From positions 186,001-250,000 of the IMG/VR virus record IMGVR_UViG_3300021963_000023: a DNA stretch of 64,000 nt; one strand, 5' to 3'. The translations under genes were made by a program, and so were the position numbers. Of the stretch, positions 1 to 64,000 are shown piece by piece (positions within the stretch are counted from its first letter, which is position 1; every line of letters begins with the position of its first letter). The notes under the pieces are model-generated. The model saw only the letters and a list, made by a program, of their open reading frames with translations, searched no databases and was not told where the DNA came from.

Positions 1-2580
1 TCTGGTACGGCCCAGTTAAACCTATATAGTGCGTCATTAAAGGCCGCAATTGAGACCACTGGGTCAAACCTTACAGTTAAGGGTAATCTCCTTGTTAAAG
101 GGACTACAACGGCCGTTAATTCGACCACAGTTGCTATTGGAGATAACGTTATTGAGTTAAACGGTACCGAAGCAACAAATGGCGGTCTTTTAATTAAAGA
201 TCCAACATCACCTAACACAATTTCTGGTTCCCTACTTTGGGACACAACTTTAGATTATTGGAAAGCGGGTCAATTAGGTAGCGAAGAGAGATTGATTAGA
301 CAAAGTGATTTTACATCACTATCTTCTTCATTATCTAGCTCAATAAACACATTATCTGGTTCATTATCACATTCTATTAGTCTACTTTCGAGTTCACTAT
401 CAAGTTCAATTACAATACTATCATCTTCATTTTCAGCATCTATTGCTAATTTAGAAGATACCAATATTTGGCAACCAACGGGGTCATTCTACGGAACTTC
501 TCAAAATATTAAAATTACTGGTAGTGGAGCACTTCTTAACTCACCGGATGGTGCGGTTACAGGAAAATATGCATTAGAGGTTTCACAATCAATACATGCT
601 GCCAATATAAATGTTGGTATTCCAACATCTAATGATTGGAAAACAAGTTTGGATGGTTCATATTTTAATAACTTTGATAAAAATACAGATGTTTCTGAAA
701 TATTAAGATTTGTTGCTGGATTATTATCGGCTTCAGCTCCTGATGCGTCACCAAATACGAAGGGATATGGTGGTTATACAAAAAATAACGTTAACACCAC
801 AACAGGTACGGTAACGGTTGGTAGTATTCCACAAAATTCAACGAACACAACAATCACTTACTTACAAGGTAAGGGATTTGCAACAACTGGAAGCACAATT
901 TTTAGTGGTGTAACACCAATTTATACACAAACAAATTATGGTCACACATTCACAAGTGTATCATCAGGAACAACAATTGTATCATCTTCGGTTGATTCAC
1001 AATTATTTGGTTTAGGTACATTAAGTAGCGGTACTCCAACCTCGCTTAAAGTTTCGGGTTCATTTACTTTTAAGTTTAAAAATAATAGTTCAAAAACAGA
1101 TACATCAACATCAGGTTCACAATCTTTAATTACACAAACTGGTGCAGGAACAACGAGTGGAGTCTCGTTAGCAAGAATTAACACCGCAAATAACGCGGTA
1201 ATACCTCCAGCATATCAGGATGGTAAATTTGCAACAGTATTCTCACCATCATTATATGGTGCAAGCAGTGATGTTAGTTCAAGTGGATATTATCACATAT
1301 CAAGTTCAATTAGTATTGCGAGTGGATCGAGTCCATTTACCACACCAATTGATAGTTATACCGAAGTATTCTACGCACCATTAACAACAATATCAACAAA
1401 CATTCCGGCACAAACACCAACATTTAGTGGTGTAAGTGTTAATGCAATATCGGCGGTTTCTCGTTCATTGAGTGGAGCACCTTATTTAAGTTCAGCAACA
1501 TATACAATATCGGGGTCAGTATTAGGACTATTTAATCCTTTATATTATGCTGGTACGGGAATTACAACAATTACAGATTCAGATTCCTTAGTAACTGAGT
1601 CGGGCGGAATATTAACAGTATCAACTGCTGGAGGAACAATACAAACTGCAAATGCGGTTTATGATTCAACAGGTGTAACCGCTAGAAGTACAGGAACGGT
1701 ACCATATGAAACCGATATTGTAAAAGTATATACAACATCATCGTTTGTACCGGGTACATCTGACGAAAATATAAATCAAACAGGTTTAGGTACAACATCA
1801 TTCTCATTATATATTAATGGTTTGAATAAAGCGGGAAGTACAACAACAAACACATCAACAGTTTCATATCATACCGCAGGTAATTTTGGACAACCAGCAG
1901 CAAGTGGTAGTTTAGCTTATTATGGTAAGACACAGGGTACAGATACATCAACAACATTAGTTGAATCATTTACAGGAGAAAACAATAGACTACAAGTTAA
2001 TAATAACATTTTAACATTTAGTGGTGATACCTGGTCAACAGCATTTGGGTTGTACAATTTAGGTACTATAGATTTACAAGTTAAACCAGGATTTTTAGTT
2101 AAACCCGGTGGAACATATGGATATTGGTTAGCAAATCCAAGTTCTGCTAGTGATTACAAATATTACATTCGTAAAGTTAGTAGTGGTGCCGCATCAAATA
2201 AAGTGTCAATGACATTAAATCTTGGGCAAGCACTTGTAAACTGGACATCAACAACTTCAAATTCAGTTTCGGTAGCACTTCTTTTTGAATCTGCTAAAAG
2301 TGGAATTTATACACCACCAAGGTTCTTCGACCCTTCAGATACATTAAGTAACGTAATAAATTCTTCAATATCGGCAAATACGGATGGTACAAATCCATTT
2401 GGAAGTGCAATTGCGTTGTACGGAAATACAGGTGGTTCTTTATCAAGTACAACATATACAATTCCTTTAAGACCAGCAGATGGTTTTACGGTAAATGCCA
2501 CATATGATGAGGTGTATGTTATAATAAGATATAAAGGAGACCCAACACCAATAAGTTCGATAACAACAACATTTAGTTAA
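1..2580 (+). CDS. Large Ser/Thr-rich virion structural / tail-fibre-associated protein, 5' partial
   Basis: Frame is open from base 1 (SGTAQLNLYS...TVKGNLLVKGTTTAVNSTTVAIGDNVIELNG...SGSLLWD...WKAGQLGSEERLIRQ), so the track start at 292 (TTG) is internal. The same module occurs in the fibres at 21128 and 48783. Confidence 0.7.
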   Translation, partial: SGTAQLNLYSASLKAAIETTGSNLTVKGNLLVKGTTTAVNSTTVAIGDNVIELNGTEATNGGLLIKDPTSPNTISGSLLWDTTLDYWKAGQLGSEERLIRQSDFTSLSSSLSSSINTLSGSLSHSISLLSSSLSSSITILSSSFSASIANLEDTNIWQPTGSFYGTSQNIKITGSGALLNSPDGAVTGKYALEVSQSIHAANINVGIPTSNDWKTSLDGSYFNNFDKNTDVSEILRFVAGLLSASAPDASPNTKGYGGYTKNNVNTTTGTVTVGSIPQNSTNTTITYLQGKGFATTGSTIFSGVTPIYTQTNYGHTFTSVSSGTTIVSSSVDSQLFGLGTLSSGTPTSLKVSGSFTFKFKNNSSKTDTSTSGSQSLITQTGAGTTSGVSLARINTANNAVIPPAYQDGKFATVFSPSLYGASSDVSSSGYYHISSSISIASGSSPFTTPIDSYTEVFYAPLTTISTNIPAQTPTFSGVSVNAISAVSRSLSGAPYLSSATYTISGSVLGLFNPLYYAGTGITTITDSDSLVTESGGILTVSTAGGTIQTANAVYDSTGVTARSTGTVPYETDIVKVYTTSSFVPGTSDENINQTGLGTTSFSLYINGLNKAGSTTTNTSTVSYHTAGNFGQPAASGSLAYYGKTQGTDTSTTLVESFTGENNRLQVNNNILTFSGDTWSTAFGLYNLGTIDLQVKPGFLVKPGGTYGYWLANPSSASDYKYYIRKVSSGAASNKVSMTLNLGQALVNWTSTTSNSVSVALLFESAKSGIYTPPRFFDPSDTLSNVINSSISANTDGTNPFGSAIALYGNTGGSLSSTTYTIPLRPADGFTVNATYDEVYVIIRYKGDPTPISSITTTFS

Positions 2581-2594
2581 TAATTATATAGTAG

Positions 2595-3632
2595 ATGGCA
2601 GCAATAGATAGTACTAAAAAATCAGGTAGGTTCCTCCAAAGTAGAAGGTATACACACGATACTTTCACCGACGCTCAAGAAGCTTTTACTTCTGTATTAG
2701 ATATCAATGCGAGTGAAATTTACATAGACCATAGTTTAATACCAAGTAGTGGTTTACCATACAATAGTGTGGGTCAAGACGGTTCAATTTATTCTTCAAG
2801 TGGTCAACAAGTAATGAAATATTACTATAGACAAACAATGACTAAGTCTGATACAAACAACGAAGTTTGGTTTTTTTTAGTACCGACAGGTTCAACATCA
2901 GGTATTGGAGCAAGTTTAATTAATGGTGGACAACAAATAAATTTCATTTCCCCAAAATATTCAATTTCATCTTTAGCGAACTCAAATACTGAAGATGCTA
3001 CACCAGGTTATGGTGTTAAAGTTTTAATTAACGGAGTTCAACAATCCGTAAACAACTACGCATTTGATTATAAAACTGGTGTTTTACAATTCGCATCAAC
3101 CGCTGTTGCACCAACAAGTGGGCAAGTTGTAACCATATCTGCTTATCAATATGTCGGTAGATTATTATCATCACAAATTGGTGGTGGAGGATCTTCAATT
3201 TATGATATTTTTAAACCCACAGGTTCATTTTTTGCAACAACGAATGATTTACAAGTTACGGGTTCATTAAAGATAACATCTGGTTCCGCTTTATTTGTTA
3301 GTTCAAGTATAACTGCCAATAATAGTAATGTATATCTTACAAGTGGTAGTGGTCTTTATATTAAAGATAACGCAGTTGTAGATATTACAGGATCACTTAA
3401 TATGTCTGGTTCTGTTAGAATTAAAGGTGATTTAATTGTCGAGGGTACAACTATAATGAGACAACCTAATGATCCAAATCTTGACACGCTTATTGTGTCT
3501 GGTGCTATGAATATAGTTAAAAACGAAATAAATGCGCAATTAGTTAGGGCGCAATTAAAGATAGAGAATCTTGGTGCATTATCAGATAGAGCACAAATTA
3601 GTGTTCTTGACTGTGGAGATGGATTTTTCTAA
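2595..3632 (+). CDS. Virion structural protein, tail-associated
   Basis: 345 aa with TGS-rich beta repeats. The 'IFKPTGSFFATTNDLQVTGS' motif is shared with neighbouring fibres. Ends DCGDGFF. Confidence 0.55.
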   Translation: MAAIDSTKKSGRFLQSRRYTHDTFTDAQEAFTSVLDINASEIYIDHSLIPSSGLPYNSVGQDGSIYSSSGQQVMKYYYRQTMTKSDTNNEVWFFLVPTGSTSGIGASLINGGQQINFISPKYSISSLANSNTEDATPGYGVKVLINGVQQSVNNYAFDYKTGVLQFASTAVAPTSGQVVTISAYQYVGRLLSSQIGGGGSSIYDIFKPTGSFFATTNDLQVTGSLKITSGSALFVSSSITANNSNVYLTSGSGLYIKDNAVVDITGSLNMSGSVRIKGDLIVEGTTIMRQPNDPNLDTLIVSGAMNIVKNEINAQLVRAQLKIENLGALSDRAQISVLDCGDGFF

Positions 3633-3644
3633 TTAAAAATAAAG

Positions 3645-3652
3645 TATTTATA
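3645..3652 (+). promoter_or_regulatory. Putative late promoter motif TATTTATA (representative copy)
   Basis: TATTTAT(A/T/C) recurs just upstream of genes at 3645, 6001, 12876, 16299, 16531, 21104, 25204, 44921, 48755 and 54265. Confidence 0.55.
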
Positions 3653-3677
3653 TAAATAAAACAATTAAACACAAAAG

Positions 3678-5924
3678 ATGGCACAAATAATTAAACAGAG
3701 AAGAGGTAGTATAACCCAATTAAAGGATGTTACAGCCAGAATTAGTGAGCTTGTTGTTGCAACTGGATCAATTGGTAACCTAAACGGACCATTCCTTTTT
3801 GTTGGAGAAACAGAAGGTGTAGCCGGCGCATATAGACCAATTTCTAAGATTTATCAGGGATCAGCGGCACCAACGATCACAGTCGGTTCATACGGTTCGA
3901 TATTAGATGGTACACCCTTCTATGCATCTGCTAATAAATCATTATACATACTTAGTCAAGCCGGTAATTCTAGAATGGATTTTACTGGTAACATTGAAGG
4001 TAACACAATATCTAATGTTACTATTACCTCTTTAACAGGTAGTAACGCAAATTATACAAACCTAACAGGAACAACACTTACAAGTACAAATGGTAATATC
4101 ACATCGCTTACTGGTAGTAACGCAGTTGTTACAAATATAACGGGAACCACAATAACAGGTTCGAATGTACGGGTAACAAACGATTTAAATGTTGGTGGAA
4201 AAGTAACCGTAACTGGAGATATTTCTGGATCTAATTTAAATTTAACAGGAAACGCAACAATTGATGGTGATATAGTTTTAAAGGGTAATATTAGTATTGG
4301 TAACCAAACAACAGATTTAGTTACATTTGGTGCTGACGTTAGTTCTTCAATTTTACCAGATGTACACAATGCATTCGATTTAGGTTCTTCAGAAAAAAAT
4401 TGGAGAAACTTACACGTAAGTGGAACCGGGTATATTCAAACATTACAAGTAAATCAAGTAACTGTTACAAATATAGATGTTACAGGAGATTTAAGAGTTA
4501 GTGGTAGTACATTTTTAGGTAATGGTGGAGATAGTACAGTTATTAGTGGTTCAGTATACAATGACCAATTAACCGATAACAGAGTTCTTATTGTTGGGCC
4601 AAATGGTAGAATAGAAGATAGTCAATATTTCACATTTGATGATGTAACATTAAAAGTTGGTACTGGAGGTGGAAATTTTGAGGTTGGTACTGCCGCTGGT
4701 GACGTTAGAACTTCAGGTTCATTATTAGTTAAAAGTGGTACAACTATAACAGGTTCCTTAAACGTAACCGGTTCGGTTAATTTAAAGGGTAACACAACGG
4801 TAACAGGTTCATTAGATGTTACGGGTTCTGCAAATGTAGTAGGCCCGGTTGATGTTAAGGGTGATACAAAATTAACTGGTTCTTTAAATGTTAGTGGTTC
4901 TGCAAATGTAGTAGGTCCGGTCGATATTAAAGGGGACACAAAAATGACTGGTTCATTAAATGTAACCAACATCAAGGGTACAGGTTCGGTTTATTTACAA
5001 CCCAACCAAGCCGACGCAAGATATTTTGAAATTTATAACACAGCAGCAAGTGGTGACGTACACATTAAATCTAATCAGGGATTAAGTTTCTTTGGTGATG
5101 ATACCAATTATTTATTAATTAATGATGGCGCACAAACAGCAACAATTGTTGGTGTAAACGGTGTATTTGTTAGTTCTTCATTAACTGTAACTGGTTCTTT
5201 AAATGTTAGTGGTTCACAAACAATATCAAATAATTTAAATGTTTCAGGTAGTGCGTCTGTAACAGGAGCATTCACAGTAGGTTCAGGATCAATGACAAGT
5301 TTAGGTGGTGACTTATATGTGTCAGGTAACCTACAAGTTTTAGGTTCATCAACAAGTGTTAATATCCAATCACAAACGGTTGAATTGGATGATAACATCA
5401 TTAGATTAAACGCTTATTCACCATTCCAAAGTTATGCTGGATTTGAAGTTATGGATTCAGGATCATCAGGTGTTTCGGCTTCAATGCTTTGGGATTCACA
5501 AAATGATTATTGGATAGTAACAAATCAAAATGGTTCAGGTAGTAAATTTGTAGGTACAACGTTCGGAGCACAAGGTTCTGAAGTTAATTTAACAAGTGGA
5601 ACATTCCCAATTGCAACATCAAACAATACAATTGGTGATAGTTTATTAACAGATAATGCAACAACATTAAGTTATAATACCAATAAATTTCAAGTAACAG
5701 CATCAGATGGTGCTACTTTAATTGCGGGTAACGTAACCGTAAGTTCTGCTGGCGGTTCAGATTCAGGAACTAAGACTTCTAGAGTGGTTTTCAGAAACTC
5801 ATCTAACGTTTTAGGTTATGTTTCAGCAACTGAATCAACAGATGTTCTTGATGGAATTTTAGGATATAAAAATTCAGACGGGGCTCTTAAGTTCTCAACT
5901 CTAATTGACGGAGGAACGTACTAA
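3678..5924 (+). CDS. Tail fibre / spike protein
   Basis: N-terminal MAQIIKQRRGS anchor-type motif, VTGSLNV beta repeats, the 'LDDNIIRLN...SMLWD' module, and a C-terminal IDGGTY. Confidence 0.65.
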   Translation: MAQIIKQRRGSITQLKDVTARISELVVATGSIGNLNGPFLFVGETEGVAGAYRPISKIYQGSAAPTITVGSYGSILDGTPFYASANKSLYILSQAGNSRMDFTGNIEGNTISNVTITSLTGSNANYTNLTGTTLTSTNGNITSLTGSNAVVTNITGTTITGSNVRVTNDLNVGGKVTVTGDISGSNLNLTGNATIDGDIVLKGNISIGNQTTDLVTFGADVSSSILPDVHNAFDLGSSEKNWRNLHVSGTGYIQTLQVNQVTVTNIDVTGDLRVSGSTFLGNGGDSTVISGSVYNDQLTDNRVLIVGPNGRIEDSQYFTFDDVTLKVGTGGGNFEVGTAAGDVRTSGSLLVKSGTTITGSLNVTGSVNLKGNTTVTGSLDVTGSANVVGPVDVKGDTKLTGSLNVSGSANVVGPVDIKGDTKMTGSLNVTNIKGTGSVYLQPNQADARYFEIYNTAASGDVHIKSNQGLSFFGDDTNYLLINDGAQTATIVGVNGVFVSSSLTVTGSLNVSGSQTISNNLNVSGSASVTGAFTVGSGSMTSLGGDLYVSGNLQVLGSSTSVNIQSQTVELDDNIIRLNAYSPFQSYAGFEVMDSGSSGVSASMLWDSQNDYWIVTNQNGSGSKFVGTTFGAQGSEVNLTSGTFPIATSNNTIGDSLLTDNATTLSYNTNKFQVTASDGATLIAGNVTVSSAGGSDSGTKTSRVVFRNSSNVLGYVSATESTDVLDGILGYKNSDGALKFSTLIDGGTY

Positions 5925-5947
5925 ACGGTCATTTTAAAATAATAATT

Positions 5948-5976
5948 AAGGGAGGAATAAAAACCTCCCTTTTTTT
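5948..5976 (+). terminator. Rho-independent terminator
   Basis: AAGGGAGG-aataaaaa-CCTCCCTT hairpin followed by a T run, just downstream of the stop at 5924. Confidence 0.8.
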
Positions 5977-6076
5977 ATTTATTTAATCCCAATTTTTGTG
6001 TATTTATAGTTAAGACCTACATAGGTCATAATTAACCGTGGTATATACCACAAACACATAGGAGAGAACCATACAT

Positions 6077-9000
6077 ATGGCACAAATAGTAAAACTGCGT
6101 AGGAGTAGTGTATCCGGTCAAAAACCAACTAACTCAAATCTACAATTAGGTGAATTAGCTTTAAACACTACCGATGGTAAGGTTTATATGGCTAAATCAG
6201 GTTCTCTCGGACCATCAGTTGAAGAACTGATAACAACAAACACGGTTAATACGGGCTCTTTACAATTAGTAGGCTCAATTACAGCATCGGCATTTAGTGG
6301 TAGTGCTGCTGGATTAATAAATGTTCCATTTCAAATTTCAGGTTCTGATTTAAGTGGTAACACATACAACAAACAATTTACAAAATTACAATTTGATGAT
6401 AGTACTGGTTTAAATGTTGAAGAAATAAATCCAGGAACCGCATTTATATCAATTGGTTCTCACTTTAAAGATATTTTTGTTTCAGGTTCACCAATATTAA
6501 GTGCAACAGGTTCAGATGCGTTTGAAGTTATTGGTGCGGGTGGTCTTGGAATTTCAACATCAATCACAGATACTAATGGTAATGGATATGTTAAAGAATT
6601 AACAATTAGTGCAACAAGTTTATCTTCTTCATTAAATAATAGAATGGATACCATTACGGGTTCCATCACAACTTTATCATCCTCATTAAATTCGAGAATT
6701 AATACCCTTAATACATTTACATCAAGTGTTGTGTTAACATCACAAACATCTTCGATGAATGTGTTAAGTGCATCATATGCGTTAACAGCGGCATTTGCAT
6801 TAAACGCAGGTGCTGGTGGAGGTGGAGGATCGGCTATAGGTTCATATAGTTCTTTAGAAGTTACAAGTGCGGCTTCAACATGGAGTTTTGCACATAACTC
6901 TGGACAACAATACCCAATATTTCAAGTTTTTGATAGTAATGGTTTTGTTGTTATTCCAAGTCAAATTAGAGCGATTGATGAAGATCTCGCTGAAATTATT
7001 TTTCCAAGTCCACAAACAGGTATAGTAATTGCATCACTAGGAGGTGGTAATGGAACAACACAGGAATTTACAAGTTCATCTTTATGGACAGTTGACCACT
7101 ATTTGGGAACAGATTATCCCGATGTAACGGTTTGGGATTCAAATAGAAATATTGTTTTTCCAAATAGAATTGAGTCGGTTAATACCAACCAAGTAAAAAT
7201 TTATTTTAGTCAAGCAATATCGGGTAATGTTAGTGTATCAAGAGGTGGTCATGTTGTAACTGGAAGTATAACTTGGGCTAATGTATTAAATAAACCATCA
7301 GGTTTAGTTTCAGGTTCATCACAATTAACAGGGTCTTATGACACTCGTTATGTGTTAAGTGGATCAATTACACAAACAACTTGGGATAATATTGCAAACA
7401 AACCAAGTGGATTAATATCAGGTTCAGTACAAGTAGACTTAACGAGTACAACTGGATATTCAACATTTAGTTCTAGTATATCTACAAGCATAGGTGCATT
7501 ATCTTCATCGGTTGCAACAACAACTAGTGGATTAAGTTCAAGCATTGGTTCGTTGAGTTCTAGTATTGCAACAACAACTAGTGGATTAAGTTCTTCGATT
7601 GGAAGTTTATCTTCATCAGTAGCAACAACAACCAGCGGATTAACAAGTACAATAACAAGTTTAAGTTCATCATTAACATCTTCAATAGGTTCTTTATCTT
7701 CATCAGTAGCAACAACAACTAGTGGACTAAGTTCTTCTATAGGAAGTTTAAGTTCAAGCGTTGCCTCAATTGATAATACACAAAATGGTAGATTAGATTC
7801 ACTTGAAACTACTAGTGGTAGCATTAGAAGTGATTTTAATACATTCACATCCTCTTATAATACAGGTTCATTTACAGGTTCATTCAAAGGTGATGGTACA
7901 AATCTTTATAACATTCCAGCAAGTGGTGTAACCGGACTTAATTTAAATAAAATAATTTCGGGTTCGGTTAGTGCATCAATATCACCAGATAGAGGTTTAG
8001 AAATAAACACAAATGTTTATATTGATGGTTCTTTAACCGCCAAAGAATTATTTATTAATTATGTAACATCTTCTGTTCTTCTTCAAAGTGGTAGTACAAA
8101 ATTTGGTGATACATCAGACGATAATCATTTATTTACGGGGTCAATATTAGTTGATGGAAAAGTTAATGCAAGTTCATTAACAGGATCTATTAATTTTAAT
8201 AATTTAACTAACGTACCTACATTAGTTTCAGGTAGTTCACAAATTGATATAACAGGAACAACAGGTTATTCAACCTTTAGTTCTAGTATATCTACAAGTA
8301 TTGGTTCTTTAAGTTCCTCAGTTGCAACTACCACGTCAGGATTAAGTTCTTCTATAGGAAGTTTAAGTTCTTCAGTATCTACAAGTATTGGTTCATTAAG
8401 TTCTAGTGTTGCAACAACAACACTTGATTTAAAAAATCGTGTTGATTCAATTGAAGGTATAACCGGTTCTATTTCATCATTAAATTCATTTACATCTTCA
8501 ATTAATACAACAATTAAGAGTAAGTTAGATAGTGATGGTGTTATATCTGGTTCGATACAAGTTATTTATAGTGGTTTAACAGGAATACCTTCAGGTATTG
8601 TATCTGGAAGTTCACAAATTATTTATTCAGGATTAACAGGAATACCATCAGGTATTGTTTCAGGTAGCTCACAATTAACAGGTTCATATGACACACGTTA
8701 TGTTCTTAGCGGAAGTATAACACAGACAACTTGGGATAATATTGCAAATAAACCAAATGATATTGTTTCAAGTAGTAATCAAATAAGTGCATTTGGATTT
8801 TTACAAACAAGTTCATTTAACACATACACATCAAGTAATGATGGTAGAGTTTCTTCATTAGAATCTTTTACCGCATCATTAAATACGAATTATGTTAGTG
8901 AAACAGAATTTGGTACGTATACAGGTTCGATTAACACATTTACAAGTAGTGTAAACACATACACATCAAGTAATGATGGTAGAGTTTCTTCATTAGAAAG

Positions 9001-10153
9001 TAAAACAGGTAGTTATGCAACAACAGGAAGTAATTCATTTATTGGTACTGAAAGAGTAACAGGTAGTTTAATTGTATCAAGTTCTTTAAATGTAATTGGA
9101 ACTCAAAATGTAACAGGTAGTTTAATTGTATCAAGTTCTTTAAATGTAATTGGAACTCAAAATGTAACAGGTAGTTTAATTGTATCCAATTCTTTAAAAG
9201 TAATTGGTAATCAAAATATAAATGGTAATTTATCTGTAACAGGTAGTGTTGTAATATCGGGTTCATTAGATTTATCAAACGCAAATGTTGATAATTCAAG
9301 ATATCTACACATACAATCTACTAGCGGAACCACTTGGAATATTGTTCACAATTTAAATTATTTATATCCAAGTATCACAGTATATGACGCATCAAATAAG
9401 GTGATGTTACCTGATGAAATTACATCAATTGATGCGAATACAACACAAGTAACATTTGCGGTTGCAGAAAGTGGACACGCTTTGGCTTCAGTCGGTGGTA
9501 TATCAACAAGCACGGCTGATAGATATCTACATACACAAACATCTGCAACAGGTTCGTGGGTTATTGACCATAACATTGGTTACAAATATGTAACAATAAA
9601 TGTTTATGATGGTGCTGACGAACAATTAATACCACAAAAAATAACTGCGGTTTCTGTTAACAGAACACAAATTGATTTTGCAACACCAACAACAGGTAAT
9701 GCAATTATAACTGTAGGTGGACCTCGTACAACATCATTATTTGTTCAAACAGGTTCATTCTATAATACAACAACTAACATTGGAATCTCAGGTTCGTTGG
9801 TTGTAACAGGTGATGTGGATGGTAATAGTTTCAACACAACATCTGATAAGAAATTAAAAACAAATCTTGTTAGAATTGAAAACGCATTAGATAAGATTGA
9901 AAAATTAAATGGTTATACATTTGATTGGTTAGAAGAATATAGTGAAGATAGAACAAGACAAATCGGAATGGTTGCCGATGAGGTATATGAAGTACAACCA
10001 GAATTGATATCACATAGAAATATTGTTTTATCAAACAAAGAAGAAAAAATAAAATTATTAGACTACTCTAAAGTGACGGCAATATTAATTGAAGCAATTA
10101 AAGAGTTGAACGATAAGGTTACAAAATTAGAAAATAAAAAGAAGAAAAAATGA
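6077..10153 (+). CDS. Long tail fibre with C-terminal intramolecular chaperone (peptidase S74-like) domain
   Basis: N-terminal 'KLRRSS..GQKP...GELALNTTDGK' motif, Ser-rich coiled-coil repeats, four 'W...H.L...YP.V.VYD' domains, and C-terminal 'SDKKLKTN..IENALDKIEKLNGYTF.W...GMVADEV..VQPEL...DYSK..AILIEAIKEL'. Confidence 0.8.
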   Translation: MAQIVKLRRSSVSGQKPTNSNLQLGELALNTTDGKVYMAKSGSLGPSVEELITTNTVNTGSLQLVGSITASAFSGSAAGLINVPFQISGSDLSGNTYNKQFTKLQFDDSTGLNVEEINPGTAFISIGSHFKDIFVSGSPILSATGSDAFEVIGAGGLGISTSITDTNGNGYVKELTISATSLSSSLNNRMDTITGSITTLSSSLNSRINTLNTFTSSVVLTSQTSSMNVLSASYALTAAFALNAGAGGGGGSAIGSYSSLEVTSAASTWSFAHNSGQQYPIFQVFDSNGFVVIPSQIRAIDEDLAEIIFPSPQTGIVIASLGGGNGTTQEFTSSSLWTVDHYLGTDYPDVTVWDSNRNIVFPNRIESVNTNQVKIYFSQAISGNVSVSRGGHVVTGSITWANVLNKPSGLVSGSSQLTGSYDTRYVLSGSITQTTWDNIANKPSGLISGSVQVDLTSTTGYSTFSSSISTSIGALSSSVATTTSGLSSSIGSLSSSIATTTSGLSSSIGSLSSSVATTTSGLTSTITSLSSSLTSSIGSLSSSVATTTSGLSSSIGSLSSSVASIDNTQNGRLDSLETTSGSIRSDFNTFTSSYNTGSFTGSFKGDGTNLYNIPASGVTGLNLNKIISGSVSASISPDRGLEINTNVYIDGSLTAKELFINYVTSSVLLQSGSTKFGDTSDDNHLFTGSILVDGKVNASSLTGSINFNNLTNVPTLVSGSSQIDITGTTGYSTFSSSISTSIGSLSSSVATTTSGLSSSIGSLSSSVSTSIGSLSSSVATTTLDLKNRVDSIEGITGSISSLNSFTSSINTTIKSKLDSDGVISGSIQVIYSGLTGIPSGIVSGSSQIIYSGLTGIPSGIVSGSSQLTGSYDTRYVLSGSITQTTWDNIANKPNDIVSSSNQISAFGFLQTSSFNTYTSSNDGRVSSLESFTASLNTNYVSETEFGTYTGSINTFTSSVNTYTSSNDGRVSSLESKTGSYATTGSNSFIGTERVTGSLIVSSSLNVIGTQNVTGSLIVSSSLNVIGTQNVTGSLIVSNSLKVIGNQNINGNLSVTGSVVISGSLDLSNANVDNSRYLHIQSTSGTTWNIVHNLNYLYPSITVYDASNKVMLPDEITSIDANTTQVTFAVAESGHALASVGGISTSTADRYLHTQTSATGSWVIDHNIGYKYVTINVYDGADEQLIPQKITAVSVNRTQIDFATPTTGNAIITVGGPRTTSLFVQTGSFYNTTTNIGISGSLVVTGDVDGNSFNTTSDKKLKTNLVRIENALDKIEKLNGYTFDWLEEYSEDRTRQIGMVADEVYEVQPELISHRNIVLSNKEEKIKLLDYSKVTAILIEAIKELNDKVTKLENKKKKK
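7480..7770 (+). repeat. Coding 18-aa repeat SSSIGSLSSSVATTTSGL (boundaries approximate)
   Basis: Several tandem copies with synonymous divergence. The same unit occurs at about 8280-8420, 22180-22390 and 49770-50250. Confidence 0.8.
9056..9217 (+). repeat. 54-bp coding tandem repeat x3 (VTGSLIVSSSLNVIGTQN)
   Basis: Copies 9056-9109 and 9110-9163 are identical; 9164-9217 is diverged. Confidence 0.9.
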
Positions 10154-12525
10154 GAATAGACGGACCTCAAATTACAGGTAGTTTTAATTTAAATGGTGAT
10201 GTAATTGGTGATTTAGATGCGTTGGTAACAACATCATCATTAAACACCTATACTTCATCGATAGGAACGACGATGGGTCACGTAAACACCGCAACCCATT
10301 CATTAAACACGTTCACAAGTAGTGCAACTACAAAACTAAACTCAATTGAAGGGGTAACTGGTTCATATGCAACAACTGGTAGTAACTTATTTGTTGGAAC
10401 TCAGACATCATCTGGTTCTATTGTACCATCAGTTAATAACACATATGACTTAGGAAGTCCAACACACCAATTTCGTCACGTCTATATTTCTTCAGGTTCA
10501 TTATATGTTAATGGAACAAAGGTATTAGGTAGTACCGCACAAGAATTACAAATTACAACCGACGCTGGACAATCGTTTAAAATATTAGAATCAAGTTCAG
10601 ATACAATCACACTACAATCTGCTGATGGAAATATTACATTAACATCAACAGGTCAAGGTGATATTGTTATGGACCCAAATACGGGTGTTATTGGTTTAAA
10701 AGGTACGGTTACAATTTATACAGGAAATAAAATAACATCAAGTGATGGAAATGCAATTCAATTCGGTAATGGTATTGCCGTTACTGGTAGTATTGTTGCA
10801 ACTGGAACCGCTTTAGTTTCTGGTTCATCACAAATTACATATAGTGGATTAAGTGGTTTACCTAGTAATATTATAAGTGGTAGTGGTCAATTAACAACAT
10901 TGGGAATTGCAACAACTGGTAGCAATACCTTTAATGGTAATTTAACTGTTACAGGATTTATTGATGCACAAGAATTAAGAACAACATATATCAGTTCTTC
11001 CATATTATATCGTTCAGGATCAACAAAGTTTGGTGACGAATTAACGGACACACATTCATTTACTGGTTCCATTTTAATTAGCGGAAGTATTAGTGTTCCT
11101 GGTTCTAATTTGGTATCAGGGAGCTCACAAGTATTAAACGGTAGTGGTGTGTTTAGCGGTAGTGCTCAATTACCATCTGGTATTGTATCTAGTTCAGCAC
11201 AAACAATTGCAAATTTACCGTCAGGTGTTGTATCTGGTAGTGCACAGACGATTGCTAATTTACCATCGGGTACGGTTTCGGGTAGTGCACAAACGATTGC
11301 AAATTTACCAAGCGGAACAGTATCGGGTAGTGTACAAGTTGATGTTATGTCAACAACAAACATTGCTCGGTTGGCAACAACTGGTTCAAATACATTTACA
11401 AGTAATCAAATTGTTAGTGGTGCATTTACAACAACTGGAGATATTAACGTTAATTCAAGTGGTATTATAATTAATAGAAACACATCTGGAGAACCATATT
11501 TGTTTTTTAGAAAAGATGGTGTTAATAGAGGTTCTATATATGGTATAACAGGTGGTGGTTTAAGAATGTTTGACCAAAGCGATAATCAAGTTCTAACTAT
11601 GACCGGTAGTATGATAGGAATAAATAAATCATCACCTAGCGGCACACTTGATGTTCAATCATCGGGAGCAAATGGTATTGTTTTATCTTCTGATTCTAAT
11701 GATACTAATAATAGTGGTAGAATATTCTTAATGAGAACCGGTGGTGAGGGGTTTGCAATTATGAATAATTCTGGTAACTTAAGTTTTAGAAGTAACGCAA
11801 TACCAGGAAACACATCAGGTAATGAAAGAATGAAGTTAGATTCTTCGCATAATTTAATATTAAATAATGGTTTAACTGTTGCGGGTGCAACTAACCATAC
11901 TGGTGCGGTAAGGATGAATAATAGTTCTGCGGGTAATTCACCTAAAATTACTTTTGGTACTGAAGATGAAAGTATTGCAGGAAATAAATCAATTTATCTT
12001 GATACCTATTGGATGATTCTTCAACCTCACGTAAATGAGGGTTTAAGAGTTAGATTTGTTAATGGGTCAGGAACACAAACTGAGACCGTTAGACTTCAAT
12101 CAACCCAAGCAAGTTTTTACACATCCATAAGTTCTTCAAGTAGTATATCCGCTTCAGGTAATATGGGAGCAAGAAACTTTAATAACTTAGTTAGAAGTTG
12201 GTCCTCAAATGGTTCATATGTTTGGCACGAACAATTAAATGCAATCGCAAGTGTTTTTGATGATGGTGGATTGTATAGAGCATTTATTAGAGAATCAAAT
12301 GCTGCACATTATTATGGATATATGTTTGACATTAATGTTAGTAGTAAAGGATATGGAGGAACATCACTTCAATATGTTGTTCGAAATATGACATCGTCTA
12401 ATGGAGCGTGGCCAGCAGGTTGTGGAGCAACTTCATTTGCATCAATAGATAATAGTGGATTTACAAAACAAAGTAGTGGTTGTTTTGATACTTTACATTT
12501 ATATATAACAAAAATAGGAGGTTAA
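10150..12525 (+). CDS. Tail fibre protein
   Basis: Carries the shared 'IVPSVNNTYDLGS...GTKVLGSTAQELQITTD...FGDELTDTHSFTGS' module and SGSAQTIANLP repeats, with a unique C-terminal region. Confidence 0.75.
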   Translation: MRIDGPQITGSFNLNGDVIGDLDALVTTSSLNTYTSSIGTTMGHVNTATHSLNTFTSSATTKLNSIEGVTGSYATTGSNLFVGTQTSSGSIVPSVNNTYDLGSPTHQFRHVYISSGSLYVNGTKVLGSTAQELQITTDAGQSFKILESSSDTITLQSADGNITLTSTGQGDIVMDPNTGVIGLKGTVTIYTGNKITSSDGNAIQFGNGIAVTGSIVATGTALVSGSSQITYSGLSGLPSNIISGSGQLTTLGIATTGSNTFNGNLTVTGFIDAQELRTTYISSSILYRSGSTKFGDELTDTHSFTGSILISGSISVPGSNLVSGSSQVLNGSGVFSGSAQLPSGIVSSSAQTIANLPSGVVSGSAQTIANLPSGTVSGSAQTIANLPSGTVSGSVQVDVMSTTNIARLATTGSNTFTSNQIVSGAFTTTGDINVNSSGIIINRNTSGEPYLFFRKDGVNRGSIYGITGGGLRMFDQSDNQVLTMTGSMIGINKSSPSGTLDVQSSGANGIVLSSDSNDTNNSGRIFLMRTGGEGFAIMNNSGNLSFRSNAIPGNTSGNERMKLDSSHNLILNNGLTVAGATNHTGAVRMNNSSAGNSPKITFGTEDESIAGNKSIYLDTYWMILQPHVNEGLRVRFVNGSGTQTETVRLQSTQASFYTSISSSSSISASGNMGARNFNNLVRSWSSNGSYVWHEQLNAIASVFDDGGLYRAFIRESNAAHYYGYMFDINVSSKGYGGTSLQYVVRNMTSSNGAWPAGCGATSFASIDNSGFTKQSSGCFDTLHLYITKIGG
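11190..11330 (+). repeat. Coding 15-aa repeat SGSAQTIANLPSG(V/T)V (boundaries approximate)
   Basis: Three copies here, and two each at about 13955-14050 and 17620-17720. Confidence 0.8.
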
Positions 12526-12536
12526 AATTTAAAAAT

Positions 12537-12872
12537 ATGGCAATTAATATTACTATAGTATCAATTAAAAAAACAGATAATTTAGAGTTACCAAATGTGG
12601 TTACAGAAATTACCTATAAAATAACTAAAGAAGAAAATGGTAAAACCGCTTCATTAGAAGGTTTTGCTAATTTAGATTTTAGTGAGTTAACACAAGAAAA
12701 TTATATCCCAATTTCAGGATTAACTGAAAATATGATTAAAGATTGGGTATTGAATTCAATTGGAGATAGAATCACATCAATTGAAAGTTATTTGGATAAT
12801 GAAATTGAAACTCAAGAAGAGAAATTAAAAATTGTTTCTACTGAAATAAAATTACCTTGGGAAACTAATTAA
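12537..12872 (+). CDS. Small acidic protein, probable tail-fibre assembly chaperone
   Basis: 111 aa directly after a fibre gene, with 'YIPISGLTENMIKDWV...LPW' features typical of small phage fibre-associated proteins. Confidence 0.5.
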   Translation: MAINITIVSIKKTDNLELPNVVTEITYKITKEENGKTASLEGFANLDFSELTQENYIPISGLTENMIKDWVLNSIGDRITSIESYLDNEIETQEEKLKIVSTEIKLPWETN

Positions 12873-12887
12873 AACTATTTATAACTA

Positions 12888-15800
12888 ATGGCAAACGGAG
12901 CATTTAAATTTAAAGACAATTCGGGTAATGTGGTATCATTTATCTCAGGAAGTGGTTCAAATATATCATTTTCAGGAGGTACGCTTGACCTATCAGGAAT
13001 GACAGGTCTAACCTTAGGTAATCTTACCTTAAGTGGTACAACACAGAACGCAATATCGGCTTCACACGCTGCGAGTTATCTATTAACATCTTCGTTTAAC
13101 ACATATAGTGGAACAACCGATACAGTTATCGGAACACTACAAACAAGTACAAGTAGTTTAAATAGTTTTACATCAAGTGCAACAAGTAGATTATCATCTA
13201 TAGAAACATCCACAGGTAGTTTAAACACATTCACCTCAAGTGCAACAACAAGATTAAACTCTATTGAGGGTGTATCAGGTAGTTATGCAACAACAGGTTC
13301 CAACTTATTTAAAGGTAATCAAACAATTTCAGGTTCAATTATACCTGCAGTTGACAATGCCTACGATTTAGGTAGTGTTACACATCAATTTAGAGATTTA
13401 TACCTTTCATCGGCATCATTATACATTGATGGAACAAAAGTTTTAGGTAGTACCGCACAAGAATTACAAATTACAACTGACACAGGTCAGTCATTTAAGA
13501 TATTAGAAGCTGGTAGTGATAACATTACACTTCAATCTGCCGATGGTAACATTGAATTAAAATCAAGTGGCGGTGGTGATGTTATATTAGACCCAACAAC
13601 GGGAGTAATTGCACTTAAAGGAACAACCACATTATATGCGGGAAATAAAATTTTATCAAGTGATGGAAACGCAATTCAAATTGGTAATAGTGCAACTATA
13701 ACTGGTAGTTTAATTGTTACGGGATTTATTGAAACTCAAGAATTAAGAACAACTTATATTTCATCATCTATATTATATAGAAGTGGAAGCACAAAATTCG
13801 GAGATGAGTTAAGTGATACTCACACATTTACTGGTAGTTTATTGGTTAGTGGAACGATTAGTGTTCCAGGTTCTGGATTAATTTCAGGATCATCGCAAAT
13901 ATTAAATGGTAGTGGGGTGTTTAGTGGTAGTGCACAATTGCCATCTGGTATTGTTTCTAGTTCCGCACAAACAATTGCAAATTTACCGAGTGGAGTTGTA
14001 TCAGGTTCTGCACAAACAATTGCTAACTTACCAAGTGGAACCGTAAGTGGTAGTGTTCAAGTTGATGTAATGTCAACAACAAATATTGCTCGGTTGGCAA
14101 CAACAGGGTCAAACACATTCACAAGTAATCAAATTGTTAGTGGTAGTGTTTATATATCATCAGGTAGTTATTTTAATGTTGGTAGAGGTGCGGATAATAG
14201 TTATCCATTTAATGTAACGTCCCAATTTGCAAAAACAGATACTTCAGGTAGAGGTTTAATGTTTTTAGGTTCTAACGAATCAATTGCAACTAATCCTTTT
14301 GGGTTGGTTGTAACAGTAACAGGTGCAGCATCGTTAGCGGGTAGAACGGTAACAATGGGAACCACTGATTTTGGTTTAGCTAATGGTGGAACATTAAATT
14401 TGAATAATACATTATATGTTACGGGATCTAATATTGGTATTGGAACATCAACCCCAAATGCCTCATTAACAGTATCAGGTGGTGCAATATCTTTTCCATC
14501 AAATATGTCATCAGGATTTGTTGGATATTCTTTATTTCAAAATGGAAGTAAATTAACTATTGCAGGTGGTAGTGGTGGTATTCAACTCAACAATACAGCA
14601 AATTCAGCGGGACTTGTGAGTTTATTTGATAATGGAAATTTTCTAATAGGAACAACAGGAACAGATGGAGGATACAAGCTAGATGTTAATGGTACAGGAA
14701 GGTTTAGTGGTGATTTATATATTGATAATTCAAGTGCATTAGGATATTCAAGATTATGGTTAAGAAATAGTGGTGCATCTAATACTAACTATTTAATTGG
14801 TGTTGGTGGAAGTACTTCTGCAAGAGCAAATTTATTTTATATAAATAATACTACTTCTGACACTACTTTATTTAGTATGACATCCACAGGAGCAGCCACA
14901 TTCTCTGCTAAAGTAAGTGCAAAAGGTGGAAGTGCTTCAGGTGGTTATTATATGGATTATCAAACGGATGGTTCAAGTAGAAGTTTTAGAGTTTCAAGTG
15001 AACATTTAGTATATGCTGATTTTGTTATTCAAAGATCAACTACAAGAACAGGAACTACCTACGAAGATTTACTTTATTTTGATGCAAATAGAGCGGCCAC
15101 ATTTTCTAGTAGCATAACGGCAGGAGGTGCAGTTATAGCAAATGTGGCTTCAGGATTTAGAAGCAATACTTACCAAGGTGGATTAAATCCTATTTGGTGT
15201 TTTAATACTGCTCCTGCTTATGGTATGGGGTACTACCAAGTTAATACCGATATTTTAGGAATTGGTATGGATGCTATTGGATTTTTCTTTAGTAATACTT
15301 CTGCCCCTCAGTTTTTTGTTAAAGCAAATGGAGGTGCATATTTTGAAAATAGTGTAGGTATAGGTGCAAAGTTTCCAAGAACAAGATTACAAGTTACACC
15401 AGCATCAAATGCTGAAACTCCTGTTTTAGGTACAGCAACTGGCGCTGTAACATTTACATCTGCAAATACAAACTATGGAATACAGTTTAATAGTACATCA
15501 GATGGTTCATATTTTATTCAATCTCAAAGATTTGACGCATCAGCTACAGCGTATGCTCTTGGTTTAAATCCAGTAGGTGGATATGTTTATTTGGGTAAAG
15601 GTTGGGGAGCAGCAAACCATAGAATAAACTTAGAAGTAGCACAAGGTAATAACATTCTTGTAGTAAGTGCATATGCTGGGGCTTCTAATGATAGTGTTCT
15701 TATAAGGGCGGCATCTGGAGCTAATCCTAACGATGCGGGTACCACAATGGGGGTTACAACTAACAGTGCAACGGGAAGATCAATATCAGCAGGTGGGACT

Positions 15801-16295
15801 ATTAATGCATCCGGTAATGACTATGCTGAGTATATGTTAAAAGCTGTTACTGATAATATTTCTAAAGGTGATATTGTTGGTATAGATAATGAAGGATTAC
15901 TTACAAATATATTTTCTGATTCTGTGTCGTTCGTGGTTAAATCTACAAATCCTTCTTATGTTGGAGGCGATGCTTGGGGAACTGTAGTTGGTAAAAGACC
16001 AGAAAGAACAACAGACCAAACAGAAGAAGAGTTTGCACCAATATTAGCAGAATTTGAAGCTAAATTAGAAGTTGAAAGACAAAAGGTAGATAGAATAGCA
16101 TTTAGTGGTCAGGTTCCAGTAAATGTTACGGGATCAACCGTTGGTGATTATATTATTCCAATATCAACTGAAGACGGAAAAATAACAGGACAAACAATAA
16201 CAAACCCAACATTTGAACAATATCAAATTTCCGTAGGTAAAGTATGGAAAATAATGGAAGATGGTAGAGCATTTATTGCAGTTAAAATCGGTTAA
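12888..16295 (+). CDS. Tail fibre with C-terminal peptidase-G2-like autoproteolytic chaperone
   Basis: Shared N-terminal modules, 'NIGIGTSTP' and 'YKLDVNGTGRF' motifs, and C-terminal 'GNDYAEY...GDIVG...PSYVGG..W...IAFSGQVPV...GDYI'. Confidence 0.75.
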   Translation: MANGAFKFKDNSGNVVSFISGSGSNISFSGGTLDLSGMTGLTLGNLTLSGTTQNAISASHAASYLLTSSFNTYSGTTDTVIGTLQTSTSSLNSFTSSATSRLSSIETSTGSLNTFTSSATTRLNSIEGVSGSYATTGSNLFKGNQTISGSIIPAVDNAYDLGSVTHQFRDLYLSSASLYIDGTKVLGSTAQELQITTDTGQSFKILEAGSDNITLQSADGNIELKSSGGGDVILDPTTGVIALKGTTTLYAGNKILSSDGNAIQIGNSATITGSLIVTGFIETQELRTTYISSSILYRSGSTKFGDELSDTHTFTGSLLVSGTISVPGSGLISGSSQILNGSGVFSGSAQLPSGIVSSSAQTIANLPSGVVSGSAQTIANLPSGTVSGSVQVDVMSTTNIARLATTGSNTFTSNQIVSGSVYISSGSYFNVGRGADNSYPFNVTSQFAKTDTSGRGLMFLGSNESIATNPFGLVVTVTGAASLAGRTVTMGTTDFGLANGGTLNLNNTLYVTGSNIGIGTSTPNASLTVSGGAISFPSNMSSGFVGYSLFQNGSKLTIAGGSGGIQLNNTANSAGLVSLFDNGNFLIGTTGTDGGYKLDVNGTGRFSGDLYIDNSSALGYSRLWLRNSGASNTNYLIGVGGSTSARANLFYINNTTSDTTLFSMTSTGAATFSAKVSAKGGSASGGYYMDYQTDGSSRSFRVSSEHLVYADFVIQRSTTRTGTTYEDLLYFDANRAATFSSSITAGGAVIANVASGFRSNTYQGGLNPIWCFNTAPAYGMGYYQVNTDILGIGMDAIGFFFSNTSAPQFFVKANGGAYFENSVGIGAKFPRTRLQVTPASNAETPVLGTATGAVTFTSANTNYGIQFNSTSDGSYFIQSQRFDASATAYALGLNPVGGYVYLGKGWGAANHRINLEVAQGNNILVVSAYAGASNDSVLIRAASGANPNDAGTTMGVTTNSATGRSISAGGTINASGNDYAEYMLKAVTDNISKGDIVGIDNEGLLTNIFSDSVSFVVKSTNPSYVGGDAWGTVVGKRPERTTDQTEEEFAPILAEFEAKLEVERQKVDRIAFSGQVPVNVTGSTVGDYIIPISTEDGKITGQTITNPTFEQYQISVGKVWKIMEDGRAFIAVKIG

Positions 16296-16309
16296 AACTA
16301 TTTATTAAT

Positions 16310-16516
16310 ATGGCATATAGAATACAAAAACAATTCGTACCGGTAGACACCAACAATGGTGATCCAGATTGGGCAAAAAGACAAATATGGGTATCAAAAT
16401 TAAACGCAGAAGATTCTGTGGATGAGTTTGATACATTAGAAGAAGCTGAAACCAAAAAGGGTGAATTGGAAACCGCAGATCCGTCTGAAAGAGTTTACAG
16501 AATTGTTGAGATCTAA
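16310..16516 (+). CDS. Small hypothetical protein
   Basis: 68-aa ORF filling the gap between fibre genes, preceded by a TATTTAT motif. Confidence 0.6.
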   Translation: MAYRIQKQFVPVDTNNGDPDWAKRQIWVSKLNAEDSVDEFDTLEEAETKKGELETADPSERVYRIVEI

Positions 16517-16543
16517 TCGGTCAATCGGACTATTTATTTACAT

Positions 16544-19412
16544 ATGAAAGTCCATAATCTCACAGTAACGGGTTCCCTAACAAGTGGTGGGGAAGTCATC
16601 ACATCAATATCTTCATCCACCGTAACTAAACTTGGAAGTTTATCTTCTTCCTTGTCGACAAGTATCGGTCAATTATCATCATCGATGGCATCGTCAATGA
16701 CAAGTCTATCTTCGTCATTAACGTCAAGTATGGGTAGTTTATCGTCCTCGATGGCGTCTTCTATGACAAGTTTATCTTCGTCATTGACAGGTAGTATGGG
16801 TAGTTTATCATCTTCGATGGCAACTTCGATGAATGACCTTTCATCTTCAATGGGAAGTATAATGGCCACCACTGGTAGCAATCTATTTAAAGGTAATCAA
16901 ACAATATCAGGTTCAATCATACCAGCCGTTAATGGTTTATATGACTTAGGTTCAATAACAAATGAATTTAGAGATTTATATCTTTCTTCCGCATCATTAT
17001 ATATCGACGGAACAAAGGTACTTGGAAGCACAACACAGGAACTTACAATCACAACTGATACAGGACAATCATTTAAGATATTAGAAGCCGGTTCAGACAC
17101 AATTACATTACAAGCAGCAGACGGAAATATTACACTTGCAACATCAGGTGGTGGAGATGTTATATTAGATCCAACAAGTGGACTTATTGCACTTAAGGGA
17201 ACAACAACATTATATGCTGGTAATAAAATACTATCATCTGATGGGAATGCAATTCAAATCGGTAATAGTGTAACAATGACAGGTTCATTAATAGTAACCG
17301 GATTTATTGAAACACAAGAATTAAGAACAACATATATTAGTAGTTCAATTTTATATAGAAGTGGTAGTACTAAGTTTGGTGACGAATTAGGTGACACACA
17401 TTCATTTACAGGAAGTTTAACCGTTAGTGGGAGTATTAGTATACCTAGTTCAGGATTGGTCTCAGGATCGTCCCAAATTACGTATGGTGGATTAAGTGGT
17501 GTACCAAGTGGTATTATAAGTGGTAGTTCACAATTACCATCTGGATTGGTATCGGGTAGTGTACAAGTATTAAACGGAAGTGGAGTGTTTAGTGGTAGTG
17601 CACAATTGCCATCTGGTATTGTTAGCGGTAGTGCACAAACTATTGCTAATTTACCAAGTGGAGTGGTGTCGGGTTCAGCACAAACTATTGCAAATCTACC
17701 AAGCGGAACCGTATCTGGTTCTAGTCAAGTATTAAATGGTACAACAATCCATTCTGGTTCATTCTTTAATGGTATCAGTTGTATCTGGTAGTGTGCAGGT
17801 GGATGTTATGTCAACAACAAATATTGCTCGGCTCGCAACAACTGGTTCGAACGTATTTACTGGTGCTCAAACAATCAACGCAAGTAATGTGGGTAGAATA
17901 AATTTAGGAAATACAACAGAAACAAAAACAGCGGGTGCAATCATCGCACAAACATCCCCATCATATGGTGCAACCGGTAAACTTGGGTTTAGTGTTACAA
18001 CCTGGGGTGTAAATACTGATTATGATTTAACCGAAGTAATGGCGATAGATATGAGAAGCGCCGATACAAAGGGTGCTATAATTTATATGAATCCATTTGG
18101 TGGTGGTCGACTTGGTGTGGGAACACAAAACCCAACAGAAATGTTGCACGTATATGGTTCTGGTTCAGCAACATCAATCAAGGTAGAAACAGCAACAAAT
18201 CACGCAACATTTTTTGAGGCTAGTACATTTACCGGAACAACTAAAACAAGACTTCAATCTAATTCAAGTGCTGGATTTGTTGGTACAATAACAAGTCACC
18301 CATTTGATATTTTTTCTGGAAATGCATTTGCCGCGAGATATAACACGAATGGTAATTTAAATGTTGGATATCAAGGAGATCAAGGAGCTAAATTATATGT
18401 CCAAGCAAACCTTGCCTCATATGCTGCATATATTGAACAGCTTGGTGGGGCCACAAGTTCTTATGGTGGTTTAAGAATTACAACAAATAGTACTGGTGTT
18501 AACTCTTTATATATTGATAACGCAGGTACTGAACGTTTTTCAGTAAAGGGCAGTGGTGTTGTACATATACAAAACGCTCTTGGTGTTGGTTACAGTGATC
18601 CACAATACACTTTACAGGTTCTTAATACAATAGGTTTAAGAGCTAATAGTCAAAACATTAAAGCAATAACAGGTACCGGTTGGGGTTATAGTCCGTCTAC
18701 ATATAAAGTTGTTATGCTTGGTGACACCGCTAATAATGTTACGGTATCAATTGGTTATGATCCATCTGGTAATGCAAATAGTGCATTTAATGGTGCCGGT
18801 GGTGAGGTTTTATTTAGAAATGGTGCGTCATTTGCAACACCAAACGCAGCAAATACTTCATTTAATTTAAACACATTAGTATTAAAGGATGGAAAAGTTG
18901 GTTTTGGTAACGCCGATCCAACATACGGTGTGGATGTTAGTGGTAATATTAGAATTAATGCTGGTGCAACATCATATCTTTATTTTAGTTCAACAATAAC
19001 AAATAGATATCTAGCATATAATGGTGCGGATTCTTATTGGAGAAGTGATGGTGTTCATTATTTTGAAAAAACATCTGGATATAAAGGTTCTTGGGATGCT
19101 AATGGTAATTTAACAGTAACGGGAACAATAACAGAATCATCAGCTAAAAGATATAAAGAAAATATTAAATTATTAGAAAACTCTTTAGATAAAATCATAA
19201 AACTAAGGGGTGTGTCTTATAATAAAATAGAAAGTGGTGATAAAGAAATTGGTTTAATTGCGGAAGAGGTTAATGAGATATTACCTGAGTTAATTACCAA
19301 AAACACAAATGGAGAAATTGAATCTGTAGCATATGGTAGAGTGGTTAGTGTTTTAATTGAGGCAATAAAAGAATTAAAAATTGAAATTGAAGAATTAAAA
19401 TCTAATTTATAA
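16544..19412 (+). pseudogene. Tail fibre with C-terminal S74-like chaperone, split by a frameshift near 17780 (track ORFs 16544-17791 and 17736-19412)
   Basis: In paralogues SGSAQTIANLP is followed by VSGSVQVDVMSTTNIARLATTGSN. Here that continuation is in the +1 frame after GGT ATC AGT. The C-terminus is 'ESSAKRYKENI..LENSLDKI...GLIAEEV...VLIEAIKEL'. Could be an assembly error. Confidence 0.7.
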
Positions 19413-19888
19413 TGGCGTCATTACAAGGAACAACGGTAACAACATTTAATGCAACAACATCAGCCACAGCATCCTCTATTTGGAACACATCCTCAGGATC
19501 TGTTCAACAATGGGCCGGATATGTTGGTGTACCAACACCTTATTATGAACCATCAAATAATTTTGCTAATTTAATTGGAAATAATAATGGATATGCTTGG
19601 ATTATGGGTCACGTTTCAATCCCAGCAAATCAATCATATAATAGTTGTCACGATTTTTGGTTTGCATTATCAAGATATGGTATAAAAACCTCTTTTGTTA
19701 CAACAAACGATGGTTTATTAGGTTTATCACATTATCAAGATCCTGGAAATGCAAACATAAATTATTTAAGAATTACAAATAACTATAATGCAAGTTGGGC
19801 TTATGGTAATTATCACGTGTGTGCAACAATCTTTACCGGTAGTGCCAATAACTCGGTCATATCATCAGTTTTAACAAGAATTAATTAA
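19412..19888 (+). CDS. Fibre-associated protein, paralogue 1 of 3
   Basis: 158 aa. Shares MA.L..T start, 'F.LSRYG', 'YQDPGNANINYLRITN' and LTRI end with the next two ORFs. Confidence 0.65.
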   Translation: MASLQGTTVTTFNATTSATASSIWNTSSGSVQQWAGYVGVPTPYYEPSNNFANLIGNNNGYAWIMGHVSIPANQSYNSCHDFWFALSRYGIKTSFVTTNDGLLGLSHYQDPGNANINYLRITNNYNASWAYGNYHVCATIFTGSANNSVISSVLTRIN

Positions 19889-19889
19889 T

Positions 19890-20360
19890 ATGGCAACGCT
19901 AATAGCATCATCAATCAATGGGACATTAACAGCAACTACTAGTATAGTTTCCCCTAAATTATTACAAACATATTCAACACAACAATTTAAAGAGTATATT
20001 GGTAGTGCTTCAATACCTAGTTCTGCAAATAGCGCAACAAATTACATAGATTTGTTTGGAAATACGGGAGCACACGAAAGAATGCTTGGGTATGTTTCCT
20101 GGACCGTTTATCAATCACAAATACATACAGGATCATTTATGTTTCAATTATCTGAATATGGTTTAAGTACATACAACTTACAGAATAGTGGATATTGGTC
20201 ACTCGCTAGACATAATCCAACTTATGGTACTAACTATATTAGATTTACAAATACTGTTGGTACTGAATGGGGTAACGGAACATATTATTTTGTTGCTAGA
20301 ATAACCGGTTTAGGTGGTCACTCATTTGTATCATCATATTTAACAGAAAGAATAAGATAG
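19890..20360 (+). CDS. Fibre-associated protein, paralogue 2 of 3
   Basis: 156 aa, with 'FQLSEYG', 'NYIRFTNT' and the ending LTERIR. Confidence 0.65.
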   Translation: MATLIASSINGTLTATTSIVSPKLLQTYSTQQFKEYIGSASIPSSANSATNYIDLFGNTGAHERMLGYVSWTVYQSQIHTGSFMFQLSEYGLSTYNLQNSGYWSLARHNPTYGTNYIRFTNTVGTEWGNGTYYFVARITGLGGHSFVSSYLTERIR

Positions 20361-20361
20361 T

Positions 20362-20808
20362 ATGGCAAATTTAATAAGCACAACAGCACCAACAATATCA
20401 GCGTCTTTAATAACATCACCATTAACATATATGGAGACGGGTAACGGAATGATTGAATATACTGGTTCTGTTTTCTTAAATAACAATGGATCGGTGGATA
20501 TTTTAACCAATAATAGTGGTTATTCTAGAGTTGTTGGTTTAGGTTATTTTATGGCGGTTAGATCCAGCTCTTCTTGGTCTTTTGGACACTTTAGTTTTCA
20601 ATGTTCAAGATACGAAACCTCATACACAAATTTATTACAATCAGATTGGGGAGGGTATTCAATAGCTAATTACCAAAATCCGGGTAATGTTGACATAAAC
20701 TCCGTTAGATTCACAAATACTTCTGGTGATAGTGGGACGTTTTATTTTAATTTTTTATTACAAAACCACGTAAGCGAATCATCGGCAAATTTAACAAGAA
20801 TTAAATAA
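20362..20808 (+). CDS. Fibre-associated protein, paralogue 3 of 3
   Basis: 148 aa, with 'FQCSRYE', 'YQNPGNVDINSVRFTNT' and the ending LTRIK. Confidence 0.65.
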   Translation: MANLISTTAPTISASLITSPLTYMETGNGMIEYTGSVFLNNNGSVDILTNNSGYSRVVGLGYFMAVRSSSSWSFGHFSFQCSRYETSYTNLLQSDWGGYSIANYQNPGNVDINSVRFTNTSGDSGTFYFNFLLQNHVSESSANLTRIK

Positions 20809-20816
20809 TTATAATT

Positions 20817-21074
20817 ATGACACATCCATTAGACGACGGAACCGAATTAATAAATCCACAAGATGGAACACCATATACCGAAATTCAAAGGTTTGGTTTT
20901 TACACTGGATTACAAGAAGTTTTTGATACGGAATATCAAAGACAAAGAAAGAATGAATATCCACCAATTGAGGAGTATATTGACGGTGTAGTTAAAGGTG
21001 ATCAATATCAAATTGACGACTATATTCAAAAATGCTTGGCGGTTAAATTAAAATACCCAAAACCAACTAATTAA
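20817..21074 (+). CDS. Small phage protein, probable fibre assembly chaperone
   Basis: 'YQRQRKNEYPPIEEYID...CLAVKLKYPKP' motif, common in small ORFs downstream of phage fibre genes. Confidence 0.55.
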   Translation: MTHPLDDGTELINPQDGTPYTEIQRFGFYTGLQEVFDTEYQRQRKNEYPPIEEYIDGVVKGDQYQIDDYIQKCLAVKLKYPKPTN

Positions 21075-21127
21075 TATTTCCGCCCCATAACCGATATCCC
21101 AAGTATTTATAGTTAAACTATAAATTA

Positions 21128-24100
21128 ATGGAATTATACGGTTCGTTATTAAACATTTCGGGGTCAGTAACAGCCTCAGCATTTACCGGTTCCTTCAATG
21201 GAGATGGTGGAGGTTTATATAACCTTCCAGCGTCAGGTGTTACAGGTTTAAACCTATCACAAATAGCAAGTGGAAACGCCACAGCATCAATTTCATCATC
21301 GGGGTTTACGGTTAATAAAAGTACCCAAATTCAAGGTGATTTATCCGTTACAGGGTCAATTATTGCAACCAACTATATTGTAAGTTCATCTGTAACTTAT
21401 ATGACCACAAGTTTTGCTAGTGGTTCATCTATGTTTGGTAACGATGGTAATGATGTACATCAATTTACAGGTTCCGTTCAAATTACGGGTTCAATATCAT
21501 TAAATGGACAAGCAATTGGTACGGGTAAGTTAGACGAAACAACATTTCAATCATATACATCATCAATATCAAGTTCAATTGGTTCATTAAGTTCATCAAT
21601 TGCATTAACAGATGTTTCACAAAGTAATAGATTAACAACGATTGAAGGTAATTATGCAACGACTGGTAGTAATTTATTTAAAGGTAGTCAAACCATATCA
21701 GGTTCAATTATACCATCTGTAGATAACACATATGATTTGGGTAGTTCAACATATCAATGGAGAGACGTTTATATCTCTTCAGGGTCATTATACATCGATG
21801 GTACTAAAGTATTGGGAAGTACCTCACAGGAACTTACAATTACAACAGATACAGGTCAATCAATTAAAATATTAGAGGCAGGTTCGGATTCAATTATATT
21901 ACAATCTGCCGATGGTGATATCGAATTAAAATCATCAGGTGGTGGAGATATATTATTTGACCCAACAAACGGTCTTATATCAATTAAGGGAACAACACAA
22001 ATACAAGATGGTTTTAAAATAACTTCATCAGGTGGAACCAACATAGTTTTTGGTGACACTATAATTGTTAGTGGTTCAATAGATTTAACAGGTAATGTTG
22101 ATGGTATTGATTTACAATCATTCAGTTCTTCGGTATCTGCAAGTATTAGTTCATTGTTAGGTGGAAATACATCATTAAGTACTAGTATTGCAACCACAAC
22201 TAGTGGATTAAGTTCTAGTATTGGTTCATTAAGTTCATCGGTTGCAACAACAACAAGTGGATTGAGTTCTAGTATGGGAAGTTTATCTTCATCTGTTGCA
22301 ACAACAACATCAGATTTAAGTTCTAGTATTGGAAGTTTGTCATCTTCTGTGGCAACTACAACATCAGGATTGAGTTCTAGTATAGCAACAACAACTCTTA
22401 ACTTAAAAAATCGGGTTGATTCTATTGAAACAACAACAGGTAGTTTAAACACATTCACATCAAGTGCAAGTGGAAGATTAACATCTATCGAAGGAATTAC
22501 GGGATCAATAAGTTTACTTAACACATATACAGGTAGTAACAATACTGTTATTGGTACTTTACAAACAAGTACAAGTTCATTAAATTCTTATACAAGTTCT
22601 AACACAACAAACATAGACGCGATTCACATTTCAACGGGTTCGTTTAAATCGTTTACTTCATCATTCGATACTGCATTTGGAATGAGTGGTGCGGACGTTA
22701 CCGTTAAAGGTAATTTAACTGTTTCAGGAACACAGACAACGGTCAATTCAACAACAGTTGCCATTGGTGATAATATCATTCAATTAAACGGAACGGGAGC
22801 GACAAACGCAGGTTTAGTGGTTAGAGACGCGACCGCACCAAATACCTTATCGGGATCATTATTATGGGATAGTACCAGCGATAAATGGATAGCAGGAACT
22901 TTAGGTTCCGAAGATGATATTGTATTAAAAACAGCAACTCAAACATTAACAAATAAAACAATTAATGCGTCACAATTAGTCGATGCATCTGTAACAAACA
23001 CTAAATTAGCTAATTCATCTATAACAATAGCTGGAACATCAACATCATTAGGTGGTACAATATCTGCAGCGACAATATTATCAGGTACGGGAACTGTATC
23101 GGGGTCTGCACAAATTGATTTAACCGCAACAGCAAATTACGCTTCAGGTATATTAACAAGATTAAATGCGGTTGGTGTATTTTCTGGTTCTGCTCAGGTT
23201 ACTGGAATTGGTAATGCACAATTAACAAATTCATCTGTAACCGTTACTGCAGGTACAGGTATGAGTGGCGGTGGTGCAGTATCGTTAGGAGGTACTGTAA
23301 CATTAACAAATGCGGGTGTAACTTCATTAACAACTAACACTGGTTTAAGTTCAAACGTAAGTGCAACAGGTGCGGTTACAATTACAAATACAATAACTAA
23401 TAATAACCAATTAACCAATGGTGCGGGATATATAACCTCCGCAGGTACAGCAACTAATGTTAGTGGAATAGTTGCAGTTGTAAATGGTGGTACAGGTGCG
23501 TCAACCACATCTACAGCAAGAACAAACTTAGGATTGGCAATTGGTTCAGATGTTTTAGCATATAGAACATTTGGAACCGCAGCAAATAATAACACAGGCG
23601 ATTTTGCTTTAGTTAATGCCACACATTATGTTGGTACAACAGCAATCGCAGCTAACAGAGCATCCGCATCACAAACATTAACGGGAGTGTCAATTGATGG
23701 TAATGCTGCAACCGCAACAATTTTTAATAATGGTAGTCTATATATTTCAACAGTAAATGGAAATACCTTAAATTCGGGATTTAGTAATGCAGGAGATGGT
23801 AGTGATATTTGGATTAACTATAGAGGATATAATGACGCTCAGTTATACTTTAGAGATTTTAGGGTGGGTAATGGAAAAGGTACGCAAATTGCTTTATTTA
23901 CCGGTTCTAATGGTAGTTTAGCGGTAACAGGTACCATAGGAGCATCAAACTATAGTGGAACACATAGTGGAGCATCTTCAGGAACAAATACTGGTGACCA
24001 AACAAATATTTCGGGTAATGCTGCAACCGCAACAACTGCCGGTAGTACTGGTACATTATCAAGTAATGCTGTTACAAATGGATATTTGGTTATCGGTGGT

Positions 24101-24598
24101 AACTATTCAAACAACGCATATAATGGTGTTGCTGGTGGAACAAGATTAATGTTTGGTGGCGGTAACTCTGATGCTGTTGATAATTACTACATTGGTACAA
24201 ATATGGAAGATTATGGTGGTAACTACAATAAATTAGATTTAAGATGGCATACAGGTATTCGTATGGGTGCACAGGCGGGTTATGGCGGTATTAGATTTTA
24301 CAATAATGAAGACTTAAGTTCCGTTCTATTTTCAATCGGTGCCAGTGATGGTAACGTTAGAAGCCACACGAATTTATTACCATCTGCAAACAATTCATAC
24401 AATTTAGGTAGTGCATCACTTAGATGGGCTAACTTATACACCAACGACTTACATTTAAGTAATGAAGGTAAAGAAGGTGGAAATGAAATAGATGGAACAA
24501 CAGGTGACTGGACTATACAAGAAGGTCAAGAAAATCTGTATATTATAAATCATAAGAACGGTAAGAAGTTCAAAATAGATTTAACTGAAATAGTATAG
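21128..24598 (+). CDS. Long tail fibre
   Basis: Mosaic of the shared modules, with the C-terminal fibre motif 'LGSASLRWANLYTNDLHLSNEG...DGTTGDWTIQEG..LYIINHKNGKKFKI'. Confidence 0.8.
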   Translation: MELYGSLLNISGSVTASAFTGSFNGDGGGLYNLPASGVTGLNLSQIASGNATASISSSGFTVNKSTQIQGDLSVTGSIIATNYIVSSSVTYMTTSFASGSSMFGNDGNDVHQFTGSVQITGSISLNGQAIGTGKLDETTFQSYTSSISSSIGSLSSSIALTDVSQSNRLTTIEGNYATTGSNLFKGSQTISGSIIPSVDNTYDLGSSTYQWRDVYISSGSLYIDGTKVLGSTSQELTITTDTGQSIKILEAGSDSIILQSADGDIELKSSGGGDILFDPTNGLISIKGTTQIQDGFKITSSGGTNIVFGDTIIVSGSIDLTGNVDGIDLQSFSSSVSASISSLLGGNTSLSTSIATTTSGLSSSIGSLSSSVATTTSGLSSSMGSLSSSVATTTSDLSSSIGSLSSSVATTTSGLSSSIATTTLNLKNRVDSIETTTGSLNTFTSSASGRLTSIEGITGSISLLNTYTGSNNTVIGTLQTSTSSLNSYTSSNTTNIDAIHISTGSFKSFTSSFDTAFGMSGADVTVKGNLTVSGTQTTVNSTTVAIGDNIIQLNGTGATNAGLVVRDATAPNTLSGSLLWDSTSDKWIAGTLGSEDDIVLKTATQTLTNKTINASQLVDASVTNTKLANSSITIAGTSTSLGGTISAATILSGTGTVSGSAQIDLTATANYASGILTRLNAVGVFSGSAQVTGIGNAQLTNSSVTVTAGTGMSGGGAVSLGGTVTLTNAGVTSLTTNTGLSSNVSATGAVTITNTITNNNQLTNGAGYITSAGTATNVSGIVAVVNGGTGASTTSTARTNLGLAIGSDVLAYRTFGTAANNNTGDFALVNATHYVGTTAIAANRASASQTLTGVSIDGNAATATIFNNGSLYISTVNGNTLNSGFSNAGDGSDIWINYRGYNDAQLYFRDFRVGNGKGTQIALFTGSNGSLAVTGTIGASNYSGTHSGASSGTNTGDQTNISGNAATATTAGSTGTLSSNAVTNGYLVIGGNYSNNAYNGVAGGTRLMFGGGNSDAVDNYYIGTNMEDYGGNYNKLDLRWHTGIRMGAQAGYGGIRFYNNEDLSSVLFSIGASDGNVRSHTNLLPSANNSYNLGSASLRWANLYTNDLHLSNEGKEGGNEIDGTTGDWTIQEGQENLYIINHKNGKKFKIDLTEIV

Positions 24599-24599
24599 T

Positions 24600-25193
24600 A
24601 TGCCATTAAATGTAGAAGGTACAATATTTGGAGATAAAACAATCACACCAGCATCTGGTACATTGTCATTACCAAGCACATCATTGGCAATTAGTGGTTG
24701 GCATAGAAGAGGTATTAATAATCCAATATTTAGAGCAAATGGATCATTACAAGCGTGGCGGTACCCAACTGATTCTGGTTGGAATGGAGCAGCAACTTGG
24801 AATATATTAGATTCAAGAATTGCATGGGTAACAACGGATAGAACAGGTAATTTTAGCACATCAACAGGTAGGTTCACCGCACCTTCTGCTGGTTATTATC
24901 ATTTCATGATGAATCTTTATATGTTAAACGATATTTCCGCACCATACAACACCGGTGCCGGTTATATTCACCCACAATTTGCAAAAAATGGTGGATTAGG
25001 TTGGAATAATGGTCAAACACCATATACAATTTACACATATGGTGCCGCAGGAAATTATCCCGATGGTATTGATATATCTGCGGTTATGTCTTTAGCTGCG
25101 GGTGACTATGTTGATATTAGAGTTTACATTAATGCGAGCACAACTAGACTTTATGGTGCACACACAGGATTTTGGGGGTGGAAAATTGGTTAA
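24600..25193 (+). CDS. C1q/TNF-like domain protein, paralogue 1 of 3
   Basis: 'FSTSTGRFTAPSAGYYHF', 'LAAGDYVDI' and a terminal F.G..I, which are gC1q signatures. Confidence 0.7.
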   Translation: MPLNVEGTIFGDKTITPASGTLSLPSTSLAISGWHRRGINNPIFRANGSLQAWRYPTDSGWNGAATWNILDSRIAWVTTDRTGNFSTSTGRFTAPSAGYYHFMMNLYMLNDISAPYNTGAGYIHPQFAKNGGLGWNNGQTPYTIYTYGAAGNYPDGIDISAVMSLAAGDYVDIRVYINASTTRLYGAHTGFWGWKIG

Positions 25194-25224
25194 AAATTAA
25201 TTATATTTATAAAAAACAAAAAAT

Positions 25225-25515
25225 ATGGCACAGTACACAGTAACATTAACAGACGCACAAGAGAAAGCATTAAGATGGGTTGCAGTAGATCCACAAGATT
25301 GGTTTGAAAATTTTGTATTTGCGAGATGTGAATCCGCAATTGATGAAATTGTAAGTAATGAGATAACAAGAAAATTAGCTGCGGGTGAAACAATATCAGG
25401 GTCAAAAGAAGAAATTGTTATGGCGTCAAACATTGTTTCGGCTGAAGAAAGAAGTCTAATACAACCAGATGTCTATAACGATATGATAAACCCAACACCA
25501 GATCCCTTTTTATAA
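25225..25515 (+). CDS. Small phage protein, probable fibre chaperone
   Basis: 96 aa with 'DPQDWFEN....R...AIDEIV', preceded by TATTTATA. Confidence 0.55.
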   Translation: MAQYTVTLTDAQEKALRWVAVDPQDWFENFVFARCESAIDEIVSNEITRKLAAGETISGSKEEIVMASNIVSAEERSLIQPDVYNDMINPTPDPFL

Positions 25516-26102
25516 TGCCAATTTATTTAGGAGGAGCAACATATAGTAACAATACAATCGCTGGTGCCAGTGGTGCGCTAGCGTTGACCGGTAATTTGGT
25601 TCAACCATCACCTTCGGCCTATTCAACAACTATTGGTGTTCAACCAGCATTTAATGCAAATGGTAGTGGAGCTTGGATTTATCCATCTGCATTTGGTGGT
25701 GGAAATGCTTGGAGAGAATTGGGTAGTCCAATTGGCTGGGGTGTAACGCAACAAGGTGCAGGATCTTATGGTTTTAGTACGTCTACTGGTAGATATACGG
25801 CACCCGTTGCGGGAAAGTATTATTTTCATTCCTCAACATATTATAATATTGATAGTAATAGTACATCAGGGTATATTCATTATCAATTAGCAATAAATGG
25901 TAATGTAACTTGGAACAATAGTAGAACCCCATATAATATTTATGGTCATGGAGAATTAGCGAATCACTCAGATGGTATAAACGTATCGGCAATAATGAGT
26001 TTAGGTGTTGGCGATTACGCTAGTGTGATTCCATATTGGGGTGGTACGATTGGTAGACTTTATGGTAGTTATACATTATTCTGTGGATATTTAATAGGTT
26101 AA
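25515..26102 (+). CDS. C1q/TNF-like domain protein, paralogue 2 of 3
   Basis: 'FSTSTGRYTAPVAGKYYF', 'LGVGDYASV', 'FCGYLIG'. Confidence 0.7.
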   Translation: MPIYLGGATYSNNTIAGASGALALTGNLVQPSPSAYSTTIGVQPAFNANGSGAWIYPSAFGGGNAWRELGSPIGWGVTQQGAGSYGFSTSTGRYTAPVAGKYYFHSSTYYNIDSNSTSGYIHYQLAINGNVTWNNSRTPYNIYGHGELANHSDGINVSAIMSLGVGDYASVIPYWGGTIGRLYGSYTLFCGYLIG

Positions 26103-26105
26103 GTT

Positions 26106-26690
26106 ATGGCAATATACGTAGGAGATACAACATATTCTGAATCAACAATAAATCAAAACTCTGGTGCGTTTGATACGGGAGTATCCTTGAATGGTAATTT
26201 AAGTGTTGGTACAAATTTACGGGCATCAGGACAACCATCTTTTAATGCCTCTGGAACTGTGGCTACTTGGATGTACTCCGCAAATTTTGGAGGAACTGGA
26301 TGGAGAGAAGTTGGTAGTCAAATGGGTTATACTTCAACGCAAGTTGGTTCCGGTTTTAGTAATTCAACAGGTAGATTCACCGCACCATTAGCTGGTCATT
26401 ATTATTTTTACGCACAAGCATATTATTACAATGACAACAATTCAACATCTGGATATATCCATTTTGGATTCGGTAAAAATGGTGTAGACTCTTGGAATGA
26501 AGGATATACCCCATTAAACATATATGGTCACGGTGCCGTTGCGAATCACGTAGATGGTATTCATACACACGGTATTATTTATTTAGGTATAGGTGACTAT
26601 GTTAGTGTTAGACCATATTTTGGTGGGGGTGTTGGTAGATTCTACTCAGATTACTTTTTATTTACGGGAATGTTTTTAGGTGCTATGTAA
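26106..26690 (+). CDS. C1q/TNF-like domain protein, paralogue 3 of 3
   Basis: 'FSNSTGRFTAPLAGHYYF', 'LGIGDYVSV', 'FTGMFLG'. Confidence 0.7.
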   Translation: MAIYVGDTTYSESTINQNSGAFDTGVSLNGNLSVGTNLRASGQPSFNASGTVATWMYSANFGGTGWREVGSQMGYTSTQVGSGFSNSTGRFTAPLAGHYYFYAQAYYYNDNNSTSGYIHFGFGKNGVDSWNEGYTPLNIYGHGAVANHVDGIHTHGIIYLGIGDYVSVRPYFGGGVGRFYSDYFLFTGMFLGAM

Positions 26691-26719
26691 TTTACATTCT
26701 AATAAAAATTATATATATT
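26691..26719 (+). promoter_or_regulatory. sigma70-like promoter TTTACA-N17-TATATT
   Basis: -35 at 26691-26696, -10 at 26714-26719, 17-nt spacer, at the head of the enzyme island. Confidence 0.55.
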
Positions 26720-26725
26720 TTACCT

Positions 26726-27460
26726 ATGAATAACATAGGATTTGGAATATTTTGTTTTGGTGAAGACTATTATTATCGAGGAACCAAAGAAAAAATTAAA
26801 CAACTATTAAATGCTGAATTATCTGTTTACGTATTAACAGACAAACCTGAAGAATTTATAGAATACCCACAAGTACATGTTATCCAATACAATAGACACT
26901 TAAAGTCATATTCAGATAAGATGATATTACCAAAATACATCTTAAAAAATCATGATATTTGCATTTTACTTGATGCGGACACACACGTCACAGATTATTC
27001 ATTTTTAGAATTATTAAAAACATATAGTTTTAATAAAGGTGTATCATATATTGATACTTTATTGAATCATAGTGCAAAAAAAGGTATTGTAAAAGATTTG
27101 GTTAATCAAACCAATCCCGAATGGAAAACATATGTTGAATACGCATCTAAACTATATCCACCATTCTTTAATTTTGAAACAATGTGGGAATACTTCTTAG
27201 TTATTAATAAAGATGGATTTGATGTGAATTCATTTTACTATTATTATGAGAAATTACAAGTGGTAAAAGAATTTTCAGACTTACCTTTGAAAAAAGAAAT
27301 AAGTGGTGCGGGTGAAGGTATATCAATACAAATAAGTTGCAAATCTGCTAATATAGAAATACAAAGAGATCTCGTATTGTATGGTTTACTAGAAGGTAAG
27401 ATGATAAGTATAAGTAGAATACACACACCACGACATTTGTGGCCAAATTGGATGAAATGA
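26726..27460 (+). CDS. Putative glycosyltransferase (GT-A fold)
   Basis: 'VYVLTDKPEEF' and the DxD motif 'CILLDADT'; glycosyltransferase neighbourhood. Confidence 0.5.
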   Translation: MNNIGFGIFCFGEDYYYRGTKEKIKQLLNAELSVYVLTDKPEEFIEYPQVHVIQYNRHLKSYSDKMILPKYILKNHDICILLDADTHVTDYSFLELLKTYSFNKGVSYIDTLLNHSAKKGIVKDLVNQTNPEWKTYVEYASKLYPPFFNFETMWEYFLVINKDGFDVNSFYYYYEKLQVVKEFSDLPLKKEISGAGEGISIQISCKSANIEIQRDLVLYGLLEGKMISISRIHTPRHLWPNWMK

Positions 27461-28188
27461 TAACAAATAACGATTACATAAAAAACAATATTACCAACAA
27501 CGGTGATCAACCAGTACCATATAGATGGACACATGGGGCTACCGATTTACATATGGGTGATGGTATTATTGTATATTCTATGATTCAACACATGAGAGCC
27601 AAAAATTGTGTATGTATTGGTTCTGGTGGTGGATTTATACCTAGAATAATGACACAGGCTAGAATCGACTTATATCACGCTAATATCTTTGAGGGTGATG
27701 ATAACCATAGTTGGGGTGATATTGGAGCTACATATGTTGTTGATGCATGTAATGGTATTGGAGGACCAAATGATTTAGATGATAAAAATTCCTTTTATAG
27801 AAAAAATTTTAATCCTAGGTTTATTAAAGAAACCTCGGAAGCTGCGTTTTATAATTTCTTTATTAGACAAGATATTAAAATAGATTTATTATTTATCGAC
27901 GGCGATCATTCATACGAGGGTGTTAAGAAGGATTTTGATCTTTATTCTCAAATATTATCACCCAAAGGTGTTATCATCTTACATGATACGGACGATGAAT
28001 ATGAAGAAACATTAATTGTTTCCGAAGACTCAAAAAAAGATCACCATAGATTTGATGGCCCAAGCAAACTGGTTAAAGAACTCCAAAAAAATTCTGACTG
28101 GAACTTGATTAATTTACATAATTTCCGTATATTAATGGATAAACCATCATCTAGTGGTATAACCATTATTAATAGGAAATATGATTAG
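27457..28188 (+). CDS. Class I SAM-dependent methyltransferase (Methyltransf_24-like)
   Basis: 'VCIGSGGGF' and 'IDLLFIDGDHSYEGVKKDF...GVIILHD'. Start moved to the ATG at 27457, which overlaps the upstream stop as ATGA. Confidence 0.8.
   Translation: MITNNDYIKNNITNNGDQPVPYRWTHGATDLHMGDGIIVYSMIQHMRAKNCVCIGSGGGFIPRIMTQARIDLYHANIFEGDDNHSWGDIGATYVVDACNGIGGPNDLDDKNSFYRKNFNPRFIKETSEAAFYNFFIRQDIKIDLLFIDGDHSYEGVKKDFDLYSQILSPKGVIILHDTDDEYEETLIVSEDSKKDHHRFDGPSKLVKELQKNSDWNLINLHNFRILMDKPSSSGITIINRKYD
28105..28133 (+). promoter_or_regulatory. Internal sigma70-like promoter TTGATT-N17-TATATT
   Basis: Exact 17-nt spacing, about 50 nt upstream of the 28181 start. Confidence 0.45.
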
Positions 28189-28963
28189 GCTTTTAACAGT
28201 TATTGCTGACGGAATTGAATTACTTCCACACTTCATAAAACACTATCGACAATATGTTGATGAAATCAATATTGCTGTTTATGAAACAGATGCACATCCA
28301 TTATTAGGTAATGAAATATCACAACTCATTGGAAATGAGGAGAATGTTAAGATAGTAAAGGTCATTAAAAACAAAACATATGATGTTGATAAGGCCACTC
28401 TATTATATAATTTTATAAAGTCACAAAAGCCAAATGATTGGTGGGTTATTGCTAACATTAATGAATTTCATTTATATCCACACGACAATCTCCGTTATAT
28501 GATTGATAATTGTGAAGAGAATGGTTATCAATTAGTTAGAGGTGGTGTAATAGATAGAATTTCCACAGATAGTCAATACTCACAAATTATTGAAGATCAA
28601 TTAATATTTGATCAATACCCAACAATGGGTTTTTTTGCACACCCGATGAATAAAAAAAACCCTAACAGAGTCTGCGTGATGAAAGGTCATATCGAATTAA
28701 CTCCTGGTCAACACTATGCCAAAATAGATGGTGAAACAACATGGAAGTGGCAAGGATGGGAACATCCATTAATAGCTAAAACATACACAGTTCAAGTACA
28801 TGATTTCAAGTTAGATTCTAAAACTACAGACCAATTAAGAAAAAATAAATTTAAAATAGATTTAAATAACCCAGATTTTATGATTCAGGGTAATGGAGAA
28901 ATACCTAAACATCGGGTTTATAGAAAATGGGATAAACTAATAAAAAAAATAACATCAATATGA
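28181..28963 (+). CDS. Glycosyltransferase family 2-like protein with degenerate DxD motif
   Basis: Paralogue of 31985-32824 ('LPHF.KHY', 'GG..DR', 'GQHYA', 'QVH.FK'), with WVIANINEF in place of WIVSDDDEL. Confidence 0.6.
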   Translation: MIRLLTVIADGIELLPHFIKHYRQYVDEINIAVYETDAHPLLGNEISQLIGNEENVKIVKVIKNKTYDVDKATLLYNFIKSQKPNDWWVIANINEFHLYPHDNLRYMIDNCEENGYQLVRGGVIDRISTDSQYSQIIEDQLIFDQYPTMGFFAHPMNKKNPNRVCVMKGHIELTPGQHYAKIDGETTWKWQGWEHPLIAKTYTVQVHDFKLDSKTTDQLRKNKFKIDLNNPDFMIQGNGEIPKHRVYRKWDKLIKKITSI

Positions 28964-29166
28964 GTACTAAAGCAGAAAAAGAACAAGAAGAATTGCTTTT
29001 GGAACAACGCAAAGTAAAAGCATTAGAAAAAATTGCAAATTCAATGGATGCCTTAACCGTTTGGTTTGAGGAGGTTGATAAACAAGAATGGAGTGATAGA
29101 ATTCAACATTACTTGGCTGAATGGCACAAATCAATACAACCTAAAGATCCAACAATAAATGGGTAA
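28960..29166 (+). CDS. Small hypothetical protein
   Basis: 68 aa, overlapping both neighbouring genes. Confidence 0.6.
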   Translation: MSTKAEKEQEELLLEQRKVKALEKIANSMDALTVWFEEVDKQEWSDRIQHYLAEWHKSIQPKDPTING

Positions 29167-30586
29167 ACATAAATTAGGTATCATTGTTCCGTATCGAAAT
29201 AGAGCAAATCAACTTGGTCTTTTTAAAAGAAGTATGTCACATTTTTTAAAAAAAGAACACATTGATCATGAGATCTTTATTATCGAACAAGATGGTGCAA
29301 AATTATTTAATAGAGGTATGATATTAAACATTGGTTTTAACTATGCGGTAAAGCGTGGTTGTGACTATGTTGCTTTTCATGATATTGACATGTTACCACT
29401 ATATGTAGATTATTCATATTCAGACGTTCCACTTCATTTAGCTACAGACTTCGAATTTGAAAAAGGGGAAAAAGAAAGAGAAATTTTTGAAGAATATTTT
29501 GGGGGTGTAACATTATTCCCGGTTGAAGCATTTAAAAAAATTAATGGTTACTCTAACAAATATTGGGGATGGGGTTATGAAGATACCGATTTATTATTAA
29601 GATGTAGAATTAATGATATTGAATTAAATACCCTAAAAATAAAGAACATGGGTAAAAACGGGAAGGCGTTAAAATTCAATGGAGTAAACACCTATGTTGA
29701 ATGTGAAAACACGATTGATTTAAATAATGATGCAACATTTTTTATTTCCTTTTGCCCAGAAAATATGATATTTGATCATAAAAAAGATAGTGATGAGTTT
29801 ACTGTCTTTAGCATACCTGGATGGGATTTTGCAATATCCTATAATTCTTTTTGTAGATATAATTTTTGTGCATTTGATAGTAAACATACTCCACATTTTG
29901 TTAATTCAGAAATTAAAACCAACTATAAAACAAACATGGTTGTTGTTTTTAATAGAGATGAAAAATTTATCAAGGTGTATCAAGACGGTGAGTTAATTGG
30001 AAAAACAGAATGTTTTAAAAGACTTTTATATTATAAAAAAGAACCAAAATTTTATCTAGGCGCCGGAAAGCCAGAAAGGGAAAAGATACCAAATCACTTT
30101 AAAGGAACAATAGATAGTTTCGCCTACTTCGATAAGATGTTGTCAGAAGAAGAAATTAAAGAAATATCTAATAATGAAACATTTTACTTGAATGAATCTT
30201 TTGGGGAATATAAATCTAAAAACGATCTTAAAATTTATTACGATGGTGATTTTATTGAAAATTATCAGTTAGTTGATTTAAGTAATAATGGTGTAAAAGG
30301 TAAAATATTTAATTGTGAAATAATAAAACAAAACTATCCAGAATATACCGAATTAAAAGTTCCGCATAGAAGAAGATCAAAATTTAAATCAATTAAACAT
30401 GAGGAAAATGGATTTCTGGGAAATAGATGGAAAGATGATAATACCAGATGGAATCAATTAAGATTTCATAATGAGGTTTCTTTAAATAATAATTTAATGA
30501 TTGATGATGGGGTATCAAGTGTGGAATTTGTTCAACACGCATTCATTAAAGACAATAATACGTATCAAGCAATAGTTGGAATATGA
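29159..30586 (+). CDS. GT7-like (beta-1,4-galactosyltransferase-type) glycosyltransferase with inserted LamG/ConA-like domain
   Basis: PYRNR, FNRG, FHDIDMLP, FGGV and NGYSNKYWGWGYEDTD motifs. The insert runs 'ALKFNG...FKGTIDSFAYFDKMLSEEEI...DLSNNG'. Confidence 0.8.
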   Translation: MGKHKLGIIVPYRNRANQLGLFKRSMSHFLKKEHIDHEIFIIEQDGAKLFNRGMILNIGFNYAVKRGCDYVAFHDIDMLPLYVDYSYSDVPLHLATDFEFEKGEKEREIFEEYFGGVTLFPVEAFKKINGYSNKYWGWGYEDTDLLLRCRINDIELNTLKIKNMGKNGKALKFNGVNTYVECENTIDLNNDATFFISFCPENMIFDHKKDSDEFTVFSIPGWDFAISYNSFCRYNFCAFDSKHTPHFVNSEIKTNYKTNMVVVFNRDEKFIKVYQDGELIGKTECFKRLLYYKKEPKFYLGAGKPEREKIPNHFKGTIDSFAYFDKMLSEEEIKEISNNETFYLNESFGEYKSKNDLKIYYDGDFIENYQLVDLSNNGVKGKIFNCEIIKQNYPEYTELKVPHRRRSKFKSIKHEENGFLGNRWKDDNTRWNQLRFHNEVSLNNNLMIDDGVSSVEFVQHAFIKDNNTYQAIVGI

Positions 30587-31992
30587 GTCATAAATTAGGT
30601 ATATGTATACCATATAGAAACAGAAAGGATCACATTGAAAGGTTAATACCTCATTTAACAAAACATTTAAATGAAAAAGGTATTGAACACGCATTTTATG
30701 TTGGGCATCAAATAGATGATAAACTTTTTAATCGAGGTGCAATGAAAAATATTGCAGCTCATTACGCATTTGAAGATGGTTGTGATTATGTGGCTTGGCA
30801 TGATGTCGATATGCTTGGGCACGAGGAATCTGATTATTCATATTCAGATGATACACCGATTCATATCTCAACAAAGTTATCAAAATACAACTATACCTTA
30901 GGTTATGATCAATACTTTGGTGGTGTGGTATTATTCACAAAAGAACAAGCATATAAAACTAACGGTTATTCAAATGAGTATTGGGATTGGGGTCAAGAAG
31001 ATGATGATTTATTTTGGAGATGTCATTTTGAAGGGATGACAACTGGTAGGGTTATAGACACTGAAAAAAACAAACTCATTGCAAATTTCAATGGTGATGA
31101 TTCTGCGATTTATATACCAACTAATCGTGAGATCAGTTCGTGCTTACACAATGATCATACAATAACATTAACCTTTAACGCTGAACAACAAGATGATAAA
31201 GTTCCCATTTTTAGAGTTGGTGATAAGAATAAAAAATTCATAGAATATCCAATATTAAGAAAAGACGGTAGTTGGACCTGGGGAGTTTCATTTAACAATT
31301 CTAGAGCAGTTACTATGTCGTTATTTGATAGAGATGGTTTAAATCATTATAACTGGGCTAAAAGATTTGAGGGTATGTGGACAAAGGTTACTTTTAGTTA
31401 TAGTAGTGAAGAAAAGAATGCATATTTTTATATTAATGATGAGTTGATTTCACAAATAAGTGGTATAAAACAAAACGCACCATTTCTTGTAAAGAATGAT
31501 CTTAAAACACACGATTCAATAAAGCCGTTTTTACTAGGATTTTGTTCACATGTAAACACCAGATTTAAAGGTAAAATATCTGATTTTAAAATTTATAATA
31601 AGTATTTTAGTGATATAAATCTAATATCACAAAATAAAGAAAATATGGTATTGGAAATGGATCTAACAAGTGATGGTATAATTAAACAAAACATAAACTT
31701 AACTAACGAAGACATTGAGATCTTTGAAAATGTTGTACCCTTTAGAAGAGAGGGTAGGTTTTATTGTTTACCACATGTTGATGAAGGATTTATTCATGGT
31801 AACTGGGCCAAAGGTGAAACAACAGCAAAAAATGAAAAACGCTTTGTTACAGAAATGCAACAAGGTAAATTAAACTATAAAGAAGACGGATTAAATAAAA
31901 TATTAGAAGTGTTAGAAATTGATAATGTTGATGAGACACTATACCCTAATACTAAATTTATAAATGTTAAAATGATTACCAACTATGCTTAA
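30583..31992 (+). CDS. GT7-like glycosyltransferase with inserted LamG/ConA-like domain
   Basis: PYRNR, FNRG, WHDVDML, FGGV and NGYSNEYWDWGQEDDD motifs. The insert runs 'NFNGDDS...W..VTFSY...FYIND...FKGKISDFKIYN'. Confidence 0.8.
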   Translation: MSHKLGICIPYRNRKDHIERLIPHLTKHLNEKGIEHAFYVGHQIDDKLFNRGAMKNIAAHYAFEDGCDYVAWHDVDMLGHEESDYSYSDDTPIHISTKLSKYNYTLGYDQYFGGVVLFTKEQAYKTNGYSNEYWDWGQEDDDLFWRCHFEGMTTGRVIDTEKNKLIANFNGDDSAIYIPTNREISSCLHNDHTITLTFNAEQQDDKVPIFRVGDKNKKFIEYPILRKDGSWTWGVSFNNSRAVTMSLFDRDGLNHYNWAKRFEGMWTKVTFSYSSEEKNAYFYINDELISQISGIKQNAPFLVKNDLKTHDSIKPFLLGFCSHVNTRFKGKISDFKIYNKYFSDINLISQNKENMVLEMDLTSDGIIKQNINLTNEDIEIFENVVPFRREGRFYCLPHVDEGFIHGNWAKGETTAKNEKRFVTEMQQGKLNYKEDGLNKILEVLEIDNVDETLYPNTKFINVKMITNYA

Positions 31993-32824
31993 CCTCGTAA
32001 CAGTAGTTGGAAGAAACACTCACATATTACCTCATATGCTAAAACACTATGAAGGTATGGTAGATAAGATATATGTTGGTGTTTATAGACAACACGAAAA
32101 CGATGGTATCTTAGAAGAAGTTAGAAATCTTGGTATTGAACCATTTATAGTTGTTACTGAACCAAAGTATAATTGGAATAAGGTAACTGAAATGTATAAT
32201 ACCATTAAGCGTACCAAACCTAATGAATGGTGGATCGTTTCAGATGATGATGAGTTACAAGTATACCCATATGATATCAGAGATATCATTAAAGAATGTG
32301 AAGAAAATAATTTTACATTTGTAACCGGTGGATTTTTAGATAGATTAGGGGAAGGTGGAACATTTCCTATTGTTGAAAGAGATAGTGATATACATAAGCT
32401 ATTCCCATATGCTGGATTTTTCAGATACCCAATGTCAAATGCGTGCCCGAATAAAGTCACACTAATGCTTGGTTCTCAAGATGTTACATCTGGCCAACAT
32501 TATGCTGATTTTGGTAATAATAAGAATAGTTGGGGTAGATGGCATAGAAAAAGAATGCCAATTGATATTGTTTTCACACAAGTACATCACTTTAAATGGG
32601 ATTCTACATGCAATACCAGAATTAAGGAGGTTGCGGATACTAGAATTGATTATACTTGGTTCTGGGAGTATGAAAAATTATATGAAGAGTTAGAAAAGAA
32701 CAAGTGGATTGTAGATATTAATAAACCTGAGTTTTTATTTGAAAAACTAGATAATTTTTCGTATATTAACTTTAATGACTATTCAAAATGGGATGTCTTA
32801 AGAGATAAAATTGTAACAATTTAG
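31985..32824 (+). CDS. Glycosyltransferase family 2-like protein
   Basis: 'LPHMLKHY', 'WWIVSDDDEL', 'GGFLDR', 'QVHHFKW'. Confidence 0.65.
   Translation: MLNLVTVVGRNTHILPHMLKHYEGMVDKIYVGVYRQHENDGILEEVRNLGIEPFIVVTEPKYNWNKVTEMYNTIKRTKPNEWWIVSDDDELQVYPYDIRDIIKECEENNFTFVTGGFLDRLGEGGTFPIVERDSDIHKLFPYAGFFRYPMSNACPNKVTLMLGSQDVTSGQHYADFGNNKNSWGRWHRKRMPIDIVFTQVHHFKWDSTCNTRIKEVADTRIDYTWFWEYEKLYEELEKNKWIVDINKPEFLFEKLDNFSYINFNDYSKWDVLRDKIVTI
32739..32767 (+). promoter_or_regulatory. Internal sigma70-like promoter TTGAAA-N17-TATATT
   Basis: 17-nt spacer, about 60 nt upstream of the first radical SAM gene. Confidence 0.45.
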
Positions 32825-32827
32825 ATA

Positions 32828-34186
32828 ATGAGCAAAAAAACACCAGTTAGTGATACTTTCTGTATTTTACCATGGACGCATTTAATGATACAACCAAATG
32901 GTAATATACAACCTTGTTGCATGACCCCACATGATATGCCAATCGGTAACACCAAAGAAGATACCTTAGAGGAAGTGTGGAACGGATTTGTTATGAAGAA
33001 CATTCGTAAAAAAATGTTAAAGGGAGAAAAACCTATGCTTTGTAATAGATGTTACATGATGGAAGATAACGGTGCGGTTAGTCCTAGAGTTAACATGACT
33101 GAAAAGTTTGGTGCTGATGTTGATAAAATGATTGCAAACACAAATAGAGAAACTGGCCACAATAATGATTTTTCTTTAAAGTATTGGGACTTTAGATTCT
33201 CTAACATTTGTAATTTTAAATGCAGAATGTGTGGAACGTTTGCTAGTAGTAAATGGGCGGATGATGAAATGGCTATTCATGGTCAATCCAATAATGGGTT
33301 AATGAATTTTAGAAGTGAATCCAGAGAAGATATCATGAACTATGTGGATAAATTTATTGGTGATGTCCAAGAGATTTATTTTGCTGGCGGTGAACCACTG
33401 ATCATGGATGAACATTATATTATTTTAGAAAAGTTAATTGCTGCAGGTAGAACAGATGTAATTTTAAGATATAATACAAACTTTAGTCACATACAATTTA
33501 AAAAATGGGATTTAAATAAACTATGGGAACCATTTATTAATTGTGCTAAAAATCCAAAGGGTAGAGTGCAATTATTTGCGTCGTTAGATGCAGTTGGGCC
33601 TGTTGCAGAATTAGCTAGACATGGCACTGTTTGGGAAAACGTCTATAAAAATATTGAAACCGCGCTCAAGTTGGGTGTTGAGGTTTTTGTTTCCCCAACA
33701 ATTAGTATACTAAACGTCTTTCATGTTACTGATTTATTTGATGCGATTGTTAAATTAGGAATCAAACCTTCATATATTATCTTCAATAATTTTTTAACAG
33801 ATCCACAATGTTATGATATAAGAATCTTACCTGAAGATCTAAAAGAAGAATTAATGAATAAGCTAGAATCATATCACAAGAACTTACCAGAAGGTGCATA
33901 CAAAAACGCTATTGGTTCAGCAATCGGTGCCTGGGTTCATTTTCTTTATTCTGAAATTAATATAGATTTATTACAATTACAAATCAGTAGAAGAGAACTA
34001 CTAAGAGTTACAACAATATTAGATGTTAGAAGAAATGAAAACTTCTTAGATGTTAATCCACAATATAAAGATTGGTTTAAAGAGGTTAGAGCAACGGTTA
34101 AAAACTATGAGACTGAAGAATTTTTCTTTAGAGATAGAAGTTTACCTGACCCACCTAATGAAATACCTAAAACAATCGAAAACTAA
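32828..34186 (+). CDS. Radical SAM enzyme with N-terminal twitch/SPASM-like domain (1 of 6)
   Basis: N-terminal C..PW.H...G...PCC...CxxC, then CNFKCRMC, FAGGEP and YNTN. Confidence 0.9.
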   Translation: MSKKTPVSDTFCILPWTHLMIQPNGNIQPCCMTPHDMPIGNTKEDTLEEVWNGFVMKNIRKKMLKGEKPMLCNRCYMMEDNGAVSPRVNMTEKFGADVDKMIANTNRETGHNNDFSLKYWDFRFSNICNFKCRMCGTFASSKWADDEMAIHGQSNNGLMNFRSESREDIMNYVDKFIGDVQEIYFAGGEPLIMDEHYIILEKLIAAGRTDVILRYNTNFSHIQFKKWDLNKLWEPFINCAKNPKGRVQLFASLDAVGPVAELARHGTVWENVYKNIETALKLGVEVFVSPTISILNVFHVTDLFDAIVKLGIKPSYIIFNNFLTDPQCYDIRILPEDLKEELMNKLESYHKNLPEGAYKNAIGSAIGAWVHFLYSEINIDLLQLQISRRELLRVTTILDVRRNENFLDVNPQYKDWFKEVRATVKNYETEEFFFRDRSLPDPPNEIPKTIEN

Positions 34187-34191
34187 AATTT

Positions 34192-35211
34192 ATGTTAGAT
34201 AAAAAAGATTTTGTTTGTTTACAACCATTTGAGTTCACCGAATTCTTTGATTACAAAACATATATGTGCTGTCCTAATTGGTTACCAGTTGATTTGGGTG
34301 ATCCAATTGATATTAAAAACACCTGGGTTTCTGATCTAGCAAATAAGGTTAGAGAAAGTATGATAGATGGTAGTTACAAATATTGTATTGAAGCTAGATG
34401 TCCTAAATTAACGGGGTTAAAAGAAGGTAAAAGCGAAGGCTTTATGCCAAAGGAAGAGTTCTTAAGAAAAATCGATCAGTTTAAAGATCCGGTACCCAAA
34501 AGTGTTAAATTTAATTTTGATCAAAGCTGTAATCTACAGTGCCCTAGTTGTCGTTTAGAAAAAATAAATTATGTTGGGGAAGAAAGAACAAGAACGGAAT
34601 TGATATTACAAAGTATTGAAGAACAATTGTCTGAGGGTCTTGAGCATATAGAATGTACCGGATCTGGTGATCCATTTTTTTCTAGAACATTTAAGAAGTG
34701 GTTAATGACATTTAAGCCCAGTATGTACCCTAATTTAAAAAGTATACACTTACATACCAACGGTACTCTTTGGAACGAATCTAACTGGTCTAAAATGACA
34801 AATGTGCATAGATTTATTAAGTCTGCTGAGATATCTGTTGATGCAGCAACAAAAGACACGTATGAAAATTATACAAGGTTAGGTGGCAAATGGGAAGACA
34901 TCCAAAACAATCTTAGGTTTATTGCAACATTACCCAATCTAGAATATGTTACCATGTCTTTTGTTGTTCAAAATTCAAATTATAAAGAAATGGAAATGTT
35001 CTATAAGATGTCAGAAGAAATATTTGATGACACACATATCAATTGGCAGATATTTTTTAATAGAGTTGTTAACTGGGGAACATTTAAAAGTGAAGAATTT
35101 AAAATTGTTGATGTTGGTAATCCAGAACATCCAAACTACAAAGAGATGATTGAAATATACCATAGACTACCTGTTTCTAATAATATTAGACATAATTTAA
35201 CAATAGAGTAA
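34192..35211 (+). CDS. Radical SAM enzyme with N-terminal twitch-like domain (2 of 6)
   Basis: CLQPF...MCCP...C....CP, then CNLQCPSC, GSGDPF, HTNG and SVDAA. Confidence 0.9.
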   Translation: MLDKKDFVCLQPFEFTEFFDYKTYMCCPNWLPVDLGDPIDIKNTWVSDLANKVRESMIDGSYKYCIEARCPKLTGLKEGKSEGFMPKEEFLRKIDQFKDPVPKSVKFNFDQSCNLQCPSCRLEKINYVGEERTRTELILQSIEEQLSEGLEHIECTGSGDPFFSRTFKKWLMTFKPSMYPNLKSIHLHTNGTLWNESNWSKMTNVHRFIKSAEISVDAATKDTYENYTRLGGKWEDIQNNLRFIATLPNLEYVTMSFVVQNSNYKEMEMFYKMSEEIFDDTHINWQIFFNRVVNWGTFKSEEFKIVDVGNPEHPNYKEMIEIYHRLPVSNNIRHNLTIE

Positions 35212-36485
35212 TGATTGAATGTAAAAATTTAACAAATGGTTTTAGAATCGCCACCTCTGGAGGTTATTTTGCGTGTTGTCACACGTTTAATAACCCATTT
35301 AAAGATGAAAATGGTGATGAGATGGTAGCTAGCACACATTCAATTGAAGAAGGGTTAAAAAGCCCAACTAGAATGAAAATGTTAGATGATTTTAAAAATG
35401 ATATTAGGCATCCGGCTTGTGTTGTTTGTTGGTCAGCAGAAGATGCTGGATTTGTTAGTAAAAGACAAAGAGATAATGAGACATATAAAAAAATACTTGA
35501 ATTTTACCCAGAAAGAAAAGATTCTGATTTATTTTTTTTAGAATTAAATCTTGGTAACACATGTAATCTTGCATGTAGAATATGTCATATATCTGCATCA
35601 TCAAAATGGAAAGAATTTCATCATGTAACAGAAACCGATGTAACTGAAGAAAGATTAGACTTTTATGTAGATAAATATTCAAAAGCATTTAGAGACAATA
35701 GTATTGTTTGGGCTGAATTAATGAGTATACTTCCTGAAGTTAGAAGTTTAGACATATATGGGGGTGAACCAATGTTGATGAAAAAGCAATGGGAGATTTT
35801 AGAAATGTCCGTTAAGTTGGGGTATTCTAAAAAACAACAAATGAGTTTTAACACAAACGGTACAATTATAAATGAGAAGTATATTGATATTTTAAGTTCA
35901 TTTGCACAGTGTAGAATTGGGTTTAGTATTGATGGCGTTGGTAAAAGATTCAACTATTTAAGACATTTTGGGAAATGGGATGTGGTTAGTGAAAATATTA
36001 ATATTTGGCAAAATAAAGTTAAATTAATTCCAGACAATAAAATAATCTTTGAGGTATGTTGTACTATATCAATGCTAAATGTTCTTCATGTTTTTGAGAT
36101 GGTTGATTTTGTTATTGAGAACCATTTAAAATTAATGATAGCTTTTGTTTACAACCCCAGACACTTACACATTGGATATATGCCAGAGAAGTGTAAAAAA
36201 CTTATTTTAGAAAAACTTGAAGCCGAGTATGATCTTAGGATTACACAAATTAATGATGATACAACAATAGATGATTCTGAAAAACAATATAGATGGGATG
36301 TAATGAGGCAAGCACATAAAGTTATAAACACATTAAAATTACCTGTTGAGGGTACACAAGGTGATTGGCAAGAATTTAAGAGACAAACATTAGCATTAGA
36401 CATTTTAAGGAATGAATCTTTTGCTGATACATTTGCGGATTTAGAAGAAATATATAATATTACAAAAACAACAAAATTAATATAA
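35211..36485 (+). CDS. Radical SAM enzyme with N-terminal twitch-like domain (3 of 6)
   Basis: C...G..ACC...CVVCW, then CNLACRIC, YGGEP, NTNGT and SIDG. Ends TKLI. Confidence 0.9.
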   Translation: MIECKNLTNGFRIATSGGYFACCHTFNNPFKDENGDEMVASTHSIEEGLKSPTRMKMLDDFKNDIRHPACVVCWSAEDAGFVSKRQRDNETYKKILEFYPERKDSDLFFLELNLGNTCNLACRICHISASSKWKEFHHVTETDVTEERLDFYVDKYSKAFRDNSIVWAELMSILPEVRSLDIYGGEPMLMKKQWEILEMSVKLGYSKKQQMSFNTNGTIINEKYIDILSSFAQCRIGFSIDGVGKRFNYLRHFGKWDVVSENINIWQNKVKLIPDNKIIFEVCCTISMLNVLHVFEMVDFVIENHLKLMIAFVYNPRHLHIGYMPEKCKKLILEKLEAEYDLRITQINDDTTIDDSEKQYRWDVMRQAHKVINTLKLPVEGTQGDWQEFKRQTLALDILRNESFADTFADLEEIYNITKTTKLI

Positions 36486-36486
36486 G

Positions 36487-37959
36487 ATGTCAGAAAGACT
36501 ATTAAAATTTAAAGAAGAAAAATTAGATTCAGTTAGCTGTAGCTTCTGTCCTGCTAAGTGGTATAATGCAACTATCGATTTAGGTAGTGGTTATAGTAGG
36601 TCATGTTTCCTACCATTACCACACCCAATTGATTTAGAAGAAATTAAAACAAACCCATCAGCATTACATAACACTTCACATAAAAAGAAAATGAGAAGAA
36701 TGATGTTATCAGGTATTAGACCTGCTGAATGTTCTTATTGTTGGAAGGTTGATGACATTGGTAGAAACAATATTTCAGATAGAGTTTATAGAAGCATGGA
36801 ATACAAACATGAAGATATTGATATCTTAAAAGATTTACCTTGGGATGCTGATGTTAATTTGAGAACCGTAGAACTATCATTTGATAGAAGTTGTAATTTT
36901 GCTTGTTCATATTGTAACCCAAGCTATTCAACAACCTGGGGTAAAGATATTGATGAACATGGACCATATCAAAAATTTAAAACATTAACTGCTGGTGCAT
37001 ATCAACAAAACGGTTCATGGGCAGATCCTGAAAATAAATTTATTGGTGATAACCCATATGTTACAGCATTTTTAGAATGGTGGCCAGACTTATCAAAAGA
37101 TTTACAAACATTAAGAATCACTGGTGGTGAACCATCAACTAGTCATAACTTTTGGAAATTCTTAGATAAAATTAAAGATCAATCATATCCTAATTTAAAT
37201 CTATCTATAAATTCTAATTTAGGTGTTAAAGATGAATTGATTGATAAATTAATTAGAACAACCCACGAATTAGATATTCAATCATATGACATCTACACAA
37301 GTTGTGAATCATATGGTGATCACGCAGAATATCTTAGAGATGGTTTAATTTATTCTAAATGGAGAGGTAATGTTGTTAGAATGATTGAAGAGGCTAACAT
37401 TAGACAAATTGTAATCATGATGACTGTGACTGGTTTATCATTAATGTCAATGACTGAGTTCATGGATGATATGTTGGAGTTAAAGAAAAAGTATGGTCCT
37501 AATAAACCAACAATGGATCTTAACTTCTTAAGATGGCCAGGATTTATGTCACCATTGAATTTACCAGATAATATTAAGATTGAAGCTAAAAATAAAATTC
37601 AAGTTTGGTTAGATAAGAATAGAGATTCTGGTTTATTATTAGAACATGAGATAACACAAACACAAAGAGTAATTGATTACATTGATGTTGTTGATCAAGG
37701 ACACGCTAGAGCTGAGTTCGATAAAGATAAACACTTCCATGACTTCAAAAGTTTTTATGTACAATATGATATTAGAAGAAACAAAGACTTTAGAAAAACA
37801 TTCCCAATGTTAGTTGATTGGTACGATTCTATTCAAATAGACAACTATATACCAGATGTTAAATTGTCTGGTGGTGGTATGGAAGGTTGGGAGCTTGGTG
37901 AATATAAACCAGACATCATGGCTAGAAATGAAGCCAGACAAAAAAATGATTTAAACTAA
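36487..37959 (+). CDS. Radical SAM enzyme with N-terminal twitch-like domain (4 of 6)
   Basis: FCPAKW...SC...CSYCW, then CNFACSYC and TGGEP. Confidence 0.9.
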   Translation: MSERLLKFKEEKLDSVSCSFCPAKWYNATIDLGSGYSRSCFLPLPHPIDLEEIKTNPSALHNTSHKKKMRRMMLSGIRPAECSYCWKVDDIGRNNISDRVYRSMEYKHEDIDILKDLPWDADVNLRTVELSFDRSCNFACSYCNPSYSTTWGKDIDEHGPYQKFKTLTAGAYQQNGSWADPENKFIGDNPYVTAFLEWWPDLSKDLQTLRITGGEPSTSHNFWKFLDKIKDQSYPNLNLSINSNLGVKDELIDKLIRTTHELDIQSYDIYTSCESYGDHAEYLRDGLIYSKWRGNVVRMIEEANIRQIVIMMTVTGLSLMSMTEFMDDMLELKKKYGPNKPTMDLNFLRWPGFMSPLNLPDNIKIEAKNKIQVWLDKNRDSGLLLEHEITQTQRVIDYIDVVDQGHARAEFDKDKHFHDFKSFYVQYDIRRNKDFRKTFPMLVDWYDSIQIDNYIPDVKLSGGGMEGWELGEYKPDIMARNEARQKNDLN

Positions 37960-39258
37960 ATGGAAAAAAATTATAATAAAGAAACCTTTTGTGTTGCTCC
38001 ATGGATTGCATCGCATTTAAGTACATTTGGAAATGTTGTTCCTTGTTGTTTATATAAACAAGAACGAGTTTTCGGAGAACTTAAACAAGGTGTTCCATTA
38101 AATGAAATGTATAATTCTGATGTTGCAAAGGATATTAGAAAAAGATTGTGGAATGGTGAGAAGATAAATGAGTGTCAAATTTGCTGGTATAGAGAAGAGG
38201 TTTCAAAAGGGAAGAGCCAAGTTGATAGTTACAGATTTAATTTAAACAAACAGTTTGAAGATGAAATAGAAAACATTGTGGATAACACAAATGAAGATTT
38301 TTCATTAAAAATTATACAATTTAAACACTTAGATCTACGTTTTGATAATAAATGTAATTTAAAATGTAGGATTTGTAATCCCGGTTTTTCATCATCATTA
38401 TATAAAGAGTATAAAGCGTTAGGCTTCAATAATTTTAAAGATTATGGTCAACCATATAGTATGTCGGTTGATGATGATGAGTTTAATTTTATTTTAAGCC
38501 AATTAAAGCATGTTAAGTCATTATTTTTTGCTGGTGGCGAACCATTAACACAAGATAAACATTATCAAATATTACAATACTGCATAGACAATGACTATGC
38601 TAAAAATATAACAGTGTGGGTTACAACCAATTTCACAAAATTATATTATAAAGATTACAATATAATTGAGATGTGGAAGAAGTTCAAAGCTGTTGAGATA
38701 ACAGCGAGTATAGATGGGTTTGAAGAGAGAGGTCAATACCTTAGAAGCGGATCCAAATGGTCTGAAATAGTTGAGAATAGAAAAACACTTTTGAGAGAAC
38801 TACCAGATACTTTTTTTGGAATTGTACCAACAATTAACATAATGAATAGCTATACCATAATTGATTTATATAAAAATTGGATAGAAAATGGCTACTTACT
38901 TCCCGGTAAAATCCATATTAATTTATTGACACATCCAGAACACCTTCAGATAAAAATGCTACCTGAAAGACATAAAGAGGTTCTTAGAATATTGTATAAT
39001 AACCTTATAATTTGGATAAAAAATAACATAGCGGATAACAGTGAAGCACAACGAGACATAGGACAATTTGAATTTGTAATAGACTTGTTAAATCAAGAAA
39101 GAGATGAAGAAATGTTCCAAAAGTTTTTAAAAATGACAGACATGGTTGACACATTCAGAGGTGATGATTTCTTTTCTGTGTTTACTGAGTTTAGAGATTT
39201 TATTGATCCAAATGTTATCATTGAATTACCCAAAGATGATAATGTAAAATTATTATAA
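37960..39258 (+). CDS. Radical SAM enzyme with N-terminal twitch-like domain (5 of 6)
   Basis: FCVAPW..H...PCC...CQICW, then CNLKCRIC, AGGEP and SIDG. Ends VKLL. Confidence 0.9.
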   Translation: MEKNYNKETFCVAPWIASHLSTFGNVVPCCLYKQERVFGELKQGVPLNEMYNSDVAKDIRKRLWNGEKINECQICWYREEVSKGKSQVDSYRFNLNKQFEDEIENIVDNTNEDFSLKIIQFKHLDLRFDNKCNLKCRICNPGFSSSLYKEYKALGFNNFKDYGQPYSMSVDDDEFNFILSQLKHVKSLFFAGGEPLTQDKHYQILQYCIDNDYAKNITVWVTTNFTKLYYKDYNIIEMWKKFKAVEITASIDGFEERGQYLRSGSKWSEIVENRKTLLRELPDTFFGIVPTINIMNSYTIIDLYKNWIENGYLLPGKIHINLLTHPEHLQIKMLPERHKEVLRILYNNLIIWIKNNIADNSEAQRDIGQFEFVIDLLNQERDEEMFQKFLKMTDMVDTFRGDDFFSVFTEFRDFIDPNVIIELPKDDNVKLL

Positions 39259-40481
39259 TGAATTCCATCTCAGAAAAATTTTGCTATTTACCCTTTGGTT
39301 CAATTTATGTTGGGGCATCTGGTACACTATCACCTTGTTGTATTGCTTCTCCATTTAAAGAGAATATTCATTTCAAGGATTTCAATTCTGTTGATGAAGC
39401 AATTAATAGCGAACCATATAAACGTATTAGAAAAGAGATGTTATTTAATATTGCGCCATCTGAATGTGCGGAATGTTTTGTATATAAAAATAGACACAAA
39501 GAACATAGTAATATTGAGTTTAGAGAAGAAATAGCGGACCCATCATTATATAATGAAGACTATAGTGTAAACAAAATTGTTTACACAGATTTGAGACTTT
39601 CTAATCATTGTAATTTTAAATGTAGAATGTGTTTTCATGGATCATCATCAACCTGGTTTGAGTATTGGGGATATGTTCAAAATCAACCAGAATATGATAC
39701 CATCAATACCAAGTACTTAACAGCGGGTGACGACGCTCTTGATAAGTTTTCAGAAGAAAATATTGATTCTATTCGTAAAGTTTATTTAGCTGGTGGTGAA
39801 CCATTTATAACGCCAACAACATTTACCTTGTTAGATAGATTCAGTGACGAACAGGCTAAAAATGTTTATATATTAATTAATACAAACTTATCCACACTAA
39901 CATACAAAGGTATTGACATACTTGATAAACTTAAACGTTTTAAAACTGTAGACATCTCTTGTTCATGTGATGGGTATGGTAAAATTGGTGAATATCAAAG
40001 ACCAGGATTTAATTCTGAAAAATTCTTTAAAAATCTGGAAACGCTAATTAAGTTTAAAGAAACCAACGACAATTTCAAAGTTTCTATTGATTATACTATT
40101 TCAACAATAAACATGTACCATTCTTTTGATTTCATAAAGTTTGTTGAAGAAAATTACCTCCATTCAGATCACATTAGGTTTCATACTGTGACTCAACCTT
40201 TTTATTTTGCACCTGGAATTTGTAAGGGTGGCATGAAACAAGCGTTAATAGAACTTTATGAAAACAACATAAACAATTTAACATCACTTTGTAGATATAC
40301 GTTGATTGAATTTGTTAAATATTTAAGAAACACTGAGGATGAGGAAGTTTATAGCCACCTATTAGATAAGAAGAAATATGTTACTATTTCACTACCGGAA
40401 ACCTTAAGGAGATTTGACGAAATTAATAAAACCGATTATAAGGAAATATGCCCATGGTTAGGTGATATTTTTATTGATTAA
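39258..40481 (+). CDS. Radical SAM enzyme with N-terminal twitch-like domain (6 of 6)
   Basis: FCYLPF...PCC...CAEC, then CNFKCRMC, AGGEP and SCDG. Confidence 0.9.
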   Translation: MNSISEKFCYLPFGSIYVGASGTLSPCCIASPFKENIHFKDFNSVDEAINSEPYKRIRKEMLFNIAPSECAECFVYKNRHKEHSNIEFREEIADPSLYNEDYSVNKIVYTDLRLSNHCNFKCRMCFHGSSSTWFEYWGYVQNQPEYDTINTKYLTAGDDALDKFSEENIDSIRKVYLAGGEPFITPTTFTLLDRFSDEQAKNVYILINTNLSTLTYKGIDILDKLKRFKTVDISCSCDGYGKIGEYQRPGFNSEKFFKNLETLIKFKETNDNFKVSIDYTISTINMYHSFDFIKFVEENYLHSDHIRFHTVTQPFYFAPGICKGGMKQALIELYENNINNLTSLCRYTLIEFVKYLRNTEDEEVYSHLLDKKKYVTISLPETLRRFDEINKTDYKEICPWLGDIFID

Positions 40482-40484
40482 AAA

Positions 40485-40513
40485 TTGACTTTTCAACTTG
40501 TTTTAGCTATATT
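40485..40513 (+). promoter_or_regulatory. sigma70-like promoter TTGACT-N17-TATATT
   Basis: -35 at 40485-40490 and -10 at 40508-40513. The ATG at 40520 lies about at the expected +1, so the mRNA may be leaderless. Confidence 0.7.
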
Positions 40514-40519
40514 ATCATT

Positions 40520-40954
40520 ATGATATACTGGTTAACTGGACAACCCGGAGCAGGTAAAACAACCCTAGCAAAATACTTGGTGGAATATTTCCCTCAAAAC
40601 GAGGTTACTCACATTGATGGGGATGATCTAAGAGACATCTTTAATAATAAAGACTATTCCATTACAGGAAGAAGACTAAACATCCAAAGAGCACAATACA
40701 TTGCGCAATTCATGCATAGTAAAGGACACAATGTCATTGTATCCTTAGTTTCACCGTATAGAGATCAGAGAGAGGCATTTAAGTTCAGCACATCGGTTGT
40801 TGAGATTTATGTTCACACCACAGAAGATCGAGGTAGAAATCAATTCCACGTTGAGGAATATGAACCACCATTAGAAAATTTTATAGATATAGACACAACA
40901 ATAAAGAACGAGACAGATTCATATTATGAACTGTTAAAAAAATTATCATTATGA
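40520..40954 (+). CDS. cysC: Adenylyl-sulfate (APS) kinase
   Basis: 'WLTGQPGAGKTT', 'IDGDDLR', 'SLVSPYRDQR', 'YEPP'. Confidence 0.85.
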   Translation: MIYWLTGQPGAGKTTLAKYLVEYFPQNEVTHIDGDDLRDIFNNKDYSITGRRLNIQRAQYIAQFMHSKGHNVIVSLVSPYRDQREAFKFSTSVVEIYVHTTEDRGRNQFHVEEYEPPLENFIDIDTTIKNETDSYYELLKKLSL

Positions 40955-41331
40955 GTAAAAAATACGCAATGTATGTTGGTAGATGGCAAAATTGGCATAA
41001 GGGCCACGAATGGCTTATTAACCAACAATTAGATAAAGGAAAAGATGTGTGGGTTGCAATTAGGAACGTGCCAACGGATGAAAATAACCCTAAGACCGCA
41101 CAGCAAGTTATGATGGATCTAAGTGAAGAACCTTTCTTTAGAGAAAATTCACAAAGAATTAACATATCAATTATTCCTGATATTGAGAGCATTAATTATG
41201 GTAGAGGGGTTGGTTATGATGTAATATACCACGAACCTCCTGCGGATGTGGCGGTTATTAGTGGAACGGCAATTAGAACCGGACATATGACACCCGATGG
41301 TACAATAACATATGACCAAACTAAAGGATAA
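40951..41331 (+). CDS. HxGH nucleotidyltransferase (cytidylyltransferase-like); candidate minimal ATP sulfurylase
   Basis: 'GRWQNWHKGH', 'NP' and 'ISGTAIR' motifs; coupled to cysC. Confidence 0.7.
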   Translation: MSKKYAMYVGRWQNWHKGHEWLINQQLDKGKDVWVAIRNVPTDENNPKTAQQVMMDLSEEPFFRENSQRINISIIPDIESINYGRGVGYDVIYHEPPADVAVISGTAIRTGHMTPDGTITYDQTKG

Positions 41332-41540
41332 TGATAGTAGAAAAGAAAAGACATATAGCTAAAACCATCTCATATCGAATTGTAAGTACCTTAATTGGAT
41401 TCTTATTAATGTGGATGATTAGTGGGTCGATTAAAGTTGGTGCGGCTTTTGGTGTTGCAGAATTGATTTACAAGCCAATACAGTATTATCTACATGAAAG
41501 AATATGGTATAGATGGATTAAGTATGGTCTTAAAAAATAA
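41331..41540 (+). CDS. DUF2061-like small membrane protein
   Basis: 'RHIAKTISYRIVST...YYLHERIW' pattern, a family often found next to sulfate-activation genes. Confidence 0.7.
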   Translation: MIVEKKRHIAKTISYRIVSTLIGFLLMWMISGSIKVGAAFGVAELIYKPIQYYLHERIWYRWIKYGLKK

Positions 41541-41549
41541 TAAAACGCT

Positions 41550-42029
41550 ATGATTAACACATATCAAAATTTATTATCTGAAGAAGATTTGTTTTTCTTG
41601 AACTCGATATGTTTAAATTTTGTGGAAACACAAGTACCATATAAAAATAATAACTATGTTAGAAAAAGTTTAAACGTAAAAGAAGAATTATTAGAATACC
41701 AAGAAAGGTGTTCAAAATATTTACCAGATGGGTATAAATTAAGTGGGTTATGGATTAATAAGGTAACCGAAGAAACAAATATTAATGATGATTTTCATAA
41801 CGATGAGGCGGACTTAACTATCATTACCTACATTAATGAAGATTTTGAGGGTGGGGAATTTGAGTATTTTTTAAAAGATAAAGAAATAAAAATAACACCT
41901 CAAATAAATCATACAATTATGTTAAATAAAAAAACAAAACACCGAGTTTTAAATGTAATTAGTGGATGTAGATTTAGTTTAATTTCATTTTATACAACAA
42001 TAAAAAAAGAAGAAAAAACACTAATATGA
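41550..42029 (+). CDS. 2OG-Fe(II) oxygenase
   Basis: HND...YINEDFEGGEF...HRV..V.SG.RFSL. Ends KKEEKTLI. Confidence 0.8.
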   Translation: MINTYQNLLSEEDLFFLNSICLNFVETQVPYKNNNYVRKSLNVKEELLEYQERCSKYLPDGYKLSGLWINKVTEETNINDDFHNDEADLTIITYINEDFEGGEFEYFLKDKEIKITPQINHTIMLNKKTKHRVLNVISGCRFSLISFYTTIKKEEKTLI

Positions 42030-42589
42030 TTGATAATATAGAAATATTTGAAAACTTTCTATCACCTGAAGAATGTAATATTATTTTAAATAAATGTAAG
42101 AGTGAATTAACATTAGAAACTGCTAAAGTGTATAATAATAAAAATAATAAAAATAGTGAAAATACACGTAGAAAATCGTCTATTGCTTGGATATCTGATT
42201 TAGGATTTTTAAATGAAAGATTAACAAGTAAATTAAGAGAGTCATTCAATATAAACGGAATGGAAGTTACTGGTTTAGGTGATTATCAATTCACTGAGTA
42301 TAAAGAACAAGAATACTTTGATTGGCATGTAGATAGTACTGATTTGTTATATAGAGATAGATTCGCATCTATAGTAATTCAGCTAAATGATAACTACACC
42401 GGTGGCATATTGGAAATTAAAAACAGTAAAGGTGAAGTTGTACCAATAGAGAATAGAATTGGAACATTATATGTTTTTAATTCAAGATTACTTCATAGAG
42501 TAGTACCTGTGGTTGAGGGTGTACGTTATTCGTTAGTTAATTGGATATCATTGGTTAAAACCGATTTTAAAAAACAAAATTTAATATGA
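42026..42589 (+). CDS. 2OG-Fe(II) oxygenase (prolyl-hydroxylase/PKHD-like)
   Basis: WHVD...QLNDNYTGG.L...HRVVPVVEGVRYSLVNW. Ends KKQNLI. Confidence 0.85.
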   Translation: MIDNIEIFENFLSPEECNIILNKCKSELTLETAKVYNNKNNKNSENTRRKSSIAWISDLGFLNERLTSKLRESFNINGMEVTGLGDYQFTEYKEQEYFDWHVDSTDLLYRDRFASIVIQLNDNYTGGILEIKNSKGEVVPIENRIGTLYVFNSRLLHRVVPVVEGVRYSLVNWISLVKTDFKKQNLI

Positions 42590-43203
42590 TAAACGGGTAC
42601 CACATATTTGATGATATAATTCCAGAATTAAATCAAAATAAATTAGAAGAATATGTTAAGTTTTCAAATTTAAAATGGAATTATCAACACAACATTACGG
42701 GGCTATATGGTGGAACGGATTCATTAGAATTACCCGCAAATGTTTTAAAGGGTATTGATATTACAGACACTACAATTCTTAATATAATAAATTCAATAAA
42801 GTTAAATTTACTAAATAAACTTAATTTGGAATTTGAAAAGGATTATCGATATAAAATAAATTGGACCACCCCTATAGGAAAAAAATATGATTTTAAAAAT
42901 TTAATACATATTGATATGGATGTGGCCCATATTGCTATTGTTTATTATATAAACGATACCGATGGCAACACTATTTTTTTAAATAATAAAAATGGAAATT
43001 CTTCAGAATCCCATCAAAATAATTTTAAAGGTGTCAATTTGGATGATTTTGAAATTGTAAATAGAATACCACCCAAAAAAGGTAGGGCGGTTATATTTGA
43101 TGGTAACATTTATCACTATGGCGAATACCCAACAATAACCGATAGATTTATAATTAATTTTGATTTAGTTGGTAAAAATAAGAACAAAAATAAATTAATA
43201 TAA
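42586..43203 (+). CDS. 2OG-Fe(II) oxygenase
   Basis: HID...YYINDTDG.T...PKKGRAVIFDG..YH...RFIINF. Ends KNKNKLI. Confidence 0.75.
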   Translation: MINGYHIFDDIIPELNQNKLEEYVKFSNLKWNYQHNITGLYGGTDSLELPANVLKGIDITDTTILNIINSIKLNLLNKLNLEFEKDYRYKINWTTPIGKKYDFKNLIHIDMDVAHIAIVYYINDTDGNTIFLNNKNGNSSESHQNNFKGVNLDDFEIVNRIPPKKGRAVIFDGNIYHYGEYPTITDRFIINFDLVGKNKNKNKLI

Positions 43204-43204
43204 T

Positions 43205-43843
43205 ATGGAAAAGATATTTTTTGATGACACAACATACATTTGGAAAACCAAATTAAATTATACAGGTGATAAATCATCTTTTTTAAAAGAAGCGTACTCT
43301 CTTATAGAATCCCAACCTAAAGTTAAATCAGATGGATTTGGATATAAAAGAGAATGGAACGAACATTTAAATTTTATTGGTGATGTTAAGGTTGAAACAA
43401 AATTAGATGAAATTTTTAAAATCGGTATTAATAAATGTAAAGAAATTTATAATGAAAAAAATATAAATTACAATAAAATCAATACAGACTCTTGGGTTAA
43501 TGTTGTTCGATCAAAAAATCCAGTACAAGACAATTTTCACAATGGTAAAAAATATCATATACATACCGAAATTAATAAAGGAAACAAACAATTTATTCCA
43601 CACTATACATATGTTTATTATATTCAAATGCCAGATGTAATGAATGGCGATGATGGTGTATTGTGTTTTTTAGGTGAAAATAAGAAAGAATATTTCATCA
43701 AACCAGAAGAAGATGATTTAATTATTATGGAGGCACATATCCCACACTCTCCAAATAGTGCACCAAACTCCACATTAGATAGAATAGTTATGGCTGGAAA
43801 CGTTGGTTTTGATTTTATTAAAAAAGAAAAAACAATATTATAA
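43205..43843 (+). CDS. Putative 2OG-Fe(II) oxygenase
   Basis: SWVN...HIH...YVYY...PEEDDLII...PHSP...RIVMAGN. Ends KKEKTIL. Confidence 0.7.
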   Translation: MEKIFFDDTTYIWKTKLNYTGDKSSFLKEAYSLIESQPKVKSDGFGYKREWNEHLNFIGDVKVETKLDEIFKIGINKCKEIYNEKNINYNKINTDSWVNVVRSKNPVQDNFHNGKKYHIHTEINKGNKQFIPHYTYVYYIQMPDVMNGDDGVLCFLGENKKEYFIKPEEDDLIIMEAHIPHSPNSAPNSTLDRIVMAGNVGFDFIKKEKTIL

Positions 43844-44565
43844 TGCTAGTAGAAAATAAATTTTTATTTGTAAATCTACCAAGATGTGCTTCAACCTCTT
43901 TTCATATATCATGTTTAAGAAGTGGATTTAAAATTGAACATTACGGCCAATCATTTGTAGACAATTATCATACACCAATTAATTTAACACTTAGTAATGA
44001 AGAGCTAGCAGACAACATGGTTCATCTTCATGAAAGATTAGATGTGTTACTTTCAAAATTTGGGAATGAATATGATATCATATCCATAAAAAGAGATAAG
44101 TACGAAAGATTCTTATCATTGTGGAAGCATATAATCGATATAGCACACATGGAAGGTAATATCGAATTATATAATATATTTAAAAAACTAGAGTTAGAAG
44201 ATATTTTATTTTATAATTATTCAGATTTAATATCGAATGAGGAGTCTGTAATATCTGAATTTGTGAGAAGAAATAAAATTGAAAAACATATGACAGACAT
44301 TCTTTATACTATGTTAATTATTTTAGTTAGACATGTCTCATTTTGGCATAATAATAATCCCAAAATAAAATGGTTTGAATTTGGTGAGTTTACAGAATTA
44401 GAAGAATGGGTTTCTAATAAAACAGGTAAACCATTTAAAATGGGGAAATCAAATGGAAGTCAACATTTTGATTGCAAATTAAAAATGAATAGTGATTTCA
44501 TAAAAAGATATAATAATATTTATGATTATTATGATTTTCAAAAAAATGTTAAGACACTAATATAA
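43843..44565 (+). CDS. Sulfotransferase-like protein (Sulfotransfer_2-like)
   Basis: 5'-PSB-like 'FVNLPRCASTS' and 3'-PB-like 'RDKYERFLSLW'. Ends KNVKTLI. Confidence 0.65.
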   Translation: MLVENKFLFVNLPRCASTSFHISCLRSGFKIEHYGQSFVDNYHTPINLTLSNEELADNMVHLHERLDVLLSKFGNEYDIISIKRDKYERFLSLWKHIIDIAHMEGNIELYNIFKKLELEDILFYNYSDLISNEESVISEFVRRNKIEKHMTDILYTMLIILVRHVSFWHNNNPKIKWFEFGEFTELEEWVSNKTGKPFKMGKSNGSQHFDCKLKMNSDFIKRYNNIYDYYDFQKNVKTLI

Positions 44566-44566
44566 C

Positions 44567-44869
44567 ATGATTAACACCCCTAATATCGATTATAAAGAAA
44601 TATTTGAAGCCTGGAAAATTTCACTCAAACCAACACTAAAACAAGAAGAATTGGCTAAACTTAGGCTTGAGGTTTGTTTGGGGTGTAATTATAGAAAAGA
44701 AGTGGTTAAGGGGTTAAAATGGAGCACTCTTTGTGGAAAATGTGGATGCCCCTTAAATAAAAAAGTGTTTTCCCCAAATTATAATTCCTGCCCAGAAAAA
44801 TTATGGGGTGATATTGATTCTAATTATTTGGAACCTCTTAACCCCAAAAATAAAAACACTTTAATATAA
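44567..44869 (+). CDS. Small Cys-rich (metal-binding) protein
   Basis: R..VCLGC...CGKCGC.L..K......CP..W. Ends KNKNTLI. Confidence 0.65.
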   Translation: MINTPNIDYKEIFEAWKISLKPTLKQEELAKLRLEVCLGCNYRKEVVKGLKWSTLCGKCGCPLNKKVFSPNYNSCPEKLWGDIDSNYLEPLNPKNKNTLI

Positions 44870-44954
44870 ATAGTATATATCTATATATGTATATACAAAT
44901 TTTAAAATGGTGATTAGTGATATTTATATAATAAGAAATAAAAAATAAGATTTT

Positions 44955-46448
44955 ATGAAAGCAACAATAATTGGTAGTGATTTTTTACAAAAAGATGGTT
45001 CGGTCAAATTTTTGGAAATAAATACAAACACCACAATCTATAATGAGGGCGCGGATTTGTTAGAATATGACGCGTTATTTAATATGTTAAATGTTAATAA
45101 TATTACAGAATTTCATTATATATGGACGGAAAATGATGCATATAGCCCATTAAATCAGGCACACAGATTTGTGCAAATATTAAAAACAAAATGTGAGGAA
45201 AATAATATATCATATACTGATCATATTGTGCCAATGAATTCGGTAACTGTACCTTTTATTGAAGACGCTAATAATAAATTTATCTTAAGACAGTCCTTTG
45301 ATACTACCGCATTGGTAGATGAAACATATTGTGCTGATAAATTTGAATTTTTTAATTTAATGAAAGATTCACAATATATCCCCAAAACACATTACACATC
45401 GGATACATTAAATTTAAATACTTTGGATGAGGTGAATTATACTGATACTGAAAACCCAAACGTATTAATAAAATATCGTTATCCACAATATGATAAATCA
45501 TTATACCCGGCCCTATATGCAGTTTCTAATAATACCGAATTATCTGATACAATAAATTCTGCTGAAAGTAATTTTTTAGTTCAAGAATTTATATTTTCAG
45601 AAGAAAATTTGGTGGAGGGTAGATATTCGATTATAAGAGGGATTGATATCATATATGGGTCTAATTTAGATGTTATTAATATGGGTGGCTATAGTCAATC
45701 CACGATAATACCGGTTTTATTTGCAACTACAGAACTTATTCCCAATACAAAAAAATTAAACCAAAAAAGTAGATACAAATATATTACAAAAGATGTTGGT
45801 GGATCAAAAGGAAAAGATTATCATACCGATGATGATTCAAATATTTTAAACTATGATGGCTCATTAACAAATGTTAGTACAATACAATTGGGTGATTATG
45901 TTCGTTCTATTAATTTTGTGGATTCAAATGAAAATGAAGCTAAAGCTTTTACTAATGAAATTTTAACATACGGTTGGGATAGTACATTACAGCAATCAAA
46001 TGACACATTAGTACCATTACAATCTGAATTAGTGGGTATGATATCATCATCAGTTGAAATGGTAATGATAAAAATAACATTAGAAGATGGTAGAACTTGG
46101 TCAGATACTCCTGCGTGTGTATATTATATTGAAGAAAAAGATTCAACAGCAACTAGGTTTGAAAAGGTAAATAGTCTATATGTTGGTGATAAATTAGTTA
46201 TAACCGATTCAAATACTAATCAATTAACAACCATAACAATTACGGGATTAGAAATGATATATGAAACCAAAACAATTTACACATTAGATTTTGCACCTTC
46301 TGATTTATTCTTAGTTGATATTGGCGATTTTCAATTTAGTGTAATGCATAATGGTTGCTGGTGTAGTTATTCATATTGTGGTAACTGGTGTTATTCATCA
46401 TGGTGTCCAACCTGTCAATATGGCGGGTTTCAAAAATTTCAACCCTAA
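44955..46448 (+). CDS. Circularly permuted ATP-grasp domain + Hint (intein-like) domain + C-terminal 31-aa Cys-rich peptide
   Basis: ATP-grasp motifs: 'GSDF...DGSVKFLEINTN' at the N-terminus, then 'ADKFEF...IPKT', 'VLIK' and 'LVQEFI'. Hint blocks: 'ILNYDGS...IQLGDYV', 'ITLEDGR...T', 'LYVGDKL' and 'IYTLDF..SDLFLV...VMHN'. These are followed by GCWCSYSYCGNWCYSSWCPTCQYGGFQKFQP. Confidence 0.75.
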   Translation: MKATIIGSDFLQKDGSVKFLEINTNTTIYNEGADLLEYDALFNMLNVNNITEFHYIWTENDAYSPLNQAHRFVQILKTKCEENNISYTDHIVPMNSVTVPFIEDANNKFILRQSFDTTALVDETYCADKFEFFNLMKDSQYIPKTHYTSDTLNLNTLDEVNYTDTENPNVLIKYRYPQYDKSLYPALYAVSNNTELSDTINSAESNFLVQEFIFSEENLVEGRYSIIRGIDIIYGSNLDVINMGGYSQSTIIPVLFATTELIPNTKKLNQKSRYKYITKDVGGSKGKDYHTDDDSNILNYDGSLTNVSTIQLGDYVRSINFVDSNENEAKAFTNEILTYGWDSTLQQSNDTLVPLQSELVGMISSSVEMVMIKITLEDGRTWSDTPACVYYIEEKDSTATRFEKVNSLYVGDKLVITDSNTNQLTTITITGLEMIYETKTIYTLDFAPSDLFLVDIGDFQFSVMHNGCWCSYSYCGNWCYSSWCPTCQYGGFQKFQP

Positions 46449-46482
46449 GATTTTTAATAAAAATATAAAATAAAAACATATC

Positions 46483-46629
46483 ATGGCAAAGACCCCAAAA
46501 ATAAGAGAAGAAAGACCATCAACTGTTATCAAGTTAGTAATTAGTCCACTATCTACGGATGTAAAGACAAAAATATCAACAGCATTTCAAGCAGTTGTTA
46601 CCGCTATAAAAGATAAACACTTATCATAA
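46483..46629 (+). CDS. 48-aa basic small protein, not in the ORF track
   Basis: ATG at 46483 to TAA at 46629 (MAKTPKIREERPSTVIKLVISPLSTDVKTKISTAFQAVVTAIKDKHLS). It has an A-rich leader and fills an otherwise empty gap. Confidence 0.6.
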   Translation: MAKTPKIREERPSTVIKLVISPLSTDVKTKISTAFQAVVTAIKDKHLS

Positions 46630-46664
46630 GTTAAAAAGACGAATGTTTGTTCATCCATTTATAT

Positions 46665-47234
46665 ATGATAAATCATTCAATCAATAATAACGTATTTACA
46701 CAAACCGAATGTCTTGATATAATTGATTTTTGTATTCAACACGGTAAACCTTTTTCATATCGTCCGAATGAATTTTGGGATTGTAGAAGAATACATGATG
46801 AGGGATTTAAGGAACAAATAATTACTTCATTAATGAATAATTATAAAACCGGGAATTTTAATTTATGGTTTGATTTTGATGATTTTAATCTAAGGAATTT
46901 TCTTATTAGTTTAACATCTTATTACGATGGTAGATACCTAAATTTACACAAAGATATTGATAGTGAGTTAACGTCGGTAATTGTATTATCAAATGGATTT
47001 GAAGGTGGTCAATTCGCATTAAGTGATAGTAACAGACCAGATATTCATTTTAATAAAATGGATGATATTACTACTTATGATTTAAAAATTGGTGATATGA
47101 TATCCTTCAATGGGTCAAAAACCTATCATGGGGTTTTACCGGTCACAAATGGTACACGATATGCCTTAAATATTTGGATGGATAACATCAATTCTGACCG
47201 ATTAAAACGTAAAGTTGAAAAAACATTGATATGA
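46665..47234 (+). CDS. 2OG-Fe(II) oxygenase
   Basis: HKD...FEGGQF...GDMISF..YHGVLPVTNGTRYALNIW. Start moved to the ATG at 46665. Ends KVEKTLI. Confidence 0.85.
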   Translation: MINHSINNNVFTQTECLDIIDFCIQHGKPFSYRPNEFWDCRRIHDEGFKEQIITSLMNNYKTGNFNLWFDFDDFNLRNFLISLTSYYDGRYLNLHKDIDSELTSVIVLSNGFEGGQFALSDSNRPDIHFNKMDDITTYDLKIGDMISFNGSKTYHGVLPVTNGTRYALNIWMDNINSDRLKRKVEKTLI

Positions 47235-47728
47235 GTATATTAATTGTTGCATTACCTAGAACCGGTTCAACTTCATTATTATATAAATTAGCAAAAGAAA
47301 AGGGATTAACTCCGATATTTGAACCATTCGATAATAGTGGAAGATTTAAGTATAATGGTGAAAAAAACGTAGTCCTTAAAACAATAATATGTCATCACCC
47401 AAACAATTTTGAATTAAGTAAGTACTTTGACAAGGTAATATTATTATCTAGAAAAAATATATTAGAATGTGTAGAATCTCACGCATACCAAATCTACTTC
47501 TCAAAAAAGAAAAATTACAATTCAAATCATCAATATTATTACGAAGAAGTACCATCTAAGTTATTTGATTTATGTTATAATGATGTAATGAAATGGAATA
47601 AGGATTTGAGTGAATTATCTTATAGACTTAACACCCCAATTACATATTATGAAGACATATATGATATCAATAGTAATGAAAGATTACGAAAAGGGAATAA
47701 AAGTGAATTTAATAAAAAACTAATTTAA
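47231..47728 (+). CDS. Sulfotransferase-like P-loop protein
   Basis: 'VALPRTGSTSL...EPF...ILLSRKN...ES...YYEDIY'. Ends NKKLI. Confidence 0.65.
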   Translation: MSILIVALPRTGSTSLLYKLAKEKGLTPIFEPFDNSGRFKYNGEKNVVLKTIICHHPNNFELSKYFDKVILLSRKNILECVESHAYQIYFSKKKNYNSNHQYYYEEVPSKLFDLCYNDVMKWNKDLSELSYRLNTPITYYEDIYDINSNERLRKGNKSEFNKKLI

Positions 47729-47733
47729 TTATT

Positions 47734-48141
47734 GTGAATTATACAACACCATATGATTTTTTAAAAAATTGTGTAATGACTAGAATCAAACCAAGTGGGG
47801 TACACGGTGTTGGTGTTTTTGCAATTAGGGATATTAAAAAGGGTGAAACCGTTTTTGAATTTTGGCAAGGAAAAACGGGGATATATGAAATTTCTAAAGC
47901 TGAGTTTGACACCTTTTCAGAGGAATTACAAGATTTTATAAGAGCAATGCGTGGTCACCCGTATAAAGTTAAACTTACAAATGGGTGTGTATATGGTTGT
48001 ACAAATCATTATATTAATACAAATTTTGAAAACGGAACGGTTGATTGTTTCACATTTAAAGCATTGGCCGATATTCCATTAAATGAGGAGTTGTTTAGTA
48101 ATTATGGGAATAACCATAGACATGAATATAAATTAATATAA
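47734..48141 (+). CDS. SET-domain protein (putative lysine methyltransferase)
   Basis: 'PSGVHGVGVFAIRDIKKGE', 'YIN', 'ALADIPLNEELFSNY'. GTG start. Ends EYKLI. Confidence 0.8.
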   Translation: MNYTTPYDFLKNCVMTRIKPSGVHGVGVFAIRDIKKGETVFEFWQGKTGIYEISKAEFDTFSEELQDFIRAMRGHPYKVKLTNGCVYGCTNHYINTNFENGTVDCFTFKALADIPLNEELFSNYGNNHRHEYKLI

Positions 48142-48142
48142 A

Positions 48143-48706
48143 ATGATTATTACAATACTATGTGAACCTAGAAGTGGATCTACAAATTTGGCCAATTGGT
48201 TTTTTATAAGAAAGGATTTCACGGTATTATATGAACCATATAATATTAAGTCAGAATGGTACAAGAACAAAATACCACCCCAAAACTGGGAATTTACAAC
48301 TGAACATCTATTAATAAAGGAAATTTATTCAAAAGAAATAAATTATACCGATTTATTAGACATATCAGACAAAATCATTATTCTTTATAGAGAAAATGAA
48401 TATGAACAATCGCTATCCTGGGAAAATGCTGTTGCAACAAATAACTGGGATAGGCCGTGGGTTTATGAAGAAAACTCTGAAAAAAAACAAACCGTAGGGT
48501 TGGATTATTTTTATGATATAAAAGAAGGTATTAAAGAAAATTATATTAATAAGAATTATTTCACAATATCATACGAAGAATTATATTATAATAATGGGTT
48601 TCAAAGGGTTGTGGATTACCTTAATATTGATGGTGTTGAGAACACTGGGTTCCCATATGGCCAGAAATATAGAATTAATACTGACAAACCCAGGCCATTA
48701 ATTTAA
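48143..48706 (+). CDS. Sulfotransferase-like P-loop protein (Stf0-like)
   Basis: 'EPRSGSTNL...EPY...IILYREN..EQSLS...ISYEELY'. Ends KPRPLI. Confidence 0.65.
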   Translation: MIITILCEPRSGSTNLANWFFIRKDFTVLYEPYNIKSEWYKNKIPPQNWEFTTEHLLIKEIYSKEINYTDLLDISDKIIILYRENEYEQSLSWENAVATNNWDRPWVYEENSEKKQTVGLDYFYDIKEGIKENYINKNYFTISYEELYYNNGFQRVVDYLNIDGVENTGFPYGQKYRINTDKPRPLI

Positions 48707-48782
48707 ATCCTTTTATAAAACCAATATTTTAATTACCATAATCAAAGGACAAACTATTTATCTATGTATAATACACATTTAG

Positions 48783-51700
48783 ATGAATATATTTGATCCT
48801 CACATATCGGGCTCCCTATCAGTATCTGGTTCGGGAGAAATTTCAGGAGACTTAAGGGTACTGGGTACCATTTCTGGCTCTATTAAGGGAGACGGGTCTC
48901 AACTCTTTAATATACCCTCTAGCGGTGTTACAGGGCTCAATTTAACACGAATTGCTGATGGGGTTGCCACAGCATCCATTTCTTCAGCAAACGGCTTAAG
49001 AATTAACTCAAATACCGAAATTACGGGGACATTAAAACTTAATAAAGTAAACTTAGGTAGTAACAACATTGTTGATATTACTCTTACAGATGGGGGAGGG
49101 AAATATTTCATCAACGGAGTTAGAGCTCCAAGGTTATCCTTCATTAAGGGATTCAAATATAGATTTTATTTTAATAACAATAACGTACACCCATTACTTT
49201 TTTCTTTAACTAGCGAAGGGGAACACAATGGAGGTACAATATATACCACTGGAATAACAACCAACTCCGACCCTTTTTATGTTGAAGTTGATGTTACCGA
49301 TGCCACAGCCACAACATTCTATTATTGGTGTGACCATCACGTTGGGATGGGTAATGCTATAACAGTATATTCGGATTTTATACATGGTCAATCTAGTATT
49401 GGTCTCATTAACGTAGATACAACTGCACTTGCCACAACCGGGTCAAATAACTTTACAAATATTCAAAGAACAAGTGGGTCCTTAGTGGTGACCGGTTCCG
49501 TTGATATCACAGGTTCAATTACATTGAATGGTCAAGCAATTGGAACAGGAAAATTGGATGAAACAACATTTCAATCATATACAAGTTCAAACGATTCAAC
49601 CAACTCAACACAAAATAGTCGGTTAACATCAATCGAGTCTGCAACGAGTAGTTTGAATTCATTTACTAGTTCCATCGATAATACAATTAAAAATAAACTT
49701 AATACGGAAGCAGTTATAACTGGAAGCGTTCAAGTTTTAATAACAGGAACAACAGGATATTCCACGTTTAGCTCAAGTGTGTCTACAAGTATAGGTTCAT
49801 TATCTAGTTCAGTTGCCACCACAACAAGTGGATTATCATCTAGCATTGGTTCTTTGAGTTCTAGTGTTGATTCTTTATCCTCATCAATTGCAACAACAAC
49901 TAGTGGGTTAAGTTCTAGTGTTGCAACAACAACAAGTGGATTAAGCTCAAGTATTGGAAGTTTATCTTCGTCTTTTAGTTCCACTAATGATACTCAGAAT
50001 GGTAAATTAACAAGTATTGAAACATCAACAAGTAGTTTAAATACATTTACTAGTTCTATTGACACAACAATTAAAAATAAACTTAACACAGAAACGGTTA
50101 TATCGGGAAGTGTTCAAGTTATAATAACAGGAACAACTGGTTATTCAACATTCAGCTCAAGTATATCAACAAGTGTAGGATTATTAAGTTCGTCAGTTGC
50201 TACAACAACAAGTGGATTAAGCTCAAGTATTGGAAGTTTATCTTCATCTTTTAGTTCTACCAGTGATGCACAGAATAATAAAATTACAAGTATTGAAACA
50301 TCAACAAGTAGTTTAAATTCATATACAAGTAGTAATATTACTAACATAAATGCAATTCATACATCAACAGGTAGTTTAAATACATTTAGTTCATCAATAT
50401 TAGGTAGTATTGAACTTACTGGTTCTAATTTAACAGTTAAAGGAGATTTACTTGTTAAAGGAACAACAACACAAATCGATTCAACAACCGTAAACATTGG
50501 CGATAATATCATTCAATTAAATGGTACTGGTGCAACCAATGCGGGTATTGTTGTTAGAGATGCAACAGCACCAAATACCATTTCAGGATCATTGTTATGG
50601 GACACAACAAATGATTATTGGAAGGCTGGAATTGTAGGAAGTGAAGAAAAAATAATTCTTAATACTGAATACTCAACGTTCTCTACATCAATAGATTCTA
50701 GAGCAACTAGTTTACAAACATCAACAAGTTCTTTAAACACATATACCAGTTCTAATAATACTAACATAAGTGCTATTCACACATCAACCGGTAGTTTAAA
50801 TACATTTACATCTAGTGCTAATACTAAATTTGGTGTTATCGAAACCTCCACATCAAGTTTAAATACATTTACTTCTTCGTTATTAACGGCAATAGAGTTA
50901 ACAGGTTCTAACCTTACAGTTAGAGGTAACTTCTTGGTTAAAGGTACAACAACAAACGTTAATACAACAACGTTAGATGTTGATAATAATCTAATTAACT
51001 TAAATGGTAATGGTGCGTCATTTGCTGGTATACGAGTTAAAGATACAACAGGTCCAAATTTAATATCAGGGTCATTATTATGGGATGCAACAAATGATTA
51101 TTGGATTGCGGGTCAATTAGGTTCAGAACAAAGATTAGTAAGAGAAACAGAATTTAACAATGCCGTTACAAGAGTAGGTAATGTTGAAACTTCAACAGGT
51201 TCATTAAACTCTTTTACGAGTTCTATTAATACAACCATTAAAACAAAATTAAATACTGAAGGTGTTTTAAGTGGATCCATTCAAGTTAATCACAATACAA
51301 CAACAAATTATGTTGCAAATGAACATATAAACCATACGGCGGTTTCAATTACTGCAGGAAGTGGTTTAACTGGTGGCGGAGATATATCAACAACACGGAC
51401 AATTAATGTGGGTGCGGGTAACGGTATAACAGTAAATGCTGATGATATTGCAATTGATACATCGTCAGCAACATTTACCACGGGTGTTAAAACTAAATTA
51501 AATACTGAAGGTGTAATATCAGGTTCTGCACAAGTTACTGGATTAAGTAACGCACAATTAACAAACTCATCGTTTCATGTTGGAACAACATCAATATCAT
51601 TAGGTAGAACAAGTGCGTCTCAAACATTAACGGGAATATCAATTGATGGCACCTCAGCTTATGCCACTCAATGGGGTACTAGTGCTGGATATGCTAATTT

Positions 51701-53099
51701 TAGTTCAACTGCTATATCAAGTGGTGTAGGATGGGTTTTGGGTACTACAGGCAATGGTTATTATGCTCCTGTTTCACTTGCTAGTGTGTCTTCTTTACTA
51801 AACTTAAGTGGTACAAACACGGGTGATGAAACATTAGCGAGAGTAAATGCATTAGCAATAACCACAGTGGGCACAATTACTTCAGGTACTTGGAACGGTA
51901 CTGCAATTGGAAATGCATATTTGGCAAACTCATCTTTTCATGTTGGAACAACATCAATATCATTAGGTAGGGCATCCGCATCACAAACATTAACGGGAGT
52001 ATCGATTGATGGTAATGCCGCAACAGTAACAAACGCAACCTTCTATCGTCAGTTCACGGTAAGAGATGATAGAAGCGATGGAGGTAATTATAATTTATCA
52101 GGAAGAGCAACTGGTTTATATGCGATTGAAAGTTCAGGATCTAATGGTCCGGGTTCTGGGTATTTAAGTTTGATACACGTTGCTAATGGTACAGATGTTG
52201 CTTTCCAAATTGCGGGTGGATATACCTCTGATAATATGTATTTTAGAGGAACATCAGCATTACAAAGCGGAACTGGATATAGTGCTTGGAGAACGGTTAT
52301 TCATAGTGGTAACATTGGTTCACAAACAGTATCAAACGTATCTGGAACGGTTGCAATTGCTAATGGTGGAACAGCAGCAACAGACGCAACAACAGCAAGA
52401 ACAAATTTAGGTTTAGCAATTGGTACAAACGTTTTAGCATATAGAACATTTGGAACTGCGGCAAATAGTGCAACAGGAGATTTTGCAACAGCAGCACAAG
52501 GAACAACCGCAGATGCCGCATTAGCTAGATCGGGTGGAACCATGACGGGTAATTTACTATTCTCTAACAAGGGTATTAACATGAAGAGAGATAGTGGTGC
52601 GAATACAGGTATATCTTGGTATTCTACATCATATTCAGCGTGGTGTGATTATATGTCACCAGCAGCGACGACAGGTTGTGGCCCGAATGGTAATATTACC
52701 GCACCAGCAGGAACATATGTAACTTCGTGGGGATTAAGACGGTTTATTGAGGATAACGCGGGATTTGGTTGGACTTGGGAATCAGGAACATCAACTCAAG
52801 TAACACCAACTATTAAAGCAGAATTAAGAGCATCTGATGGTTTATTTAGTGTTGCTGGTGCAATGTATTCTGCGGGTAGTGTTGTGAAAACTGTTGCTAA
52901 CTCATCATATTCAACATCATTTAGTAGTGTATCATCAGTAACAGTTACACATAGTTTAGGAACAAAAGACGTGGCAGTATTTGTTTATGACAGTTCAGAT
53001 AATATGTTCTGGCCATCATCAATCGTTACAACAAGCACATCGGTGGTTACAATAACTTTTTCATCTTCTAGATCAGGTAGGGTTGTAGTTGTAAGATAA
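48783..53099 (+). CDS. Long tail fibre with cupredoxin-like insert
   Basis: Shared fibre modules and Ser-rich repeats, an insert 'HPLLFS...YYWCDHHVGMG', and a C-terminal 'VTHSLG.KDV.V.VYD' domain. Confidence 0.8.
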   Translation: MNIFDPHISGSLSVSGSGEISGDLRVLGTISGSIKGDGSQLFNIPSSGVTGLNLTRIADGVATASISSANGLRINSNTEITGTLKLNKVNLGSNNIVDITLTDGGGKYFINGVRAPRLSFIKGFKYRFYFNNNNVHPLLFSLTSEGEHNGGTIYTTGITTNSDPFYVEVDVTDATATTFYYWCDHHVGMGNAITVYSDFIHGQSSIGLINVDTTALATTGSNNFTNIQRTSGSLVVTGSVDITGSITLNGQAIGTGKLDETTFQSYTSSNDSTNSTQNSRLTSIESATSSLNSFTSSIDNTIKNKLNTEAVITGSVQVLITGTTGYSTFSSSVSTSIGSLSSSVATTTSGLSSSIGSLSSSVDSLSSSIATTTSGLSSSVATTTSGLSSSIGSLSSSFSSTNDTQNGKLTSIETSTSSLNTFTSSIDTTIKNKLNTETVISGSVQVIITGTTGYSTFSSSISTSVGLLSSSVATTTSGLSSSIGSLSSSFSSTSDAQNNKITSIETSTSSLNSYTSSNITNINAIHTSTGSLNTFSSSILGSIELTGSNLTVKGDLLVKGTTTQIDSTTVNIGDNIIQLNGTGATNAGIVVRDATAPNTISGSLLWDTTNDYWKAGIVGSEEKIILNTEYSTFSTSIDSRATSLQTSTSSLNTYTSSNNTNISAIHTSTGSLNTFTSSANTKFGVIETSTSSLNTFTSSLLTAIELTGSNLTVRGNFLVKGTTTNVNTTTLDVDNNLINLNGNGASFAGIRVKDTTGPNLISGSLLWDATNDYWIAGQLGSEQRLVRETEFNNAVTRVGNVETSTGSLNSFTSSINTTIKTKLNTEGVLSGSIQVNHNTTTNYVANEHINHTAVSITAGSGLTGGGDISTTRTINVGAGNGITVNADDIAIDTSSATFTTGVKTKLNTEGVISGSAQVTGLSNAQLTNSSFHVGTTSISLGRTSASQTLTGISIDGTSAYATQWGTSAGYANFSSTAISSGVGWVLGTTGNGYYAPVSLASVSSLLNLSGTNTGDETLARVNALAITTVGTITSGTWNGTAIGNAYLANSSFHVGTTSISLGRASASQTLTGVSIDGNAATVTNATFYRQFTVRDDRSDGGNYNLSGRATGLYAIESSGSNGPGSGYLSLIHVANGTDVAFQIAGGYTSDNMYFRGTSALQSGTGYSAWRTVIHSGNIGSQTVSNVSGTVAIANGGTAATDATTARTNLGLAIGTNVLAYRTFGTAANSATGDFATAAQGTTADAALARSGGTMTGNLLFSNKGINMKRDSGANTGISWYSTSYSAWCDYMSPAATTGCGPNGNITAPAGTYVTSWGLRRFIEDNAGFGWTWESGTSTQVTPTIKAELRASDGLFSVAGAMYSAGSVVKTVANSSYSTSFSSVSSVTVTHSLGTKDVAVFVYDSSDNMFWPSSIVTTSTSVVTITFSSSRSGRVVVVR

Positions 53100-53118
53100 A
53101 ATCCGTATATTATATAAT

Positions 53119-54258
53119 ATGTTAAGAGAAAATGTAGAAGTTAGTGGGTCCTTAAATGTTAGTGGACAATATATTATACCAAGAGGGCCACGAGCAAATA
53201 GGCCATCTAGTCCTGATATTGGATCATTATATTTGGAAGAATCTACTAGTGGTAGTTTTGTTGTAACATACACAGCCTCATCAAATTATGACGATGGGTG
53301 GGAACCTGTCGGTTCGCAAAACACAGATAGAACTGGGTTCAAATATAGACAGGTTATTAATTACTCATACTTAGCTGGTGGTTATAAATCCGCATCACCA
53401 TGGAAGAACGTTCATAGAACAACCAATTCAACAGATCAAACGGTTCACTTAGGGGAATTATTGGATTACCCCGCATCATATACCTCCGGAGCGTGTAGTA
53501 AAAGTATTTTATTTCTTTGGTCAACAAATACCGATGGAGCATTTAAAGGAGATAATACTATTCATTCAACTTGGACCAGTGGTGTTAATATGGTAAATGA
53601 AACATCATATGCACACCAATCAAAATGGGATTTGGCAAATGCGAGAGATGACTGTGGTACTTTACATCAAGAAACAGAATTTGCTTGGATATTTGGTGCT
53701 GGGGTTGCTGCAGTTGAGAAGTTCAATTTAACAAACGAAACAATGTATAGTGTTTATTACCAAGCGGGTGTCCCATACATTACAACAACATCATCAATCA
53801 CGGGTAGTGGCCCTTCTGGTGCATCAGGATTTTCAGATGAGAATTATGGTTATGGATGGACACAACAAAGTGGTACAAAACTATTCTTCGCAAATGATAC
53901 ATTCACAAATAATCAGCAGTGGGGTGCGAGTGGTCAACAAAAAGGTATTAGTTCAAAGGTGGGTAAAGGTTATGCGGGAAATGAAGGAACATATAATGGG
54001 GGTTATAATTTAAGAAGATGGAATGTTTTTACTGAAACTAATTTAGGTAATGTTTCAAAACCTCACGGTAACTGTGGTGAAGAAAACTTTACAATGGGAC
54101 AAGATCATCAATATATGTTAGGTTGTTATGACGGTGCACAGGTAAATACTAGTTGGAAATTTGGTTACACTACGGATACTGGTACAGTAAACCCTAGTGG
54201 TTTGGCGCCAGGAGTAAATGGTGGAACATCATCAGGTCATTGCGGTTGGAGAACATAA
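53119..54258 (+). CDS. Beta-propeller-like (Kelch-like) virion protein, paralogue 1 of 3
   Basis: N-terminal 'SGSL...RP.SP..GSLYLE' fibre-type segment, repeated 'YLAGGY / WIFGAG..VEKF / GYAG' blades, and the ending SSGHCGWRT. Confidence 0.6.
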   Translation: MLRENVEVSGSLNVSGQYIIPRGPRANRPSSPDIGSLYLEESTSGSFVVTYTASSNYDDGWEPVGSQNTDRTGFKYRQVINYSYLAGGYKSASPWKNVHRTTNSTDQTVHLGELLDYPASYTSGACSKSILFLWSTNTDGAFKGDNTIHSTWTSGVNMVNETSYAHQSKWDLANARDDCGTLHQETEFAWIFGAGVAAVEKFNLTNETMYSVYYQAGVPYITTTSSITGSGPSGASGFSDENYGYGWTQQSGTKLFFANDTFTNNQQWGASGQQKGISSKVGKGYAGNEGTYNGGYNLRRWNVFTETNLGNVSKPHGNCGEENFTMGQDHQYMLGCYDGAQVNTSWKFGYTTDTGTVNPSGLAPGVNGGTSSGHCGWRT

Positions 54259-54276
54259 AATTTATATTTATAAGAT

Positions 54277-55383
54277 ATGCTACACGAAAATATTGAAATT
54301 AGTGGGTCCCTAAAAGCACAAGGCGTGATAAAATCACCAATTGGAACACGGGCAAATAGACCGAGCAGTCCACAAACTGGTTCACTTTATCTAGAACAGG
54401 CAACTAGTGGTAGTTTTTTAATGGTTTATATTGGTGTAAGTAACAACGATAGTGGTTGGGTTAGAGTATCGTCTCAGGTAAATGCTAATGTTGGGTTTAA
54501 ATTCAGACAAATTATTAACTATTCATACCTAGCCGGTGGATATAAAGATTCATCACCATGGAAGAATGTTCATAGAACAATAAATGCAACGGATCAAACA
54601 ACACATTTAGGTGAGTTGTTGGACTATCCAGCATCATACACATCTGGAGCTTGTAGTAGGTATATCTTATTTATATGGTCAGTCAATACGGATAATGTGT
54701 GGAAATCTGCATCAGATATACACGGAACAACAACCGCGGCGGTTAATATGACCAATGAAACAAAGTACGCACATAATGTAAAGTTTAATATAACAAACAT
54801 AAGGTCAGATTGTGGTACCATGCATAAAGAAACCGCCACCGCCTACATTTTTAGTGGAGGTAATGCAACCGTTGAAAAATTCGATTTGAATACAGAAACA
54901 ATTGCCACCGGTTTTAATTTAACAACAATAACCGGTAACGATGGTGGTAGTGCATTCTCCGATGAAAATTTTGGATATGGATGGACAAGTAGTGAAGGTG
55001 TTAAAATGAGTTTTGCAACAGAAACATTCAGCTCAAGTGGAATGTGGGGAAACCACTCACAACAAAAAGGAATTAGTTCAAAAGTTGGTAAGGGTTACGC
55101 GGGTGCCGATGGTTCTTATAATGGTGGATATGCTTTAAGAAGATGGAGCAACGCTAACGATACTAATATTGGTAACGTTGCTAAACCACATGGCAACTGT
55201 GGAGAAGAAAATTTTACAATGGGGCAAGATCATCAATACATGTTAGGTAATTATGATGGTGCACAAAATAATACAAGTTGGAAATTTAGTTACACAACAG
55301 ACACAGGAACAGTAAACCCTAGTGGTTTAGCTCCTGGTGTTAATGGTGGAACGTCATCCGGACATTGTGGATGGAGAGGATAA
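54277..55383 (+). CDS. Beta-propeller-like protein, paralogue 2 of 3
   Basis: Collinear with 53119. Ends SSGHCGWRG. Confidence 0.6.
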   Translation: MLHENIEISGSLKAQGVIKSPIGTRANRPSSPQTGSLYLEQATSGSFLMVYIGVSNNDSGWVRVSSQVNANVGFKFRQIINYSYLAGGYKDSSPWKNVHRTINATDQTTHLGELLDYPASYTSGACSRYILFIWSVNTDNVWKSASDIHGTTTAAVNMTNETKYAHNVKFNITNIRSDCGTMHKETATAYIFSGGNATVEKFDLNTETIATGFNLTTITGNDGGSAFSDENFGYGWTSSEGVKMSFATETFSSSGMWGNHSQQKGISSKVGKGYAGADGSYNGGYALRRWSNANDTNIGNVAKPHGNCGEENFTMGQDHQYMLGNYDGAQNNTSWKFSYTTDTGTVNPSGLAPGVNGGTSSGHCGWRG

Positions 55384-55396
55384 AACTAATTAAAAT

Positions 55397-56506
55397 ATGA
55401 TATACGAGAATTTAGAAATTAGTGGAAGTTTAACATCAGATCGTGTAGTTAATAGACCACCTAAAGGCGTTAGAGCAAGTAGACCTGGTTCACCATTATC
55501 TGGTTCTTTATATTTGGAAGAATCTACTAGTGGTAGCTTTTTAATGTTATATACCGGAGTATCAAATATTGATAACGGATGGGAAAGAATTGCAGCACAA
55601 GAAACCATCCCAATAGCATTTAAATATAGACAAGTTTTATCATATTCGTACTTAGCCGGTGGTTATAAAGATTCATCACCGTGGAGAAACGTACATAAAA
55701 CAACAAACTCAACGAATCAAACAACACACGTTGGTGAATTATTAGATTATCCAGCGTCTTATACATCCGGTGCTTGTAATAAAACAATATTGTTTATTTG
55801 GTCAGTAAATGATGATGGGGCATGGAAAGGTCCAGATAGTATTCATGGGACTCGGACATCAGCAATTAATTTGTTTAACGATACAAACTATGCTCATCAA
55901 GCTAAATTTAACACAGGTATTGCTAGAAGTGACGTTGCCACTATGCAAAAAGAAACGGAGTTCGCCTATCTAATTTCAGGTGGATCGACAACCATTGAAA
56001 AATTTAATCTATCTAACGAAAGTTATGTAAGTGGATTTGGTGTAACGTCAATAAATGGTAATGATGGTGGAGCCGCATTCTTTGACGAAAGTTTTGGATA
56101 TGCTTGGACAAATAGTGGAGGTATCAAGTTTAATTTTTCAAATGAAACTCCCTCATCGTCAACACAATGGGGAGCACACGCTCAACAAAAAGGAATTAGT
56201 TCTAAGGTTGGAAAAGGATATGCGGGGAATGAAGGTTCATATAATGGGGGTTACAACTTAAGAAGATGGAGTAACTCTACCGATACAAATATTGGTAATG
56301 TTGCAAAGCCACATGCCAACTGTGGTGAAGAAAACTTCGCATTAGGACAAGACTGGCAATATATGTTAGGAAATTATGATGGAACAGGACAAAACAATAC
56401 GTCTTGGATAATGGTTTATGCAACCGACACAGGTTCAAATGCCATTACGGGATTAGCACCACGGGTTAACGCTGGGACATCATCTGGACATTGTGGTTGG
56501 AGATAA
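55397..56506 (+). CDS. Beta-propeller-like protein, paralogue 3 of 3
   Basis: Collinear with 53119. Ends SSGHCGWR. Confidence 0.6.
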   Translation: MIYENLEISGSLTSDRVVNRPPKGVRASRPGSPLSGSLYLEESTSGSFLMLYTGVSNIDNGWERIAAQETIPIAFKYRQVLSYSYLAGGYKDSSPWRNVHKTTNSTNQTTHVGELLDYPASYTSGACNKTILFIWSVNDDGAWKGPDSIHGTRTSAINLFNDTNYAHQAKFNTGIARSDVATMQKETEFAYLISGGSTTIEKFNLSNESYVSGFGVTSINGNDGGAAFFDESFGYAWTNSGGIKFNFSNETPSSSTQWGAHAQQKGISSKVGKGYAGNEGSYNGGYNLRRWSNSTDTNIGNVAKPHANCGEENFALGQDWQYMLGNYDGTGQNNTSWIMVYATDTGSNAITGLAPRVNAGTSSGHCGWR

Positions 56507-56509
56507 CAT

Positions 56510-56538
56510 TTGACTTTATGAATATTTTTAAGTATATT
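56510..56538 (+). promoter_or_regulatory. sigma70-like promoter TTGACT-N17-TATATT
   Basis: -35 at 56510-56515, -10 at 56533-56538. Confidence 0.7.
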
Positions 56539-56557
56539 AGATGAAAACAAATTAATT

Positions 56558-57322
56558 ATGGAACAAGGTTACAAATATGATAGATCAAATTTTATCAATA
56601 ACCCATTTGATGAAAAACTAATGCAAATTTCTGAAAGTATGTCTTTTGCATTACCAAAATATAAAGCATATAACTTTGTGGGTGGAGCACAAATCACACC
56701 TTACGCGAGGTTAAAACAATGGTTATTAGAACTAAGAGGTAGAGAAGATGCTGTAGAGCATTTGGAATATACCGTTAGAAAGATGGAACTTGAAATCCAA
56801 ATGGATGAGGAAAGTAAAGAATTCATAACTGACCCCAAAAGAAAGGAAATGGTTAATATAACCATTGCTGATAAAATGATTGATTTAAGAAAGTTTAATA
56901 GAAATCTTAAAGATGCATATAGAGAAAGACAAGGGTTTATTGATTTGATAAAAGAATTCTTGGAATCTGATCAGGCGATTTTACCTAACGGAACGAAATT
57001 AATTGATGTATTTGGAAATCCCGAATTAGAAGAAAAATATGAACATGAATACTGGACCGTTCGTATGGCAAAGCAAGCTATGCTAGATATGATTTCATAT
57101 GGTAGAATTGGTACTGGTAATTTAGATTCGATTCTTATGATGGACCCAGAACAACAAAAACAAGTGCTAGCATTAGCATCCGCATATACTATCTCAACCG
57201 ATAAAAATATAAACCAATTAATGACAGAAGCAACAACAAACAATTTTACAATTGAAGAGTCATTAAAAAATCAGTTAAGATTAAGTGAACCAAATAAAAC
57301 AGAAACAGAAAAATTATTATAA
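56558..57322 (+). CDS. Hypothetical coiled-coil protein
   Basis: 254 aa, helical and charged, with 'QITPYARLKQWLLEL..R' and 'YW..R.AKQA.LD.ISYGRIGTGN'. Ends ETEKLL. Confidence 0.65.
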   Translation: MEQGYKYDRSNFINNPFDEKLMQISESMSFALPKYKAYNFVGGAQITPYARLKQWLLELRGREDAVEHLEYTVRKMELEIQMDEESKEFITDPKRKEMVNITIADKMIDLRKFNRNLKDAYRERQGFIDLIKEFLESDQAILPNGTKLIDVFGNPELEEKYEHEYWTVRMAKQAMLDMISYGRIGTGNLDSILMMDPEQQKQVLALASAYTISTDKNINQLMTEATTNNFTIEESLKNQLRLSEPNKTETEKLL

Positions 57323-58062
57323 TGACACATATTCTTTTTAAAGTACAGGGAGACGTTCCAGGTTACATACAAGTAGTTGGGATGTATTTAAATTACAATT
57401 ATGGTAGAATTGCTGACGAGTACAACGATATGAGAGTTGAGTTGAATAAACTTGGGGCAATAGTTATACCAGAAATTGTGGCTAAAGGCTTTGTTTTTGC
57501 TGACATATATAAAGATTATATTAGCGTTAGAACAAACTCGCATATTATGGACGAAATTCCTCAGTTAGCCGAATCTAGTGAGTCTGAAGAAGAAAAAGTA
57601 AAATATTTTCTTAATGAGGATGACAAACTATCAGCTGTACTTTTTAATAAAGCTGCAATGAGAAAAGTTGTTGCTGATAGATTTTCAGAAAGATATAAAG
57701 AGTTAATGGTTGATGCTTCTATACTAGAAAAAGATACTTGGGAAGAACAGAAAAGAGAAGCGTTTGGTTGGACAGCTGACGAAGATTATCAAACTCCGAT
57801 CATAGATATTTTATGTGCGGGTAGAAATATAGATAAAACATTATTTGTACAAAAGATAATTAACAATGTTACAGCATATAATGTTAAATTAGCAAATCTA
57901 TTATTAGAACAACAACTATTAGAAGAAAGAATTAAGGCGTGTGTAAACATCGCAGATTGCCACAGACTTAAGCACGAAAAATTTGGTGTTGCATTGAGCA
58001 AACAACAAAGGGAAGATGAAAATATTCCAACAACACCTCTCACATTGAAAATGGATTTTTAA
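57322..58062 (+). CDS. Hypothetical protein (possible assembly chaperone)
   Basis: 246 aa, coupled on both sides. The 'E.DTW..Q..EA..W....TP.ID' pattern is reminiscent of fibre-assembly proteins. Confidence 0.55.
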   Translation: MTHILFKVQGDVPGYIQVVGMYLNYNYGRIADEYNDMRVELNKLGAIVIPEIVAKGFVFADIYKDYISVRTNSHIMDEIPQLAESSESEEEKVKYFLNEDDKLSAVLFNKAAMRKVVADRFSERYKELMVDASILEKDTWEEQKREAFGWTADEDYQTPIIDILCAGRNIDKTLFVQKIINNVTAYNVKLANLLLEQQLLEERIKACVNIADCHRLKHEKFGVALSKQQREDENIPTTPLTLKMDF

Positions 58063-59063
58063 TGAATTTAGCTATTAACGGGACGTGTGCCAAAGGATGC
58101 TCATTTTGTTTCACAAAAGAAGACGCAAGACTAAAACACACACTCGGAGAAATGGATATAAACATGGTCGATAAAGTTATCGACCATTTTCATCTAAACA
58201 ACTCCAACGAAGAAATCACAATACTCGGAGGTGAACCAACACAACATTCTAATTTTATTGGGATAATGGATCACATTTTCTCTAGAGGTTATAAGGTAAA
58301 TCTAGTTAGTAATTTTCTTTTTGGTAAAACAACCAGAGATTATATTATAGATAATATTAAAAACATTAGATGGGCCTTTCCTAATGCCGCGGAACTCAAT
58401 GAGAAAAACCGAATGGTTGTTTTTAAAAAGAACTATTTAGAAATCTATAAGGCTTATGCTAACACATGGGGATTCGATAACCACCCAAGATTATATTTGG
58501 CACTAACAATGTCAAGTGATTGGAAAGATAGAAATTTTTATGAATATATCAAATGGTTATACCACGAGTTAGATGGTAATATAAACGCCATAAGACTAGG
58601 TTTAGACCTTACTGGAACATATCTTATCAACAATAAAGAGATGGGCGTTGAGATGACCAAAATACTTAAATTTGGACGTTATAATGAGATTAAAATAACA
58701 TCAGATTGTCAAGTTCCGCCATGTCTTTGGGAGGGTAAAACAAAAGGGGCTGTGATGGAAAATTCATTAAACTTTGCTACGTTTAAAATACCTGAATATG
58801 AAACAATATGTGGGTTTATGCCATTGGATATATTCCCAGATGGTAGTTCTATTCATTGTTATCCATTAGAAGATAAAGTAAAGATCAATAATGTTTTGGA
58901 AATATCGGGAGAAAATGGTATATTAGGTCTTAGAGAAGAGTTCGATAAACTTTATATAGAAAACCATAAAAATTATTCAATACCACAAGGATGTTTAGAT
59001 TGTGTTTTTTACAAGACAGAATGTAATGGAATTTGTGGTGGTTGTTTAGAGGGAACCAAATGA
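58062..59063 (+). CDS. Radical SAM enzyme with C-terminal SPASM domain
   Basis: CAKGCSFC and LGGEPT, with C-terminal CG...PDGS..HC...CLDC...C.G.C.GC. Confidence 0.9.
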   Translation: MNLAINGTCAKGCSFCFTKEDARLKHTLGEMDINMVDKVIDHFHLNNSNEEITILGGEPTQHSNFIGIMDHIFSRGYKVNLVSNFLFGKTTRDYIIDNIKNIRWAFPNAAELNEKNRMVVFKKNYLEIYKAYANTWGFDNHPRLYLALTMSSDWKDRNFYEYIKWLYHELDGNINAIRLGLDLTGTYLINNKEMGVEMTKILKFGRYNEIKITSDCQVPPCLWEGKTKGAVMENSLNFATFKIPEYETICGFMPLDIFPDGSSIHCYPLEDKVKINNVLEISGENGILGLREEFDKLYIENHKNYSIPQGCLDCVFYKTECNGICGGCLEGTK

Positions 59064-60100
59064 CAAATAAAATATTTTCAATACCGTTTAATCCGATGCT
59101 ATCGGAAGAAGTATTCTTGAAAGAGTTCTACCCATTCCTGGAAAGGAACAAGGAATCAATCTATGACATTTATTTTACCTGTAGAATACCACCTTTCACA
59201 CAAGATGCGATGGGTGCTATCTTTAGAGAAGAGGATAGAGACATTGTGTTTGAAAACGCAATGATTATACAAAAGGCTTTAGGTATTAGAATTAGTGCAA
59301 CGTTCAATAATATTAATGTTTCTCCAAAATATGAGAACTATAAATTGTTTGTTGATAATTTAAAACCATTATATGAAAAGGGATTAAGGTGTATAACTAT
59401 TCCTCATGGTCATTGGGTTGCAATGGGATTGAAGAAACATTTTCCAGAGATGGAAATTAAAAATACCATATTAAGAAAAGTTGCAACCGGTCAGGACTTT
59501 TGGTACAATGCTGATCAGGGATTTGATTATATTAATCTCGATAGAATTTTAATGAGAGATATTGAGGAGCTTAAAAACATTAAGCGTGCCCAATTAAGAT
59601 ATTACGAAGAGAAGGGTAGGTATGTTAAACTATCACTCTTGGTTAACGAGGGTTGTTTAGGTAGATGCCCAGTAATGGATGAACACTATTCATATAATAA
59701 CCTTAGGCAACCTAATGAACTACCATATTTTCATCATGAGATATCTAAAGTAACATGTGAATACAAATGGGAAAAAGAGATCAATGCATTCTTTTTTAAA
59801 GCCGCAACAATACCACCATTCAAAGAAGAGTTTGACGAATTGCTAGAATATATCGATGTCTTTAAAATGCATGGTAGAGATAGCTTTAATCGTTTAAATG
59901 AAACAATAGAGATTGTGGATTCATATGTTGCAGGTAATGAAATTTTATCTGAAACATCAAATCTTTATCTTGATGGTATACCACACGAAGAATTAAAAGG
60001 TTGGAGAAATAAAATAAAGAAATGTAAATTTCAATGTTGGGATTGTAACTATTGTGATGTAGTTGCTGACCACAAAAAGAAATCATATGGACTTAGTTAA
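59060..60100 (+). CDS. Peptidase U32-family-like Fe-S protein (putative O2-independent hydroxylase)
   Basis: 'NLDR.L.RD..L', 'LLVNEGCLGRCP...HY', 'DVFKMHGR' and terminal C...C..C..C. Start moved to the ATG at 59060. Confidence 0.65.
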   Translation: MTNKIFSIPFNPMLSEEVFLKEFYPFLERNKESIYDIYFTCRIPPFTQDAMGAIFREEDRDIVFENAMIIQKALGIRISATFNNINVSPKYENYKLFVDNLKPLYEKGLRCITIPHGHWVAMGLKKHFPEMEIKNTILRKVATGQDFWYNADQGFDYINLDRILMRDIEELKNIKRAQLRYYEEKGRYVKLSLLVNEGCLGRCPVMDEHYSYNNLRQPNELPYFHHEISKVTCEYKWEKEINAFFFKAATIPPFKEEFDELLEYIDVFKMHGRDSFNRLNETIEIVDSYVAGNEILSETSNLYLDGIPHEELKGWRNKIKKCKFQCWDCNYCDVVADHKKKSYGLS

Positions 60101-60752
60101 ACATATTGACGATTCAATTGAATGGGGTAAACTAGAGGTATCTAAATTAACACAAGACATTTTAGATATTCATGGGATTACAAGTAATAAAGTGAGATCA
60201 TTTCTTAATAACATATGTAGTCTGGATAACGCAACTTATCTTGAGGTTGGTGTGTTCAGGGGTGCCACATTTTGTTCTGCGATATATGGTAATGATATTA
60301 AATCAATTGCAATTGATAATTTTATGTCACCTAATTTAACACCAAAAGGTGTTAGTCAGAAGTTAGGTAACTATTACAAACATAATATTGATATTTTACC
60401 ACAAGAAGAATTTTTGCATAATGTAAAACGATTTGGTAATGTGAATAACATATCAGTATATAAAACTGATTACCAAACATTTGATTTTAAAACGCTACCA
60501 CATGTTGACATTATTTTTTATGATGGTGAAACAAAATATCATGATCAATATGTTGCATTAACAAACATGTTACCAATTTTTTCTAAAGAAACCATAGTCA
60601 TTATGGATGATTGGAATTGGAACAGTGGTGCTTTCGATAAATTCATTGAAGATAATAATTTAATGATAACATATTACAAGGAGTTAATCACATCTGGTGA
60701 AGACTCAAAGGATTTTTGGAATGGTCTTGGGGTATTTTTAATTGAGAGATAG
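60087..60752 (+). CDS. Class I SAM-dependent methyltransferase (Methyltransf_24-like)
   Basis: 'YLEVGVFRGAT', 'IDNF', 'DIIFYDG', 'IMDDWNW'. Start moved to the ATG at 60087. Confidence 0.8.
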   Translation: MDLVKHIDDSIEWGKLEVSKLTQDILDIHGITSNKVRSFLNNICSLDNATYLEVGVFRGATFCSAIYGNDIKSIAIDNFMSPNLTPKGVSQKLGNYYKHNIDILPQEEFLHNVKRFGNVNNISVYKTDYQTFDFKTLPHVDIIFYDGETKYHDQYVALTNMLPIFSKETIVIMDDWNWNSGAFDKFIEDNNLMITYYKELITSGEDSKDFWNGLGVFLIER

Positions 60753-60781
60753 TTGATTATGTGATATTTTTTGTTTATATT
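60753..60781 (+). promoter_or_regulatory. sigma70-like promoter TTGATT-N17-TATATT upstream of the tRNA
   Basis: -35 at 60753-60758, -10 at 60776-60781. Confidence 0.6.
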
Positions 60782-60798
60782 AATAATAATAATTGTAA

Positions 60799-60888
60799 GG
60801 GGAGGTGGGTGAGTGGTTTAAACCGACAGCCTCCGAAGCTGCTATTGGACTTAACATTCAATCGAGAGTCCGAATCTCTTCCTCCCCG
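60799..60888 (+). tRNA. Class II (long variable arm) tRNA with Ser-like body and anticodon CCG (reads CGG, Arg)
   Basis: Acceptor GGGGAGG/CCTCCCC. D arm GGTG-AGTGGTTTA-AACC. Anticodon stem (A)CAGC/GCTG(C) with loop CTCCGAA. Variable stem ATTGGA/TTCAAT. T arm GAGAG-TCCGAAT-CTCTT. Discriminator G; CCA not encoded. Confidence 0.85.
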
Positions 60889-60921
60889 CAATTTTATAAA
60901 CTTTTCTTAAACAAAAACAAA

Positions 60922-61806
60922 ATGAGAAAAACAATCACAATGCTATCGCTAATGTTAGCATTTTTGTTTATTACTAGATTGTCATATGGTCAGTATAGTA
61001 GTAGTGCAATTCAGAAAGGTTCAGAACAATCCTTAAAAGTTCAAACGGACACAGTCCCTAATCAATTACAAGAAATTGTTGTTACAGCAAAGAAGGTACC
61101 TTTAATGACCAAGGTAGGCCCTTATGGTCAACCACTTTGGACAACAATGAGAATGTTTGCATCCACTAGAGTTTATGTGATGAACCCACCAGGTACCGCA
61201 ATGTACGAGAAGTGGTTTGACATTAGACAAAGAAGAAACGGACCGGCACAAATTAGAATGAGAGATGAATTCACATTCGGTTTAGGTAAGAGGCTTCAGT
61301 TGGATTTATATTCCCACACGGTTTATGACGGTAAAGATGGGGATAAACAATTCAAATGGAGAGGTTTTTCTTGGGAGTTTCGTTATGCTCTTGCTGATTG
61401 GGGTAAATTATGGGGTAATCCAACTCTATATTGGGAAACAAAAATGTTAAATGGTCGCTGGGGTATTGAACCAAAGTTATTACTCGGTGATAGAATCGGT
61501 AAAAGTGGTATCTGGGGTTTCAATGCTATCTACGAAGGTAATCTAGCAGATAAAAAAGAACTCCGTGAAGATGAATATGCGTATACCGCATCATATGCAA
61601 ACATAATCAATAATGATTTGACATTAGGGGTTTCTCACATGTTTAGGTATAACGACTTCGATGGTGGATCACAAGAATGGTACCTTGGGCCACTTTTACA
61701 ATATCGTTTTAATAACAAAGGTTATTTGAATATTGAGCATATGCCAGGTTTAAACCAAGACGCAAAACAATCAAGAACCACAATTATATTCGCATGGAGA
61801 TTCTAA
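60922..61806 (+). CDS. Putative outer-membrane beta-barrel protein with signal peptide
   Basis: True start is likely the ATG at 60922 (MRKTITMLSLMLAFLFITRLSYG-Q signal peptide). Has an 'LQEIVVTA' segment, amphipathic strands, and the terminal aromatic motif IIFAWRF. Confidence 0.7.
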   Translation: MRKTITMLSLMLAFLFITRLSYGQYSSSAIQKGSEQSLKVQTDTVPNQLQEIVVTAKKVPLMTKVGPYGQPLWTTMRMFASTRVYVMNPPGTAMYEKWFDIRQRRNGPAQIRMRDEFTFGLGKRLQLDLYSHTVYDGKDGDKQFKWRGFSWEFRYALADWGKLWGNPTLYWETKMLNGRWGIEPKLLLGDRIGKSGIWGFNAIYEGNLADKKELREDEYAYTASYANIINNDLTLGVSHMFRYNDFDGGSQEWYLGPLLQYRFNNKGYLNIEHMPGLNQDAKQSRTTIIFAWRF

Positions 61807-62801
61807 TCAACGGACAAGTATTCCTTGTCTATTTAATATTCATTATGTTCGTAACAGGTATCCTCAAAGAAAGAGGATACCTTATGGACATCTTTAGATT
61901 ACTGGAACAAAGAGTTAAGTCAAAGAGAACGGTGGTATTCTTAGTATCACTATTTGGTGGGATCTTACCAATCCCTGGACGAGTTGCATTATCAGCATCT
62001 ATGTTAAACAGCATAGCACCAGTTGATAATAAGAAACGTAAGAAGTTTGGTATCATTGACTACCTAGCAACACATCACTATTATCTATGGTCACCTTTAG
62101 AGAAAACTGTTATTATTCCAATGGCTGTGTTAAGTTTAACCTATATGCAATTCATGTCATATATCTGGCCATTACTTTTAATCTCAGCGTTATATATTAC
62201 TTATTATATCTTATCATTAAAAGATGATGAAATAGATATTGAAGTTAAAGATGAACCAATTAATATGCAAAACATAACGATGGTGGTTATACCATTTTTA
62301 GTAACCATATTAATGTGTGTGTTTTTTACTGAATACTATTTTGGTTTCTTCACAGGATTCACAATATGGTTAGTATATTACTCTAAAAGCTGGAGTAAAA
62401 TATTGAGCTATATCGACTGGGAACTAATATGGATCGTTGCTTTGGTTATTATTTTAGGTAACCTTGTTGGATCTTACTATACACAGATAGAAGCTATAAT
62501 AAAACAGTACAGTGAACCATCTAACATATTGATTGTCTCTGTGTTAGGTTTTTTAGCTTCATTTTTATTAGGTTCTTCAGCAAAATATGCTGGAATTGTT
62601 AGTTTATTAACTAGTGTATTTGGAATGCATTATTTTGTTCTATTCTTTACTTTAGAATATTCAGCATACCTAATTTCACCATCACATAAGTGTTTACCTA
62701 TTGGCCAAAGGTATTTTCATACTGGGTTTCTAACATATCTAAAAGCATTAATAATTTGGATATCAATGATGATAACTTATGCAATATTTACAGTTCTGTA
62801 A
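61794..62801 (+). CDS. Polytopic inner-membrane transporter (DUF401 / ion-transporter-like)
   Basis: About 9-10 hydrophobic segments, with 'GGILPIPGR..LSA', 'HHYYLWSPL' and 'YLISPSHKCL'. Confidence 0.65.
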   Translation: MEILINGQVFLVYLIFIMFVTGILKERGYLMDIFRLLEQRVKSKRTVVFLVSLFGGILPIPGRVALSASMLNSIAPVDNKKRKKFGIIDYLATHHYYLWSPLEKTVIIPMAVLSLTYMQFMSYIWPLLLISALYITYYILSLKDDEIDIEVKDEPINMQNITMVVIPFLVTILMCVFFTEYYFGFFTGFTIWLVYYSKSWSKILSYIDWELIWIVALVIILGNLVGSYYTQIEAIIKQYSEPSNILIVSVLGFLASFLLGSSAKYAGIVSLLTSVFGMHYFVLFFTLEYSAYLISPSHKCLPIGQRYFHTGFLTYLKALIIWISMMITYAIFTVL

Positions 62802-62803
62802 GG

Positions 62804-62832
62804 TTGACTTTTTGAAAAATAAAATATATATT
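62804..62832 (+). promoter_or_regulatory. sigma70-like promoter TTGACT-N17-TATATT
   Basis: -35 at 62804-62809, -10 at 62827-62832. Confidence 0.7.
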
Positions 62833-62853
62833 ATAAAAGAAAATTAAAAATTT

Positions 62854-63333
62854 ATGGAAAAAATCACATTAAAATTAGGAGACGTTCTACAATTAGAAAG
62901 TGAAATAAACGGGTATATTGAACCACAAACTGGAGAACAGGTGTTCGAGGGATTCAGTAAACAAAACCTTTCAATAATTTTGAAATACGAATTGAGTGAC
63001 TTCTCAACGGAACTTAAAGGTGAGAGAACTAAGGTTGAGGCGTTAAGAGATGAATTAATCAAAAAGTATGGAGAAGAAGATGGTAATGGCGGTGTCTTAG
63101 TAAAAATGTACAATGAAGTTAAGGACGATGAAGGTAACGTAACTGGTAAAGTTGTTAACCCTCAATACATCGAATTTGATAATGAATATGGTGTACTTTT
63201 AAATCAAGAAATTGAAATTGAATACCCTGAAATTACAAAAGAAGATTTAAAGGATGCAGGTAAAACGAAAGACAAATATCAGGTGTTATTTAAACTGATC
63301 AAAAAGGAAGTAAAAAAAGAAGGAGCTAATTAA
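62854..63333 (+). CDS. Hypothetical acidic phage protein
   Basis: 159 aa with 'RDELIKKYGEED'; has its own promoter and terminator. Confidence 0.65.
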   Translation: MEKITLKLGDVLQLESEINGYIEPQTGEQVFEGFSKQNLSIILKYELSDFSTELKGERTKVEALRDELIKKYGEEDGNGGVLVKMYNEVKDDEGNVTGKVVNPQYIEFDNEYGVLLNQEIEIEYPEITKEDLKDAGKTKDKYQVLFKLIKKEVKKEGAN

Positions 63334-63344
63334 GCTCCTTTTTT
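63312..63344. terminator. Bidirectional intrinsic terminator between convergent genes
   Basis: AAGGAGCT-aatta-AGCTCCTT hairpin (63320-63340), flanked by an A run and a T run. Confidence 0.7.
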
Positions 63345-64000
63345 GTGTTCATTAATATAATCTGATAGATTAATGATTGGATACCAATTCAATACAAATT
63401 TAGCTAAATTACTTTCACATAAAGTTTCCTGAGCTTCACCTGGTTTATCATCAAAATATAATCGATCTTGCTTAAACATATCCGCAACTTCATTTAACGA
63501 AAAGTTTTCACCTCTACCTAGTTCAAAAATATGCCCCCAAGCATTTCTTTCTTGTATCTTAATTAATCCATTAACAATATCGTCAATGTGTGTAAAATCT
63601 CTCCTCTTGGAACCGTCGCCATATATTGTTAAAGGTTCACCATCATCATATTGTTTTTCCCACCTACCAATCACAGTACTATAACCGCCATCCCTTAAAT
63701 GATATGGGCCGTATACATTATAAAAACGAGTAATAGAAGCATTTAATTTAAAATGATCCTGATAAAGTTTAATAATCTCCTCACCAATATCTTTACTGAA
63801 TGTGTATGGATTTTTAAACTTACCGCTATGGTGTGAACTACTTCCAGCATAAACTAATGGTATATTATTGTTAACACAATACTGTGCTATGTTTAATGTA
63901 CCATTTGTGTTTGTTTCAAAATATTCTACTGGCTGTTCAAATGATGGTTGTATTCTAGCTATTGCAGCTAAATGATAAACCATATCAAACTTCACATCAT
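63330..64000 (-). CDS. NAD-dependent epimerase/dehydratase (extended SDR), 5' partial
   Basis: 'YHLAA', 'YAGSSS', YxxxK (YTFSK), 'RFYNVYGP' and 'GDGSKRRDFTHIDD'. The Rossmann N-terminus lies beyond the window. Confidence 0.9.
   Translation of the reverse strand, partial: DVKFDMVYHLAAIARIQPSFEQPVEYFETNTNGTLNIAQYCVNNNIPLVYAGSSSHHSGKFKNPYTFSKDIGEEIIKLYQDHFKLNASITRFYNVYGPYHLRDGGYSTVIGRWEKQYDDGEPLTIYGDGSKRRDFTHIDDIVNGLIKIQERNAWGHIFELGRGENFSLNEVADMFKQDRLYFDDKPGEAQETLCESNLAKFVLNWYPIINLSDYINEHKKGA

What the first reader, a model, noticed from the sequence alone, without database searches (positions are those of the whole stretch)
35211..48706. Shared C-terminal K-rich '...L-I-stop' tag on a dozen unrelated enzymes
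Seen: proteins of unrelated folds end alike. TKTTKLI (36485, radical SAM), DNVKLL (39258, radical SAM), KEEKTLI (42029), KKQNLI (42589), KNKNKLI (43203), KEKTIL (43843), NVKTLI (44565), NKNTLI (44869), VEKTLI (47234), FNKKLI (47728), HEYKLI (48141), KPRPLI (48706), and outside the island ETEKLL (57322). All ten flanking proteins of 100 aa or more between 41550 and 48706 carry it. The ATP-grasp-Hint protein, the 48-aa ORF and all fibre genes do not. Codons vary (Leu CTA/TTA/TTG, Ile ATA/ATT, stop TAA/TGA), and the tag persists at 44869 and 48706, where no gene overlaps the stop. Both points argue for selection at protein level. Inference: a docking or sorting signal that recruits enzymes to a scaffold, compartment or virion, a degron, or the carboxylate substrate to which the ATP-grasp domain ligates the Hint-released Gly-peptide.
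Basis: partly seen in the sequence, partly recalled or inferred. Interest (0 to 1): 0.88.

Follow-up and report, generated by a model that had tools for sequence, protein, structure and literature searches.

The report
Shared C-terminal tag on phage enzymes
In a large uncultured freshwater phage and its relatives, a dozen or so unrelated peptide-modifying enzymes all end in the same four-residue tail (Lys/Asn, Lys/Thr/Ser/Asn, Leu/Ile, Ile/Leu), and this tail occurs only in genes clustered around a self-cleaving precursor protein that carries a cysteine-rich peptide, so it is most likely a handle that gathers the enzymes onto their common substrate.

Summary
In the window, 10 of 56 genes end in Leu-Ile (0.32 expected, p about 1e-12), and all ten lie at 41.5-48.7 kb. 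In 62 related viral loci, gene families are bimodal: 80-100% of members end [LI][LI], or none do. The tagged families form 14-15 profile-unrelated groups, including Trp halogenase, 2OG oxygenases, radical SAM, SET, GDSL hydrolase and a Zn-ribbon protein. Codon usage and junction tests show selection on the amino acids, not on DNA. Homologous enzymes in cultured relatives (P-SSM2, HTVC008M) lack the tail. 'A dozen unrelated enzymes' is overstated for the window itself, where five are 2OG paralogues and three belong to one other family. The 57322 case is undecided.

The tagged genes always flank one untagged protein (44955-46448). It has a circularly permuted ATP-grasp-like domain, a Hint domain ending in invariant His-Asn, and a Cys/Trp/Tyr-rich tail. 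Family-wide, that tail is hypervariable, which is the layout of a peptide precursor. Divergent versions of this precursor are again flanked by tagged genes, one with its own -LL dialect.

Best reading: the tail is a C-terminal docking handle, read by the precursor complex, that recruits a variable set of tailoring enzymes. Rivals are ligation of the tail by the ATP-grasp domain, a degron, and localisation. I found no published description.

The parts
41550..42029 (+). 2OG-Fe(II) oxygenase (fam 17), ends KTLI
   Evidence: Pfam PF13640 E 7e-7. All 17 family members end [LI][LI].
42026..42589 (+). 2OG-Fe(II) oxygenase (fam 0), ends QNLI
   Evidence: Pfam PF13640 E 3e-14. 98 family members, 95% end [LI][LI].
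42586..43203 (+). probable 2OG oxygenase (fam 14), ends NKLI
   Evidence: Pfam PF13640 E 2.6e-4, below the gathering score. hhalign to fam 0 gives 82% probability. 78% of members are tagged; others end -LV.
43205..43843 (+). probable 2OG oxygenase (fam 4), ends KTIL; universal core gene
   Evidence: Pfam PF13640 E 1.6e-3. Present in 41 of 42 loci upstream of the precursor. 84% of members tagged.
43843..44565 (+). fam 2 protein, possibly sulfotransferase-like, ends KTLI; universal core gene
   Evidence: PHROG 3347 Gal-3-O-sulfotransferase, E 2.9e-4, weak. All 61 members tagged. Present in 41 of 42 loci.
44567..44869 (+). fam 5: small Zn-ribbon protein (DUF6171-like) with a flexible Lys-rich tail ending NTLI; constant partner of the precursor gene
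   Evidence: Six invariant Cys and an invariant Lys at -7. DUF6171 hit in 10 of 24 members, best E 4e-6. Homologues lie next to the precursor gene in L059, L060, L073, L178 and L179, all ending in the tag. No gene overlaps its stop.
44955..45809 (+). precursor protein (fam 3), N-terminal circularly permuted ATP-grasp-like domain; untagged
   Evidence: AF2 pLDDT 82. Foldseek best hits 3k1t, 1m0t and 8fbz (glutathione-synthetase type), E 3e-4 to 7e-3, TM about 0.4. D9, E21, N23, R112, D122, K173 and R228 are at least 95% conserved in 118 divergent homologues.
45822..46352 (+). precursor protein, Hint (intein-like) domain ending in invariant His465-Asn466
   Evidence: Foldseek hits to Hedgehog Hint, BIL and mini-inteins, E 3e-8 to 1e-5, target TM 0.7-0.8. 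H465 and N466 invariant. The L080 homologue hits Pfam PT-HINT at E 2e-10.
46353..46448 (+). Cys/Trp/Tyr-rich 31-residue tail after the His-Asn junction: the putative core peptide
   Evidence: Pattern x-CWC-x4-CG-x2-C-x4-C-x2-C is conserved in the clade. Predicted disordered, pLDDT below 50. Family-wide, the tails are hypervariable and Cys-rich, median 48 aa with 8 Cys.
46483..46629 (+). conserved 48-aa Lys-rich ORF; untagged
   Evidence: Present directly after the precursor gene in every locus of the clade. Weak match in L080. Absent from L178 and L179.
46647..47234 (+). 2OG-Fe(II) oxygenase (fam 0), ends KTLI
   Evidence: Pfam PF13640 E 5e-9.
47231..47728 (+). fam 1 protein (unknown function, linked to fam 2), ends KKLI
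   Evidence: All 63 members tagged. hhalign fam 1 to fam 2 gives 90% probability. Present in 44 of 46 loci downstream.
47734..48141 (+). SET-domain methyltransferase, ends YKLI
   Evidence: Pfam PF00856 E 7.5e-8. Only near-identical orthologues were found, so conservation of its tail is untested.
48143..48706 (+). fam 1 paralogue, ends RPLI; no gene overlaps its stop
   Evidence: BLASTP to 47231 E 2e-5. Family 100% tagged.
35211..36485 (+). radical SAM enzyme, ends TKLI; probable member
   Evidence: Pfam PF04055. Orthologues at 37-64% identity end KLL, SLV, SIV, KIV and SVL; one lineage ends KLT.
37960..39258 (+). radical SAM enzyme with N-terminal SPASM-type domain, ends VKLL; possible member
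   Evidence: Pfam. The positional orthologue ends VNLI in L089 but DFIN in L086.
56558..57322 (+). PHROG 1409 protein ending EKLL; membership undecided
   Evidence: PHROG 1409 E 2e-47. All 79 orthologues recovered are at least 86% identical and end E[KQ]LL, so this is uninformative and consistent with chance.
40520..41540 (+). untagged accessory genes inside the island: APS-kinase-like P-loop protein, 126-aa kinase-like protein, DUF2061 membrane protein
   Evidence: Pfam PF01583 E 4e-17 and PF09834 E 2e-16. PHROG 10255. These families are 0% tagged. The same untagged trio occurs in L178.

Best explanation
The tail is a short C-terminal docking handle: a Lys-rich linker followed by [K/N]-[K/T/S/N]-[L/I]-[I/L]-COOH. 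It belongs to a phage-encoded peptide-maturation system. The centre of the system is an untagged precursor protein, consisting of an ATP-grasp-like enzyme domain, a Hint self-cleaving domain and a Cys-rich core peptide.

In this model, a variable set of tailoring enzymes (oxygenases, halogenase, radical SAM, methyltransferases, hydrolase, sulfotransferase-like proteins) and a constant small Zn-ribbon protein each carry the handle. Its free hydrophobic carboxy-terminus is read by one common receptor in the precursor complex, most likely the acidic ATP-grasp-Hint scaffold. This brings every enzyme to the core peptide while it is still tethered. Asn cyclisation at the His-Asn junction then releases the modified peptide.

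Shown: the motif, its selection at protein level, its restriction to genes flanking the precursor, the precursor's architecture, and the recurrence of tags around divergent precursors. Inferred: that the tag is bound, which protein binds it, and the order of events.
For: (1) Families are bimodal, 80-100% tagged or 0%. The tagged ones form 14-15 profile-independent groups covering FAD halogenase, SGNH hydrolase, radical SAM, DSBH, SET and Zn-ribbon folds.
(2) Selection is on amino acids and on the extreme C-terminus.
(3) The tag is clade-specific. Homologous halogenases and dioxygenases in P-SSM2, HTVC008M and L073 lack it, and in tagged halogenases the ancestral C-terminal region is replaced by a short Lys-rich tail.
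(4) Tagged genes form contiguous arrays on both sides of the precursor gene, median 11 per 21 kb. Every universal core gene is tagged except the precursor and the 48-aa ORF. Adjacent modules (glycosyltransferases, methyltransferase, APS-kinase-like, DUF2061, HSP20, UvdE, fibres) are untagged.
(5) Divergent precursors with different tails are again flanked by tagged genes: L080 4 of 5, L178 8 of 8, L179 about 12, L180 3 of 4.
(6) L179 has its own dialect (-LL; P 4e-4), shared by its Zn-ribbon homologue, as expected if one co-evolving reader exists.
(7) In L073 only the Zn-ribbon partner is tagged, which suggests the handle began in the Zn-ribbon/precursor pair.
(8) The tails are basic (+1.37 against +0.23 net charge, p 0.002) and the precursor scaffold is the third most acidic of 68 families, pI 4.3.
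(9) The precursor has the expected layout: conserved scaffold, invariant His-Asn, hypervariable Cys-rich end.
Against: No PDZ, TPR or other known C-terminus-binding domain was found in the roughly 50 window and locus proteins scanned. Within the main clade there is no per-genome dialect (permutation: 386 of 2000). The dialect argument rests on one divergent genome. In L073 two enzymes next to a precursor homologue are untagged, so the tag is not obligatory for such systems. The electrostatic complementarity is weak evidence. That the enzymes act on the Cys-rich tail is itself an inference from gene neighbourhood.
Confidence: 0.5

Rival explanations
1. Covalent handle. The ATP-grasp-like domain of the precursor activates the free alpha-carboxylate of the tail and ligates it to an amine. 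The amine would be either the new N-terminus of the Hint-released peptide or the conserved Lys near the precursor's C-terminus. The Zn-ribbon protein, and perhaps the enzymes, would thereby be tethered to the peptide, in the manner of the LysW carrier protein and the LysX ligase.
For: The N-domain looks like an active ligase: 12 polar residues are at least 95% conserved across 118 divergent homologues, including E21-x-N23, R112, K173 and R228, and its fold is nearest to glutathione synthetases, which activate a C-terminal carboxylate. The motif is strictly at the free C-terminus. The constant partner is a small Zn-ribbon protein with a long flexible tail, formally like LysW, onto whose C-terminal residue LysX loads the substrate. 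Most core peptides contain few acidic residues, so protein C-termini are the obvious carboxylates. A Lys lies within the last four residues of 80 of 110 precursor representatives, against 20% expected.
Against: Ligating 8-16 different enzymes to a peptide stoichiometrically would consume them, and no release protease is evident. Fam 5 has no detectable similarity to LysW. LysW uses an acidic tail and a side-chain carboxyl, not a hydrophobic alpha-carboxylate. ATP-grasp assignment rests on low TM scores and faint Pfam hits (RimK E 0.06 in 2 of 36). The ligase could equally act on the peptide's own C-terminus, for example in macrocyclisation.
Confidence: 0.17
2. Degron. The basic stretch plus hydrophobic C-terminus is recognised by a host AAA+ protease or unfoldase (ClpXP/ClpAP, FtsH or Lon), so that these oxidising and halogenating enzymes are short-lived or are remodelled during infection.
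For: Hydrophobic C-termini, and basic-plus-hydrophobic C-termini, are established bacterial degradation or remodelling signals; examples are the ssrA-type LAA end and the C-terminus of MuA (from my own knowledge of the ClpX literature, not tested here). The motif needs the free C-terminus and a flexible linker. A genome-specific dialect could reflect different hosts.
Against: The tag is confined to genes flanking the precursor and is absent from some 44 other genes in the window, including neighbouring enzymes. The most constant carrier is a small non-enzymatic Zn-ribbon protein, which is tagged even where the enzymes are not. Cultured relatives use the same enzyme families without the tail. 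Phages rarely programme bulk turnover of a whole late-expressed enzyme set.
Confidence: 0.12
3. Localisation signal. The tail sends the enzymes to a common place other than the precursor, such as the membrane (polybasic stretch plus hydrophobic end), a proteinaceous compartment, or the assembling virion or tail fibres.
For: In function it resembles PTS1 tripeptides, encapsulin cargo-loading peptides and polybasic membrane anchors. In the window, the island is embedded in the tail-fibre module. A DUF2061 membrane protein is encoded in the island.
Against: In other genomes the island lies next to UvdE, HSP20 and HD genes, not fibres. No shell or compartment gene is seen near the island. Two hydrophobic residues make a weak membrane anchor. 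Packaging 8-16 cofactor-dependent enzymes into a virion has no precedent.
Confidence: 0.08
4. No shared function. The ending is a by-product of AT-rich gene junctions, translational coupling or cassette-boundary recombination sites.
For: The genome has about 30% G+C. ATA is over-used at the last codon where stop and start overlap. TGA stops are commoner after tagged genes.
Against: Wrong-frame stops give only 1-2% LI. Leu codon usage at -2 equals body usage, and the ATA excess vanishes when a spacer follows. Untagged families sit in the same operons with the same tight junctions. Substitutions keep hydrophobicity (L, I, V, M, F) by changing the first codon base while the second stays T.
Confidence: 0.02

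Closest known systems
Cyanophage tandem arrays of 2OG dioxygenases with tryptophan halogenases (Iyer et al. 2010, PMC2938197)
   Same: The same kind of island: many distantly related dioxygenases plus Trp halogenases in one phage gene cluster, predicted to modify a peptide. The halogenase here is about 30% identical to those of S-PM2, P-SSM2 and HTVC008M.
   Different: In the passages I read, that work names no substrate and mentions no shared C-terminal motif. The cultured phages' enzymes lack the tail, and those phages have no homologue of the ATP-grasp-Hint precursor.
PTS1 peroxisomal targeting tripeptide, including its use by fungal secondary-metabolite enzymes (from my own knowledge)
   Same: A very short motif at the extreme C-terminus with a free carboxylate, carried by folded enzymes of unrelated families that work in one pathway, and read by one receptor.
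   Different: PTS1 has a different consensus ([SAC]-[KRH]-[LM]) and is a eukaryotic organelle import signal read by the Pex5 TPR domain. Here there is a phage, no organelle and no TPR protein seen.
Encapsulin cargo-loading peptides and microcompartment encapsulation peptides (from my own knowledge)
   Same: Terminal peptides shared by unrelated cargo enzymes encoded next to their partner.
   Different: Those are about 10-20 residues long, do not depend on the terminal carboxylate, and come with a shell gene. No shell gene is near this island.
Docking domains of PKS/NRPS subunits (PMC9113145)
   Same: Short terminal regions that organise the proteins of one biosynthetic pathway.
   Different: Docking domains are 20-40-residue folded elements that pair specifically to set an order. 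Here one degenerate four-residue end is common to all partners.
LysW amino-group carrier protein with LysX ATP-grasp ligase (PMC12998189)
   Same: A small Zn-ribbon protein with a flexible C-terminal tail encoded beside an ATP-grasp-type ligase. LysX conjugates the substrate to the C-terminal residue of LysW, and later enzymes work on the tethered substrate.
   Different: There is no sequence similarity. LysW's tail is acidic and a Glu side chain is used. Here the tail is basic and hydrophobic, and the enzymes carry it as well.
RiPP precursors: leader peptide recognised by enzyme RRE domains; borosin-type precursors fused to their own enzyme (from my own knowledge)
   Same: A conserved N-terminal part, a fixed cleavage point, a hypervariable C-terminal core, and tailoring enzymes encoded alongside. 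As in borosins, an enzyme domain and the core peptide are in one polypeptide.
   Different: The 'leader' is a 466-residue ATP-grasp-Hint protein that would cleave itself, and the recognition tag sits on the enzymes rather than on the precursor.
Pretoxin-HINT modules of polymorphic toxin systems (Pfam PF07591)
   Same: A Hint domain placed just before a variable C-terminal module that it is thought to release. The L080 homologue hits PT-HINT.
   Different: Here the released module is a short Cys-rich peptide, not an enzymatic toxin domain. The protein is phage-encoded, starts with an ATP-grasp-like domain, and is surrounded by tailoring enzymes.

Membership tests
C-terminal short linear docking motif (PDZ/TPR-ligand type) | Motif restricted to the extreme C-terminus with a free carboxylate | tested here: met
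   Information is concentrated in the last four positions. There is no internal enrichment, 18 against 18.1.
C-terminal short linear docking motif (PDZ/TPR-ligand type) | Convergent presence on unrelated proteins, conserved through conservative substitutions | tested here: met
   14-15 profile-independent groups. L, I, V, M and F are interchangeable.
C-terminal short linear docking motif (PDZ/TPR-ligand type) | An identified reader domain that binds the motif | tested here: inconclusive
   No PDZ or TPR domain in about 50 scanned proteins. Co-folding was not available and three quarters of the genome was not seen.
PTS1 peroxisomal signal | Consensus [SAC]-[KRH]-[LM]-COOH | tested here: not met
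   The consensus here is [KN]-[KTSN]-[LI]-[IL].
Encapsulin or microcompartment cargo peptide | Shell protein gene next to the cargo genes | tested here: not met
   No shell-type family among the island genes.
Bacterial C-terminal degron (ssrA-like or MuA-like) | Tag-dependent degradation by ClpXP, ClpAP, FtsH or Lon | not testable with these tools
   This needs stability assays. Only the formal resemblance (basic stretch plus hydrophobic end) is seen.
LysW/LysX amino-group carrier system | Small Zn-ribbon carrier homologous to LysW with an acidic C-terminal tail ending in Glu | tested here: not met
   Fam 5 has six invariant Cys but hits only DUF6171, with no LysW hit in Pfam or PDB. Its tail is basic and ends in Leu/Ile.
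LysW/LysX amino-group carrier system | ATP-grasp ligase encoded beside the carrier | tested here: inconclusive
   Adjacency is constant. The ATP-grasp fold is supported only moderately.
Hint / intein superfamily (precursor residues about 290-466) | Hint fold | tested here: met
   Foldseek target TM 0.7-0.8, E down to 3e-8.
Hint / intein superfamily (precursor residues about 290-466) | C-terminal His-Asn pair for Asn cyclisation | tested here: met
   H465 and N466 are invariant in 36 sequences. HN is present in 110 of 117 full-length representatives.
Hint / intein superfamily (precursor residues about 290-466) | N-terminal Cys/Ser nucleophile and TxxH block | tested here: inconclusive
   No invariant Cys or Ser at the start of the domain and no invariant His in the block-B region. 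This suggests C-terminal cleavage only. The cleavage itself was not tested.
ATP-grasp superfamily (precursor residues 1-285) | ATP-grasp fold | tested here: inconclusive
   Best matches are glutathione-synthetase-type enzymes, E 3e-4 to 7e-3, but TM is about 0.4 and rmsd 9-10 A. A profile search of PDB finds nothing.
ATP-grasp superfamily (precursor residues 1-285) | Sequence-family membership (Pfam) | tested here: not met
   No Pfam hit for the window protein. RimK hits at E 0.06 in 2 of 36 members.
ATP-grasp superfamily (precursor residues 1-285) | Conserved Mg/phosphate-binding E-x-N and basic residues | tested here: met
   E21, N23, R112, K173 and R228 are 98-100% conserved in 118 divergent sequences. 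Assigning them to catalytic roles is my inference.
RiPP-type precursor and gene cluster | Conserved N-terminal part, fixed cleavage site, hypervariable core | tested here: met
RiPP-type precursor and gene cluster | Tailoring enzymes act on the core peptide | not testable with these tools
   Only gene neighbourhood supports this. It needs mass spectrometry of the product.

The most novel reading that the evidence does not exclude
These phages run an inverted form of ribosomal-peptide maturation. The large precursor protein reads a four-residue C-terminal handle carried by every tailoring enzyme. Its own ATP-grasp domain may use that free carboxylate to tether the Zn-ribbon partner, and perhaps the enzymes, covalently to the core peptide or to its conserved terminal Lys. 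The result would be a self-assembling, self-cleaving peptide-modification machine, and a new enzyme would need only four added residues to plug into it.
Probability: 0.2. Interest if true: 0.92.

Novelty: new variant of a known kind. Interest (0 to 1): 0.8.

Why it matters
If the tail is a recruitment handle, it shows a very cheap way for a virus to assemble and reshuffle a multi-enzyme pathway. Any enzyme that gains four terminal residues joins the pathway, which would explain why the islands vary from 8 to 16 enzymes between close relatives.

It would also give the long-puzzling dioxygenase and halogenase arrays of T4-like aquatic phages a concrete substrate: the Cys-rich peptide released by a Hint domain. 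And it would define a large family of self-cleaving peptide precursors for which I found no published description (306 clusters at 50% identity, 650 at 90%).

Practically, a four-residue tag with a defined reader would be a compact tool for co-localising enzymes. The motif is also a simple bioinformatic marker for finding the tailoring enzymes of such clusters.

Tried and rejected
DNA-level explanations were tested and rejected: AT bias, start/stop overlap, cassette boundary.

Hidden paralogy as the source of the shared ending is rejected for the clade, though it explains part of the in-window list.

Per-genome tag dialect within the main clade is not significant. It appears only in the divergent L179.

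The 48-aa ORF as universal reader is unlikely, because it is absent from L178 and L179, where tags abound.

HSP20 as reader was considered, because its groove binds I-x-I motifs. I set it aside: the tag is two adjacent hydrophobic residues with Lys at -4, and HSP20 is not consistently near the island.

Fam 29, ending RHLIP, is a multi-pass membrane protein, so I excluded it from the tagged set.

These searches found nothing:
- megablast and tblastn of the island and the precursor against cultured phages
- phmmer and a profile search of the precursor against PDB sequences
- Pfam and PHROG scans of the precursor
- viral-contig scans for subgroups P0265 and P0348

The scan of cellular genomes gave a single 5-kb MAG contig. 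The first homologue search with a tagged oxygenase returned only close relatives, so it did not reach cellular homologues. The first all-against-all hhalign run timed out and was repeated on 46 families.

Full report
What the window is. The 64-kb window is AT-rich (26-39% G+C) and almost all its genes are on the + strand. It matches the right-hand end of a 251-kb viral contig from a metagenome (IMGVR_UViG_3300021963_000023, L004, 100% identity). Positions 0-25 kb and 48.8-56.5 kb encode tail-fibre-type proteins. No cultured phage is close. The halogenase family of related islands is about 30% identical to those of T4-like cyanophages and pelagiphage HTVC008M.

Checking the observation. Of 56 genes, 10 end in Leu-Ile against 0.32 expected from composition (p 9e-13), and 13 end in [LI][LI] against 1.27 expected. 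As an AT-matched null I took the dipeptide before every stop codon in the wrong frames: LI is 1.2-1.4% window-wide and 1.9% inside the island. Between 41550 and 48706, 10 of 12 genes carry the ending, against 3 of 44 elsewhere (Fisher p 5e-7). The four-residue motif is not enriched inside proteins (18 against 18.1 expected).

The three endings outside the core (36485, 39258, 57322) are therefore within chance on numbers alone. Orthologues settle the first. The 35211 radical SAM family at 37-64% identity ends KLL, SLV, SIV, KIV and SVL, with one lineage ending KLT. The second is mixed. The third is uninformative, because all orthologues found are at least 86% identical.

Protein level or DNA level. 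I fetched 62 related loci through the central 497-aa protein, at 46-100% identity. Among 1,216 ORFs, 318 end LI, 105 LL, 102 II and 24 IL. Clustering gives a bimodal picture: families are 80-100% tagged or 0% tagged.

Leu codon usage at position -2 is the same as in gene bodies. The final Ile is enriched in ATA only where the stop overlaps the next start codon. With a spacer longer than 30 nt, ATA:ATT is 27:27, as in gene bodies, and 65 dereplicated tagged genes have such a spacer. Replacements are L, I, V, M or F, so the middle codon base stays T while the first base changes. Untagged families sit in the same tightly packed operons. The selection is therefore on the peptide.

The family-weighted profile is: K 0.42 / N 0.18 at -4; K 0.30 / T 0.18 / S 0.15 / N 0.10 at -3; L 0.62 / I 0.29 at -2; I 0.61 / L 0.19 at -1. 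A Lys-rich stretch precedes these positions. The tail carries +1.37 net charge, against +0.23 in untagged families.

Are the proteins unrelated? In the window, only partly. Five are 2OG-Fe(II) oxygenase paralogues. Three belong to the linked families 1 and 2, with a weak sulfotransferase hit. One is a SET-domain protein and one is a small Zn-ribbon protein.

Across the clade, the claim holds. Tagged families include a Trp halogenase (Pfam E 3e-88), a GDSL/SGNH hydrolase, radical SAM enzymes and a Rossmann methyltransferase. With the last eight residues removed, profile-profile comparison leaves 14-15 independent groups among 21 tagged families.

The tail is a clade-specific addition. The halogenases and dioxygenases of P-SSM2 and HTVC008M lack it. 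In an alignment, the tagged halogenases have the C-terminal region of their marine relatives replaced by a short Lys-rich tail.

What the tagged genes surround. The only universal untagged genes are the 497-aa protein (44955-46448) and the small ORF after it. Families 4, 2 and 5 lie upstream in 38-41 of 42 loci. Families 1 and 0 lie downstream in 38-44 of 46 loci. A 21-kb locus holds a median of 11 tagged genes, range 8-16.

The AlphaFold model of the 497-aa protein (pLDDT 77.6) has a C-terminal half that matches Hedgehog Hint, BIL domains and mini-inteins, with target TM 0.7-0.8. It ends in an invariant His465-Asn466.

Folded alone (pLDDT 82), the N-terminal 285 residues match glutathione-synthetase-type enzymes best (3k1t, 1m0t, 8fbz; E 3e-4 to 7e-3; TM only about 0.4). 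From established knowledge, these are circularly permuted ATP-grasp ligases. Sequence methods see almost nothing.

After His-Asn comes a 31-residue tail predicted to be disordered, with the pattern x-CWC-x4-CG-x2-C-x4-C-x2-C and conserved aromatic residues.

The wider family. A profile of the N-domain finds 306 clusters at 50% identity among 1.84 billion proteins, always at the N-terminus of proteins of 460-900 residues. In 110 of 117 full-length representatives a His-Asn junction follows. After the junction there is either a hypervariable Cys-rich tail (median 48 residues, 8 Cys) or further Hint domains ending VHNK. Twelve polar residues of the N-domain are at least 95% conserved across 118 divergent sequences, including E21-x-N23, R112, K173 and R228, so it is probably an active enzyme. 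A Lys lies within the last four residues in 80 of 110, against 20% expected.

A conserved scaffold, a fixed cleavage point and a hypervariable Cys-rich end are the layout of a peptide precursor. The neighbouring halogenase, oxygenases, radical SAM, methyltransferase and sulfotransferase-like enzymes fit tailoring of a Cys/Trp/Tyr-rich peptide. Iyer et al. (PMC2938197) predicted peptide modification for the cyanophage dioxygenase and halogenase arrays, but named no substrate and, in the passages I read, no shared tail.

Does the tag travel with the precursor? Yes, in most of the divergent systems I could sample:
- L080: a double-Hint precursor bracketing a 12-residue Tyr/Gly-rich peptide. Four of five flanking ORFs end TII, NVI, NAI and AII.
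- L178: eight of eight downstream ORFs are tagged. The APS-kinase-like, kinase-like and DUF2061 genes are untagged, just as in the window.
- L179: about twelve tagged ORFs, dominated by -LL and with -LF, -VF, -LY and -LV variants (P 4e-4 against the clade-wide LL frequency). Its Zn-ribbon homologue also ends -LL.
- L180/L181: three of four flanking ORFs are tagged.
- L073: a marine MAG contig where only the Zn-ribbon homologue is tagged. The adjacent oxygenase and halogenase are not.

The Zn-ribbon protein has six invariant Cys and resembles DUF6171. It accompanies the precursor gene in five of six divergent loci. The 48-aa ORF is missing from L178 and L179.

Interpretation. The tail is a system-specific, protein-level signal that needs a free hydrophobic C-terminus on a basic flexible linker. 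It is tied to the ATP-grasp-Hint precursor and its Zn-ribbon partner.

The most economical reading is a docking handle that brings a changeable set of tailoring enzymes to the tethered core peptide before the Hint domain releases it (confidence about 0.5).

The main rival keeps the same partner but makes the link covalent. ATP-grasp enzymes activate carboxylates. The pairing of a small Zn-ribbon protein that has a flexible tail with an ATP-grasp-type ligase recalls LysW and LysX (PMC12998189), although there is no homology and the tail chemistry differs.

A degron or a localisation signal cannot be excluded without experiments. Both explain the restriction to precursor-flanking genes, and the tagging of a non-enzymatic partner, less well. 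A junction or AT-bias artefact is excluded.

Novelty. Searches of the open literature found no description of the tag, of Hint-fused Cys-rich precursors in phages, or of this ATP-grasp-like family. Short terminal targeting or docking peptides are a known kind of device, so I rate the finding a new variant of a known kind. If the precursor itself reads or ligates the handle, the principle would be new.

Limits:
- Genes were called as longest non-overlapping ORFs.
- Only 64 of 251 kb of this genome was visible.
- Structure predictions were single-chain.
- No binding, cleavage or modification was tested.
- Comparison with cellular homologues was not achieved.

Noticed in passing
L080:10001-11887: A divergent precursor homologue in which a 12-residue Tyr/Gly-rich peptide lies between a first Hint-like domain ending VHN and a second canonical Hint (Pfam PT-HINT) that starts with Cys and ends VHN-K. 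The peptide is thus bracketed by two self-cleaving domains, an arrangement that could yield a C-terminally activated or cyclised peptide. About 30 of 110 family representatives end in such short tails after multiple HN junctions.
   Followed up: partly
window 32828-34186, 37960-39258, 39258-40481: Radical SAM paralogues in which the SPASM-type Cys-rich domain lies at the N-terminus (residues about 10-76), before the radical SAM core. This is the reverse of the usual order.
   Followed up: no
window 53119-56506: Three tandem fibre-associated paralogues (PHROG 1417) all end in the same GTSSGHCGWR motif, with or without one further residue (T or G).
   Followed up: no
window 46483-46629 and the equivalent position in L001-L062: A 44-49-residue Lys-rich ORF with a conserved ERP...VIK...LKTK...AFQ..V..IK.KHL pattern follows the precursor gene in every locus of the clade. 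It has no match in Pfam or PHROGs.
   Followed up: partly
precursor C-termini, e.g. window 46434-46445; P0241-P0390: A Lys lies within the last four residues of 80 of 110 precursor representatives (20% expected, p 6e-33), even where the tail after the last His-Asn is a single residue. It may be an acceptor amine, a methylation site for the SET enzyme, or a recognition residue.
   Followed up: partly
window 26726-35211: Directly upstream of the island lies an untagged module: a methyltransferase, two GT2-like and two GT7-plus-ConA-lectin glycosyltransferases, and radical SAM enzymes. It sits inside the fibre region and may be a glycan or fibre-modification module.
   Followed up: partly
window 40520-41540; L178:4614-5646: An APS-kinase-like P-loop protein, a small kinase-like protein and a DUF2061 membrane protein recur together, untagged, beside the tagged array. 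Together with the weak sulfotransferase-like hit of family 2, this hints at sulfation chemistry.
   Followed up: no
L062:10001-11695: In this locus the precursor ORF runs on to 564 residues, and its end resembles the intramolecular-chaperone tail of phage fibre or spike proteins. This could be a fusion or an assembly artefact.
   Followed up: no
L073 (JABJFP010000318.1): The only hit in 185,579 species-representative cellular genomes is a 5-kb contig binned to a Methanobacteriota MAG. Its gene content (DUF932, 2OG oxygenase, halogenase, Zn-ribbon, precursor) looks viral, so it is probably a mis-binned phage fragment.
   Followed up: no
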